A stretch of 64,000 nucleotides of DNA, taken from assembly GCA_964016885.1 (NCBI GenBank), contig OZ024741.1, positions 143,964,001 to 144,028,000 of the forward strand, in the 5' to 3' direction. This DNA is from Eledone cirrhosa (lineage: Eukaryota). The position numbers were made by a program, and so were the translations under genes. Below the pieces are notes generated by a model that ran no database searches, was not told where the DNA came from, and saw only the letters and a list, made by a program, of their open reading frames with translations. Positions 1 to 64,000 of this stretch are shown here, one piece after another (the stretch's first letter is position 1; each line of letters starts with the position of its first letter).

Positions 1-170
1 CAAAATTTGACTTCACTCTTCCACCATCAAACTGCCATCTTTTGTCGAAATTCATTGGCACCAGAGCTGTAGAAGTAGGCTGTGTCACTATGTCTTGTGG
101 AGTACTCGACTCCTGCAAGTTGTCAGGAATGTTATTAATGAAAGGATCTAGTGTTGCTGATTCACTAAAT
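1..170 (-). CDS. Coding exon of an unidentified minus-strand gene, truncated by the window edge
   Basis: Strong acceptor TTTTCTTTTCCTTTTCCTTCTTCAG (AG at 172-171). After one completing base the frame is open to the window edge: FSESATLDPFINNIPDNLQESSTPQDIVTQPTSTALVPMNFDKRWQFDGGRVKSNF. Phase-compatible with the exon at 10092-10214. Confidence 0.6.
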
Positions 171-535
171 CTGAAGAAGGAAAAGGAAAAGAAAAAATTG
201 AGCATACTTTAAAGATTTACATGCAATGAATTGGCAAAATTGTTGGAACAACGGATAATTCAAATCCCTTCAATCTCAACTTTGCCTTTTGTCCTTTCAT
301 AAAAAAAATTATTATAAAAATATACCAGTCCAGTACTTGGGTTGGTTCTTCCTGTATATCTTTTTCTCACTTTCTCACTCTCCTTCTATGAAAGAAATCA
401 GTTGCATTCAGACTTGGAGAAAGATGGGCTCCGCTAAGTTTAGAATGCCCAAGACATGTCGTATGTCATTACAGTGCCCCTATGACTCCATTAGAAATTA
501 CATACTTTCAAATTACTTTCTGGAATAAGGTTTAA

Positions 536-858
536 CCCTTTTGTAACAATATTTCTAATGAAATACACTCTATTTTAATTAATTAATAAACAATTTTGAT
601 GGATTTACTAAAGTTATTACTAAGTCATTACTAAGATAGTAACTTAATAGATTGTTTAACTTTTGCTAGCAGGGAAAATATATGTTAAATTATGATAATT
701 TTTATATAAAATTATGTTGGAAGAGTTTAATTTAGATAGGAGCTCTTGGTTTTGTTTCATAGAACCAATCTGTGCTGATATGAAAAAAATAAATGTAAAA
801 TTATGAAGATGAAGTGATGTTGATAGTGTCAGTTTTAGCCAGATTGGTATCAAAAGAG
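536..858. mobile_element. piggyBac-like MITE (TTAA-CCCTTT...AAAG(A/G)G-TTAA)
   Basis: TTAA at 532-535 and 859-862 flank CCCTTTTG / CAAAAGAG ends. Related AT-rich copies lie near 7851-8504, 14900-15300, 56291-56840 and 62800-63011. Confidence 0.55.
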
Positions 859-1074
859 TTAATATACCATACTGTCTGTCAGAAGCAACATAAAGGAATT
901 TCCATGGAATTAATCTTTTTCATACCAGCCTGTCTGAAAGTGCCCTGGTTCTATGATACAAAACCTCCCATTTTAAAGTGCATATATTTAAATCAAAAAT
1001 TTTTCATCATACAGAAAGAGAGAGAGAGACCAACCTTTCATTGTGTAAAACAGAAATGGTAATTTTAAAAGCTA

Positions 1075-1425
1075 TTTTGTAGGTGTCATGACAAAAAGCA
1101 CTCAGCCATCACTGTAAAGGGGTCATGTAAGAGACACGACAATAAGCACCCAGTCCACACTGTAAGGTGGTCATGTAGGTGTTGCGACAAAAAGCACCCA
1201 GTCCATACTGTAAAGTGGTCGTGTAGGAGTCACGACAAAAAAACACCCAGTACACACTGCAAACATGGTTGGTGTTAGGAAGGGCATCCAGCTGTAGAAA
1301 TCTTGCCCAAAACAGTACTATATGACCAAGACACAGTCACCTGACCAAACTTGCCTCAGATAGGACAACTCGTCTAACCCATGCTAGCATGGAAAGTGGA
1401 CGTTAAACGACAATGATGATGATGA
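1075..1425 (+). mobile_element. 3'-UTR-only copy of RTE family B (internal ~45-bp tandem repeats, GGAAGGGCATCCAGC motif, (GAT)n tail)
   Basis: Same modules as the 3' ends of the RTE copies at 25210-25617 and 33806-34190. Confidence 0.7.
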
Positions 1426-2235
1426 TTCTTTTGAATCATTTGATACTGCCTCCCCTCCATTTCAAATAATATTCATATTCATATATTATAATGGAATTAA
1501 ACCAATTTATCACAGCTTTTTGCTATGTAAATAATTCTAGTAAACAGTTGACACTTGAAATAGAATACCTTTTTATATGTTTGTTTAGCTAACAATAGTA
1601 GTAAAATACTGTTTACAATAGGTACCTAGTTGTGTAACTCGTTAAATCTAATATACAGTCAATTAACAAAGCAGTCGTAACTAAACACGTTATTCTAATT
1701 CATGTGGGTTTTTTTTACCATTGTGTTTATGTTTTAAATGATGGGGGCGGAGTGATGTATTGTTTCTTTCATACATCTTTGTAGTGTTGCTAAAAGAATG
1801 GAATTTATCAAACCATGACTGCATGGGGGCTTATGACCTTTGTTTTTATAACAGCAGTAAGCTGGTGTCATTGTTCATGTGGTGTGGTGTAGTGTCAGAG
1901 ATAGATTAACCATTATGCAAAATAAGCACATGCTTAGGACATCACGGAAAAAGGGGCACCATTTTAATCAAATTAATTGTATTTATCATTCCCCGGCCCA
2001 TTTGTTTTTTTTTTGCAAACTTTATATATGGTGGACATCATAATCTTTTAAGCACTTAGGACCTCAAAAGGGCTTAATCCAGCCCTAGAGTAGGCTAAGG
2101 TTAGATTGTTGTTGTTATAGAGTAATAATTTATTATTATTAGAATTAGAAGGCCCAGTACCTTACAGTGACTACTAGTTTCATCCCAGTATGATATGAGT
2201 TTATAAATATCTATGTGTGCGTCTTTGGTGAAATC

Positions 2236-2480
2236 ATGTGGTTTAGCAGTGAGGATGTTCAGCTCATGATTGCAAGGTCATGTGTTTAATTCCTGGTAGT
2301 GTATTGTGTCCTTGAGTAAGACTCTTTATTTCATGTTACTCCTGTCCACTCAACTGGAAAAAAATGAGTTGTACCTGTAATTCAAAGGGCCAGCCTTGTC
2401 ACACACTGTGTCATGCTGATTATCTCTGAGAATGTCTTTGGAATGCTCAACCACTTGTATGTTAATTTCTCAAGCAGGCA
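2236..2480 (+). mobile_element. Degenerate tRNA-derived CORE-like SINE
   Basis: tRNA-like head followed by TGTGTCCTTGAGTAAGACTCTTTATTTCA, a block also seen at 48360, 49290 and 54135. Confidence 0.55.
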
Positions 2481-3648
2481 TTACTGTCATTCAACCCCTG
2501 AAACACTCATCATCAGTACTGACAGAGATCCAACCCCAATCTCCCCAAATACTACTCTGTAATAAGTTAGTTTTAGAACATGACTGTCAATTTAGGAGAC
2601 TCATGGTTTTGGTACATATAGTTCACAATGTTTATGTTGAAAGTGGATATGTTGTTATAAATCTGATTACAAACTGAATCTTGATAAGAGCAAAATCTTA
2701 CTTTTTTTTCTATTTTGTACCTAGACAGATTTAGTGTTAAATAAAATGAAATTTACAGCTTAAACTATACCTACACAAGGTTGCATCTCATAAAAAGTTT
2801 CTTGGGTGTTTTAATGATAGGGTCCCCAGTCCTATTGTGAAAAGTAATGTGAAATAGAATGCTATGCTGAAGAACACAACACACCAACCAGTCCAGGAAT
2901 TAAACCTGTGACCTTGTGATTGTGAGTCCAACACCCTAACCACTAGACTATGCTCCTTCACTATTTAGTGTTAAGTGTTCAACAGATTATACATTGGTTG
3001 TTAATCTTTTCATTTTATTAATATTGTACTAAATTACTGATTCAGCTTAAATTATGATTGTTTAATCTTGGTTTACCTTGGATTACCTTAAAAAACAAAG
3101 ATGTTGTAGTATCTGTTCTATAAATAGTCTTATAGAAGTTTATAACAAAAATAGTATTTCAGACATTGCTAAGGAAATATTAAACCTTCAGTTGTTGCAG
3201 CTGCTGTTGTTATTGTTGGAGGATTTTAACTCTTAACGTCCTGTACCACATTAAATCACTTAAGACATTTTTGGAAAGTACAAAACAGCACTCTGACTCC
3301 ATCACATTAAAAAAATAAAGTCTTTAGTCTAATACTGTACATTTTTACAATGATTTGTCCACTTGCAAAGATATAAACATTTGAGTTAACAACGTTTTAA
3401 TTTTCATTCTCCAATTAATTAACTCTCAATGTCCTATACTTCATGAAGTCACATTAGCACTATTTTCATCATCATCATCGTTTAACGTCAATTTTCCACC
3501 CTACATAGGTAGGACAGGCTGACCCTTTGGGAGAGATGGGGTCAAAGGATCATGTTTCGCTCACCCGAGGTTGGTTTTGGCTTTACAGTGTGGACTGGGC
3601 ACTTTTGTCTTGACACATACATGACCGCTATGGAAAGTACAAAACAAC

Positions 3649-6600
3649 ATCGTCATCATCATCATCATCATCATTTTATGTCTGCTTTTCTCTGCTTGCA
3701 AGGGTGGGACGGGTCCTATTCAGCACAGCATCTCTTCACTTGTCACAGTCCTTCGTCATCTCCACCGTGAGCTTCAGCGATCTGAGGTCTGCTCTCACCA
3801 CCTGCGCTCATGTTTTTCGTGGTCTACCTCTATCACGTCTTCCCTCAACTGGCATTTCCTGGCACTTCTTCACCCATCGGTCATCCTCCATACGCATCAC
3901 ATGTCCATACCATCGCAGTCTCCTCTCCCACACACAACAATTTAGTTTCTCTCTCAACACATCCATGCTCGGCCGTTCACGCACATTGACACTGCACATC
4001 CAACTGAGCATGCTTGCCTCATTTCTCTGCAGTTGCTGCCCATGTCTCACTACCATGCAGCATCACGAACCTCACACAGCCAACATATAACCGGTCTTGT
4101 GTATGCAGGGAGGAACCCTTCTTCGTCAGCAGAGGAAGCAGCTCCCTAAACTTCTTCCAACCTGTCCTTATTCTAGATACTATGGCCTCGGAACACCCAG
4201 CTCCCATGCTAATCTGATCTCTTAGGTACCGGAAGCTATCAACCACTTCTATAGTACTCACCTGCATTTGAAAAATGTGTCTATCAATACGACTTCTACT
4301 GTCTAATTTCTCTGTACATCTACTGCATACATATTTCTCCCTACCTGTTAGTTTGCCTGCTATCCCACTACATCTCTTGTGTACCCAAGATCTGCATTGT
4401 GTGCATTTTATAGAATTTATGCCAGTTCTTTTTCTGCATATCGAACATGGCCATTTCCCTAACGGAATCAGAATTTTGTCCTCTTTTCTACTCATCAACA
4501 CTTTTGTCTTAGCTAGGTTCACTCTCAGTCCTCTTGCTTCCAACTGCTGTTTCCATAGCCAGAATTTATTCTCTAGCTCCTCTACTGATTCTGCTATAAG
4601 AACCAGATTGTCAGCATAGAGAAGTTCCCATGGAACTCCTCTCTTATGGCTTGGAGGACTATAATGAACGAGAGCGGGCTGAGGACCAAACCCTGATGTA
4701 CTCCCACTTGTATCTGGAATTCGTCACTAAACTCCATTCCTAGCCTCACTTTACTGACAGCACCTCTGTACAAAGTTTGCACTGTCCTCACAAGCCATTC
4801 CTCAACACCTAGTTTACTTAGGGACCACCAGATGACAGATCGGGGTACCCTATCAAAGGCCTTCTCTAGGTCAACAAAAGCTAAGTATAGTAGCTTATTC
4901 TTCTCTAAGAACCTCTCTTGTAGTTGTCTGACAAAGAAGAGTCTTTGGGTATGACACTGCCATATATAGCCTGATTGATGATGCGTGCAACCAGTTTAGT
5001 GCCTACGTCTCCTGATGCCTTCAGCATATCAGCAACTATCCCCGATGGTCCAGCAGCCTTACCATTTTTCATTTCCTTAATCGTCTCTTGGACCCTATAT
5101 TCGTCAATCTCAATAGCTGGTCCCTTTGTCGGATCTACTGAGGGTAATTTCTCACTCTCCCGTTCGTTCTCCACATTCATCAATCTCTCGTAATGACATT
5201 TCCAGGCCTCCTTTTTCAGGTCATTCATGACACTAAGTACACCGGCATCATTCCGGACACATTTATCTCCAACAACATCCTGATTTGCATTGACACACTG
5301 CCTTGCAATGTGGAACACCGCACGTCTCTGATCTTTCCGTCGCAGAACATTGGCAAACCTTCTACTCTCAGCCTCCCTGTGTGCTAAGTACACCTGACAT
5401 CTAGCTTCTCTCTTAGTGGCTGTATATCCTTCTCTACTCCCACCCTTTTTCCAAGCCTTCCATGCTAGTCTTTTGTCTCTAATGGCCCTATCTACTGTGC
5501 TGTTCCACCACCAGGTCACTCTCTGTCTGGTTGGAGCTCTGCTCCAGCCACAAGTTTCATCAGTGGCCTGCAGTAAGTTGTCACATAAGAAATTCCAGTT
5601 ATCATCTATGTCATACGACTCTAAATCGTCTTCTTTTTCGTCATGCACATCTTGAAGGGCTTTCCTAAATTTGTATTTTAGTGAAAGGTCTTTTAGCTTC
5701 CAGACCTTTCTTCTCCACACCTTCCTGTATGTCTCATTCCGTCTCTTGCTTACTGAGATATCACTAACGACTAGCCTATGCTGTGGGGTACGTTCTTCCC
5801 CAGAGTATGCCTTTGTATTTGACACCATCTGCCTGTCCCGCTGCCTAACTAGTAAGAAGTCAATCTGGCTTATGTGCTTGCCTGATATGTAAGTTATTAG
5901 GTGGTTGGCAGGTTTCTGGAAGTTAGTGTTGCAAATGGTTAGTGTACTTACATCACAAAATTCAAGAAGTCTCACTCCTTCTTCATTTCTTGAACCATAA
6001 CCGTGCCCACTATGTACCCCAGTGTAACCATCCTGGAGCTATCCAACATGACCATTGAAGTCCCCTGCTAGCATAAGCATGTCTCCGGCCTCTGTCATTG
6101 CGGTTGTTTGTAAAAGTTGCTCGTAAAAGCAGTCTTTCTCATCTTTGCCTAGGCCTGCTTGGAGAGCATAGGCAGAGTTGATTGTCAGAAGTCTCTTGCC
6201 TACAACTAATCTAAGCTTAATTATTCTATTATTAACTCGAACTACCTCTATTGTCTTATCGATCCATCTCTCAGCCAGGAAAATGCCTACTACCCATAAC
6301 CCATCATCCTTACCTACCCAGAAAAGCTTATAACTAAGATGTTTGCCTCCGATTAGTCTTGCAGAGGCACCTCTCCATCTCACCTTGTGCATGCAGCACA
6401 CATCCACATGCCTTCTCTCCAGCATCTCTGCTATTTCACTAGATCTACCTGTGAGAGTGCCAACATTAAGTGTTGCAACTCTGAGATGCAACGTCTTTAT
6501 ATTCTTGTTCCTTTTCCTGTAGTGCGATTGATTGAAGACGGTCGGGGGGTTCTCGCACATGGCCGCACCAGTCACCCAACTACCGTGCATAGCACTAACA

Positions 6601-6716
6601 TGGTTAGTGTTATTGCTGTTTACACAGTTATTACGATATATATTTGTTGTTGTGCTCATAAATGTTTTGGCATTAATACACTGGTTGGATGCCCTTCCTA
6701 ACCAGTGTATTAATGC
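3649..6716 (-). mobile_element. Near full-length RTE-clade LINE (family A), frameshifted
   Basis: APE endonuclease motifs (LRVATLNVGTL, LAGDFNGHVG, SQIDFLL), RT motifs (FVDLEKAFD, GVHQG, LYAD), PHD finger, C-terminal RLRWYGHVMR..GRPRKT, and a (GAT)n tail at 3649-3673. Possible short TSD CAAAACA at 3640 and 6717. Confidence 0.92.
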
Positions 6717-7985
6717 CAAAACACTATAACAAAATTCATATGAAAATATCATATGAAAATTTCAAGTCTTTAGTTTACTTGCAAATCTTCACAATGATCT
6801 GTCCAGTAGTATACTGTAAAAAGTTGAATTAACAAACCACGTACAGTAAAACCACATTAACAAGATTGTCTTAGAAAGGAGACTACATCATATAAAAATT
6901 TAAAGTCTTTACTTTGGTTTACTTGCAATTGTTCACAATGACCTGTCCACATCTTACTTACATGCACTGCTACACTCTTCAGAGTATATTTTATCATGGC
7001 ACCAGCACTATTGAAGTTGTCATGTCTTGGACACAGCTGAAGTATGGTATGTTTGCTATGACTGGATACCTTTCCTATCACCAACCGCTTTACAGAGTGC
7101 ATTGGGTGCAGGAAATTTTCTCTTACACTATGATTCAGTTAATGTCTAGAGGAGATGTAACAAATGTTACAGAATAGAAAGTAAGTTTCTTGCAAGCTAA
7201 TTGAGTAGCATGCTTTCAACTCCTGGTTGTGTTGTCATTTACTATTTTGTCTGGGCTAAAACACAAACATCATAAGATCTCATTTCTCTGGCCTTTATCT
7301 AATATTTTAGCCTCTTACAATGATAAAGAAAAAATACAAAGACATACACATGCAAACACACAGCACAATCACATGCACAGCATAGTCACATGCATACACA
7401 CACTGACACACATGTCCATACATGGACATACATACAGACACAAATGCATGTACACACATATTTTGAATTGTCATCTGAAGATGTCTGTCAAAAAAACAAA
7501 ACAAAAAACCTACTGTTGCATTCCTATAAGATTGTAGGGTGGAAACAAAATTTGACAGCTGTCAGCCTGCAACAATAGAATAAATAGATAACCATATGTC
7601 AGTGTGTACCCAATTTCTGTGCTCAGTTTTTTATTAGTTACTTTCTTCTTTTGATACCAACCCACCTAAAATTGCCTCCGGTTCTATGAAACAACACTCC
7701 TTGCTTTCAACCCTCTGGTTGCCAATGAAAGACCATGCCTATGATTTTCAAATAATTTTGAAAATAATAAAAAATTTGGAAAGATTTAGTAAATAACTTT
7801 AAGTTTCTGATTATTAAGCTTATTTTGAATATGTTATTTTCCTCTTTTAGTTAACCCTTTCAATACCAACCTGCCCATAACCACCTCTGGTTTTAATGAA
7901 AACATTGCCTGTTTTTGAAATAATTTTTGAAATAATCAAACATTTTAAAAGATTTAGTAACTTTCATTATTTATCTAGTATTATA

Positions 7986-8172
7986 GGGCGGTGGATTGGC
8001 AGTATCGGTAGAGAGTCGGACGCCATGCTTTCCGGCGTAGTTACGTCCCTTTACGGTCTGAGTTCAAATCCCGCCGAGGTTGACTTTACCTTTCATCCTT
8101 ACGGGGTCGATAAAATAAAGTACCAGTAATGCACTGGGTAATTGCTGGCCTCGTGCCAAAAGTAGAAACAAT
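7986..8172 (+). mobile_element. tRNA-derived SINE family 1 (~190 bp)
   Basis: B-box-like GAGTTCAAATCCC, central CCTTTCATCCTTACGGGGTCGATAAAATAAAGTACCAG, and TSD ATTATTTATCTAGTATT on both sides. Confidence 0.9.
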
Positions 8173-9484
8173 TATTTATCTAGTATTTAAAACTTATCTT
8201 TCTGAAAGTTCTTACATAAAATTATGATGGAAGGTTTCTAGATAAATAAAAACACTTTGAAATAAATAGTTTTGTATCATAGAAACAAGGCAGTTTCAGA
8301 CAGTTTGGTATTGAAAGAGCAAACTTAAAATCTTCCAACATAATTTCATAAGAGTTTTGTTATGTTACAAATACCATCTTAATAATGAAATAAACACTTT
8401 TAGTAAATCCCTCTAAATTCTTCATTAATTTATCCAGCATGGATAAACGGATGTTAAATGATGATGATGAGTGCATTTTAGAAATATAGTAACAAAAGGG
8501 TTAACTTTAAACATCCTGTAATGATTTAGCTGCAAATATAAAAAAATGGGTTTGTTAATTTAAATGTTTACAGTATCTTTACTAGCAGACAGATTCTTGT
8601 GCAAATCTGTGGCATTAAGGTGAAGACTTTAATTTTTAATGTTATGCAGTCATAGTACTGTTTGTACTTTTCAAAAATATTTTGCTAATGCGGTTTTATG
8701 TGATACAATATATTAAGTGTTAAACAAATGGAAACACAGCTTTTTTTTAGTGAGAGTCTATGTATCAGCATCAAATAAATACACATTGAAAAAGCCTTTT
8801 GAGATAGAGATAATAGATAGCTCCTGGTGAACTGATTACATACAATATTAAATTTCCATATGAACACACACATTGTAATTCACATACGCATTCTGACTGA
8901 CAGTTGTACTTTTCACATTCTTTAAGCAACAGGGCCAGCACCTACATTTTAAGTGCACCCTTATTTTTAAATTTTAGTTTCTGCTATGTAGTAGCTACAT
9001 CTTTTATTAATACAAGATGTTTACCTTTAATTATTTTATAAAATATTCCCTGCTGAAATGAGGGAGTGTAATATATGTCTGTGGATCTGATATGCTATGA
9101 AACACTGTACCAGTTAGAAACAGCAGTCAAATCATCCTCAAATCCAACCCTATTTTCTTAACTGTAAACATTCTTTAATGATTTAGCTGAAAATATCTTT
9201 AAAAATTTAGTGTTAATTAAGTGAAAATATCTTTAAAAATTTAGCGTTAATTAAAATATTGAGTGTTTTTACTAAAGGATAGATAATTGTGAAAACTAGC
9301 AGTATTAGAGTAAAGGCTGTAATTTTTAATGTGATGCTATTTTATACTTTTCAAGAATATCTAGCTAATGTGAATTCCTGATATACAAAAAGATGGGATG
9401 GTCATGATAGGAATAATTTTGATCATAAGTCTTCTCAATCAGAGCTGACCAGCAGCTAAACAATGCAAAATCTCTCTCCCTCTC

Positions 9485-9551
<67 letters not shown>

Positions 9552-10091
9552 GAACTTAGTGTTTAATAATATCTAATGTGATTGTCTACCACCTTGTAGC
9601 CACTCTACTGCTCTTCAAGAAGTTAGATTATCTATAAAGGATTATAACTTTAATTATCACTTAGGTAATCAAAAATTGTCTAGAAGCATAGAAAAGTATA
9701 TAAGATTAAAAATATATGTACAGTTATATATATATATATTTATGTATGTATGTAGAAAGGGTTGTGAGATCATGGAATGGCACCTGAAAAGTTCCTCTCT
9801 ATAACACAAGCCTGGGAAAGCTGTCACCCATGCATGCAAATCATCCCTCACCACACTAATGATATTATTCAAGGAAGAGGCAAACGCCAGTATAGTTGGT
9901 CACCAGTCAAAATTAGAATGAAAAAGGCTGAAAAAGATATTGAAAATCAACATATTCAATGCTCTAACAATTCCACCACCCTTTAACTGGTTCTTTATTT
10001 ATCAACCCCTGCAAAGATAAAAGACGAAGTTGACTTCAATAGGATTTGAACTCAGTGCACAATATCGTTTGAAGTAATCTGGTTTACTTAC

Positions 10092-10214
10092 ATCATACAG
10101 TTCCACCAACAGGAGCAGAGATCACAGAGAGACATCAGTTTAGTGGATGGTGGACATTCCGCTAGTTTCTTCTGGCCCTTATTTGACTGTCCCGACATGT
10201 CTTGATATATAAGA
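10092..10214 (-). CDS. Putative first coding exon of the minus-strand gene (ATG at 10198)
   Basis: Acceptor AG at 10216-10215. Reads MSGQSNKGQKKLAECPPSTKLMSLCDLCSCWWNCM plus 2 nt, then a GTAAGT donor at 10091. Phase 2 joins in frame to exon 1-170. Confidence 0.5.
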
Positions 10215-10869
10215 CTATAATTATATATATGTATGTGTGTGTGTGGTTATTTATGTATGTTCTTTATAATGTGATGTGGTCTACTTATTTCAATGTATTG
10301 ATGATGGTTAATGATTAGCTATGACTTGTGGTTATACAGTTGTTTGTAATGGTATCCAGTAGTGTTGGTAGTTAGGCTGATAAGGTAGTGGTTAACCCTG
10401 GAACTAGATTACGATGGCATCTGGTGATTAAACTATATGGTGTGCTGGTTATAATGATGTTTTGGTGAATTCCTCCTATATAATAAAGAAGTAACCAAAC
10501 CACACACACACATGTATACAGTAAATATAATGGCCAACCTCTAGGTTCAACCGTCAGGTAGTGTCTGTCTCTCTTACTTACTGAGTTGTTTTAAACTGTT
10601 TGTAGTGATGAAGGAGGTGGGGGGGGGGGGCTTGATGCAGCAGGTGATGAGGATCAAGTGGTAGGCTAGTAGTTTGAGAATGGCCTGAGGTGTGTGTATA
10701 TGAATATGTGTCGGAGGAGGAGGTTCTAATCCCCCACATATATTAAGTGTATGTATGTTGTGTGTGTGTGTGTAATTATTATTGTCAGCACAGCTTCTTC
10801 AGTCATGTGGTGTCTTTGTTTCTATTGTTTAAAGGACCTAACACACCCAGTGTCTTGAGTTTTAATTGT

Positions 10870-11140
10870 GGATGGGGGATAATGTAATGTTGATGGAGGT
10901 AATGGTACTAGTCAGTGGTGGTGATGGTGGCAGAGAAGGAGGAAATGGTAGAAATGGTGGTGATGGAGGTAATGGGTGTGGTGGAGGTAATGGTGATTGA
11001 GGCAATAGTGGTGTTAGAAAAGGTGGTAGTGATGGAGGTAATGATGTTGGTGATCTTTGTTCTGGTGGAAGCAATAATGATGGTGGTGGTGGTGGTGGTG
11101 AATGGGTTGGAAATGTGGTGGGTGTTAGTGGAGTGAAAAC
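10870..11140. repeat. (GGT/GAT)n low-complexity tract
   Basis: Degenerate trinucleotide repeat that produces the Pro/Thr/Val-rich spurious ORFs. Confidence 0.85.
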
Positions 11141-11395
11141 ATTGTGGCACAGTTAATTATTTTGTTATTTGTTTCTATGTATTATTTCGACTTTTGAGTA
11201 TATTTCATATATATATACGCACATACATATGACATTGTATACATCTATCTATCTGTTTGTCTATCCTTCCATACATACAGTCCAATCTACCTATCCAGTC
11301 AAAACTATCTTTATATATCTATCTACCTATCCAAATTAACTCTATGTATCTTATTCAATCCAATCTTTCATGTATTTCTTTGATTTATTTTCCAG

Positions 11396-11647
11396 AATAT
11401 TCTCAAAGCTTTGAAACAGATTACAGAGGGACGTACAACGATTGTTATTGCTCACCGCCTCTCCACTGTAACTGATGCTGATGAGATTTTGGTTTTGGAT
11501 AAAGGGAGCATTGTTGAGAGGGGTACTCACCAATATCTGTTAAACCAACCCCATTCTCTGTATTTGTCCATGTGGCTTCGTCAGTCAATGAATCAGGATG
11601 ATTATGAGGAATTGATGAAATCTCAAGAGCAGAAAAGTGACTCTTAA
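11396..11647 (+). CDS. ABCB7: Last coding exon of the mitochondrial ABC transporter ABCB7 (Atm1-type)
   Basis: Acceptor TTTATTTTCCAG. Reads [53 protein letters not shown], with the ABC H-loop. The PHS.Y..MW tail fits ABCB7 better than ABCB6. Stop TAA at 11645-11647. Confidence 0.88.
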
Positions 11648-11944
11648 GGACCATAAACTCTAATTAATTGCCATAGGTTTGCACAAATTTTTTAAAGTAC
11701 CAAAATCTATGAAAAATCTTGTGATTGTATTCAGTAACAAAAATCAGTTAGTAAAGTTCACAAAATCAAAATCAAATATGTCTGTGTGTCACAGAAAGTA
11801 AGTTTTAATGTTTAGGGCCAGACCCTTTACCAGGTGAGCCAACAAACTTCTTATTTTTATCTCTGTTTAGAATATTACAGTTGTTTTTTTTTACCCTCAC
11901 AGCACCTGAAATATGTTTTTTTTTAACCTTTCCACAATTCATTA

Positions 11945-12255
11945 TTGCTATGTAATGTTGCTGCTGTTTTTTCTAACTATTTTTGCTGTAACTCTGCTGT
12001 CAGTGTCTTAACCCTCTCATACAATAGTAAGCATTGTAAGGCTATTTTCCCTGCTAAAGTAAAAGTTAGTCTTGTGAGCCCCAGGACAAATTTTTCCATT
12101 TTGCTCTATTCTCTACATACCCTTGCTTTCATTTCCTCTATCATATTTAGCCATATCTTTGTTGGTCTTCCCTTTTCTCTACTTCTTTCTCTATTCATTT
12201 CCATCACTTCTCTAACCGAATCATTTTCATCCTTCCTCAACACATAACCATAAAT
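11945..12255 (-). mobile_element. Old RTE-type LINE C-terminal fragment
   Basis: Reverse strand reads YGYVLRKDENDSVREVMEM..GRPTKIW. Similar segments occur at 55500-55890 and 60790-60930. Confidence 0.5.
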
Positions 12256-12730
12256 GCTTGTAGCACTGTAAAATCCATAAGATTACCAGCTGGTTTCATG
12301 CCAGGTGCAAATTTTTTATTGGTGTTAATTTGAAATATGAAAGGTAGCATCCATTACAGTAAGTATGTCCAATGAGGTAGATGGAGAACTAGAAACTTAT
12401 TCCATGAAGCAAGTACAGCTATATATAAGGTGAATGTACCATTTTTCATACTTAGAAATATTCCTCATCGACTATATACTATTTGATATAGTCACTGTAC
12501 ACACATCAGGAGCAATAGCTTAATATAAACAGATGATGAGTTGTCGCTCCTGGTTTGTCTCTTTACACTTCTCCTCCATTTACAATTTTTGTTTTTTTGT
12601 TTTAAATTCATCAATTAGCCACTTGTATACATGAAGGTCTCAAAATAATGTATATTATCTCAAAACAAATGTATATTATTGGCAACAAAAAAAAAATGCA
12701 CCTGGTATGAAACCAGCTGTTAACCTTATA

Positions 12731-12922
12731 TAATTGTTTCTACTTTTGGCACAAGGCCAGCAATTATCCAGGTGTATTACTGGTACTTTATTTTTACAAC
12801 CCCGTAAGGATGCAAGGCAAAGTTAACCTCGGCGGTATTTGAACTCAGACCATAAAGGGCCGTAACTCTTTGTTGCACAGCATGGCGTCCGACCCTCTAC
12901 CGATACTGCCATTCCACCGCCC
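12731..12922 (-). mobile_element. SINE family 1, in or near the ABCB7 3' UTR
   Basis: Reverse complement of the 7986 copy; TSD TGTTAACCTTATATAAT. Confidence 0.9.
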
Positions 12923-13203
12923 TATGTTAACCTTATATAATGTGTAACATCATTATCAAATAACTGTGTCTTGGACCTTTTTTGGTTCTGACGATGAGTG
13001 TTCCAGTTGATTGGTTAATGGTGCATCTTGCTCATAAAATTAACATGTTAGTGACTGTGCATTTCACAGACATGTATACCCTTAATGTAATTCTCAGGGA
13101 GATTCAGCATGACATAGTGTGACGAGATTGGTCTTTCCTATGAGTTATTTTGAGAATATACTTTTACCATTGTGAGTAATAATTATAATTTCATCATGGT
13201 GCT

Positions 13204-13263
<60 letters not shown>

Positions 13264-13267
<4 letters not shown>

Positions 13268-13339
13268 GTGTCCCCAAAACATGTATACACACTTTTATTA
13301 GAATGCTATTGAAGTGTGTATACATTTTGGGACACCCTG
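13264..13339. mobile_element. Tc1/mariner-type mini-MITE
   Basis: CAGGGTGTCCC...GGGACACCCTG inverted ends with TA on the right; second copy at about 23079-23150. Confidence 0.65.
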
Positions 13340-14104
13340 TATGTATGTATATATATATATCATTATCATACTTTTACATTCGTTTTTTTCTATGGGTTGG
13401 CCTGTAATATTATGATTTAAGAAGTGGGGAGAAAGAAATGATCAAAAATATAAACAATTTCCAATTGATCTATATTTTTACTGTATAAGTTAATTACTTG
13501 AATCATTATATAAATAAATAATGCTAAAATTCACCTGTGCAAATGCTATAAGCATTTGCTCTTCATTCATAAATTCTTATAATTCTCTGAAAATAATTTC
13601 AGTGTTCCGAAGGAGCTGGACAAATAAAGACTACAAAATGTAAATTATGTTAATAAATAATGGTATATCTATAATGTCATATCTCTCGGTATTCAAAATC
13701 TATAAATGGTTATGATTTGATTACCAATTCCATTTCTCTATTATTATAAAAATAAATTAGTTTCATTTCTTCCTCTCTGTCTTTACCTACTGAAGAATAT
13801 TTCTTATTCAAACTTGCATTATCTTTGACATGCTTTAACAAATTGTATTTTTGTAGCTGGAGATAGATTTAATATTTTAACCTCACCATAATTAATTTAA
13901 TTTATTTACAAGGGTCCATAAAAGCAGAGCATAACTTTAATTTTTGTAGCATATGGCAGCGGAAAGATCTGGTATTTAAATCCTTCCCCTATATTTTCAT
14001 CACGAATCTTTTAGACATAGCTGCATCTTAATAATAATAATAATGATCAGGTGCACTACAACTCGTCAAAGGTGCATGTATAGTACATAGAATAATATAC
14101 AAAT

Positions 14105-14470
14105 GTCATCATCATCACCGTTTTACGTCCGTTCTTCCACGCTAGCATGGGTTAGACGGGTTGTCCTGTTGTGGGCAGTGTCTGGTCGGCTGACCATGCC
14201 TTGCTCATACAGGAACTGATTTGGCTTGATTTCTACAGCTGGATGCCCTTCCTAACACCAACCTCATTTGCAGTGAGTGCTGGGTGCTTTTTCGTGGCGC
14301 CTACACGTCCACTTTACAGTGTGGGCTGGGTGCTTTTTTGCCGTGGCACCTCCACGACCACCTTGCAGTGGGGGGTGTGGGGGCATATTGTCTATATGCT
14401 TCAGCTTGTACCCATGGGAGGTCGGGTACTCTGTATTACTGCGTGACGCCGGAAGTCACGGTCAGGGAAG
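14105..14470 (-). mobile_element. 5'-truncated RTE family B (3' UTR)
   Basis: (CAT)n tail, CTGGATGCCCTTCCTAAC motif and tandem units; nearly the same as 59210-59580. Confidence 0.75.
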
Positions 14471-15005
14471 TGAATAGTGTGAGTCATGATATACATGTGT
14501 GCATGTGTATGGAGGAGGAATATTAGGTGTAGTGTTGGCGAATCTCAGGAAGCATGGAGGTCTCAACAGCTCTTAAGGTGTATTTTCTCATCCATCAATG
14601 ATCATTACTCATAGACAGTTTTCCTCCTTGCTGGAAGATGTTTTTTGTCAGACGTTCATAGTTTCTTCATATAATGTTTTTATCATTCTCAACAAGGTCT
14701 TTTGTTTGTAGCTATATTAATTTAACTGAGTGAACATGTAGATCCCCAAAATGCTTTTGTGACCATATTTTTAATGAACCAAAGTCTATTTCAATTAATT
14801 AATCAAGAGTTTTGAGGGATTTACTAAAATTATTTCATTATTGATATAGTAACTTAATATATAAATTTTGTATCAAGTTAAATTTAAATAGGGATCTTTT
14901 AATCCCTTTGTTACCATATTTATAATAAAACATTTATGATGAAGGATTGAAAGGAATGTACTAAAATTATTTATCATTTCATTAACAAAAAGTTCTTGTA
15001 TCAAA

Positions 15006-15196
15006 TAATTGTTTCTACTTTTGGCACAAGGCCAGCAATTACCCAGTACATTACTGGTACTTTATTTTATCGACCCCGTAAGGATGAAAGGCAAAGTTAA
15101 CCTCAGCGGGATTTGAACTCAGAATGATAAGGGCCGTAACTCTATGCGTCAAAGCATGGCGTCCGACCCTCTACCGATACTGCCAATCCACCGCCC
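15006..15196 (-). mobile_element. SINE family 1, inserted in a piggyBac-like MITE
   Basis: Full-length copy; TSD CTTGTATCAAATAAT. Confidence 0.9.
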
Positions 15197-16121
15197 TTGT
15201 ATCAAATAATGTTGGAAGGTATTAATTTAAACAGGAACCCTTTAAAATGGGTGATTTTGATTCGTAGACCCAGAGGCAGTTTTAGCATCAAAAGGGTTAA
15301 ATTGACCTCAGATGGAATAAAGGCAAACTTGACATCAGCATGATTTAAATTAAGAATGTAAAATAATTTCTACAGATTGTTTTTAATCTACTGATTCTAC
15401 TAGCCTACTACTTTGTGGTAGAAAAGAGTTGATCTCCAAACGAAGGAAATTCAGAACTCAGTTTCAATAACAATTACCATATTTCTAATGAAAATCACTG
15501 CCTATTATTTTCAAATGATTTTGAAAATAATCAAGAATTTGGTGGGATTTATTGATGCAACTTAGCTTCTCATTATTATGTCTGTAACATAACTTGTCAA
15601 ATGTTCTTATATAAAATTATGCTGGAAGGTTTTCAGATAAATCGAAACAATTTAAAATAAAGTTTGATATTGTAGAACCAAGAGTAACTTTGTATTAAAA
15701 GCTTTAAAGGTTACAAGATGTGACTTCTGCTTGATGGAGTTCTGATATTGATTATGTGATTGTAAGCATTCTACAGTTGAGTTTCGTTATAGATTAGTTT
15801 TTAGGTTAAATGAAAAAAATAATCTTGATATATACTAATTCTTATTTGTTGATTTTTTTTTTTTAATTTGATTTATTTTCATGTCAAGGATCTTGAGACT
15901 AATGAATAAATTATTATTGTTATTGATGTTGTTATATTTCTTTTTAAAGTAGTGAAGTAGCAGTATTGGTAGAACACCAAAGTAATTACCTTTTAAGATT
16001 TCATTCAGTCTACTTGTTCTTGGTGAAAATCTCTAGCGGTACTAGTTGTGTGATATATATTACTTTTCACACACATACACTCGACTCGGTTCCAGCATAT
16101 TCATAATCTCTCCTGACTTAC

Positions 16122-16196
16122 CTTTCAGGCTGATGTTGATGGATGTTGAAAGTGGGTGGATAGGTTAGTATGTATGTCCCTGAACACAGCTAATTT
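16122..16196 (-). other. Putative 75-nt non-coding exon of the minus-strand transcript
   Basis: Near-consensus acceptor TTGTTTCTCTCTCTTTTAG and donor AAG|GTAAGT; stop codons in all three frames. Confidence 0.6.
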
Positions 16197-16480
16197 CTAA
16201 AAGAGAGAGAAACAATCTCAGTACTGATTGCAAAAGGATGAAAGGTAAAGCTAACCTCAGCAGGATATAAACTCAGTGCAGAGTTGGAATGAATACCAGT
16301 GGAATATTGTGGGAAGCTGGACAGTTCTTTGGTCATCACATCATTACGAAAATATCTCATCATGAAGAGTAAGGCACCAGAGGTATATATAGAGATAGAT
16401 AACATACATATGAGTGGGGTGCTGACCAGTTTTTTGCTTAACTAATTTCCTGTCACTGCAGCTGGAAAGAATGTTTTTAT

Positions 16481-16514
<34 letters not shown>

Positions 16515-17575
16515 CATACATACAGGTACAAATGAATGAAAAGAACAATCAACACAAATGTGGAATTTGAAAATATTTTTATTAAGATTTTGACATATTT
16601 CACACTGATAATACATATATAAGGGCTTTCCTCTTCTCTGTCAGGCTGAGAACTTTCAGCATCTCTGATAAATACACATATGAAATTAGCATTGCTACTT
16701 CACTGAAGACTGGGTCTTTTCATTCACTTGTGTTATATTCCTGTCAATATTTGTTTCTCCACCCTATCCACAGGCCTTCCTTTAAATATAGTTAGGCTTC
16801 ATAAGCTTAAAAAAAACGTAGATTAAGAGAAAATTTAAACAAACATTGCAAGTTACTGCAACTGAATGGTGATGATGATGAAGCTAGTTACTTCTATTAC
16901 TCAGCTAATGTGATCACCACTCCCTGCAAAATAGGCTATGGTCACTACTTCTTTCCCAGGCAAGGATCTTGGATCACCAGTTTCAACAATAAACATTGTG
17001 TTCTAGTTGTTCAATCAATGCTACAAACAATATCATCATCATTTAATGTCCACTTTACCAGCTGGCAAGAGTTGAACAGTTAAAGCTCTTGGACATCAGT
17101 TTCAATGATATGTATTCCAGCTCTTTAATCACTAGAACAAACATCTTGCTGGTGAAATTAATATGTACATTCCACAGGCACATGTACCCTTAGCATAAGT
17201 CTCATGGGGATTCAGTGTGTGACAAGGTAGGTCCTTTGAATTACAAACAGTTTCCATCTACTCAATTTTATGCATAAGTAAATGACAGTTGGCCAAGATG
17301 CCACACAATAGGATGGAACCTGAAACCTTATGACTGCAAAGTTTACTTCTTAACCATTCAGTTATGCTGTGCTTGTTGCTCAGACTAACAAATGATAAAT
17401 GATATGCTGTATAAGCTGAGAAATATTACAAAAAATATCAGTGTCAAAATGAGATATTCAAGGTCAATATTTTGCTGGTTTTCACCAACTTCAACATCCA
17501 CATAAAAAAGGCACCAAAATATCTGCAGAAGTTGCAAAGAAACAAATTAAAGTGGGGAGCAGTACACTAATTATG

Positions 17576-17628
<53 letters not shown>

Positions 17629-18139
17629 TTGTTGAACTAATTGATTAGTAACCAAAATTGAATAATACTATAATTCTCTCTCTCGCTTATATATATATAT
17701 ATATATTGTCCATTGAAACACTGTTACGATAAATATAAAAACTTAGAAACATTATGAATACAGTAAAATATTGATACATAAATTTATAATCGTGCATAGA
17801 CAGTGTCATATACTTATGACCATATAAATGTAAATAGTATATATATATATATATATATATATGAATATTGTATACATATGCTTCATTCGATTTGTATGTT
17901 AAATAAAAACCTGTAACATTTGGAAGATGGCTTTCAAATTGTCTGCTAAAAGGAAGTAAATACAAATTTGAGAAACTTGTTGAAAATTTATGAAATGGAC
18001 GGAATAGGAAAAAAACATGCAAAGGAGTTGTGAAACAACAATTATACTTTAAATGATACTTAAAACATTTTAGAAATCAAAATATCAAAACTTCATAAAA
18101 TTTACAAAACCGTGCCATCTAAACATAATGTGTTGATTA

Positions 18140-18255
18140 GCCACCTTGGTTTATACACAGGGTTTGGATTTTTGCCTATTTCTTAAACATAAAATGGTGG
18201 TGATGAGGGAGTTTGGCTTATATTCAGATCAGTTTATACACGAGTATATATGGTA
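18140..18255. mobile_element. Degenerate Tc2/pogo-like DNA transposon end
   Basis: GGCTTATATTCAGATCAGTTTATACACGAGTATATATGGTA resembles the ...TATACxCGAGTATATACGG-TA termini of Tc2/pogo-like elements. Confidence 0.35.
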
Positions 18256-19566
18256 AATTCACAGTTGACAAACATCTAATTAAAGACCATATATACGAGG
18301 AATCTTCTTGGTTTCTTCCAGATAATATGAAGTTGTGTAAAGGTGAGATGATTGAATGGATAAGATTTTGGACTATCTACTCATAGGATGAAATGCTATT
18401 TCAATACCAAACATGTTATATAAAAACTGGATTGTTACCCAGAATTTAAACATTATCTCAAAACTAAGGTGTTCGAGTAGAGAGAATACGTTGATGTTCA
18501 GCAGTGGTATGGATACACTGGTTCTCATCTGACTCTCCCTGGCTCAAGAACATTTTTCAACCACACCCAGGTAACTGCTTCTACTGGCAGGCTAAACTTG
18601 ATGAGAGGCTGGATCCTTGGAGAGATGATGGACACTGCCATGCATTTCTAAGGCTCACTGAAATGCCATGATAGACAAACAGTCTAGAATAGAACCCTAA
18701 TGACTGGCTGCACCAGTTGCAGGAAGTTGATTGATTGACTCATAGGTGATCATCCAAATCTGTGACATTCATTTCATTGTATTCCTGGACTTGAACATCC
18801 TTCTACCTATTAGGGAAAAGGTAAAAGATTATTTATGAAATGTTACCTGTGATAAGCTGGTTTCCTCTCCAACAAAAGATTCATCTTATTGGCATCACAT
18901 CATAGAACTAGAACTAAATGATAATGACGACAGGCCCCCATTTTCATTTAGTATCTACATTGCTTAAGGCAGTAAGCTGTGACTATCAAATAGGAGAACT
19001 AAGCTTGATCAAAGGGATGTTGTCTTATAAGGACCATTTAAAAAAAGAGTGGCATAAAAATAAACTTTATGCTCCAACAATGGGGCCTCTACACATAACT
19101 ATAAGCAGTAGCTAAATCTGCATCAATTCACACTCTACTATCTTAAAAAGAAAAAACACACTGGTTAATATAGTCTTAGATACACAGTCTGAAAAAAACG
19201 ACAGATTGTCTTGACTGGGTGACCTTTGATTAAAGGGGCTAAAATGGGACTTAATAGAGCTTAAAAATCAAAGATTATCTTGTATGATTTTATATTAAGC
19301 ATGGATCAACAATAAAACACCTGTGAATTATTTAATGTTCCTATTGCTTATGGCAGTAAGCTGAATCTTTCATGATTTTTAGCTAATTACAGGTATGAGG
19401 ACTAAACATGGATGATTTGTTTTATAAGAACTATGTTCATAGGTGACAAAAAAGAAATTAAAATCAAAAAGCTAAAACAACAGTATAAGAGAATTTCTCA
19501 CATAATACACATTTATTTCTGAGATTTTTCCATATTTACCAGGTCCAGGAATGACTACAGAGTCTG

Positions 19567-21642
19567 TTATTTATAAATAAAATCTTCCTGGAAATTATTT
19601 GCTGTAACAAAGCAGTCTATCACTTTATTGTTAAATTCCTTTATTTTCCTCACCATGTTATATTCCAGTGACACCATACCCAAAGCAGTCAGTTTATCAA
19701 TTGCTATAGAGTTCCGTAAAAAGGATTTGATTTTCTGTAAAGTCTTAAAACATCTTTCTGTTTCCTCAGTTATCATTGGAGTGGTAATTAGTATTTTTAT
19801 AAGTTTGACAGTTTCAGAGAATGTTGCTTGTAGGTTATTATCATTAAAAAAACTTAATAAATCTACTAGCTTCTCAGTTTGGTATATATCATTTCTGGCA
19901 TAAAGGATGGAAAGCTCAGTTCCAAGTTTTTCTCTATCAAGCATAGGATATGCATCAACAGCTTGAGTTAGCTCATAGTTAGGAAATTTTGAGAGAAAGG
20001 AAGAAAAGTTATCCCGCACAAGCAGCTTGCTTGCTTCCAAATGATTAATAAAACTTAATCTTTCACTACATTTCAGTAAAATTATATCACACACTTCCTC
20101 TATGAGAGCTACCTTATCTGGACAATATTTTCTCCGGCTATTTTCTGTACAGTTATCTTTACCATCCTCATATTCACTGCGAATGGTTTTTATGATGTGG
20201 TAGAAAGAACTTAAAGAGATGGTAGCTTTTCTAACATCAATGCTTTTGTATGCAAACTGGGAAAATAATTCATCAATATGAGGCATCACTTTAGAGAAAA
20301 AATTGAGCCAGAACTCAAAATCAGTATCATTCAATATCCTCTTTATGGCCGAGGCTTCAGTTCCTATTTCAGTTAAAGTCGTTTGTTCTAATAGATCACA
20401 ACATATTTTTAAAGTATCTTTCATGGCATGAACAGCATTAATTGTGAATATGATATTGGTATCTTTTAAACTTATAGAAGATGGCATTGCCATTTGTCCT
20501 AAAATCTTCTCCAGTACTTCTGATCGTGAAAAAAAAGTTGAAATGCTTGATATATCACTGAAAAATACTTTCATGCTGCTATTTTGCCATGTTGCTTTCT
20601 GAATAATTCCACTGTGTTTGTGTGCATAGCAATGAATAAAGTGAGCATTTTTATACTGTTCTTTCATTAGTGTATGAACATTTGTTTTATCTCCACTTAA
20701 ACTCACTGCACCATCATATGTTTGAGCAATAAGCATACTAGGGCAATCGGGTATCAAGCCATACAGTTCCCTTTGCAGCATTTCTGTCAAAGCACCAACT
20801 GTTCTATCAACAGGATTGAAAAATCCCCAAAACCTTTCTACAGGTTTCCCATTTATCATATATCTTAGAACCACTGCCACTTGCATTTTATCACAAACAT
20901 CAACTATATCATCACACATAACAGCCAAAAATTCTGTACGTCTTATCTCTTCCTTGATTTGAATTTGACAAACATTGAGCATAGCTTCTAAAAGTTTATT
21001 CAAAATGGCTTGTGATACACCTTCTAAAACAGTAATTGAACTGATGTCTAATCTAAAACTAGAATCCAAATCACTCATGTACTCAATTAGACCTTCAAAT
21101 ACATTCAAACTTTTGTCCAAATCTGTGTGGTCTAGTCCTCGAATTAGTAAATTATATTCTCCACAGAATTTCAAACAATTTATGATTTTGTGGAGGACAT
21201 TTCTATTTCTTTTCACCCATTCATTGTGCTTTGTAACTGCAAGTTTGTTATCCTGGTGTTGAGGGCCAGAGCAGGGTGGGAGACCCAAAAGTGTGAGATT
21301 TATGACGTTATTCATGTGCTTGCTGGATTGTTCATGTTTTTTTATCTTCTGCAGAAGTTGTCTTAAATCACTGACTCCAGTTTCTGTCCAAAGAACATCC
21401 CCACCAAATAATAAACATGGGTAACAATATAATGCATTTGATTCTTCACAGCCACAGAGCCAAATACACTTATCGTAAATGTTACAGTTGAATTGCCTCA
21501 CGTATTCAATACTTCTGCTGGTACCACATGGTTGCATATTTAAACTTGGCATCGGCCTGCCGAAAGACTTAATTTCAATCTGTTCATTAAGTTTCAATTT
21601 ACTGAAATATATAGTTTGTAGATGCTTCACTTTGTTTGACAT
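19567..21642 (-). CDS. Intact hAT-transposase-derived ZMYM1-like protein (691 aa), probably domesticated
   Basis: Uninterrupted ORF from MSNKVKHL. TTF-type zinc finger (WLCG..LYCYPCLLF..KHEQSSKH), DUF4371-like segment (LAVMCDD..LRY..ERF), QTYDGA, HCYAH and hAT dimerisation motif (TPM....ERCF..L..IK). No TIRs seen. Confidence 0.85.
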   Translation of the reverse strand: MSNKVKHLQTIYFSKLKLNEQIEIKSFGRPMPSLNMQPCGTSRSIEYVRQFNCNIYDKCIWLCGCEESNALYCYPCLLFGGDVLWTETGVSDLRQLLQKIKKHEQSSKHMNNVINLTLLGLPPCSGPQHQDNKLAVTKHNEWVKRNRNVLHKIINCLKFCGEYNLLIRGLDHTDLDKSLNVFEGLIEYMSDLDSSFRLDISSITVLEGVSQAILNKLLEAMLNVCQIQIKEEIRRTEFLAVMCDDIVDVCDKMQVAVVLRYMINGKPVERFWGFFNPVDRTVGALTEMLQRELYGLIPDCPSMLIAQTYDGAVSLSGDKTNVHTLMKEQYKNAHFIHCYAHKHSGIIQKATWQNSSMKVFFSDISSISTFFSRSEVLEKILGQMAMPSSISLKDTNIIFTINAVHAMKDTLKICCDLLEQTTLTEIGTEASAIKRILNDTDFEFWLNFFSKVMPHIDELFSQFAYKSIDVRKATISLSSFYHIIKTIRSEYEDGKDNCTENSRRKYCPDKVALIEEVCDIILLKCSERLSFINHLEASKLLVRDNFSSFLSKFPNYELTQAVDAYPMLDREKLGTELSILYARNDIYQTEKLVDLLSFFNDNNLQATFSETVKLIKILITTPMITEETERCFKTLQKIKSFLRNSIAIDKLTALGMVSLEYNMVRKIKEFNNKVIDCFVTANNFQEDFIYK

Positions 21643-23164
21643 TGCAGTTGAGAAGGAATAAAGCAACTAGTAGTAGAAAACTGAACAGAATTGTGCAACT
21701 GGTGGAAGGGATTGTAAGCGGAGAAATTAGCATTGGATGAATCGGCAACTTGTGGATTTGATAGGAGAGAGAGAATACAAGAATACAGCGAAACAAAAAA
21801 AGTATAGTATATAGCAAATTAACACACACACATATATATATATATATATGAGAGAGAGAAAGAGAGAGTTATGAACAATAACGTTGGAGGTATCAGAAGA
21901 AATTGGATAGACGCTAGCAGTGGAGAAGCAATAGGGAAAACATCTGCGGACGAACTGCGTGGGACCTTGGGAATTTGACAATAGGGAATCTAAAAGGAGA
22001 TATGAGAAAGGAGAAAAGCTGAAAGTTGGTTGATACGGAGAAAGAGTATAGTAAAATAAGGCACATACATATATATTCAGAGAGAGAAAGTGTGAGGGTG
22101 TGTGTGTGTATGAAAAAAGCGATGACATTCCAGTAATGCACTGGGTAATTGCTGGCCTTGTGCCTAAAGTAGAAACAATTATTTCGGATATATAAACGGA
22201 GAAAAAACAACAATGTATTATCAACGAAACAGCAGAGAGAGAGAGAGAGAAAGAGATACTAGCAGTGAAAGAGCCGGCAACTTGAAAAAGAATGTAGGGA
22301 AAGTGAAAGAAGTGACAAGGGGGAGAAACTACTATTTGAAACGGACCATAAGCAATACAGTTTATATATATATATATATACAAAGTCAAGAATAGTAAGA
22401 TAATTCTATATCACAACAACTACAATAATTTTTAAGTGAATTAGAAGCAGAAAACGGACATATCAATAACATCGATAATAATAGCAACAACATGATATTA
22501 AAGCATGGTAGTAAATATGTAAGAAATCGTTCGTGGAGTATGTGTTACTAATTCCTTTCAGATGTTGCAACAATAACATGTGTTGGGCTGCATTAAATAA
22601 AGAAAACCCAAAATAAACCCTCATCATCCCAATCAGTGCTTGTTTAGTTTTATAATTTCATTGGTTCATTTAAAAGAGCTAATATTTTTCTTGTTTCGCA
22701 TTTTTAACCTTATTCTCTCGACAACGTCCGCTTTTTCTCTATCTCTGTCTTTCTCTCTCTGCCCTTCTCTCATTGTTTGTTTGCAATCTCTCTCTTTCTC
22801 TCTATCACTCTCTATCTATATATCCATCGTTAATTATCTGTTAATACATTTTCACATTACATAACTCTTTATCTATATAATACGCAAGATGGACCATAAT
22901 TACCTTATTGATTACAAAGAAACTTAGTGCAGCATTTCGGATATTTAATATAATTATGTAAACTTACATGAATTGCAGTGTATAACTTTCGGAATAAAGT
23001 TTAACTTCATTATGGATTCTTTTATATTTCCATTTCTTAACAGTAAGTAAATTATGGCCTAACCTGCATGTATATATACATGTGTCCCTAAAATGTATAC
23101 ATACTTCAGCATTCTAATAAATATGTGTATATATTTTGGGGGGACACCCTGTACATGTACTACA

Positions 23165-23195
<31 letters not shown>

Positions 23196-24015
23196 CACAC
23201 GCGCGCATGCATGTTATTGGCACATATCCATGTGTATACAGGCGTGCCCCATACAATGGTTAGATGTATGAGTCAGCATCTAATGCACTTCGTTCATAAC
23301 TTACACAGGCATACATTACATGCAACACTGTGTCGAATTCATATTAAGAATTAAACACACGCACACATACATTGTTATAAATTGGTGTTTAGCCCCAGAC
23401 CAACCCTTATCGAGCAGGCTTCTTTTAAAAAAAATTCGGCTATGAACATCCCTCTATATTATCCAACCTGTTTTTCAAGACTGTAAAGTGTGACTTAAGG
23501 GAAATTTTGCTGCTATTTCTAGCATGTCGAACGACAATGTAGAGGCTCCATCATTGATTCATAAGAGATGATTCAGTAAGGTGGTGATATTCTGTATGAC
23601 GCACGCGGAAAATGTTTAATGAATTGAAATTTATTTCTTAGTTGGAGAAAAATATTTAAAAAAAAAAAAATGTTATCATTCGTTAGCAATTATTACAGGG
23701 AAAGGGTGATCATTTCAAGAAATTAAAAATCAATTCTCAGAAAATTTAATTTCTATGTTTAGGGACAAATTTGATCTTTGTTGGCTGGCAAGCTGATAGC
23801 TACAGAAACACTTATTAACCCTCACCAACAAAGCATAGTTCTTCATATCTGTCCATACATAATACACGCGTTTTTAAAGAATTGTCTTTACATATACATG
23901 AAACTTGAAGTATAATTTGTTTGCGAAGGTAAACATTTCATTATGAAAAAATTTCATCACGGCCAAGTAAAAAGAGGCGGGAAGAGGAGCTACATGCTGC
24001 TTGTCAGATTTGATA

Positions 24016-24044
<29 letters not shown>

Positions 24045-24046
<2 letters not shown>

Positions 24047-24252
24047 TTCATTTTACGTCCACTTTTCCCTGCTTGCAGGGGTGGGACGGGAACTGATTCT
24101 GGCATGATTTCTACAGCTGGATGCCCTTCCTAACGCCAACCTCATTTACAGTGAGTGCTGGGTGCTTTTTTGCCGTGGCACCTACACGTCCACTTTACAG
24201 TGGAATGATAGGGACCCCAGTCCCTATCATCTCAGTTCTACAGCTGAGTAAA

Positions 24253-24255
<3 letters not shown>
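24045..24255 (-). mobile_element. Truncated composite SINE (CORE-like + GGAAGGGCATCC domain + RTE tail)
   Basis: Matches 48400-48610 in reverse; broken by a (TA)n tract. Confidence 0.7.
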
Positions 24256-24301
<46 letters not shown>

Positions 24302-24303
<2 letters not shown>

Positions 24304-25617
24304 CATGGGAACTCCTATATGCAGATGATCTAACGCTCATACCTGAATCAATGGCTGAACTAGAGAAGAAATTCCAAACATGGAAGCATGGCCTAGAATC
24401 AAAAGGCCTTAAAGTTAACTTGTCTAAGACTAAAGTTCTAGTTTGTAAGAAGGAAAATAGGGCACCGGTCCCATCTGGGAAATGGCCATGCTCAGTGTGT
24501 AGGAAAGGAGTAGGTAGAAACTCCATTTTATGTCTCAAATGCAAAGTATGGGTACATAAAAGATGTAGTGGGATCACAGGTAAACTAACTAAGAATATAG
24601 ATTTTATATGTGGCCGGTGCTCTGGTGCAATAAGTAGCAGCAAGTGCCCACAGAATACTAACTCATTCCATTGCACAGATGGTTCTATAGAAATAGTGGA
24701 AAGCTTCCGTTACCTGGGTGACAAAATCAGCAGTGGGGGAGGGTGCTCTGAAAGTACAGTAGCTAGAGTCAGAACGGGATGGAAAAAGTTCAGAGAGCTT
24801 ATACCACTAATGGCCGCTAAAGAGTTCTCTCTAAAAATGAAAGGCAGGCTGTATGATGCCTGCATATGAACAGCAATGTTACATGGCAGTGAGACCTGGG
24901 CATTGTGTGCAGAGGATATACGCAGACTGGAGAGAAACGAAGCTTGCATGCTGCGCTGGATGTGTAATAGTAATATACGCGAACGGCAAAGCATAAACGA
25001 ACTAAGGGAGAAATTAGAAATAAGAGGGATCAGATGTTGTTTACTCGAGAGAAGACTACGTTGGTATGGTCACATAAAAAAGTGCAGGGCGATCAAAATA
25101 GACGGTAGCTACGGAGTAGGCAGACCCAGAAAAACCCGGGATGACTTGATAAATTCCGACCTCACACACTTACACCTCTCCAAGACAATGTCACTGGACT
25201 GAGATCTTTGGCGCTACGCAGTAATACAGAAGACCCGCCTTGCCTAAGTACAAAGCGAAACCTACAGTCAGTAGGCACCTCTTAACCAAAATACACCGCC
25301 GTCCCACTACTCCTACCCCCACCGCCCCTTTCGATGTAAAGCTATGTTGGTACCACACCATCCAGTCCTAAATAAATGAGGTCGTGTAGGTGTCACGACA
25401 AAAAAACACACAGTCCACGCTGTAATGTGGCCGTGTAGGTAACATGGTAAAAACCTCCCAGTCCACACTGTAAACGTGGTTGGTGTTAGGAAGGGCATCC
25501 AGCCGTAGAAAACCCGCCAGACAGTCCCGAGCAAGACAACCAATCTTGCCTCAAGTGGGATAATTCCCGTCCAGACCCATGCTAGCGTGGAAGATGGAAG
25601 TTAAAAGATGATGATCA
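24302..25617 (+). mobile_element. 5'-truncated RTE LINE (family B) in a (TA)n tract
   Basis: Starts at WELLYADD; PHD finger, FRYLG, GRPRKT, long 3' UTR and (GAT)n tail; one in-frame stop and a small deletion. Confidence 0.92.
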
Positions 25618-25863
25618 TATATATATATATATGTAGGAGGTGAGTAATATTGTAGAACAATAAAACTATGCATATATCATATATCATATATATGTAGCTG
25701 GACACTTTCTTGTTCACAAATGTTTTTAGGCCTCATATCATGTTACCTTATTTTATCTGAGAACACAATTTTTGTCCCAGGATGATGTTGTTTTCGAAAT
25801 GTGCATAATAAAATATATGGAACTTTTTTAACAATCTTTTAATTTCTTCTTTATATATATATG

Positions 25864-25898
<35 letters not shown>

Positions 25899-25949
25899 GT
25901 GTAGATATATGTGTATATGTATGTGTGTATGTGTGTGTGTGTGTGAATG

Positions 25950-26350
25950 TGTAGACACCTGAAAAATAGATTAAGAGAAACTTAACAATAAGGAGAGGCA
26001 CCCAAACTTGAACCTGCTTATAGATTTCTTTCTGCCTGTCACTCTAAATGCAGTTTTAAAGAATTCCTCTTTCTTTAAACCCATCAAGCATAGACCTCCA
26101 CCCATCCTGTAGACACCTGAAATACAGGCATTGTTAGCTTAAGACAAACTTAAAAATAAGGAGTGGCCCTCCAATCTGAACTTGTTTATAGTATTCCTTC
26201 TGCCATCAACCTCCACCCATCCCAACCCCCACCCTCTCCTACCAACAGAAAAGATATAAATACCACCATATTTACTTGGATAGTCAGTTTCCTGATGATT
26301 TCGCATGAATGAAACAGTTCTAGTCCTGTAGAAGCTTTTCTATATTAAAC
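25950..26350 (+). mobile_element. Possible Penelope-like remnant
   Basis: Partial tandem duplication (25952-26035 vs 26109-26205), TATAAATA, and a CTGATGA..GAAAC hammerhead-like core at about 26292-26315. Confidence 0.35.
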
Positions 26351-29300
26351 ATATATATATATATAAAATTACAAAAGGTTGCTTGGCCATGGGGTGGCAA
26401 TGGGGATGAGCTCGCATTGCTTAAAAAATGCCCCTCACGGCATGTGCCTCAAATAACCTCTGGCAACCAAGACCAATTCTTAGCCTTCTCGTGTGGCTTA
26501 AAGTGTAATCCTGGCGGAACTGTCCCTACTAAGAGAGGAAGGCGGTTTCTGGTGCCTTCAAATCAGTGCTCCGAGTACATGATACTCGTCAAGCCTAGGA
26601 GGGCAGGCCATCTAAGAGAAAGCAAACTTAAACCTCCGTTGCCTTGCGGCTATACCCACTTATGGGAAAGGCTTCTTGGAGTACACCCTGAGGATAAATC
26701 CGGAGTCGAAATCCCTAAGGCAATTTGATGCTATATCCAACCTCGTTCTAGCAACTCCTGCGGCCCAACCGGTGCCAAGTTGTACTGGCCTCTGCCCTTC
26801 CCTTGGACCACACCGGTGGTGCGGAGAGAGGAGACATGCTACATGGGCAACTGCCGATCTCCCATAAAACCCTGCCCAGGCTTTCACCCTGGAGAGGTCA
26901 CTCCAGCGGCGACAAAACAGGGAAAGCAGCAGTCTACCGGTTATAAGTCTGCACATGATTGGCATATGAGCAAGACACCAGGGGCTGCTTTCGATGGAGG
27001 GTGAAGCCATTGTGCTTCATTGGACCACTTCCGCCCACCTCAAGCTGGGCAGCCCGCAGCCAGTTAGATTCGGTTCTGTCACAGCCCAAGTGTTCCACTG
27101 GGTGCGTGATGCTTGGGGATATTAATGTACTGAATCGTGGGCTGTAAACACTGCACCAAGAAAATCAAAGAAGAAGCAATCAAATAAACAATGTAAGAAA
27201 CCAGCATTCAGACTTGGAAGTTGGAATATACGGACCATGACTACTGGTCTGTCAGATGATCTTCAAAAGATTAGCGACATCCGCAAAACAGCAGTTATCA
27301 ACAACGAACTGCTACGACTTCGAGTGGACATTGCAGTGCTCCATGAGACACGGCTCCCAGAACTGGGGACCCTTCGTGAGGTAGAATATATACCTTTTTC
27401 TGGCAGGGAAAAGGCATAGATGAAGCCAGAGAGTATGGTGTTGGCTTTGTCGTGGGGAACTCACTGTTGAATATGGTTGAACTCGGCAGCGACGGCTCGG
27501 AGCGGATCCTCTTACTCTGATTGCACACCGGATGGGCCTGTCAACCTTGTCAGTGCTTATGCCCCAACCCTTTATTCGACACAAGGCGACAAGGATAAGT
27601 TTTACGCTCAGCTCTCCAGAAAAACACAGGCGATCCCGAATGGTGAACAGCTGGTGCTACTTGGAAACTTCAATGTCAGAGTGGGAGCCGACTACGACTC
27701 CTTGACAGGTGTCTGGGATGGCACGGGATCGGTAACACGAATGACAACGGGTAACGACTGCTTGAGGTATGTATGCCCCATGGACTATGTGTCACCAACA
27801 CCTACTTCCAGGCCAGCATAAAGTTTCCTGGCGTCATCCTCGCTCAGGACACTGGTACCAGCTAGATCTGATCCTCACAAGAAATAACCACATGAGAAAT
27901 GTACTCCTGACTCGGTCCTTTCAGAGTGCTGACTGGCTTGCTGCAATCTCAAACTCCAACCAAAAATAATGTACTCAGCCAAGCCTCCTGGAAGGCAGCA
28001 TATCAACGCTACTGCGACTCAGCAGTCGGCCAAAGTAGCCGCATTGCTCAAGTCACAGGAAGACACTCTCCTAGCAGACCCACCAGAAGCTGATATTCAA
28101 CAAATATGGGATTTTCTCAGAGGCACTATCCTTGACACTGCATTGAAAACCTTCGGGAGGAAGCGAAGAATGACACGTGACTGGTTTGAGGCGAGTGCGG
28201 ATGAGCGTATTGCCCTGTTGAAGTATAAACATCAACCCACCACGGCAACACCAGGATCATTGAGATAAGCTAGAAACAAGACACAAAAAATTGTGAGACG
28301 CTGTGCATATGACCACTGGTTACAGCTATGCGAAGGCATGCTGCTGTCATTTAACACAGGAAACATTCGGGGAAAGTATAAGGGCATCAAGAAAGCCATC
28401 GGCCCAACCCAGAGCAAGAAAGCTTCACTCAAATCCAGAACAGGTGAGGTCATCAAAGGCAAAAGAGAGCAGTTAGAGAGATGGGTAGAATATTACTCCT
28501 AACTCTACGTCAAGGAAAACTATATCTCGGACAACGCGCTAGACACCATAGAACGCCTACTTGTCATGGAGGAGCTAGATGCATTGCCGATTGCTGAAAA
28601 ACAGTGCAGAACCATTGATGGCTTACCTGCCGGAAGGGCACCAGGATCTGACGGCATCGCCCCAGAGGTCATCAGGTGTACAAAGGAAGTACTACTTAGC
28701 CACTTGTTGAAACTACTGTGTCAGTACTGGGAAGAGGGAACAGTTCCACAAAACATGAGACTGCAAAATTGTCACCCTTTTCGATCTAATTAGCAGAGAC
28801 TGCATGTTCAAGATCCTTGCCAGGATTGGTTTAGTCTGTTTAGTCTGTCAAGGATGAAAGCGAAATCCAAGGTTCGCCAGGTACTCATCAAAGAAATGCT
28901 GTTTGCGGATGACGCAGCACTGACAGCGCACTATGGGGAGTATATGCAGTACCTCATGAACAAACTCTCGAGACCCTGCCAGGAATTCAGCCTGACCATT
29001 AGTTTGAAGAAAACCAATGTACTGGGCCAAAGTGTCAAGCACCCCTTCCCCACCATCGTCAATAACTATGAGCTGGAGGTAGTCCACGAATTCATCTACC
29101 TTGGCTCCATCATCACTGAAAACCTCTACCTGGAGTGTTGGACGAGTAACCTCTACATTTGCCAGACTGACAAAGAGAGTCTGGGAGAACATAAAACTAA
29201 CTGCCAACACAAAGATTGTGTCTACAAAGCGTGCATCCTCAGCACACTACTTTACGGCAGTGAGGCATCGAACCTCTACTCTAACCAGGAGCGGCGTTGC

Positions 29301-29507
29301 AATGTCTTCTACCTTCGTTGCCTGAGACGCATTTTGGATGTGAAGTGGACTGACCGGGTCACCAATACTGAAGTCCTCAATCGCACCAAGATACTCAGCA
29401 TTTTCACACTGCTCAAACAGCGTCGTCTGCGCTAGCTCGGTCACGTACATGGTATGCCGGGCGGATGGATCCCGAAAGACCTACTGTTGTATAAAAAGAG
29501 ATATAAT

Positions 29508-29695
29508 AATTGTTTCTACTTTTGGTACAAGGCCAACAATTATCCCAGTGTATTACTGGTACTTTATTTTATCGACCCCCGTAAGGATGAAAGGCAAAGT
29601 TTACCTTGGCGGGATTAGAACTGAGACCAGAAAGGGCCATAACTCTATGCTGTAAAGCATAGTGTCTGACGCTCTACCGATACTGCCAATCCACC
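29508..29695 (-). mobile_element. SINE family 1, nested in the 3' end of the CRE fragment
   Basis: Reverse copy of 7986-8172. Confidence 0.88.
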
Positions 29696-29699
29696 GGGA

Positions 29700-30313
29700 G
29701 AGGGAAAACAGAAAAAAATGAGGAGCACTGGGAAACCGTTCTAATGATTTTGAGGCAAGCCGGCATGCTCGCAGCGTTATCTCGGGTGATACCCAGGCTG
29801 GTGCGCTGGAACAACCAAGTGCCCTCCCGAGATTCACCAGTTACCTCTGTTAGGCGAGCCGCCAGTGAAGATAGGAATCTCGCAGTCAGTAGTCCGACTC
29901 CCCTAAACGTCTCGAACACCACAGGCTAGAAAATGTAGTTGGTCGACAGATCACGGTATTTTAGGATTTTGTTCCATTCGGCTATGGAAGCTGTGGCTCT
30001 CGCCCTAACCGCAGCATCCAGGATGTGGGAAGAAGCAAAAGGGTCACTAACTGTGACGCCTGAGTAGGCCACCAACATTAGCCATGGGTAGGGCATCAAC
30101 CCAGTCACCTGAGTATTTGGCGCTGGCAGACAGTAAGCGACACATTGAAAACTGATCCGACTGGAGGAAGAAAGAGTCAAAGGTGGCCTTCGAACTTATG
30201 CTGTCGCAAGAACTCTGACTTTGACTGTCCTCCACCTTCTCAGGAACAGATAAGCCCAACTCACTCCGTTGTTGGAGAGCTTCTTACAATTCCCTGTTGG
30301 AAAGGGACGAACA
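29700..30313 (-). mobile_element. 3' fragment of a CRE-clade (restriction-like endonuclease) retrotransposon
   Basis: SGDWVDALP, AE..K..KY...YIF.PVVFET..G.G..T..FL..L..RL...TG..RE..WL.QR.SL...R.NA. This is the C-terminal signature of CRE-type RLE non-LTR elements. Confidence 0.7.
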
Positions 30314-31330
30314 TTCTGTATGGGGAACTGGCCACCGGCACAAGAGCACGAGGACGACCTTATCTCCGTTTCAAAGACGTCTGCAGTAGGGATATGAAGT
30401 CAATTGATCTGAACATCCAGAGATGGGAAGGAGTCGCTAATGATCACCCACGATGGAGACGAGTACTGTGCAGAGGGATGGGGCCGGGGAGATGAGAAAC
30501 TGAATCTACTATCCCAAGTATCGAGAACTCTGTTGAATAATGGCCTTACTAGTTTAAAACTGATAAGATCCTGACACCCTCTCTTTCTCTATGTGCGTGT
30601 GTATGTGTAGAGGGGGGGGGTTACGTTTAGATCCCATAACATAGCGGTTCGACAGCAAAAAGATCGATAAATTAAGTTCTTAGATCGATATGGTCGATTA
30701 AAATATGATCGCAGTTTGAAACTAGTAAACGTATTCGTTTGAATTTACAAATTGGGAATAAAAAGTACTCAATACATGTGAAATCATTTATTCGAAGATG
30801 AAGCTTCCCTACGTTACAATATCAGTGGAAAAATAGGCACTACAACGCTATTAGCTGTCAGTCGAAAGCAGCCGATGAAAGCAAAACATCGTTTATTTCC
30901 GTATTACTACCACGCGTAAGTGAAGTTACTTGGTGGTAGTAATACGGAAATAAACGATGACGAATGACGTCACCTTCGCCTGCTTTCATCGGCTGCTTTC
31001 ACGACTGACAGCTATATATCACGTGAACACAATCACATTATTCTTTCAAAGGGAAAAGTTTGGCGCCATTTTTCTAACAAGGCACAGGTCAACAAACGCA
31101 GGAGATAAGTAGAAACAATAAAAGCAAAAGATAAGAAAATATAAGTAATATCAAATAATTATTAAAAACGTTACAGGAGTCGCATTACACGAATAATTAA
31201 GTTTCATACATACATATATATATGTGTGTATGTATGTATATATATGTATTTTATCTGATGAAAGCGGTGGCCCTTAAAATATGTATAAAATAAATATGGT
31301 TTTATAAATATAGTTTCCATTTATTAATAG

Positions 31331-31363
<33 letters not shown>

Positions 31364-31655
31364 GTATATATACATATGTATGTATGTAAAAAAAAAAATA
31401 TCAGCAATTGTATTAAACTAAGATTTTATTGTTTTATATTTTGTATCTCGGCTCTGTAATACATTTGAAAATTTACATTGTAAGTACCAGTAATACACTG
31501 GGTATTTGCTGGCCTTGTGCCAAAGTAGAAACAATTATTTTAATAAAACTCCGGATAAACATAAACTGTTGTGTGTTTGTCATCTCTTATGAAAGAGTCG
31601 GCAGATTTTCAATCAACCAACTTTCCTTAGTTGAATAAATATATGTATGTATATA

Positions 31656-32291
31656 TACAATATTAAATAAATGGAAACTATATTTATAAAACCATATCTA
31701 TTTCATTATATATATTTCAGGGATATCATATTAACAATATGCTATGCCTTCCTCAGACAAAATACAATATAAACAGTTTTATAGATAAATAGATTCGACA
31801 TACCGTAACAACATCGACTTGTATTTGAAAAGGTTGATTTGGCAGTGAAAAAATTGTACACAGAGAGAAAGAAAGAGAGAAAAAAAAAAAAAAGAAAGAA
31901 AGACAGAAAACGAAGAAAAAGAAGAAAAAGAAGAAATGCATGGAACAAAATAGAGAGATGGAAAGATAGATAAAGAGAAGAACTTCATGTAAAGAAACAG
32001 AAAGATATATATATATAGAGAGAGAGAGGAAATAGAGATAGATACATATATATAGAAAATTAGGTAGTGGGAGGTCTGTTGAGTAAACGTATCAATGATA
32101 CATTTATTTATTTATTTAGCTCTAGTATTAATGTAAGGGAGATATATATAGAGAGAAAAAAATATAGAGAGAGAAAAAATATAGAGAGAGAAAAAATTTA
32201 AAAATAAAAATAACCAGATATAGGCGAGGAAATATATATAATGAAATAGATATGGTTTTATAAATATAGTTTCCATTTATTTAATATTGTA
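31656..32291. repeat. Perfect 63-bp inverted repeat pair around a purine-rich spacer
   Basis: 31656-31718 is the exact reverse complement of 32229-32291; a third partial copy sits at about 31294-31324. Confidence 0.85.
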
Positions 32292-32660
32292 AATATACTC
32301 CAAATATTTGTCGAGTGCTTTTATATCAGTTATAAATATTTACTAGTTGTAACCCAACAATTTAAATATAACTTTCCATGTATGTATATATATATATATA
32401 CGTATATTTTCTTTAATATTGCAACATTAAAGGAATATATCCTTCTGAAAGAATCGCGAGCAATTTATAATGTTATTTAAGCATTGGTAATGTTATTTAT
32501 GTATTATTTAAAACATATTTGCTACGTTATTCTACTGTAAATTTATTTATATGCTTTGTATATATTATATATACACAAATAATGAATCTGTATATTAAAA
32601 CATCGTTTGTATTATTCAATCAGTTTATTGAACAACTAGAATGCTCATCGTCAAGTACTT

Positions 32661-32730
<70 letters not shown>

Positions 32731-32807
32731 AATCTATATATATGTATATATATGTATGTATATCTATATATATGTGTGTGTGTATGTATATATGTCTATC
32801 CATCTAT

Positions 32808-33460
32808 CTAAGGCGGGTAAAATTCCCGAGATCCATGGACGAGTTCTCTCCAGCGGTCTCTGTCCCTCATTATCGCTGCCATATCCTGCATCTCCAACAG
32901 ACCAGTGTCTGTCCTTAGGGCATCAACATATGTTAACCTTGGTCTTCCTCTTCTAGTGTGTCCATGTAGGGGCTCCCAAAGGAGCACTGAGTGCAATGTC
33001 AACTCTGGATGTCGGTGAGCATGTCCAGCCAACCTCAGTCTCCTCTGTGTCACTTTTGGGATGCTCCCATACAGCTCTGAGTTTTTCATCCTCAGTGTAT
33101 ACTGATTAATGTTCAGAGCCATCCTCAGCATTCTCGTGTAGCACCCATCCACCATCTGAGTGAGTCTCTTGGTCAGTGTCCAAGTCTCAGACCCATACAG
33201 CAGCACAGACTCCACTACAGCAATGAAGAGGCGGATTTTCAGGTCTCTACGAAGGTCCGACTTCCACACCGATCTCAAGCTGTGACACGCCGCCCAGGCC
33301 TTGCTCTTCCTCTCAACCACATCATCTTCCGTATTCCCAATCTTTGCTCCCAAATACAGGAAGTCCTCAACCAATTCCAGCGGCTTCCCGCCTACATTAG
33401 TGATCCCCTCTGGCTTCTCAACATTCTCTACCAGATATTTTGTTTTAGTCTCATTCATTC
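32808..33460 (-). mobile_element. 3' fragment of an RTE-group LINE (family D) between TG/TA microsatellites
   Basis: VEDFLYLG, SVLLYGSETWTL, RRLRLAGH, RGRP..TY.D; open to the stop codon at 32808. Confidence 0.85.
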
Positions 33461-33805
33461 TCATGTATATATGTGTGTATGTATATATATGTGTGTATGC
33501 ATATGTGTGTGTATGCATATGTGTGTGTGTATGTATATATATATGTGTGTGTGTGTATGCATATATGTGTGTGTATGTATATATATGTGTGTATGTATAT
33601 ATATGTATATATATATATGAAGATAAATTAACGGAGCCATAGAGTCGCGTTATTCCCTGTAAATTATGTGCTCAAAGGGAAAGGAATCCTATACATATTG
33701 TATATGTATATATATATATATATGCATGTATATATATGTATATGTGAATATATATGCATGTATATGTGTATTTGTACATATGTATATGTGTGTATGTATG
33801 TATAT

Positions 33806-36530
33806 CATCATCATCATCATCATCATCATCGTTTAACGTCCATCTTCCACGCTTGCATGGGTTTGGACGGGAGTTTTCCCACTTGAGGCAAGAGTGGTTG
33901 TCTTGCTCGCATAGGACTGTCTGGCGGGTATTCTACGGCTGGATGCCCTTCCTAACACCAACCACGTTTACAGTGTGGACTGGGAGGTTTTTACCGTGTT
34001 ACCTACACGGCCACATTACAGCGTGGACTGTGTGTTTTTTTGTCGTAACACCTACACGACCTCATTTGTTTCGGACTGGATGTTGTGTTACCAACATAAC
34101 TTTACATTGAAAGGGGTGGTGTGGATGGGGTGGGGGTGTATTTTTGTTAGAGGCCTACTGACTGTGGTAGGTTTCACTTTGTACTTAGGTAAGGCGGGTC
34201 TTCTGTATTACTGTGTAGCGCCAAAGATCTCGGTCCAGTGACATTGTCTTGGAGAGGTGTAAGTGTGTGAGGTCGGAATTTATCAAGTCGTCCCAGGTTT
34301 TTCTGGGTCTGCCTACTCCGTGACTACCGTCTATTTTTATCGCCTCCACTTTTTTATACAGCTGTCGTCTTTCATGCGCATCACGTGACCGTACGAACGT
34401 TTTCTTCTCTCGAGTAAACAGCATCTGATCCCTCTTATTTCTAATGTTTCCCTTAGTTCGTTTATGCTTTGCCGTTCACGTATATTACTATTACACATCC
34501 AGCGGAGCATGCTAGCTTCGTTCCTCTCCAGTCTGCGTATATCCTCTGCACACAATGCCCCGGTCTCACTGCCATGTAATATCGCTGTTCGTATGCAGGC
34601 ATCATACAGCCTGCCTTTCATTTTTAGAGAGAAACCTTTAGCGGCCAATAGTGGTATAAGCTCTCTGAACTTTTTCCACCCCGTTCTGACTCTAGTTACA
34701 GTACTTTCGGAGCACCCTCCACCACTGCTGATTTTGTCACCCAGGTAACGGAAGGTGTCCACTATTTCTATAGAACCATCTGTGCAATGGAATGAGCTTG
34801 TATTCTGTGGGCATTTGCTGCTACTTATTGCACCAGAGCACCAGCCACATATAAAATCTATATTCTTAGTTAGTTTACCTGTGATCCCACTACATCTTTT
34901 ATGCACCCATACTTTGCATTTGGGACATAAAATGGAGTTTATGCCTACTCCTTTCCTACACACTGAGCATGGCCATTTCCCAGATGAGACCGGTGCCCTA
35001 TTTTCCTTCCTACAAACTAGAACTTTAGTCTTAGACAGGTTAATTTTAAGACCTTTTGATTCTAGGCCATGCTTCCATGTTTGGAATTTCTTCTCTAGTT
35101 CGGCCATTGATTCAGCTATGAGCGTTAGATCATCTGCGTATAGGAGTTCCCATGGGCAGCCGGTCTTGAACTCCACTGTTATAGCTTGAAGGGCAATAAT
35201 AAATAATAGGGGGCTAAGAACGGAGCCCTGATGAACACCAACTTTTACGCTAAACTCTTCACTATATTCATTGTTAATTCTAACCTTGCTGACTGTTTCT
35301 TTATACATGGCTTGTATAGCTCTCACAAGCCATTCATCAATCCCTAGTTTTCTAAGAGCCCACCAGATAATGGAACGGGGGACTCTGTCAAAGGCTTTCT
35401 CTAAGTCGACAAAAGCTAAGTATAGGGGTTTACTTTTAGCTAGGTACTTCTCTTGTAGTTGTCGTACAATGAAAAGAGCGTCTGTGGTACTTTTACCTGA
35501 CACAAACCCGAACTGCATTTAATCTAGATCAATTTGCTCTTTGATTAGTTGCGCTATTACTTTTTCTGTGACCTTCATGACCTTGTCGATTAATTTAATG
35601 CCTCTATAGTTACCCTTATCTAGGGCATCTCCTTTACCCTTGTAGCAGTTAATGATGATGCTGCTACGCCAGTCCTTCGGAACAACCCCATTCTGTATGA
35701 CTTGGTTTACTATCCGGGTGACCATAGTGTGTCCCACTGTTCCAGATGCTTTCAGCATTTCAGCAACTATTTCCGAAGGCCCAGCTGCCTTATCCGTCTT
35801 CATATCTTTGATTGCCTTACTTATTATACTACCTTCAACTAGCACTGCTGGTCCCTCTATTGGATCGATGTGGGGGAGACTGTCTTTCTCCCATTTATTC
35901 TCCTCATTTAGTAGACTTTCGTAGTGAAACTTCCAAGCTACCTTCTTATCAGCGTCAGTGATGGCAAGTACGCCATCATCATTAAGGACACACTTCTCCC
36001 CGACAATATCACGGTTTTCCTTGACACATTGCCTAGCAATCCTGAACACCTCACGTTTTTGGTCCTCGCGTTGTAGAACATGCTTGAACTTTCTTTCCTC
36101 TGCTTCTCTTCTTGCGAAGTACACTTGTCTCCTAGCTTCCCTCCTGGCCACTTGATAGTCTTCTCTACTTCCCCCACCCCGCCATACTTTCCAAGCCTGC
36201 TTTTTGGCCTTAATTGACTCCTCCACCTTACTGTTCCACCACCACGTTACTCTCCTCCAGCCTATAGGCCTGCTCCAGCCGCAGACTTTATCTGTCGCCA
36301 TCAGCAGCTTTGCTTTCAGGAATTCCCACTGTTCCTCTATATTGTACGACTCTAATTGCTCTTCCTTACTGTCGAAAGCATCAAGTAATATGCTTTTAAA
36401 TTTATTACTGGCTGTGGGGTCCTTTAGATTCCATATTTTTCTCCTGAGAATAGTCCTCTTCTGTTGGCGAGAACGTCTCGTCCTGACTATGACGTCGCTA
36501 ATTATGAGTCTATGTTGAGAGGTGCATTCT
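33806..36530 (-). mobile_element. RTE LINE family B, 5'-truncated, relatively young
   Basis: ORFs 35519-36301 and 34337-35518 are in frame, separated by one stop. Full RT (QFGF, FVDLEKAFD, GVHQGSVLSP, YADD, FRYLG), PHD finger, 3' UTR and (GAT)n tail. Confidence 0.93.
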
Positions 36531-37329
36531 ATAGGGGGCTAAGAACGGAGCCCTGATGAACACCAACTTTTACGCTAAACTCTTCACTATATTCATTGTT
36601 AATTCTAACCTTGCTGACTGTTTCTTTATACATGGCTTGTATAGCTCTCACAAGCCAGTCTAAAAACCCTAGAAAATGCTATTTTCATCATTTCTAAAAA
36701 TAGCAAAACAATTGATGCTTTGAATAGAGCCAAATAAAAGTCGTTAGACATGCCCAACCAACCGTGATGCCTAAACCAATCAGCTTCAGTAATCCAGTGA
36801 AACTACACACCGATTGGTCGAAATACAGTTTGCAAAATTTAGCATTCTGTACCCGCTTTTCACTGTATATAAGGCACAAAATTTACCCATCTCATTACAG
36901 TTGAAAATTGTAAACTTGAATGTCACCACAGAATATGAACCTGAAGATTGCGAAAGCATGAAATTACTTGTTCAATTAACACTTAATATTCTACCATGCT
37001 ATTTCATTCTAATACCATTATAATTTTAAAGGATTGTAAATAAAACGAGTAAATCAGACAAAGTTGGAATTCCTTTTATTAATATAATCTTCTATACACA
37101 ATCATACACACCCGTGTATATTTATTTATATATATAGCTTTTAAGCTATTTTGTAGTATCTCTGTTCAGGAACACACCACTTATATTAAATTGATCTCCC
37201 TGGAGCTTTGTAAAAGTCTGAGAGATTGGCTACATATATGTTTTATATATATATTTTTTTGTTTAGATGGAAGACAAAACAAAGAAGATGAATACAAAGA
37301 TGAAGTAGAGAAAGATAAAGATGAAGAAC

Positions 37330-39055
37330 CTCACTGCACCGCACTGCACAACACCACACCGCACCACACCACATTGCAGTGCACCGCACATCACACCACA
37401 CCACACCACATAACACCACAACACAACACACCACTCCTCACTACAACACAACACACCACTCCTCACTACAACACACCACACTACTCCACATAAAAACACA
37501 CCACACTACTCCACACCACACCTCACTACATCACACCACATAAAAACACACCTCACTACATCACACCACACTGTTCCACACCACATAACACCCAACATTT
37601 TTTCCTCATCTTTTTTTCATGTGTTATCAACTAATCCGAACTCCAAGATGTTTGTTATTGACTCTCTCTTCATGGAAAACTTAGGTGGATGGACTTCTCT
37701 CATTTAACCCCAGAGTTTTCTCTAAGATTTTTCGTATGTTATCAACGAATATGACCTCCAAACCAGTTGGAAATGATTAGTTGTTCTAGGAAAAAGGAGG
37801 GGTAAAGCAGGTGGAAAAACCATTGTCGTTTTGTAGATATATAGCCTAATGATTTTTCTTTGGTCTCCTTTTGAGTGCTATCAACTAATCTGACCTTTTA
37901 GTTGCTCTGAATCAATTTTTTTTTCTGGGATTTGGAAACTAAAACTAAATTAAACATAAAATTAAATCTAGCCCCAACCCTAAACTCTAAATCTAAACCA
38001 AACCAAGCTAAATCTAAATATAAACATTACCCCAACCCTTAAACTAAACCCTAAACTATACCCCAACCATAAAACAAAACCCTAAACATTACCCCAACCC
38101 TAAAACTAGACCCTAAACATTACCCCAAACCTAAAACTAGACCCTAAACTTTACCCCAACCCTAAAACTAGACCCTAAACATTACCCCAAACCTAAAACT
38201 AAACCCTAAACTCTACCCCAACCCTAAAACTAGACCCTAAACATTACCCCAACCCTAAAACTAAACCCTAAACATTACCCCAACCCTAAACCTAACCCAG
38301 GGAAATAAGTTGGTTGGAAGCATCTAGGAGGTCAGATTAATTAATAGCACAGGAAATAGCACAGGAAATAGCATAAGAAATAGCATAGGAAATAGCATAG
38401 GAAATAGCACAGGAAATTAATAGCACAGGAAATATAGCGAAAATGATTAAGTCCCACAACATGTGAGGGGTGTAGATCTGCAAAACTCTTCCTCTCTCCC
38501 TCCTCTTTCTCCAAAGCTAGTTGTTTTTGACTGGTTTGGAAGTCATATTCACTGATAACGCATGAAAATAGAATCAAAGAGAAAATTCCGAGTAAACAGG
38601 GGTTATCCGAGTGAAGGGGGAACCACCTCACCCCGCCGTTTTCCTGGGGGGTAAAAGTCAGTTTCAAGCATCTTGGAGATTGGATTAGTTGATAGCACAT
38701 GAAAAATAGGATGAACAAATTTCACATCACATCACATCACACCACACCACATCACCACATCACACCACGTCTCGTCTCGTCTCGCCTCATTTCACCACAC
38801 CACATTTCATCACATCACATTACATTTCACCACGCCACATTTCATCACATCACATCACATTTCACCACACCACGCCACATCACATCACATGCCATCACAC
38901 CACATGCTACCACACTCCACTACACCATATCCCCCACCCTACATTGAACCACACTCCACTCCACCACACCACTGTCCACTACACTAAACCACACTCCACT
39001 ACACTACACCACACCACTGTCCACTACACTACACCACACCACATCACTGTCTATT
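37330..39055. repeat. (CACCA/CACTA)n pentamer tracts split by a foldback element
   Basis: Pentamer runs at 37330-37590 and 38720-39055. Confidence 0.8.
37937..38298. repeat. Telomere-like ~31-bp tandem array (ACCCCAACCCTAAAACTAGACCCTAAACATT)
   Basis: About nine degenerate units built from CCCTAA motifs, followed by a 12-bp AATAGCACAGGA tandem at 38343-38432. Confidence 0.8.
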
Positions 39056-39509
39056 CGACTGTTTTCTATTTCGTAGGTATGTCCAGTTACAGTAAGAGAA
39101 AGAAAGTTATTTCAAAGGATCTGAGTAAGTAAACACTTCATAGACCATTATTTTAAGCAGAATCTCAGTGTAGTTTTAAATTGACCTTTTCATATGATTA
39201 CACCTCAGTCTTAACTTAATCACCTGTAGATGGATGCTACATGTAATGTTAAAATTAGTTAAACACTGTTTCCCCCTTCTCATCACATGTGGATGCTACA
39301 TGTGTATTGTTAACATTAATCTAACGTTGTCCCCCCTCCCTCCCCCGCCTCACCATATCATACCACACCACATCACACCATGTTGTACCACACCAGACTA
39401 CATAACACCATGCTATACCATATATATAAATATATGAGCTCCCCACTCGTTATATTAACTGTATCTCCTCGGTGTTTCGTGAAAGTCTGAGAGATCAGCT
39501 ATATATTTG

Positions 39510-40546
39510 CGTGGGCTCCGTTTGTGAGACGAAAATTTCCCAGACTCGTCTCACTCACCGAGCTGCAATCCTGGATCAAGCAACGACCGAGAAAACTGGG
39601 CGCCTGGCATACTTAGTGTGCCCAGGCGCTCACGGCCCTCTGGCAGGTGGACCCGGTTATCAGTGGAGACTCCACCGTGACATTCTATAGAGGGCTGGTA
39701 CGCAGCAGGTGCGACGACGCCCTCGGAGGAGCCCTAGACATGGAGGAAGACGAACTGGCCAGCCTGTTCGGTAGGACATTCAGCCCGGGACCTATGGAAA
39801 ACTTCCAGAAATCCCTGGCCTGGCAGTGCTACTGAGGGGCTCTAACCGTTCGAGAAAAGCTCTACAGACACGGGCGCCCGGGTAGGGACCCCGCCAAAAA
39901 GATCTGTCCCAGATGTGTGTGCGACGAGGAAACCGTTGCACACGCATTGGTACACTGCTCGGGTGTAGCCGATCTGTGGGGCTATGTCGAACGACTGCTA
40001 TCACGGGTGGGACCGATCCGGTTGACAACCGAGGCAATTGTAACGATTAAGCCGCCTCCCCCCTTCAAAAATGAAGGAGAGGCGGTGTTTCTGTGCGTAA
40101 TAGCCATGGTGAAAGAGGTTGTATGGTGGACGCATCTGAAAGGACTCAGGTCAGGCACCTTTCTCTCTGGCCAACAACTGATCCGTTTCTTCCAATATCA
40201 TTTCAGAAGAAGGATCAGGATGGAGAGAGATGCTCAACCGCAGTCGTTTTTATGAAAGGTAGGTGAAAGTGGCGAGAATGGCCCGTGTGAATGGGCCTTC
40301 TCTCTACATCAGCCTGTAGGTGGAAAAAGGAAGGAACGAGGGAGCACCCTCTCTGTGTGCTCCTGAGGAGAAGGGGTTGCACACTTTTTTCGGGGGTGTG
40401 TGCGACCCCCCAAACGCCCCCTCCCTATTGAGGACTTTATTGTTAATTTTATATTTGTTATTTGTTTTCTTTACTCGCCTTTTTGTGTAAACTCCCCCCT
40501 CGTATTTGTCCCCTTCTTTTGCGCCCTAGTGGCAATAAATAGAAAT
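39510..40546 (+). mobile_element. 5'-truncated Tx1/L1-group LINE
   Basis: zf-RVT-like CPRC..EETVAHALVHC..LW, GC-rich body, 3' UTR with AATAAA, and an 11-bp TSD CTATATATTTG at 39499-39509 and 40547-40557. Confidence 0.85.
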
Positions 40547-41424
40547 CTATATATTTGTTTACAATTTTTTAAAATATTTAGATGGAAAAGAAGAAAAAGA
40601 CGACGAAGCAGACGACTAAAATGAAAATGACAACAAAGACAAAGAAGACACGGGAAACGAAGATGATGAATAGAAGAAGAAAGTATGATCTCAGTTCAGT
40701 CTAAACCTAATGATTTATAGATATGATCTTAGTTCAGTCTTAACCTAATGACCTGTAGATACGATCTATTTAGGTTTAACTTAAACATTCAAAGATATTT
40801 GTATATACTTTTGTTGATGTTTGACATTGTTTTTTAGTTATGAAATAGCTTATAAGCTACATTATAGGATCACAGTGCATGAGCACACTGCTCTTTAAAT
40901 TAACTTTATCTCCTCAGCACTTTGTAAAGTCTGAGAGATAGGCAACATATATGTTTTACATTCTTTGTTTTTGGTATTTAGATTGCAGAGGAGAAGATAA
41001 AGGCACAGAAGAAGTCAAAGGTACAGAAGCAGTCAAAGGCACAGAAGAAGTCAAAGGCACAGAAGAAGTTAAAGGCACAGAAGAAGACAAAGAAAATGAA
41101 CAAGAAGAACAATTATTATTACTATTACTATTATTATTGTTATTATTATTTGTATTATTATAATCAAACTAAGCCACACTACATCAACCTATACCATGCC
41201 ATGCCACACCACACTGACAAACATTATACCATACCACATTATCCAACACCACACTACGAAACACTGTACAACCTCACATCAGACCATGCTATGAAACAAT
41301 ATCCCATACTACACTATACAACAATAGACAACACCACACAAGACTATGAAACACTATACTTTACCACACTATATCACACCACTCAAGTTAGAGAGGATCA
41401 ACTTTTTTCCTGGAAAGTAGAAAA

Positions 41425-44400
41425 CCTAACTTTAAAAATAACACTTACCCTAACACTTGCACTCACACATGCTCTAACAGTGAACTTAGCGCTAACATGA
41501 AAACTAACACAAACACAAAATTTGAAAACTAACATTAAATAGAAAACTAACACAAACACTAACCTGAACACTAACACTAAAACTGACACTAACACTAACC
41601 TGAACACCAGCACTAAAACTAACACTACTGTAAACACTAACACAAACCTGAACACTTACACTAAAACTAACATTAGCACAAACATTAGCCTGAACACTAG
41701 CACTAAAACTAACACTACAATAAACACTAACACTGACCTGAGCACTAACACTAAAAGTAACACTAACACAAACACTAATCTGAAAACTGATACTAACCAG
41801 AAAACTAAGCTAACATTAACTTCAACACTAAAACAAACACTAACGCTAACAGAGATACTAATACAAACATTAACACAAAAACAAACACAAACACAATCTC
41901 TAACACTAACCTCAACACTAACATTAAAACTAACATTAACTTGAACACTAACTCGAACACTAACATAAATACTAATGCTAACACTAACAGAAATACTAAT
42001 GCTAACATTAACGCTAACCTTAACACAAAAACAAAGACTAACGCTAACACAATCACTAACACTAATGGAAACATCAAACACTAATGCTAACAGAGATACT
42101 AACACAAATATTAACACAAAAACAAATACTAACACTAACACAATCTCTAACACTAACTAACCTTAACACTAAAACTAACACTAACATTAACTTGAACACT
42201 AACACTAACCTGAACACTTACACTAAAACTAACACTGACAGAGATACTAACACAAAAACAAACACTAACACAATCTCTAACACTAAAACTAAAATTAACT
42301 TGAACGCTAACACTAACCTGAAAACTAAGCTAACATTAACCTGAACACTAACACAAACACTCATGCTAACACTAACAGAAATACTAATGCTAACATTAAC
42401 ACAAAAACAAAGACTAACGCTAACACAATCACTAACACTAATGGAAACATTAATCACTAATGCTAACAGAGATACTAACACAAATATTAACACAAAAACA
42501 AACACTAACACAATCTCTAACACTAACCTTAACACTAAAACTAACATTAACACTAACACTAACCTGAACACTTACACTAAAACTAACATTAACCTAAACA
42601 CTAGCACTAAAACTAACACTACCATAAACAGTAACACAAACACTAACACTGATCTGAGCACTAACACTAACACTACCATAAAAACTAACACTAACCTGAA
42701 CACTAACACTAAAACTAACACGAAAACTGATACTAACCAGAAAACTAAGCTAACATTAACCTCAACACTAAAACAAACACTAACATTAACAGAAAAACAA
42801 AGACTAGCACTAACACTAATGGAAACACTAACACAAAATAAAACACTAACACTAATGGAAAAAATAACACTAACACTAAAACTAACACTACTGTAAACAC
42901 TAACCCAAACACTAACACTAAAACTGACATTAACACGAACATTAACCTGAACACTAACACTACCATAAACCACTAACCTGAGCACTAACACTAAAAGTAA
43001 CACGAGCCCTAATCTGAAAACTAACACTAACCAGAAAACTAAGTCAACATTAACCTGAACACTAACACTAATACAAAATCAAACACTAACACTAACGCCA
43101 ACGCTGACACTGACGAAGATGGCTATGCTGGCACAAACGCTAGCGCAAATGTTGACACAATCGCTTACGCTGACACAAACACTAACGTGAATACTGATGC
43201 AGGTGCAAAGGCGAATGCTGACAAAGACTCTGACGCACACGCTGATGTAAATGCTACACAGACTCTAACGCTGACGTGGACACTGACACAAATGCTCACG
43301 CTGATGCAAGCACTAAAGCAAATGCAGACACTAATGCAAACACAGACGCAAATGTTGACGCAAATGTTGATGCAGATGTTAAAGCAAACGCAAATGCTGA
43401 TGCAAACGATGACAGCGATGCTAATGTGAACCTTAACGCAGAAGTAAACATTGACGTAGAAGCTAAAGGAAACACTAATGAAAATGCTGACACAGACGCT
43501 AACACACATTAACACAGATGCTAACGTAAACACTGACGCAGATGCTAATATAAACACTGACGCAGACGCTAACGTAAACGATGACACAGACGCTAATGTA
43601 AACGATGACGTAGAAGCTAACGTAAACGCTGACACAGACGCAAATGTAAACGCTGACGCTGATGTAGATGTAAATACAGACGCTGACGTAGAAGCTAACA
43701 CAAACGCTGACACAGACACTAATGTAAGCGCTGATGTAGAAGCTAATGTAGATGCTGACGTAGAAGCTAACGTAAATGATGACGTAGATGTTAACGTAGA
43801 AGCTGACGTAGATGCTAACGTAAACGCTGACGTAGAAGCTAACAAAACGCTGACGTAGTTGTTAACGTAGAAGCAGGCGTAGAAGTTAGCGTTTACCCTT
43901 ATCGTCGAAGCTGATCTCCAAAACGCAATTGCTGATGCGGATTGCTGAAGCCAAAGCCAAGCTAACGCTGACGCAAATGTCGAGGCAGTATTGCCAGGCG
44001 CTGACGTGTATGCTGACGCTAACGCAAATGCTGATGCGGACGCTAGGGCTAAGGCTAACGCTAACGCTGACGCAAATGCTGAAGTTAACGCTTACATGGG
44101 ATATGCAGACGCTGCAATGATGCGGACGCCACAGGAAAGGTTAATGGAAACGCCAATGCTAACTGAAAACGCTGACGTAGACGTTACGGAAACGCTGACG
44201 TAGAAGCTAACGTAAACGCTGACACAGACGCTAACGTAAACGCTGACACAGGCGCTAACTGATACGCTGACGCTGATGTAGATGTAAATACTGACGCTGA
44301 CACAGACGGGGTCGGAAACGCTGACGTAGAAGCTAACGGAAATGCTGACGTAGAAGCTAACGGAAACACTGACGTAGAAGCTAACGGAAATGCTGACAAA

Positions 44401-44990
44401 GACGTTAAAGGAAACGCTGTCGCAAACGCTAATGCTAATGTGAATGCTGATGCTGACGCAAATGCTAACCCCTACACAAATGCAAACGCTGATGCTAACA
44501 CTGACTCAAACACTAATGCAAATGCTGACGTGCACGCTGATGCAAACGCTGACACTGAAGGAAATGCTGACACTGACACAAGTGCTGACGCGGACGCTAA
44601 TGATAATGCTGACTCAGAAGCTGACGTAGACGCAGGCACTGAAACAAACACTAATGCTAACACTAATGTTGACTCAGACGCTAAGGGAAATGCTGACACA
44701 ATCACTATCACCAATGCAGACGTTGACGCAAATGCTGACACTTACGCAAACACTAAGGCTAATCCAAACACTAACGCAGATGCTAACACCAGTCTACACA
44801 GACACTAACACAAAAGCTTACATAGACGCTTATGGAAATGCTAACGCTGATTCAGACAGTAACGCAAACAGTAACTGTAAGAGTAACAGTTACAGTAACA
44901 CTAACAGTGACAGTAATGCTAACAGTAACACAGTCACTAACAATAAACTTACCATTAACAGTAAAACTTACCCTAACACTAACATTAACC
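41425..44990. repeat. 3.5-kb degenerate hexamer array (TAACAC grading into TGACGC/TAACGC)
   Basis: 6-bp periodicity throughout, with internal higher-order duplications (41975 vs 42363; 41783 vs 42724). Confidence 0.9.
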
Positions 44991-45099
44991 CAGAAAAAAA
45001 GTCATTTGCAATCACATTTAAGGTCACTCTTTAAGATATAGAAGATAGGCATTACATTTTAATGATTTTAATTTAAAGAGAATCACGCTATATGATGCA

Positions 45100-47535
45100 A
45101 CACAATAACACACCACACCACACTTACCAACACTACACCAAACCAGATTATACCATACCTTGGTAAATTTATGATAGGTTTCCATGTTATAACTACACCA
45201 AACTAAACCATACCAAACTACACCAAACCAAACCACACCATACCAAACTACACCATACTACATCACACCATGCTATTGAACTCAGTGTGAAACATTTTCT
45301 TCCTGCTTTTTTTTTTCTGTGTGTGTGTGTGCTTACCACCCAATCTGATATCAAAGGTGCTCACAAATAACTTTTTTTTTACACATTATCAATGTATATA
45401 ACATGGAAACCTATCATTTACAATAGGTTCCCATGTCATAACTACAACAATCCAAACAACACCATAACAAACTACACCATTCTACATCACACCATGCTTT
45501 TGATCTCAGTGTGAAAAATTTTCTTCCTGTTTCTTTTTTTTTTTTTGTGTGTTCTTACCACCCAATCTGACATCAAAGGTGCTGCAATTGACTATTTTTC
45601 GCACATATTATCAATAATTATGACATGGAAAACTATCGAAAATGACTAGCTTTGTAGAAAAAAGCGGGAGGATGTGGGTGGAAATACCATTTACAAAGCT
45701 AGTCATTTTTTATTGCAGCGGAAGTCATATTTTTTGTTAATATGCTAAAAGCATAATCCACTGCGAGCTTCTTGGAAGTTGTATTAGTTGATAGCACATG
45801 CAAAAGTGAAGGAAAAAAATGTTTTTCTTACATAAATCAAAGTGGAAATTTAATTCCTTACTTATAACAAAGCACACCCTACCACATTAATCTACCCCAA
45901 ACCACACCATATTATGGTAAATTTATTACAGAACACCTACTCCTACCATTTACATCACACCATGGTAAGGACATCAATGTGACAAATTTGCTACCTGCTT
46001 TTTTTTTTTTTTTTGTGGTTACCACCCAAACTAACATCAAAGGTGCTTGCAAATGACTATTTTCCCACATGATCAATGAATATGACATGGGAATCTATCG
46101 TTTACAATTGGTTTCCATTTCATAACTTAACCAAACCAAATCACACCATACCAAGTTACACCATACTACATCACACCAAGCTATTGATGTTGGTGTGAAA
46201 AATTTTCTTCCCGTTTCCTTTTTTTTTTTTTGTGTGTGTGCTTACCACCCAATCTGACATTAAAGGTGCTCCCAATTGACTATTTGTTTTCCACTTATCA
46301 ATAATTATGACATAGAAACCTGTTGAAAATTACTATCTTTGTAGAAACTTCACCAAACCACACCATACTACATCACACCAAGCTATTGATTTTGGTGTGA
46401 CAAATTTTCATCTGGCAATTTTTTTTTTTTTTTTTTTTTGTGCTTACCACCTAATTTGACATAAATGGTGCTCGCAAATTACTATTTTATGCACATATTA
46501 TCAATGGTTATGACATGGAAACCTGATGAAAATGACTAGCTTTGTAGAAAAAAGAGGAAGGATGTGGGTGGAAATACCATTTACAAAGCTAGTCATTTTT
46601 TATTGCAGCGGAAGTCATATTTTTTGTTAATATGCTAAAAGCATAATCCACTGCGAGCATCTTGGAAGTTGATAGCACATGCAAAAATGAAGGAAAAATT
46701 TTTTTTCTAACATAAATCAAAGTGGAAATTTAAATCCTCACTTATAACAAAGCACACCACAGCACATTAATCTACCCCAATCCACACCATAACCATACTT
46801 CACTATATGGTAAATTTATTACAGAACACGGACTCCTACCATTTACATCACACCATGGTATGGAGATCAATGTGACAAATTTACTACCTGCTTTTTTTTT
46901 TTTTTTGTGGTTACCACCTCAAAATAACATCAAAGGTGCTTGCAAATGACTATTTTCCCCACACATTATCAATGAATATGACATGGGAATCTATCGTTTA
47001 CAATTGGTTTCCATTTCATAACTTCACCAAACCAAACCAAACCACACCATACCAAGTTACACCATACTACATTGCACCAAGCTATTGATCTTGGTGTGAA
47101 ACATTTTCTTCCCGTTTCCTTTTTTTTTTTTGTGTGTGTGCTTACCACCCAATCTGAGATTAAAGGTGCTCCCAATTGACTATTTTTTTTCTACTTAATA
47201 ATTATGACATGGAAACCTGTCGAAAATTACTATCTTTGTAGAAACTTCACCAAACCACACCATACTACATCACAGCAAGCTTATAACAAAGCACACCACA
47301 GCACATTAATCTGCCCCAATCCACACCATATACTTTACCATAACCATACTTCACCATATGGTAAATTTATTACAGAACACCTACTCCTACCATTTACATC
47401 ACACCAATACTCGCAGTTGACTATTTTTTTCACATATTATAAATGAATATAACTTTGAAACCTATCGTCAATGATTAGCTTTGTAGAAAAATGAAGGCAG
47501 AAAGTGGGTGGAAAAACCATTCACAAAGCTAGTCA
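45100..47535. repeat. Complex satellite, ~890-bp period with ~200-240-bp subunits
   Basis: AAAATGACTAGCTTTGTAGAAAAA at about 45639 and 46529, and a variant near 47470. TTACCACC(C)AAT-like subunit marker at about 45332, 45553, 46019, 46241, 46443, 46911 and 47141. Confidence 0.85.
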
Positions 47536-47607
47536 TTTTTAATTGCAGTGGAAATCATGGTCGTGTGTCATTGCCCATGAGAGGTGCAATTGGGAAAGGT
47601 CGGCTTA

Positions 47608-48173
47608 GAAATATTTACTTCTACGTTCACAGATTGATCTTTTTTAGTTTCAGAAAATCCCATGAAGGGTGAAAGCAGCCGATTCTTTGCTTAAACTTTA
47701 ATCTGTTATTTTAATAAATATTTGCTCTACGGTTCTTATATGTTTGATATATATTTATCCTTATCGAGCTCTCTTTGGATGTTAGTCTTCAAATTTATTA
47801 TTATTACTATTTGGCTCCCTTGACTGAGTACTCTATTGACTTATATTCATCATGCAGAAACATCTGAATATTTCTACAAAGAACATACCCGCACCAAGCA
47901 GGAAGAAATACCTAAAACTACGTCTCCATGAACAAAAGTATCGTCTTCCTGTCTTCCTTCGGTTGCAACGTTTTTCGAAATATTTACTTCTACGTTCACA
48001 GATTGATTTTTTTTTAGTTTCAGAAGATCCCATTAAGGGTGAAAGCAGCTGATTCTTTGCTTAAACTTTAATCTGTTATTTTAATAATATTTGCTCTACG
48101 GTTCTTATATAATTGATATATATTTATCCCTATCAAGCCCTCTTTGGATTTTAGTCTTCATATGTATTATTAT

Positions 48174-48178
<5 letters not shown>
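47608..48178 (+). repeat. ~200-bp direct duplication
   Basis: GAAATATTTACTTCTACGTTCACAGATTGAT... at 47608 and 47977. Confidence 0.8.
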
Positions 48179-48253
<75 letters not shown>

Positions 48254-48298
48254 ATATATTAGTTTATATATATGTGTGAGTATATATATATACATAAA

Positions 48299-48612
48299 TA
48301 TTGAGAGCATTGGCCTTGCAATCGAAAGGTTGTGAGTTCAATTCTCAGACCGGCTGATGTGTTGTTTCCTTGAGTAAGACACTTTATTTCACATTGCTCC
48401 AGTTTACTCAGCTGTAGAAATGAGATGATAGGACTGGGGTCCCTATCATTCCACTGCAAAGTGGATGTGGAGGTGCCACGGGAAAAAAGCACCCAGCACT
48501 CACTGTAAATGAGGTTGGTGTTAGGAAGGGCATCCAGCTGTAGAAATCAAGCCAGAATCAGTTCCCGTCCCACCCTTGCAAGCAGGGAAGTGGACGTAAA
48601 ATGAAATGATGA
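48299..48612 (+). mobile_element. Composite SINE (tRNA head, CORE-like, GGAAGGGCATCC domain, RTE tail)
   Basis: All modules visible in order; an inverted sister copy lies at 49017-49397. Confidence 0.8.
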
Positions 48613-48614
48613 AT

Positions 48615-48945
48615 GCTCCCAGCTGTGGTCACCCCTATAGTATCAAACTAACCATGGAGCTTGAAGCAATCCAATGAAGCTACACCAAGAAGGTTGCCAC
48701 GATGGAGATAAGCTACTGGGAGAGTCTAAAAGAACTGAAACTCTACTCCTCGGAATGAAGACAGGAGAGATATGCAATGATATACATATGGAAAATCCTG
48801 GGGGGGACTAAGACCAAACTTTCGCATCGAGAGCTGGACCAATTCTCGAACAGGACGTCACTGTGTGGTACCAAAGGTCCCGTCTTCCACATCTAAAATC
48901 AGGAGCAGCTATTGCAATAGCCTGGGGTTCAAAGGCTCTCAACTT
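48615..48945 (+). mobile_element. CR1/L2-group LINE C-terminal remnant
   Basis: Reads ISYWESLKELKLYS.E.RQERYAMIYIWKIL. Confidence 0.6.
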
Positions 48946-49016
48946 GATTTTCAAAATTTAAATTTGTGTTTCCTATTCATCAATGCTTCAAGCAAGCTAT
49001 AAAACTCTGTTATATT

Positions 49017-49397
49017 TCATCATCATCATTTTATGTCAGTTCTTCTACGCTAGCATGGGTTGTCCTGTTGTGGGCAGTGTCCGGTCGGCTGACCTTGTCT
49101 TGCTCATACGGGAACTGTTTCTGTCTTGATTTCTACAGCTGGATGCCCTTCCTAACACCAACCTCATTTACAGTGAGTGCTGAGTGTTTTTTTTTTACCG
49201 TGGCACCTCCACAACCACTTTGTAGTGGAATGATAGGGACCCCAGTCCTATCATCTCATTTCTACAGCTGAGTAAACTGGAGCAATGTGAAATAAAGTGT
49301 CTTGCTCAAGGAAACAACACATCACTCGGTCCGAGAATTAAACTCACAACCTTTCAATTGCAAGCCCAATGCTCTAACCACTGAGCCATGTGCCTTC
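49017..49397 (-). mobile_element. Full-length composite SINE
   Basis: A-box TGGCTCAGTGG, B-box-like GAGTTTAATTC, CORE-like block and RTE-type (GAT)n tail. Confidence 0.8.
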
Positions 49398-49404
49398 TAT
49401 TGTT

Positions 49405-50375
49405 GGCAATGTTAGGTCAGGTGACCATGTCTTGCTCATAAAGAACTGATTTTGGCTTGGTTTCTACAGCTGGATGCCCTTCCTAATGCCAAGCTCATTT
49501 ACAATGAGTACTGGGTGTTTTTTGTGATTCCTCCACGACTACTTTACAGTGTGGACTGGGTGTTTTTTACCGTGTCACCATCACGACCACTTTACAGTGT
49601 TTCGGCCTGTTCTCATGAAAGATATATTGGCGGGTGGGATGGAGTAGTGCATACTGTATGTATGTTTCAGCCTTGGCCTCGTCCCGTGGGAAGTTGGGGT
49701 TTCTGTATTACCTCATAACGCCAGAGATCTTGGTCCTGTGTCATTGCCTTTCAGAGGTGCAATTGGGCAAGGTCGGCTTTTATCACTTCATCTCAAGTCT
49801 TTCTGGGACTTTATGTAGCTGTCATCCTTCATATGAATCACATGTCCATACCAACATAATCTCCTCTCCTGCACACAACATTTGATTCCTGTTATGCCTA
49901 GTTTCTCTTTCAGTTTGTTTATGGTTTGCTGTTCGCGTATATTACTATTACACATCCATCGGAGCATACAAGCTTCATTCCTTTCTAATCTACGCAAGTC
50001 TTCTACACACAGCGCCCAGCTCTCACTACCATGCAACATTGCCGTTCATATGCATACATCATACAGTCTACCTTTTATTCTGAGGGAAAAGCCTTTTGTA
50101 TCCAGCTGTGGCAGTAACTCCCTCAACTTCTTCCATCCTGTTCTTTCAGAACACCCCCCTCCGCTGCTAATTCGGTATTGTTTTTACCAAGTCCTCCCAG
50201 ACTTTGATGTCACTTGTTTTCAGTGATTGTTTGCTGCTTACTGTCCTGGTGCAACTGCTACATGTAAAGCCTACATTCTTAACTAAACTTCCTGAGATCC
50301 CACTACATCTCTTGTGTACCCATAGTTTGCATATGGGGCAGAGGATGGAGTTTCTACCTACACCTCTCCTACATA
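49405..50375 (-). mobile_element. Degenerate RTE family B-like fragment
   Basis: PHD remnant (LCRRGVGRNSILCPICKLWVHKRC), MLHGSE.W and RRL.WYGH. Confidence 0.85.
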
Positions 50376-50434
50376 ATAAGCACACACACACACACACATA
50401 TATATATATACACACACTCACATATATATATATA

Positions 50435-51516
50435 CTAGACGAATTACCAGCGCCTTGCTGCGTTTCACACATTTTTTTTGTAAGAAAATGATAATTGATT
50501 TTAAATCAGTGATATAATTTATGGAGAAAAACTCAATATTACTCAATGTAAAATATAATGCATGAAAAATTGGAAAACATCATTTTTTGTAATATATCAA
50601 ATCAAAATTGCATTATTAAATCTTATTCTTATTTTGTTTCTTGTAAATAATTTTTTTCAAAATATCAATTGAAAACTTTTGTGAATAGGCATCATATCTT
50701 ATCATTTACCTATGGTTTAAGTTTCATATAAATCGAAAGGGAAAAGTTTTCAGTGGGGGTTTGTACCCTCGGGGAACCCTAATAGGGGGTTTAACCACCA
50801 TTAAGGTGTCTTATAGTATTGAAATTTTGTGAATAGGCATCATATCTCTTCATTTATCTATGGTTTAAATTGCATATAAATCGAACCGAAAAAATTTTCA
50901 GCGGGGCTTTTGTGCCCCCTGGTGAACCCTAATAGGGGGTTTAACCCTCATTAGGGTATTGTAATTTTATTGAAATTTGCTGAAATGATGTGAATAGGCA
51001 TCATATCTTGTCGTTTACCTATGGTTTAAATTGCATATAAATTGAAGGGAAAACATTTTCAGCAGGGGTTTGTACCACCGGTGAACCCTAATAGGGGTTT
51101 TAACCCCCATTAGGGTATTTTAATTTTATTGAAATTTGCTGAAATTTTGTGAATAGGCATCATATCTTGTCATTTACCTATGGTTTAAATTTCATATAAA
51201 TCGAAGGTAAAGTTTCAGCGGCGGTTTTGTGCCCCCGATGAACCCTTTGATTAAAATGAAATATACTTATACAAGTACCCTGGGCAATGTAGTTTCAGAA
51301 TATATATGGTTATGGGGGTCTATCTCCAAAACCATAGGAGGAGTTCGTAAAATCTTGTTCCATTCATTGGCCAAACTTTTCACTATAGGGCGTTTAACCC
51401 CCATTAGGGTGTCTTAATATTATTGAAATTTGCACACACACACACACACACACATGAAAATATCTGATGTCATTCGTCAACCTTCCACTACTTTCACTTC
51501 TGTATATTTATGAAGA
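50435..51516 (-). mobile_element. Non-autonomous Helitron-like element with internal ~150-160-bp tandem repeats
   Basis: Minus-strand 3' end CGCAGCAAGGCGCTGGTAATTCGTCTAG|T. 5' end TCTTCATAAATATAC.. followed by (TG)n. Repeat units start at 50681, 50829, 50990 and 51149. Confidence 0.55.
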
Positions 51517-51704
51517 AATGTTTAGAAAACAAATTATTTTCACCAACCTTATTCAAAAGCATGGATACAGTGCCCATGGAGACAAGCGACAGTCCCCATG
51601 GAGACAATCCCCACCAATCAGCAACAATCATCACCAACACCACGTGTAAATAAATAAACTTTAATCTTCACTTTGTGATAAAACACGCATCTGCAAGTTG
51701 AAAA

Positions 51705-52587
51705 ATGAGTTCTATAATATATCCAAGTGTTAAGGGAATTAACCATCGCGATCTTTCCATCGCTACCGCTACTACAGCAGATACCGTCAATTGGTTGAAA
51801 ATTCAAGGACTTCTGAATACACAAAAGGTCTGCCCTTCATGTGGTCAACGTATGTTGGAAGTAGCGAAACAAAATGTGTCAGATGGGATTATCTGGTCAT
51901 GTAAAAGACCATGTAGAAAACAGGTTTCTATTAGAAAAGGCACATTTTTAGAAAATAGCAATTTGAAGTGTGAACAAATAGTTGATATATTATATTTTTG
52001 GGTAAAAGAAGATTTAGCCAAGAAGATTTCAGAGGAATGTCGTATCGCGAATGTGGCCGTAGCAGATTGGCGAAATTTTTGCCGTGATGTATGTGCAGAG
52101 TACTATGTGGCACAAAACATTAAGCTTGGCGGGCCGAACCGAATTGTCGAGATTGATGAAAGCGCATTCGTGAGAAGGAAATACCATCGTGGCCATTCTG
52201 TGAAAACACAGTGGGTTTTTGGTGCTTTGGAAAGAAGTACCAGATGTATTTTAGTAGCAGTAGAAGACAGGACAGCGGGGACACTTTTAACCATTATACA
52301 GGATCGTATATTGCCAGGGACAACCATAATATCTGATCTATCAGCTAGGCTATCAACATTTGACGGTGAACCATTCGATCAATTTTGTTGATCCAGTAAC
52401 ATTTGCCACAACGAATCACATAGAATACTTGTGGAAACACGTAAAAAATAGGAATAAAAGGGAAAACGGGACAGCCAGAAATTTGCTTCAAACCCATCTC
52501 ATTGAATTCATGTGGCGGTATGAATTTAAAGGAGAAATTTTCCAAAAGTTATTAGAACATATCCGTCATCTAATTCCATGTATTTGA
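51705..52587 (+). pseudogene. Merlin / ISXO2 (IS1595/IS1016-like) DDE transposase, frameshifted
   Basis: N-terminal zinc ribbon (CPSC..W.C..C...SIRKGTF), VEIDES, KYHRG, WVFG, ILPGTTIISD. A small deletion/frameshift near 52341 is followed by GYQHLTVNHS.NFVDP..TN.IE..W and EFMWR in another frame. Confidence 0.9.
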
Positions 52588-53011
52588 ATAAGGTTGGTGA
52601 AAAAAATGTTTCTAAACATGCTTTTGAATAAGGTTGGTGAATAATGAAAATATAAATGAATAAATCAAATTTATTTGATAACCTGACTTGTTTTCTATTT
52701 AACTTAAATTTGTTTTCTAATTTGGCCCTTTTAAGAGCCACCTATATTTTCATTTAAGTAACTCCACTTACATCGATATGCTTTATAACCATGACTTGTT
52801 TTCTATTTGGTTCTTTTAAGTCTTCTCCCTCTCTCTCCTCTTCCCCCTCCCTCTCTCCAAAAAACGCGTGAAAACTCCACTTACGCGTGGTAGTAATACG
52901 GAAATAAACGATGTTTGACGAGTGACGTCACCTTCGCCTATTTCCATCGGCTGCTTGGACTGACAGCTAATAGCGTTGTAGTGCCAAAAAATATAAACAT
53001 AAATTATTAAA

Positions 53012-53195
53012 ATAATTGTTTCTACTTTAGGCACAAGGCCAGCAATCAACCAGTGCATTACTGGTACTTTATTTTATCGACCCCGTAAGGATGAAAGGCA
53101 AAGTCAACCTCGGCGGGATTTGAACTCAGATCGTAAAGGGACGTAACTATGCTGGAAAGCATGGCGTCCGACCCTCTACCGATACTGCCAATCCA
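53012..53195 (-). mobile_element. SINE family 1 in the MRPL21 proximal promoter
   Basis: Near-full reverse copy; TSD ATTAAAATAAT. Confidence 0.9.
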
Positions 53196-53332
53196 TTAAA
53201 ATAATCCTATTCGATTTATTTATTTTATCAGTCTTTGGTGCCGTTTCTAAACTTAGATGTAATGTTTACTGTAGCATCAGTGATGACGAGTCGCACTCGG
53301 TAATTTGCCGACGTAACTAATCGAATGTGTAC

Positions 53333-53340
53333 AAGATGGC
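53333..53340 (+). promoter_or_regulatory. YY1-like motif overlapping the start codon
   Basis: AAGATGGC at the MRPL21 ATG, common in housekeeping genes. Confidence 0.4.
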
Positions 53341-56300
53341 TGCTTCGTTAAGGTCATTTTGTCCCCTGTCGAGGTTTTTACAAAGCCTGCCGAACAAATC
53401 TACCTGTAAGTATATATAATTTTATATCACACATCATTTTGCAGTTTCTATGTTAATTCTGGTAATATATATATATATTTGATTAGAGTTTTCTTTCAAT
53501 AAATAGCACTTTAATTCTCAATGTCTCATGCTTGTTTTGTCTCGCACCCTTTCTATGTACTAGACAACTAGACTGTTACAAGGGAATTATAAGTCAAAGA
53601 GGGAGCATCTGTATAGTCACTGGATCTGCTAAACATTGCAGTTAAATCTCCATCATCTCACATTCTATCATCTTAAAACCAGGAAGGACACATTTGATAA
53701 AGTAATCATGGAAATACTGAAATATATTTTTTAAAAAAAAACAACAACAAAAAACTGTGATTAGAGGTGGGAAACTTTAATTTATCAAGGCATATCTGAA
53801 ATAAACAACTACCTTAGCGAGCGATTGAAATGAATCAGTTTTAATGAAAAATCGAAACAAATCCGCTAAGTTAACTTGTTGACTTTGCTTTATGCAGTAT
53901 GTGTGTTGTCTGTTTAAGAACAAGGTATTTGAAGTCTATTATTGTTTGGCAGATACGTTAGAGCATCGAGTTAAATGCTTTGCGGTATTTCTACCGGCTC
54001 TCTGAACTCCGGGTTCAAATCCCGTTGCAGTCAACTCTGTTTTCATTTCTGGTGAAGGCGCATGGCCTAGTGGTTAGGATGTTGGGGCTATGATCATAGT
54101 GTCGTTCGTTCAATTCTTGGACCCAATGCCGCGTTATCTTCTTGAGCAAAACACTTTATTTCACGTTGCTCCAGTCCACTCAGCTGAAAATGAATTCCCG
54201 CAATAGCTGAGGGTTAACCTTGCTATGGAGCGACATCCGGCCCAGCGGAGAGTCTTGTACTCTCAGTCATTTAACGCCTATGAAGCCAGGATAAGCACCG
54301 GCCTGGTGAGCCCCCAGCCTTAAAACAGCCTTTAACTTTTTTAAAACCCTGACAATGGATTGGTGTAATTATTATAGTGGTGTTAGATGAGTTGCTTTGC
54401 ATTATCTGTCGCAGCCCTTTGCGTTCCGGAATAAAATCCCGCATCCTGTTTAATCTGCACTTAACTAGCATTGACAGGTAAGATTAAAACCAGCATTGTT
54501 GCTGACGTTTTATCCTGCAGTGAATCAAAAAGAGATAGTTAACGAATGATATCCTTTTAAATAGACAAAGTATCAACGCTTCCTTAGAGGATATCTCCAA
54601 TGTGCGAACAGTAAACAAAATGTACAAGGCGTTTTTTTTTTTTTATTGTAAATTGTAATTTCCCAATAAGAATTAGGAGTTACCTCCCCTTATTCGTCGT
54701 TTTTGCAAAGAAAACTTTTTTTAACAACACGTAAATATCTCATATAACTAAAATAAAGTAGCGGAATAAGGTTTTATTGCCTCTATTTTCACAGCAACTA
54801 CCACCAATGGAAGCAGTATAGCATTCATCATCAGCCACTGCAAATCTACTGCAATGTTTCACATTTTTTATCTATATGCTACACAATGTATTATCAAGAT
54901 CCACTCATCAACAAGTTAGGATAAACAAGTTCACAGTTATTCAGTTTCATTTCTGGCTATTCTACTGCTACTATAACGATCACTGTTTCTCTGAATTAGC
55001 TGTCTATACTTCTCCCATGCATGTACATATACAATCTCTTTAGTCACTCTAGGTCTTCTACCCTTACTCGTGAAGGCCAATGGTTAAGGTTTGAAGTGCA
55101 CAATCAAAGTCGTGGATTCGATTTCTGGACAGGGTGGTACATTGTGTTCTTGAACAGTATGCTTCATTTCACATTGCTTTTTATGATAGGACTGGGGCTC
55201 CTATTATGAAAACATTGGAGAAAACTTCTATGAAATGCAACTTCATCTCACTTCTAATTCCTGCAACACAATGTTTGCTATTTCTACTGGGACAAGAGTT
55301 TCAGTCTACTCACATTCTTCACATTCAGGTTTTGCTATCATGTAATGACATTCTTTACATGCAAGCATCATAATTGCAATTCTGAGCTGCTCTTATGTCT
55401 AACTACTGTACATGAATCCTTCTCTGTCAGCTTGCCTGGCATTTTAGCCTTGCGGGTTCTATGAGAAGCTTCTCCATTTTGCCCTATCGTGTTTGATTCC
55501 TTCCCTCACTAATTTTTATTTCTTCCTCCATCTTTAGCCATATCTTTCTTGGTGTACCCCTTCCTCCCTTTTCTTTCATATTCATCCTTCCTCTTATTCC
55601 ATTTCTCTTCACAACTCATTGACTTTTATTTTCTCCTCTATCATCCTTAGCCATGTCTTTCTTCACCTTCCTCTATTTCATTCCATATTCATTTCCATCA
55701 CTTCTCTCACCCAGTCACATTTATCCTTCCCCAACACATAACCCAGTCATCTCATTCCATTTCTGTTGACAACTCCCTGGTTTTCATTTCATTCTCAATC
55801 ATCTTTAGCCATAAATTTCTTGATCTTCCTCTACTTTCTTCCACATTTATTTCCATCATTCCTCTCACCAAATTATTTTTCTCTTTCCTCAACTATATAT
55901 TATATTTAGAATATTTGTATATATATTTTTGTAGCTTCATTATCTCAAGTCACCAATGTTACAGCTGTCGTTTTGAAAGGCTCTACAGGTCTGAATGTAA
56001 CAACTCAACTATGTCGTTCTATGACCAAGTAAGTATAAGAATTTTATATATTGGCACTAGGCTATGAATATGTGAGAGGTAGAGGAAAATGTTTAATTGA
56101 TTAAGTCAAACCCAGTATATGGCTGGCATTTTTATCAAACCCAAGAGGTGAAAATGTAATTTTCATTCTGATCTGATTTGAACTTGAATGCAGAGGAATC
56201 AAAGTAAATATTGTCAAGTTATCAGTCTTGCAGTATGCCATTTCTATTTCTTCATAACCCCCAAGGATATATAATAATACTGAGTAAGTATTAACCCTTT

Positions 56301-59300
56301 TGATACCAAAAGCCTGAAACTGTCTTTAGTTCTACAATACAAAACTCATCATCATTTAACATCTACATTCCCTGCTAGCAAGGGTTGGGTGGGTCATAAC
56401 AGACTGAGTCATTACTCAAGCGGAGCTACTGACCTGTTTGTTTTAATCCTTTAGCATTTAAACTGGCCATATCCGGCCAGAGTTCTCTCACCTCTTTCTG
56501 TTCAAACTGGCTGTAACTGGTCACTCATACTGATGTTAAGGTATTGTTCTAAAAAAAAATCAAATCAAAATCTCATAGATTCATGTGGGATAATTATGTA
56601 ACATAAAGCCTTTACCATGGAAATATAATAGTATATATAAAATAATGTAAATGCTAAATGGTTAAAGTGTTTATATTTATTTAAGTCCCTGCCATCATAA
56701 TTTTATCTATGTTATGATTCAAACACCAGCTTATTAATGAGAAAGTTAGTTATATTGTGAAATCAATTAAAATGTTAGTTTATTTTTAAAATGTTTGAAT
56801 CACAGGCAGTGTCTTACATTAGAAATATAGTAACAAAAAGACTTCTATCATAAGCACAAGACCATACACATTTTAGGGAAAGGAATAGTCAATTATATCA
56901 GCTCTAGTTGATGATATGATTGATTTAACTGTTACTTATTTTATTGTGGACATAGCATGGTCAAATGATTAAGAAGTTCACTTCACAGACATTAGGATTC
57001 AGATTTGATTCCACTGCATGGCATCTTGGGCAAGTGTCGTTTACCATAGCTTTGGGTTGATCCATGCCTTGTGAGTGAAATTTGGTAGACAAAAACTGTT
57101 TGGAAGCCCGTTGGATGGACTGTACCTGTAATTCAAAAGACCAGTCTTGTTACACATGTGTCATGCTAAATCTCTTAGAGAATTACATTAAGGATACATG
57201 TGTTTGTGGAATGCTCAACCACTGACACATTCATTTTATGAGCAGGCTGTTCGATTGATTGACCAACTGGAGGTCCATTCCTCCATGCCACATATGTTAC
57301 CAACCTTGGAAGGATGAAAATATAATAAATCCCAGTTATGTACTGGGGTTATTGTTCAGTAGTACTTTGTTACCTCTGCTTGAAAAAAACTCATGTTGCA
57401 GTAGAAATATTGAACATCATGTGACTTGGTTTTCATTTCCATTCATAGCTATTTCACCTTACCTGCTCTTTAGAAATGTGTGATTATGATTGTTCCATCT
57501 TCTTTAAATCTAAAACTTTGTGTCTCTATAAGAAACTAATATTTTTTTTATAGAGGTATATATGAAGGCATATATGATATATTTATGTATACTATAAACT
57601 ATGAATATTTTTAAGCTGTGATCATAGCCATGTGAGAAGCTATAGCTTATTCTTCTCTCAGTACCGAATTAAGTAAATGTCACTGATGGTAGATTAACCC
57701 TTTAGCATTCACATTATTTTATATATACTATTATATTTTAATGGTAAAGGCTTTACCTCACATAATTATCTCACATAATATCGAATCTATGAGATTTTGA
57801 AAGTATTTATTTTGAAAACAATACCTTAACATCAGTTTGAGCGGCCAGTTACAGCCAGTTTCAACAGAAAGAGGTAAAGAATTCTGGCCGGTTTGAACAT
57901 TAAAGGGTTAAGAAATCCTGAAACACTAGTTTCTGGCATTCTTACATGGCTACTGAGATAACTGTGACATGATGATGGTTTAAAACAATCAAAGCATGAT
58001 TTATATATGTTTTTTTATACATAAACATATTGTATACTCTTCGTATAACCTCTATCATGAATCACCTTATATTAGGGCTATTGCTGATTAATATTTTTCC
58101 CCACCCTGTTAATAAATGGCTGTGAGGTTAAGATGCTTGTTTACTGTTGTCATGATTATAGGTTCAGATTTGATTGTTCTCATTGTGGTCTTTGAAGAAA
58201 GTACTTAATTCTGTTCTATAGTTAATGTTTTTACTGCTTCAGTCTGCCTAAATGAACAAAGAAAACTAGGCTCCATGATTGAGTGGTTAGCAATAAATAG
58301 GAAGGGCATTCAACTGTAAAAACATGTGCTTTAATCATTCCATCCGTATAAGCATGAAAAAAAACAACAAAACAATGTAAAATATATATTAAATCTTATT
58401 AATTGGAAATGTTTTACAGGTGGCACAAATTCAATTTTGGAAGACAGAAACCTTTGGTTAAAAAAGATCCACCTGAGGTTTTGGATGATGAAAAGAATAA
58501 AAGTAAGTTTAAATCTTATCACTGGCACTTTGTGTTAAGGCCAAGGCACATAACTTTATCCACAGTTAACGTAAATGAACATCATCATTATCATCCTTTT
58601 ACTTCTGCTTTTCCATGTTTGCATGGGTTTGATGGGTCTTTTCCATGTATGCATGGGTTTGATGGGTCTTTTCCATGTTTGCATGGGTTTGATGGGTCTT
58701 TTCCATGTATGCATGGGTTTGATGGGTCTTTTCCTGCACAACTTCTCTCCACCTATTCCTTTATCATATCCTCTGACAGGTTTAACACTTTGAGATCTGC
58801 TCTTGGCACTTCTGCCCTGGTTTTCCTTGGTTTATCTCTACTGCTGCTTCCTTCCACTCAGAACTCCTGGCACCTCCTCATCTACTTTTAAGAAACACCT
58901 TATGTATTAGTTGCTGTTGATTTGGGACCTTTGTCAGTTCTGATTGCAAGTGTTCTAGTTGTTCAAATAATGGAACAGTCTGCTCATGAAATTAATGTGT
59001 GAGTGATTGAGCATTCCACAAATATGTGCACACTTAATGTAGTTCTCAGGGATATTCAGTATGACACAATATGTGACAAAGCTGGCCCTTTAAATCACAG
59101 GTACAACTCATTTTTGACATCTGAATGCACTGAAGAAATGTGAAACAAATTATATTACTCAAGGACACAATGTGCCACAGGGAAGCAAAACTGATATATA
59201 TATATATATATCATCATCATCATTTTACGTCCGTTCTTCCACGCTAGCATGGGTTAGACGGGTTGTGCTGTTGTGGGCAGTGTCTGGTCGGCTGACCTTG

Positions 59301-62300
59301 TCTTGCTCATACAGGAACTGATTCTGGCTTGATTTCTACAGCTGGATGCCCTTCCTAACACCAACCTCATTTACAGTGAGTGCTGGGTGCTTTTTTTCCG
59401 TGGCGCCTACACGTCCATTTTACATTGTGGGCTGGGTGCTTTTTTGCCGTGGCACCTCCACGACCACTTTGCAGTGGGAGCATATTGTCTATATGCTTCA
59501 GCTTCGGCTTGTACCCGTGGGGGGGGGGGGGGGGGGGGGGGGGTCTTTTGTATTACAGCATGACGCCAGAGGTCACGGTCATACATATATATATATAAAC
59601 ATTACATAATATATATACAACAAAGGGTTTCTCCCTATCTACAAAAGGAAGGCTGTATGACGCCTGTGTGTGTGGTGCACAATGCTGCATGGTAGTAAAA
59701 CATTAGCTGTGTCTGCAGAGGACGTGTGTAGACTGGAGAGAAATGAAGCAAACATGCTTTGTTGGATGTTCAATGAAAATGTTAGAGAAAGGCAGAGGTT
59801 GGATGAGCTGAGAGAGAAGCTGGGCTTAAGGAGAATCCGAGATGGTGTACAGGAGGGCATGGACAATGACCAATGGGTGAAGAAATGCCAGGAAATCCCA
59901 GTGGAGACAAGCTGCTATAGAGGATGATCAAGAAAGACCTGGGCAGAGGTTGTGTGAGTGGACCTCAAATCGCTAAGAATGGCGGAGGAGATGATGAAGA
60001 AACATGACAAGTGGAGAGATGACGTGCTGAGTAGGACACATCCAACCCATGCAAGCATGGAAAAGCAGATGTAAAATCAATTATGATTATGACAGAACGG
60101 TGGATTGGCAGTATCGGTAGAGGGTCGGACGCCATGCTTTGATGCATAGAGTTACAACCCTTTCCAATCTGAGTTCAAATCCCGCCGAGGTTAACTTTGC
60201 CTTTCATCCTTACGGGGTCGATAAAATAAAGTACCAGTAATGCACTGGGTAATTTGCTGGCCTTGTGTGCCAAAAGTAGAAACAATTATGACAGAACATT
60301 ATACTTGGTGTGAAGCTAAGAGTACATAGTGCAAAGCAGACAGTGGACAGCAAGTTATATACAGTGGGTACAATAGGGATCTCAAACTCAAGACTTAAAA
60401 GGGCCATTACTTCCTGGGGGAAAGGCACAGCTTGTTAAAAAGGAGATGGAGGGGGTGTGTGATTTCCACCAGTTATAATGCTATTCTGCAATACAGCTGA
60501 TAGGCTGCTATTTATTATTTTCTTTCAAATGAATGCGCATGTGATAATAAGTGGGATATGTGAATTAATACAAAATGTAGGGGAACAAATTTCTTTAAAA
60601 ACCCCTATACACATATATATACACCTGCATACATACATGAGGGATAAATTACCAAGTTTTAGGAAAATATTAGTCATGAAAATTGTTTTGCTGCAAGCCA
60701 TAGAAAAGTAGTTTGTGAACTGCGTGTTTGAGACCCATAGTGTACAGTAACAACAACAAACATTTTAAGGCAGGGGTTAGCCATGCTTGTCCCATGACAA
60801 GCATCCTCATTTTTCCCTATTATCTGCACTCTCCCCCACCAATCCCCTGGCTTTCCGTCTCCATCATTTTTAGCCATGTTTTTCTTGTTTATCTCTTCCT
60901 CTGCTTCCTTCCACATTCATTTTCATCACTCCCCTTACTCAGATGTACAATTGGTGGTGGTGATGTTGTTACTGATTTTATGTAAGAAATGTTTTCAACT
61001 GTAAAGACTTGCTGATAATATATGTACTTCCTTGTTTGCAGAACTGGTAGCTAGAGTAGCTGAACAAATATCAAGTCCTGATATTGGTCGGCTCTTTGCT
61101 GTTGTTTACATTCGAGGTTTACAAAGAAAAGTCACAAATGAAGACATGTTAATTGTTAATGGCTCCTTCCCGCCTAACATTGGGGACAGGCTGAGGTTAG
61201 AAAAGGTGAGGTTTCTGGTTTAAAAAAAAAATGTTTACTTGCTAGGTCTGGAGGAAGGAGCTATGTCCATGACCTTTGCAGGCCCTCGAAGACTGATGAG
61301 ATTGATGATTAGTTTAAATTGTTGAAATTTGACTCCTGCATGAAAGATATGTGTAAGAAGAGTTCTAGAGGGATGATATTCTGGAGAGGAAGGATTAGAT
61401 ATAGTGGTTAGTATGGGGCTTGAAGAGTTGGACCAATGTGGGGGAGGAGAGGAATAAAGACAAGTAAAGCAAGAGCACTTATAATCCTTCCTCTCCTTCT
61501 TAGGTTAGAAGAGGTGAAGTTTCTGCCAAGATCTTGTCTTTTTAACTGCTTTTTAGTCCCCATGAAAGGCTTCGTGCTCATCATAAGATTCTTTTTATCC
61601 TTTTAGTCACCTCTTATGACAGAAATGAAGTGTTGTTATTCTAAACCAGGTACACACAGTCATCCTCCTCCTCATCGTTTAATGTCCATTGGCTTGGTTT
61701 CTTCGGCTGGATGCCTTTCCTAATGCCAACTACTTTACAGCATTTAATGGGAGCATGGTTTCTATGGCTGGATGCCTTTCTTAACACCAACCATTTTACA
61801 GAGTGTGCTGAGAGTATTTTATCATGACTCCCATCCTTTGAGGATAGACTGGGTGTATAATATAATCCATTCTGTGCCTAAATATTATGTACCTCATTCT
61901 AGGACTATATTGATGTACTCAGAGCTGGTATTATGCTCTAGGCAAACTAGGATGTTGCCCAGGGTGCTAAATTCTGGAGGAACCATACAAATTCTAAACA
62001 TTTTAGACAAAATTTCTTAATCCCATAAAAACACAAAAAGTTAGTAAAAAAGAGAGCAGATGATGTCACTCCCAGAACAGGAGGACAGGGATTGGGGAGA
62101 TGACATTTTAGATGATGAAGATTGACTAGGATGAGTAACAAAGGCAGAGAGAAAATAGGAAGACAGCAGGTCTGTAAGCTGTAGGCTCTAGAGGATGGAG
62201 TGTGTTGGTGAGATACCAAATTCTTGATTATTGAAAATTAATTGTTTCTACTTTTGGCACAAGGCCAGCAATTATCCAGTACATTACTAGTACTTTATTT

Positions 62301-63612
62301 TATCGACCTCGTAAGGATGAAAGGCAAAGTTAACCTCGGCAGGATTTGAACTCAGACCGTAAAGGGACGTAACTATGCTGGAAAGCATGGCGTCCGACTC
62401 TCTACTGATACTGCCAATCCACGTCAATTTCTTTCATTAGAATTCTCAAAGGGCACAACAAACCATTTTTAAATATGAGACATTGCAAGTGAACTTGGAC
62501 AATATCAACACAACTCTTTATCTTTCTCATTCAGGTTTTGTTAGTTGGCAGCAAAGATTTTACTCTTGTTGGAAGACCAGTCTTAAGGTAAGATTTCTCT
62601 CTGCTTTACAAACATTTTACCCATCACACCACATCCCACTCCTCCATCCTCCTTTGTTCCTGGAAGTAATCTCACCTACTTTCAGAGGACCATGTCTTGT
62701 TCATATGTTCCATATTTGGTATGGCTTCTATGGCTGGATGCCTTTCCTAACACCAGTCACATTACAGGTTGCATTTTATTATTGCACAATCACTAACATT
62801 TTACTAAATTCCTCCAAATTCTTGATTATTTAAAAAATTATTTGACAATTGTAAGCAGTGTCTTTCATTAGAAATATAGTAATGAAACGGTTAATATGAT
62901 ATTTGTAACAACTTAAAGATTCTATCAAATCATGTTAAAAGATTATAAAGTGGGTGATTTTGATTTATGGAACTAGTAGTAGTTTTGAGTGAGATGATAT
63001 TAAAAGGGTTATGGTGCACCGCATCCCCCACCTACCATAAAGTCTGCAAAAGAAAAAAATTTTGGAATTGCAGGTACATTTAATTTGAATAAAATAGTGC
63101 CTTTCTTTCTTTGATGTCCATGTGTTTATTTTGCTTCATATTTAATCCAGCCCTGATACCAAGTATTGAATACTAAAAAAATATAACCCAAAATGTATAT
63201 TACATTAAGTATTGTGTACTAGATATTTATTACACCATGTATTGGGTATTCTATTTTTCAGTCCAAATATTGTTCGGGTTGAGGCAACTGTTACTGAGAA
63301 AACTTTGTCACATTCTAAAGTGAAACTCTCATATACTGCACGGAAACACAATCGCAAATTTAAATGTAAGTGTTGTCAGCTTTAAAGAAATACTTTTATA
63401 TTTATAACCCAATTTATAACTCAGATAGTTGAGGTGAAGTAGTGTAGTTTCAGTGTTGTTTTCATATTTTTAAGAGTAAAATATTAAGTGATTGCTTTTT
63501 CTTTCTGTTTCCAGTGTTGAAAGATCTTCAAACAGTCCTTGTTATAAACAATATAGAAGTTAATCCCAATGGACTCACCTCCGACACATCTGACATCATA
63601 TCAGCTTCTTGA
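53336..63612 (+). CDS. MRPL21: Mitochondrial ribosomal protein L21 (bL21m), 7 exons, 221 aa
   Basis: Exons 53336-53405, 55935-56028, 58420-58502, 61042-61205, 62535-62587, 63262-63365 and 63515-63612; all GT-AG, phase-consistent, 666 nt in total. Motifs GRLFAVV..Q.KVT.ED..GDRLRLEK / VLLVG..FTL.G.P.L / VRVEATV.EKT / QTVL.IN.IE. AATAAA at 63666. Confidence 0.93.
54053..54310 (+). mobile_element. tRNA-derived CORE-like SINE in MRPL21 intron 1
   Basis: TGGCCTAGTGG A-box, GTTCAATTC B-box and CTTGAGCAAAACACTTTATTTCAC block. Confidence 0.65.
57694..57911. mobile_element. piggyBac-like MITE, second family
   Basis: TTAACCCTTTAG...TAAAGGGTTAA; an inverted sister copy lies at about 56443-56664. Confidence 0.65.
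58608..58734. repeat. 4 x 30-bp tandem repeat of an RTE 3'-terminal segment
   Basis: CTTTTCCATGT(T/A)TGCATGGGTTTGATGGGT x4, lying between a (CAT)n tail and an RTE C-terminal remnant that extends to about 58890. Confidence 0.85.
59210..59580 (-). mobile_element. 5'-truncated RTE family B (3' UTR)
   Basis: Nearly the same as 14105-14470; flanked by (TA)n. Confidence 0.78.
59618..60090 (+). mobile_element. RTE family A 3' fragment
   Basis: MLHGS..LERNEA.ML.WM and WVKKCQE.PVE, with a short 3' UTR. Confidence 0.82.
60099..60287 (+). mobile_element. SINE family 1
   Basis: TSD ATTATGACAGAAC. Confidence 0.9.
62239..62422 (-). mobile_element. SINE family 1
   Basis: Reverse copy in MRPL21 intron 4. 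Confidence 0.9.
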
Positions 63613-63769
63613 TAATCCACTCATTTATTTGTGCATTCATTGTTATTTTGACAGTGTAAATAGTTAATAAACAGATTTGACTAAAAAGTTGTACTCTGTC
63701 GAATTATTTTAAATGTTAGCGAATTTCAGCACCTTTAATAATAGCAGCAGCTGCAGCAGTATTTCCTAC

Positions 63770-64000
63770 TTCTGTTCCATCTTAACCTCTATCTTACTCA
63801 TACCTCTGTTTCTACTGTTACCTCTATCTTAGCCTCTTCTTTGTTCTACCTTCATCTCTGCTCCACTTTCACCTTTATCTTAGTCTTATCTCTATTTCCT
63901 ATCATAGCCTCATCTCTGTTCCGCTTTCACCTCAACACTCCTACCTTTAATTCTATCCTACTCTCACAACTGTCTCACTCTCACTTCTATCCTACCAACA
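63770..64000. repeat. Pyrimidine-rich hexamer-like low-complexity tract
   Basis: Recurrent CTCTAT/CTCTGT/CTTTCA units downstream of the MRPL21 poly(A) signal. Confidence 0.6.

What the first reader, a model, noticed from the sequence alone, without database searches (positions are those of the whole stretch)
1..21666. Candidate bicistronic or cassette transcript: a hAT-derived ORF in the leader of a second gene
Seen on the minus strand: an acceptor (TTCAGTTTTCTACTACTAG, AG at 21668-21667) 24 nt before the hAT-ORF ATG, and a donor CTG|GTAAAT only 27 nt after its stop (exon 19540-21666). Downstream are a near-consensus non-coding exon (16122-16196), an ATG exon (10092-10214, phase 2) and a phase-matched exon (170 to the window edge). 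Inference: one locus yields either a two-ORF mRNA or, by skipping the 2.1-kb exon, the downstream protein alone. This would be a transposase exapted as an alternative exon sharing a host promoter, comparable to ZBED6/ZC3H11A or PGBD3/ERCC6.
Basis: partly seen in the sequence, partly recalled or inferred. Interest (0 to 1): 0.75.

Follow-up and report, generated by a model that had tools for sequence, protein, structure and literature searches.

The report
Tamed octopus transposase beside nested gene
An octopus-lineage gene made from a hAT transposase that has likely stopped jumping sits just upstream of a small conserved gene hidden, antisense, in the last intron of an ABCB7-like transporter gene; the two are likely transcribed separately, and the proposed shared two-protein mRNA remains untested.

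Summary
Both genes are real; the link between them is not shown. The 691-aa ORF (19567-21642, minus) is a domesticated hAT gene. It has no close copy in the genome, has orthologues in three Octopus species and Argonauta (72-83% identity), and all six octopod sequences lack the RW-motif tryptophan that 99 of 104 relatives keep. The 10214 acceptor is weak, and an RNA-like contig runs through it to 10480; a better acceptor lies at 10475. The 19540 donor is mediocre and is followed 22 nt on by AATAAA with a U/GU-rich tract. Exon 16122-16196 scores as a real exon. Best reading: separate transcripts (0.55). Shared promoter with the hAT ORF as an alternative last exon: 0.3. Regular two-ORF mRNA: 0.1.

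The parts
19567..21642 (-). Intronless 691-aa domesticated hAT transposase gene (TTF-type zinc finger/DUF4371/hAT dimerisation type). Keeps D244, D310, E629 and C338xxH341; has Asp394 where relatives have the RW-motif Trp
   Evidence: ORF; Pfam; Atlas 0.98 to ZMYM1-like clusters; next paralogue 26% identity; orthologues; motif counts and tree; positions
19512..19517 (-). Predicted poly(A) signal AATAAA, 50 nt after the hAT stop, followed by a U/GU-rich tract
   Evidence: downstream U/GU score ranks 5 of 67 minus-strand AATAAA sites; prediction only
19534..19542 (-). Candidate donor CTG|GTAAAT (last exonic base 19540); mediocre, use not shown
   Evidence: rank 126 of 4215
21667..23700 (-). Likely promoter/leader region of the hAT gene: CT-rich, CpG o/e 0.72 against 0.26 in the ORF; start site not mapped.
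   Evidence: inference
16122..16196 (-). 75-nt non-coding exon candidate with strong splice sites and no ATG; single copy; partners unknown
11396..11647 (+).
   Evidence: translation; best single-stretch match human ABCB7, 73.6 bits; nine upstream exon hits in order; splice sites; X4 contig 26 leaves the genome at 11393
11648..16040 (+). Likely 3' UTR of the ABCB7-like gene; end approximate
   Evidence: X4 contig pieces at 11393-12754, 13374-14074, 14532-14838, 15230-15536, 15522-15838 and cover to about 16035; that they form one transcript is inferred
1..11395 (+). Window part of the 14.3-kb last intron of the ABCB7-like gene (begins at window coordinate -2909, in L021)
   Evidence: CAG|GTAAGA and TTTTCCAG|AAT, phase 0
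10092..10480 (-). ATG exon of the small gene: CDS 10198-10092; transcribed sequence reaches at least 10480; best acceptor at 10475, not 10214
   Evidence: (X4 contig 25); orthologue N-termini
1..170 (-). Start of the last exon of the small gene; CDS runs on to a stop at L021:9615-9613, with AATAAA at L021:9512 and 9500; protein 154 aa

Best explanation
Three genes share this stretch: a single-copy hAT-derived gene that is likely immobile and likely ends at its own poly(A) site just behind its stop, an ABCB7-like gene on the opposite strand, and a small conserved gene whose coding exons lie antisense inside that gene's last intron and which is likely driven by a promoter of its own. Shown: the three reading frames, their orthologues, the nesting of the small gene's coding exons, the loss of the RW tryptophan, and an unbroken contig across 10214. 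Inferred: the hAT mRNA is a one-ORF mRNA cleaved near 19490; the small gene starts either near 10480-10500 inside the ABCB7 intron or in 16.2-19.5 kb, using exon 16122-16196 and the 10475 acceptor. Inferred function of the hAT protein: a nuclear DNA-binding, dimerising factor like other domesticated hAT proteins, no longer able to integrate DNA; residual nicking is not excluded because the DDE triad and CxxH are kept. The small protein has no known family; its invariant Cys-rich N-terminal motif and a basic, coiled-coil-like C-terminus suggest an adaptor (lead only).
For: Domestication: no match above 42% identity elsewhere in the genome, best full-length paralogue 26% (stricter first look). 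Orthologues in O. vulgaris, O. bimaculoides, O. sinensis and Argonauta. The 6 octopod rows form one branch (support 100) with stem 0.66 and short tips (quick tree of 36 rows). Trp in 99 of 104 other sequences and 0 of 6 octopod ones. No terminal inverted repeat pair and no repeat family at the ORF's immediate flanks. Separate mRNAs: AATAAA at 19517 with a U/GU tract ranking 5 of 67; donor 19540 rank 126 of 4215; distinct gene identifiers in O. sinensis (LOC118766195, LOC118766349); X4 contig 25 ends at 10480 in genomic letters, with no other letters attached; a 4.4-kb antisense exon lies between the genes; a two-ORF mRNA would put 57 ATG triplets (all frames) and about 2.5 kb ahead of the small ORF.
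Against: Exon 16122-16196 is the only minus-strand exon candidate of its score, and the only plus-strand one as good is an MRPL21-like coding exon that was not in the training set. Its donor needs a downstream acceptor, and the best in the next 6 kb is 10475, just ahead of the ATG exon. CpG depletion is continuous from the ABCB7 body to 21.3 kb (0.15 in 16197-19539, 0.13 in 10476-11395; 0.42-0.81 in 9 of 9 bins of 24-54 kb) and rises only upstream of the hAT ORF, so no CpG-rich promoter is visible for the small gene. This is weak: some octopus genes are methylated across the promoter and past their end (PMC9476566, passages). Contig 25 stops 5 nt beyond the 10475 acceptor, which fits an unspliced precursor as well as a nearby start site. 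Separate annotation does not exclude a shared promoter.
Confidence: 0.55

Rival explanations
1. Shared promoter, alternative last exon. One minus-strand promoter upstream of 21.7 kb feeds both genes. Transcripts either enter the hAT exon and are cleaved at its poly(A) site, or skip it and splice first exon > 16196-16122 > 10475-10092 > 170, crossing the ABCB7 3' UTR antisense. Each mRNA carries one ORF.
For: Strong exon 16122-16196 and strong acceptor 10475 fit each other; exon 16122-16196 has no ATG; CpG depletion ends only upstream of the hAT ORF; poly(A) signal right behind the ORF, as for PGBD3 (PMC2268245 passages); order conserved in octopods.
Against: X4 contig 25 ends in genomic letters at 10480 with no exon attached. 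No first exon was identified; candidate donors at 22968, 23064 and 22904 are unproven.
Confidence: 0.3
2. One reading: the hAT ORF is a cassette exon spliced through the 19540 donor to 16196, giving a regular two-ORF mRNA, with skipping giving the small protein.
For: A GT donor 27 nt after the stop is the best in 19300-19570; exon 16122-16196 is strong; ZBED6/ZC3H11A shows that one RNA can hold both a hAT ORF and host exons (PMC2780926 passages).
Against: Donor score 6.2 is below all nine training donors (7.4-13.0), and such a donor occurs within 60 nt by chance with P about 0.11. A poly(A) signal follows 22 nt into the would-be intron. The 10214 acceptor is contradicted. The second junction would lie 102 nt after the hAT stop, beyond the 50-55 nt decay rule known from vertebrates (recalled; untested in cephalopods).
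Confidence: 0.1
3. The ORF is a young or still active hAT element that lies by chance beside unrelated genes.
For: Intact ORF with DDE triad and CxxH; relatives at about 50% identity keep the transposase motifs.
Against: No close copy, no terminal repeats, same neighbour in Octopus and Argonauta, 19 family-conserved residues lost in all 6 octopod sequences.
Confidence: 0.03

Closest known systems
ZBED6 in ZC3H11A (placental mammals)
   Same: Intronless, single-copy hAT-derived ORF fixed at one locus across a clade (PMC2780926, passages).
   Different: ZBED6 has BED fingers, lies in intron 1 of its host, and is expressed from an intron-retaining host transcript from a mapped common promoter. 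Here the protein is of the TTF/DUF4371 type, and neither a host exon upstream nor a common transcript is shown.
PGBD3 in CSB/ERCC6 (primates)
   Same: Transposase ORF with a splice acceptor shortly before the ATG and AATAAA shortly after the stop (PMC2268245, passages). The 24 nt from the 21666 acceptor to the ATG are in frame and open (699-aa open frame).
   Different: PGBD3 is piggyBac, keeps terminal repeats, and fuses in frame to upstream coding exons. Here no upstream coding exon was found, orthologues are annotated from the same Met or a later one, and the acceptor is weak.
ZMYM1-like / TTF-DUF4371 hAT transposases and genes derived from them
   Same: Domain set DUF4371, hAT dimerisation; Atlas score 0.98; about 50% identity to proteins such as one from Homarus.
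   Different: The octopod branch has lost the RW tryptophan and 18 other family-conserved residues and is fixed beside ABCB7.
Kat1 of Kluyveromyces lactis (domesticated hAT nuclease)
   Same: Domesticated, with DDE and CxxH retained (PMC4763223, passages).
   Different: Kat1 keeps the tryptophan (W576) and has a known target. Its W576A mutant still cuts but barely does strand transfer, so the octopod protein would more likely nick or bind than integrate.
Nested antisense intronic genes (general class; recalled)
   Same: A two-coding-exon gene inside one large intron of a housekeeping gene on the other strand.
   Different: No report of such a gene in ABCB7 was found (one search).

Membership tests
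hAT transposase superfamily (derived from) | DDE triad, CxxH motif, C-terminal dimerisation region | tested here: met
   D244, D310, E629, C338xxH341 in 6 of 6 octopod rows; PF05699 E 2.7e-4, just under its curated cut-off
hAT transposase superfamily (derived from) | RNase H-like fold matching Hermes | tested here: inconclusive
   Structure job did not finish; profile search of PDB sequences gave 0 hits at E<=1
Active hAT transposon | Conserved tryptophan of the RW motif | tested here: not met
   0 of 6 octopod rows against 99 of 104 others; equating it with Hermes W319 rests on recalled motif position
Active hAT transposon | Terminal inverted repeats and several near-identical copies | tested here: not met
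   No terminal pair in 18500-24000 among the 25 longest of 187 pairs shown; best full-length paralogue 26%
Domesticated transposase gene | Single copy, intact, at an orthologous locus across species | tested here: met
   synteny inferred from equal contig lengths and near-adjacent accessions, not from aligned genomes
Domesticated transposase gene | Purifying selection (dN/dS < 1) | not testable with these tools
   No orthologue DNA held; long stem and short tips are consistent
Domesticated transposase gene | Expression | tested here: inconclusive
   Four X4 contigs cover 1146 of 2076 ORF bases; the run's kind is not on record and flanking DNA also has some cover (345 of 3343 bases)
ZBED6/ZC3H11A-type shared transcript | One RNA holding the transposase ORF and host exons | tested here: inconclusive
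   No joint listed for X4 in 15600-22120, but nothing covers 19524-19741
ZBED6/ZC3H11A-type shared transcript | Common promoter mapped | not testable with these tools
   Only contigs are available; CpG profile is suggestive at most
PGBD3/ERCC6-type exon trap | In-frame fusion to upstream host coding exons | tested here: not met
   No host-gene Pfam hit on the minus strand upstream among the ORFs scanned (188 of 287 ORFs of 50 aa or more); orthologues start at the same Met or later. Short exons could be missed
PGBD3/ERCC6-type exon trap | Acceptor before the ATG and poly(A) signal after the stop | tested here: inconclusive
   Poly(A) signal good (5 of 67), acceptor weak (431 of 4187)
ABCB7/ATM1 half-transporter | Membrane domain followed by one nucleotide-binding domain, closest to ABCB7 | tested here: met
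   Ten exon hits in order over residues 19-603 of a bacterial relative; last exon's best single stretch is ABCB7. No tree against ABCB6 was built
Myb/SANT-like (MSANTD) proteins, for the small gene | Myb/SANT-like DNA-binding domain | tested here: not met
   No Pfam family at E<=1 in two full-length orthologues; Atlas scores 0.77-0.81 to such clusters are below the 0.9 lead threshold

The most novel reading that the evidence does not exclude
An octopod-wide domesticated hAT gene was captured in the leader intron of an older coleoid-type small gene and shares its promoter. Splicing versus early polyadenylation chooses between the two proteins, and the long form must read antisense through the whole last exon and 3' UTR of ABCB7, tying three genes into one regulatory unit. 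A two-ORF mRNA through the 19540 donor would be a minor product.
Probability: 0.3. Interest if true: 0.55.

Novelty: new member of a known kind. Interest (0 to 1): 0.33.

Why it matters
It adds an apparently undescribed, octopod-wide domesticated hAT gene with a clear loss-of-transposition signature, and an unnamed small gene nested in ABCB7, both easy to test in existing Octopus transcriptomes. If the promoter proves shared, it would be an invertebrate parallel to ZBED6 and PGBD3 and show how a transposase gains expression from a host leader. If not, it is an ordinary tandem and nested arrangement.

Tried and rejected
Run search: no RNA holder listed; 4 runs of one study. X4 is taken as RNA only by inference (88 million letters against about 1400; two contigs leave the genome at splice sites that X2 contig 9 crosses unbroken). 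Junction test: no joint in 15600-22120, but no cover at 19524-19741, and 13 loose ends and 32 pieces were not shown, so this is no evidence either way. A loose end at 21615 looked like an upstream exon; it maps to contig C4 and not to the 40 loci then held, so it is a chance match. An upstream exon ending in the same five letters as contig 25's end was sought; no convincing donor. Longer or fused forms of the small protein: none at E<=1 (weak). Metagenome scans for either gene: nothing. Structure prediction never finished, so no fold search was run. Earlier findings: none. Literature: no paper holds the gene or protein identifiers, nor octopus + domesticated + hAT transposase, nor 3 of 4 terms on bicistronic domesticated transposases, nor ABCB7 + nested gene + intron + antisense. 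Identifiers absent from 3 searched supplement files of PMC9712504 (one picture PDF not searchable) and 5 of PMC10027918; data tables not held there, and bioRxiv supplements, may bear on expression. Rejected: fusion of the last exon to a Myb/SANT domain upstream (orthologues are 156-158 aa with the same N-terminus); ORF 21727-22128 (low-complexity, no Pfam hit).
Full report
Setting. The window lies on contig C2 of a 3.0-Gb genome. Homologues of both genes studied are from octopods, so the animal is an octopod by inference. Coordinates below zero refer to the neighbouring stretches L021-L023.

The observation. All motifs are at the stated places. To ask whether they exceed chance I trained a small splice-site matrix on 9 donors and 9 acceptors from local genes and ranked every minus-strand GT and AG. 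Exon 16196-16122 is strong: donor 3 of 4215, acceptor 13 of 4187. It is the only minus-strand exon candidate of that score; the only plus-strand one, 62535-62587, encodes an MRPL21-like peptide and was not in the training set. The sites bounding the hAT exon are weak (acceptor 21666: 431 of 4187; donor 19540: 126 of 4215), as is the 10214 acceptor (334 of 4187). The matrix is crude, and the threshold for 'as good as this exon' was set after the fact.

The hAT ORF is a domesticated gene. It is 691 aa and of the ZMYM1-like, DUF4371/hAT-dimerisation type. The genome search found no close copy; the best full-length paralogue is 26% identical (a stricter first look was used). Orthologues occur in O. 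vulgaris, O. bimaculoides, O. sinensis and Argonauta hians at 72-83% identity, and the next relatives are at about 52%. I aligned the 110 of 124 sequences of 600 aa or more. All 6 octopod rows keep D244, D310, E629 and CxxH, but none has the RW-motif Trp that 99 of 104 others keep; 19 positions conserved in at least 90% of the others are lost in all 6, and 94 are kept. A quick tree of 36 rows (the 6 plus the first 30 other hits) puts them on one branch, support 100, stem length 0.66. One of the six (P0001) is unnamed but clusters with Octopus proteins. No terminal inverted repeat pair appeared, and the immediate flanks are not a repeat family. In Kat1, losing the matching Trp leaves cleavage but nearly abolishes strand transfer (PMC4763223, passages); the residue mapping to our protein is my inference. 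So the protein likely binds DNA and dimerises without integrating, and may still nick.

The downstream gene is real. Its last exon encodes 118 aa and ends beyond the window edge; with the ATG exon the protein is 154 aa. Orthologues of 156-158 aa exist in O. sinensis, O. bimaculoides and Argonauta, with an invariant Cys-rich stretch running across the 10092>170 junction. More distant unnamed relatives at 56% and 42% exist (4 of its 6 hits are credible, 2 are repeat-like), so this gene may be older than the hAT domestication. It has no Pfam family; Atlas scores towards Myb/SANT-like clusters are under the lead threshold. It is single copy.

A contig of run X4 leaves the genome at 11393, at a plus-strand acceptor. 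The exon behind it encodes the C-terminus of an ABC transporter whose best single-stretch match is human ABCB7. Two bacterial relatives map nine further exon hits in order from -25973 to -2910, with canonical splice sites. The last intron spans -2909 to 11395, so both coding exons of the small gene are nested antisense in it. X4 contigs cover most of 11393-15838, and cover reaches about 16035; I read this as the ABCB7 3' UTR.

RNA evidence. No listed run is on record as RNA. X4 behaves like RNA, by inference. Its contig 25 matches 10092-10480 exactly and has 388 other letters beyond 10092. This supports the donor and contradicts the 10214 acceptor. The contig ends 5 nt past the best acceptor in 10093-16121, at 10475, in genomic letters. 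That fits a start site near 10480-10500 or an unspliced precursor of a 16122>10475 intron; I cannot separate the two. The 19540>16196 junction could not be tested, because X4 does not cover the donor. Four contigs cover 1146 of the 2076 ORF bases.

Shared or separate? For separate mRNAs: AATAAA at 19517 with a U/GU-rich tract (5 of 67), the weak donor, separate gene identifiers in O. sinensis, the end of contig 25, and the intervening antisense exon. For a shared promoter: the strong non-coding exon, the strong 10475 acceptor, and CpG depletion that runs unbroken from the ABCB7 body to 21.3 kb and lifts only upstream of the hAT ORF. Octopus methylation marks gene bodies, but some genes are methylated across promoters and past their ends (PMC9476566, passages), so the CpG point is weak. 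My odds are judgement: separate 0.55; shared promoter with the hAT ORF as alternative last exon 0.3; regular two-ORF mRNA 0.1. In the last case the small ORF would sit behind about 2.5 kb holding 57 ATG triplets, so a skipped form would be needed anyway.

Comparison. ZBED6 lies in intron 1 of ZC3H11A and is made from an intron-retaining transcript with a mapped common promoter (PMC2780926, passages; PMC5910864, passages). PGBD3 is an alternative 3' terminal exon fused in frame to CSB (PMC2268245, passages). The locus resembles ZBED6 as a fixed single-copy hAT ORF and PGBD3 in its acceptor and poly(A) layout, but the defining shared transcript is untested and no fusion partner was found. A survey of transposon-derived transcription factors covers Octopus ZBED genes (PMC10027918, passages and supplement search); the four accessions searched are not in its supplements. 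Searches found no description of this gene pair; subscription papers are not covered.

Verdict. Observation partly confirmed, interpretation partly supported. A new member of a known kind (domesticated hAT gene) beside a nested antisense gene, with a testable 0.3 chance of a shared promoter. Interest 0.33.

Noticed in passing
window 61005-61220 and 62535-62587 (+): Two exons of an MRPL21-like gene (Pfam L21p E 2e-4), in a CpG-poor stretch from 55 kb on.
   Followed up: partly
window 51705-52391 (+): 228-aa ORF with an ISXO2-like transposase domain (PF12762, E 1e-6), probably a Merlin-type element remnant (name recalled).
   Followed up: no
window 4019-6752 (-), 24351-25202 (+), 28854-29435 (+), 32808-33518 (-), 34337-36301 (-): Broken LINE-like pieces; 34337-35518 has reverse-transcriptase and PHD-finger hits.
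   Followed up: no
L002 and L003 (G000 C15 and C9): Two intact 724-aa hAT ORFs that keep the RW motif and CxxH; possibly young elements of another subfamily.
   Followed up: partly
P0121, P0123 (orthologues of window 19567-21078): RefSeq models in O. bimaculoides and O. sinensis both start at the Met near residue 188 (503 aa), while other models are full length. Unexplained; X4 covers 21115-21609 unbroken here.
   Followed up: no
Argonauta accessions GAB1607525.1/GAB1607527.1 and GAB1610582.1/GAB1610584.1: The gene pair occurs on two scaffolds, each with one accession between; the middle one is probably ABCB7 (not checked).
   Followed up: no
window 16234-16276 (-): A SINE-like fragment, shared with several copies in the window, lies just upstream of the 16196 acceptor.
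   Followed up: no
window 42218-45034: Long low-complexity tandem arrays giving spurious ORFs on both strands.
   Followed up: no

Follow-up and report, generated by a model that had tools for sequence, protein, structure and literature searches.

A copy of a probable giant Merlin transposon family in Eledone cirrhosa

The window, a stretch of 64,000 nucleotides from Eledone cirrhosa contig OZ024741.1 (positions 143,964,001 to 144,028,000), contains two Merlin-like ends in inverted orientation about 22 kb apart, which raises the question of whether they bound one very large element or belong to two small, independent insertions. We conclude that the window very probably holds one copy of a giant Merlin family, whose 17-40-kb units were inserted with 8-bp target-site duplications (TSDs), were likely moved by a 300-residue DDE transposase acting through 28-bp ends, and likely arose from the ends of two small elements. 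Across the genome we found paired ends with TSDs, a paralogous empty site, a collinear interior, insertions inherited by several copies, and compact relatives.

Ends and interior of the window copy

The window copy spans 30836-52985 (22,150 bp) and has 5'-GG at both termini. Comparison of its two ends identified a perfect inverted block of 28 bp (30836-30863, plus strand, and 52958-52985), a second perfect inverted block of 39 bp (30884-30922 and 52878-52916), and a 12-bp inverted block between these two; the right end as a whole occupies 52878-52985 on the minus strand. The long blocks, the GG termini and the spacing of about 22.15 kb had all been reported in a first-pass annotation and were re-found here. 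In the Merlin superfamily, which is related to IS1595 and IS1016, terminal inverted repeats (TIRs) measure 24-462 bp and begin with 5'-GG, TSDs are 8-9 bp, and internal tandem repeats occur (PMC8101967); the 28-bp perfect TIR with its 12- and 39-bp blocks falls within that description. The flanking TSDs, GAAAAATA on the left (30828-30835) and AAAAAATA on the right (52986-52993; both given for the plus strand), are A-rich and agree at 7/8 positions, a match that the 8-mer also reaches at 72 of 41,000 window positions beyond the element. Just inside the left end, 30933-31014 (plus strand) is by sequence identity an inner copy of the right end without its outer 16 bp; it matches the right end of the MITE L153 (874 bp) at 82/82 positions and that of the window element itself at 74/86.

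A search with the left flank (30610-30835) for an empty site of the window copy gave 20 short partial matches and no full-length paralog. On the other side, a SINE adjoins the right end and swamps loose read ends there. The first exon of a neighboring host gene (53170-53405, plus strand) lies outside the element and starts at most 185 bp from the right TIR; it is transcribed in run X4 and spliced there to 55935-56028. X4 is a likely RNA run, judged from this spliced host-gene contig, and regions that it leaves uncovered were given no weight. A search of the genome for MRPL21 with the PF00829 profile, carried out exon by exon, weak, and uninformative for a split gene, returned no match; this label of the first-pass annotation was not confirmed.

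The body common to the copies begins at 31015-31688 and is followed by an insertion that comparison with other copies identified as private to the window copy (31689-32249) and by a LINE 3' fragment, also private (32796-33462, minus strand), with a weak DUF6451 match below the cut-off. A broken LINE with RVT_1 and PHD domains (33800-36538, minus strand) occupies the same place and orientation in 13-15 of 16 other copies. Next come an exon-like purine-rich cassette, here cassette 0, after an AG acceptor (37267-37330, plus strand), and foldback arms (37610-38709) around a 31-bp CCCTAA-like minisatellite (38021-38295). Exon A (39077-39124, plus strand; 48 nt) has a GT donor that is joined in X4 to 40582, the start of exon B (40582-40682, plus strand). 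Between the two exons lies a LINE-like 3' fragment of 1.03 kb with a duplication of 11-12 bp (39510-40550, plus strand), which we take to be Tx1/L1-like and for which a Pfam scan gave no match. It is carried by 8 copies, with the same breakpoints in the 7 of them displayed, which sit at different loci, and it is missing from 6 others displayed.

Farther to the right are an exon-like cassette C with variable 18-bp repeats (40982-41110, plus strand) and a degenerate hexamer array (41420-45000, plus strand), whose short open frames encode Thr/Ala/Val-Asn/Asp dipeptides and in which no long frame common to the copies was found. A complex satellite (45200-47560), shortened in the window copy and about 24 kb longer in another, is followed by SINE and LINE fragments with simple repeats common to the copies (47560-50420), by a segment with a 159-bp tandem repeat (50820-51211) present in 14-15 of 16 copies (50420-51450), the candidate Helitron of the first-pass annotation, and by an end-derived subterminal remnant without a GG tip and a 5' leader (51457-51600, plus strand) that also occurs in MITEs and compact relatives. 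Helitrons in general have TC...CTRR ends, a 3' hairpin and no TSD. All of the modules listed in the first-pass annotation (foldback, telomere-like array, hexamer array, satellite, exon-like cassettes) are present. Its view of the LINE and SINE pieces as later, nested insertions did not hold: most belong to the shared body, and only 31689-32249 and 32796-33462 are private.

Paired ends and a shared body across the genome

The 28-bp GG-ended TIR has 414 matches in the genome and its reversed control none. A matching 8- or 9-bp TSD flanks 21 of the 34 long end pairs examined (20 with 8 bp at 7/8 positions or better, one with 9 bp) and 4 of 930 mismatched cross pairings. The 34 pairs span 7.5-63 kb, with a median of 26.5 kb for the first 19 that bear TSDs; the first batch contributed 19/31 and additional pairs on contig C5 contributed 2/3. 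When pairs were picked by TIR alone, 10/14 had a TSD, one of them an uninformative AT run, and both selections favored well-preserved ends. Long TIR pairs of 48.2, 59.4 and 70.5 kb stand outside the 34, and an alternative pairing of 30.1 kb (2/8) was dropped before counting. Nesting or damaged ends account for some, not all, of the 13/34 pairs that lack a matching TSD. One 23.6-kb copy (C1:392475292-392498874) splits a repeat, and 28 matches join its flanks with an overlap of exactly 8 bp; these other copies of the repeat show the paralogous empty site.

Each of the 30 left-end copies examined leads into one common body, and the interiors form collinear alignment chains. At least 5 of 26 other copies share 20,763 of the 22,150 bp of the window copy, LINE and SINE pieces included, and the core at 37-47 kb is retained in about 20-24 of the 26. 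An interior motif has 149 genome matches (controls, 0). On C1 and C2, 39 of 55 interior matches are found no more than 40 kb inside a listed end, compared with 0.3-0.4% of random places; the other 16 have no end nearby in the list, which consists of exact TIRs and top BLAST matches. Two of these end-less interiors, when inspected, had no TIR tip within 40 kb and were more diverged than others (2.4 and 2.9%). Compact relatives of 2184 bp (8/8 TSD) and 1856 bp (7/8 TSD) were also identified, and RAD reads from another sample cover the ends and the transposase. The usual unit is 24-29 kb, and we estimate the family at 100-150 copies, or about 3-4 Mb in total. The proposal that the window holds a single very large Merlin element, one of a family, is borne out at many loci, where ends pair with distinct TSDs and the interior modules recur, collinear, between them.

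Transposase, cargo and age

The window carries a frameshifted Merlin/IS1595 DDE transposase gene (51705-52586, plus strand) that ends about 400 bp inside the right end, as originally noted. Residues encoded by 51705-52388 match Pfam DDE_Tnp_IS1595 with an E-value of 1e-6 and 29.3 bits (cut-off 27). Relative to the one open copy, the frameshift is a 23-bp loss after 52339, which leaves the Glu of the DDE triad out of frame. The open copy, the only one among 34 transposase places examined, is a 0.9-kb gene for a 300-residue protein (P0001; L094:6461-7363) with an E-value of 6.9e-19 to the same family and, when aligned with 15 relatives, a D151/D212/E244 triad; in this protein, Cys takes the place of a nearly invariant Trp. 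Most bacterial IS1595 transposases have a Zn_Tnp_IS1595 domain, for which there was no Pfam match at E 0.001; C43, C46 and C66 are invariant in the alignment. A transposase motif has 56 genome matches (controls, 0), and copies without the gene end in the inner tip and the right end.

Most likely the cargo, made up of dead LINEs, SINEs, satellites and a spliced unit that is probably non-coding, is baggage of a selfish or neutral kind. The annotation's suggestion that more than 10 kb of interior is the true body or cargo stands as to the body, which is shared and collinear; as cargo it is mostly junk DNA and yielded no host protein gene. Inspection of ORF lists by eye, 101 short ORFs included, showed only TE proteins or nothing in place of host protein-gene fragments, and a Pfam scan of four interior ORFs gave no family for two and LINE domains for the others. 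No viral replication or capsid genes were seen by eye among ORFs of at least 220 aa in 17 copies and at least 100 aa in the window, lists that were profile-scanned in part. Diverged hexamer matches on C5 were considered as a cargo donor and rejected, as three of the four stretches had ends and the fourth (20 kb) lay inside a body; no donor locus was found among them.

It is improbable that the body is retained because the spliced interior unit, or a decayed Asn/Asp-repeat gene, is of use to the element or its host. The joining of exons A and B with GT..AG ends in X4, the retention of the core and a wobble-like base pattern in the hexamer array would fit such a function. However, the splice was seen in one run and one contig with no strand given and is absent from three other runs in the same comparison, exon B has a stop in its acidic frame in 16/16 aligned copies, and exon A has a 4-bp deletion in 6/16. 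Array frames stay below about 375 aa among the 150 rows listed, an atlas search with one interior ORF gave nothing at 0.9 (top score 0.85, low recognition), and a recent burst alone accounts for the retention. Divergence of the copies from the commonest base is about 1.3%, which indicates one fairly recent burst, roughly 3-4 million years ago if the octopus calibration (JC 0.09 = 25 Myr) holds. A tree built from 2,533 columns of 25 copies is star-like, without usable clades, groups copies neither by shared insertion nor by transposase, and so gives no order of events; recombination between copies is likely. Matches on C211 and C5 look like block duplicates.

Origin and relation to known elements

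That a MITE at 30836-31014 and a separate small Merlin at 51.5-53 kb merely flank ordinary intergenic DNA full of repeats, with an A-rich TSD that matches by chance, can be given almost no credence. The left end is indeed MITE-like and the window TSD imperfect, yet every left end examined enters the same body and the interior is shared. The MITE raised in the first-pass annotation remains the likely source of the left end but fails as an independent insertion. It is also very unlikely, if a little less so, that the copies are passengers of a larger element or segmental duplicates with incidental Merlin ends: E9, E14 and E15 share one 300-bp left flank, E14 and E15 being near-identical, and the end-less interiors and the block-like matches on C211 and C5 point the same way, but distinct TSDs directly at the TIRs, a repeat split at exactly 8 bp, and the unique flanks of the TSD-bearing copies confine duplication to a minority.

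Judging from the arrangement of its ends, the giant family is probably composite, with one end recruited from a MITE and the other from a compact 2-kb Merlin; the ends of these two small elements would have been used together, capturing the DNA between them. The inner block at 30933-31014, matching a MITE right end that lacks its tip, and the inner tip plus right end that close the transposase-less copies are signs of this. The transposase module lies at one end, after end-derived remnants without a GG tip, and the two ends of the element are different sequence variants, as expected if they came from separate elements. The place of the module and the difference between the ends count against the alternative, which we regard as possible though doubtful, that a single compact Merlin expanded internally, through repeated nested insertions, capture during gap repair and growth of the satellite, with the inner end pieces as later self-insertions. 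In its favor, other TEs and arrays make up much of the body, insertions and expansions continue to accumulate in the copies, self-insertion into subterminal sequence was seen, and a second left-end type (the standard end, about 1 kb more, and then this body) makes the MITE-like left end derived. In this family, the 300-residue DDE transposase would cut and paste units by their 28-bp ends, and the TSDs and paralogous empty site suggest that excision and insertion were catalyzed by it. The enzyme would be supplied in trans to the frameshifted window copy and to the many copies without a transposase. Copies may have been gained by gap repair or by transposition during replication, the routes of copy gain of other cut-and-paste elements.

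The family is a new size variant of the Merlin superfamily (Feschotte 2004, as summarized in PMC8101967). It shares the DDE_Tnp_IS1595 transposase, 5'-GG TIRs, 8-9-bp TSDs and internal tandem repeats and differs in its typical size. Curated mollusc Merlins are given an average of 1,635 bp in one source (PMC10294476), and recently active O. vulgaris Merlins comprise 11 insertions totaling 28,998 bp (PMC13282606, Table 1). The zebrafish elements Merlin-2_DR and Merlin-1_DR (Repbase) are likewise long and rich in tandem repeats; their repeat coordinates reach 13,661 and 10,335 (PMC8101967, supplement file 5), about half the size of the present elements. A literature search found no Merlin above about 13.7 kb, so that this family is about twice the largest found. 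As described in one source, maize Ac/Ds macrotransposons and composite insertions, which are hAT elements seen as single alleles, also mobilize intervening DNA by the ends of two elements (PMC4270019); the probable Merlin composite, in contrast, became a master family with an estimated 100-150 members. According to one review (PMC6431247), Pack-MULEs stay at or below 7 kb and the large CACTAs of red algae measure 16-20 kb; these are TIR elements with captured host DNA as well, whereas no host protein-gene fragment was found here. The same review lists Polinton/Maverick elements of 15-40 kb and Teratorn of 41-182 kb, also giant animal elements, TIR-bounded and DDE-integrated, whose size is due to viral genes, unlike the shared body here, in which none were seen.

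Eukaryotic cut-and-paste elements are thought to be kept small, efficiency falling above about 6 kb of cargo, as that review describes (PMC6431247). Here a 0.9-kb transposase gene accompanies 24-29-kb units, mostly junk, amplified in one burst, and the family allows the size tolerance of Merlin/IS1595 enzymes to be tested directly. It shows that a DNA transposon can multiply LINE and SINE copies, an effect that would confound the dating and annotation of repeats, and it is a possible route for segmental duplication in cephalopods. We tentatively raise the wider possibility that a minimal 300-residue transposase spreads 25-40-kb composites as readily as short MITEs, without viral genes, recruiting new ends and baggage and carrying a spliced, transcribed non-coding unit to more than 100 loci, some beside host promoters. 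If true, IS1595/Merlin enzymes would move large DNA with a natural tolerance of size and act as a hidden contributor to segmental duplication across cephalopod genomes.

Paired ends and copy number of the family

The window corresponds to C2:143964001-144028000 of a 2.996-Gb assembly, and the copy within it measures 22,150 bp end to end (30836-52985), with 5'-GG at each end. As the first-pass annotation had described, it contains a perfect 28-bp inverted repeat (30836-30863 and 52958-52985), a second perfect block of 39 bp (30884-30922 and 52878-52916), and a transposase, for which the frame at 51705-52388 gave a DDE_Tnp_IS1595 match and whose gene ends at 52586; the closest named relatives are from Octopus bimaculoides (78%) and O. 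sinensis (72%), which makes an octopod host likely. The 8-bp flanks noted there match at seven of eight positions.

The 28-bp terminal inverted repeat (TIR), allowing at most one mismatch, occurs 414 times in the genome, an exon-A motif from the interior 149 times (some of these matches being tandem repeats inside one element), and a transposase motif 56 times; the reversed TIR and the other two controls gave 0. Copies among the matches listed lie mostly on the four largest contigs. Scoring covered 40 of 582 left-end and 40 of 901 right-end candidates; for 17 of these 40 left ends, among them that of the window copy, a scored right end followed 7.5-63 kb downstream. The proposal that the left end is a separate short MITE fails, since all 30 left-end loci examined run on into the same body.

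Target-site duplications (TSDs) of the first 17 long pairs matched at 8/8 positions in six, 7/8 in two (the window copy and one other), and 9/9 in one, with none in eight. Another 14 long pairs were picked from the exact-TIR list alone, leaving out three listed pairs and dropping one alternative pairing; ten had 8/8 TSDs, one being an uninformative AT run. TSDs thus matched in 19 of 31 pairs versus 4 of 930 cross pairings, and these 19 copies measured 7.5-40.4 kb (median 26.5 kb). With three more pairs on contig C5 (8/8 at 33.8 kb, 7/8 at 28.9 kb, and no match at 10.6 kb), the sought-for pairing of TIRs with differing TSDs of 8 or 9 bp was found in 21 of 34 long pairs. In several of the pairs without a match, ends are nested or damaged or an outer flank is shared. 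In fetched DNA, the flanks of a 23.6-kb copy on contig C1, inserted in a repeat, adjoin with exactly 8 bp of overlap in 28 matches, which identifies an empty site; a search with the window copy's flanks found none. Several copies (fetched loci L085, L098, L108, and also L024) have in common 300 bp of left flank and a tip changed from GG to AG, which suggests a still larger unit or a duplication, with an outer end that would lie further out.

On contigs C1 and C2, 39 of 55 interior matches lay at most 40 kb inside an end on an incomplete list, versus 0.3-0.4% of random places; two orphan interior matches that were fetched are more diverged, with no TIR tip within 40 kb. Sequencing run X1 gave contig depths of 918 and 996 for pieces of the interior versus 7.6-8.6 for unique flank, which agrees with ~120 copies, although depth itself is no copy number. 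Because RAD reads of another sample also map to the ends and to the transposase, the family is no assembly artefact. The claim of one very large Merlin element belonging to a family, with TSD-flanked paired ends and a shared collinear interior, is very probably correct.

Shared interior and spliced unit

On the same strand, 20,763 of the 22,150 bp are shared with at least five of 26 other long copies and 19,230 bp with at least 13; interior matches are collinear, and only 31689-32249 and 32796-33462 are private to the window copy. The distinctive interior, earlier proposed as true body or cargo, is the shared body of the family; no host protein gene was recognised in its ORF lists, mostly read by eye. 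The broken LINE at 33.8-36.5 kb, previously taken for a later nested insertion, is carried by 13-15 of 16 copies. A 1.03-kb insertion present in eight copies, with identical breakpoints shown in seven, and absent in six shown, shows that baggage was gained once and then copied along with the element. Copies differ in size because satellites have expanded, internal stretches have been duplicated or deleted, and private insertions have been gained. Of the fetched copies, one is duplicated internally and in another the satellite has grown by 24 kb; the interior core stands in tandem at ~7-kb spacing within single loci (C1:140414986-140435308 and C2:164228503-164390243), and LTR-retroelement-like insertions are nested in single copies (L096-L097, L121, and L185). 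Interior pieces 38438-38672, 39193-39321, and 40554-40901 occur at low depth in runs X5 and X6, labelled as two other organisms, and could reflect relatives, a donor, or contamination.

Run X4 is likely RNA, because a 901-nt contig links 53170-53405 to 55935-56028 over a GT..AG host intron. Another X4 contig (depth 51.8) connects 39124 with 40582 at a GT..AG intron. These two positions are precisely the borders of exons A (39077-39124) and B (40582-40682) that had been read from sequence; among the joints listed, three other runs of that row had 0. Read by eye from the ATG of exon A, the spliced frame closes after 27 codons; because this stop is common to 16 of 16 copies and exon A has lost 4 bp in six of the 16, the unit is likely non-coding. 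The base pattern of the hexamer array is wobble-like, but the array contains no long open frame.

The host gene (exons 53170-53405, 55935-56028, and 58421-58502, the first two joined by splicing in X4) starts at most 185 bp from the right TIR, in a SINE or next to one, and its product's N-terminus looks like a mitochondrial presequence. A 691-aa open frame at 19567-21642 (minus strand), with a weak hAT dimerisation match (E 2.7e-4, just under cut-off), may possibly encode a domesticated hAT transposase.

Age and transposase

Unique blocks differ by a median of 2-3% between copies and 1.3% from the commonest base (29 copies), and this low divergence, together with a star-like copy tree, points to a single burst, dated at roughly 3-4 Myr if the octopus calibration in a passage of PMC13282606 (JC 0.09 = 25 Myr) applies. 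With a finder requiring the first catalytic motif, a full 300-aa frame was found at one (L094:6461-7363) of 34 transposase places, 14 of them in giant copies that bear the gene and 20 at other loci; the places examined take in all but ~22 of the 56 motif matches. This open copy keeps D151, D212, and E244 and has Cys for a nearly invariant Trp; relative to it, the window transposase has two deletions, one of 3 bp after 52241 and the other of 23 bp after 52339. Most pairs picked by TIR alone are without transposase and have another junk block in its place. The block replacing it in many copies (L127:300-7500) holds LINE pieces and a presumably mariner-like fragment, followed by an inner tip of 25 bp and, last, the right end. 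Short X4 contigs over the transposase (depth ~9) are weak, unstranded, and could come from any copy. Four head-to-head transposase pairs, 1-1.6 kb apart (C1:45541077/45542146, C2:298097350/298098497, C4:282847862/282848887, and C28:102763542/102765172), are apparently foldback elements built of two right halves.

Origin of the ends and relation to known Merlins

Compact relatives measure 2184 bp (with an internal SINE; TSD 8/8) and 1856 bp (TSD 7/8), and related MITEs 0.24-1.2 kb. The window's inner block 30933-31014 matches an 874-bp MITE's right end, minus the outer 16 bp, at 82/82 positions, versus 74/86 for the copy's own right end. End-derived remnants with no GG tip lie left of the transposase module, transposase-less copies have an inner tip ~350-420 bp before the right end, and in a second left-end type the standard end is followed by ~1 kb of other DNA and then the common body. 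This is the pattern of ends taken from separate small elements, likewise reported for maize macrotransposons in part of PMC4270019, and we somewhat favour a composite origin, in which such ends would have been recruited and the inner tips then lost. Growth of the element from inside is a less likely alternative; a search for a donor locus found none.

The family had every Merlin feature tested under the definition in a section of PMC8101967, and its size sets it apart from known Merlins: Repbase repeat coordinates of Merlin-2_DR run up to 13,661 in supplementary data of that paper, and the curated Merlins of molluscs have a mean length of 1,635 bp in a part of PMC10294476. The portions covered of a giant-TE review (PMC6431247) name no Merlin, and a mostly title-level literature search, with Repbase, Dfam, subscription papers, and octopus-annotation supplements outside its scope, met none above 20 kb. 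The family is new in size and architecture within the known Merlin superfamily, and its cargo is junk rather than genes.
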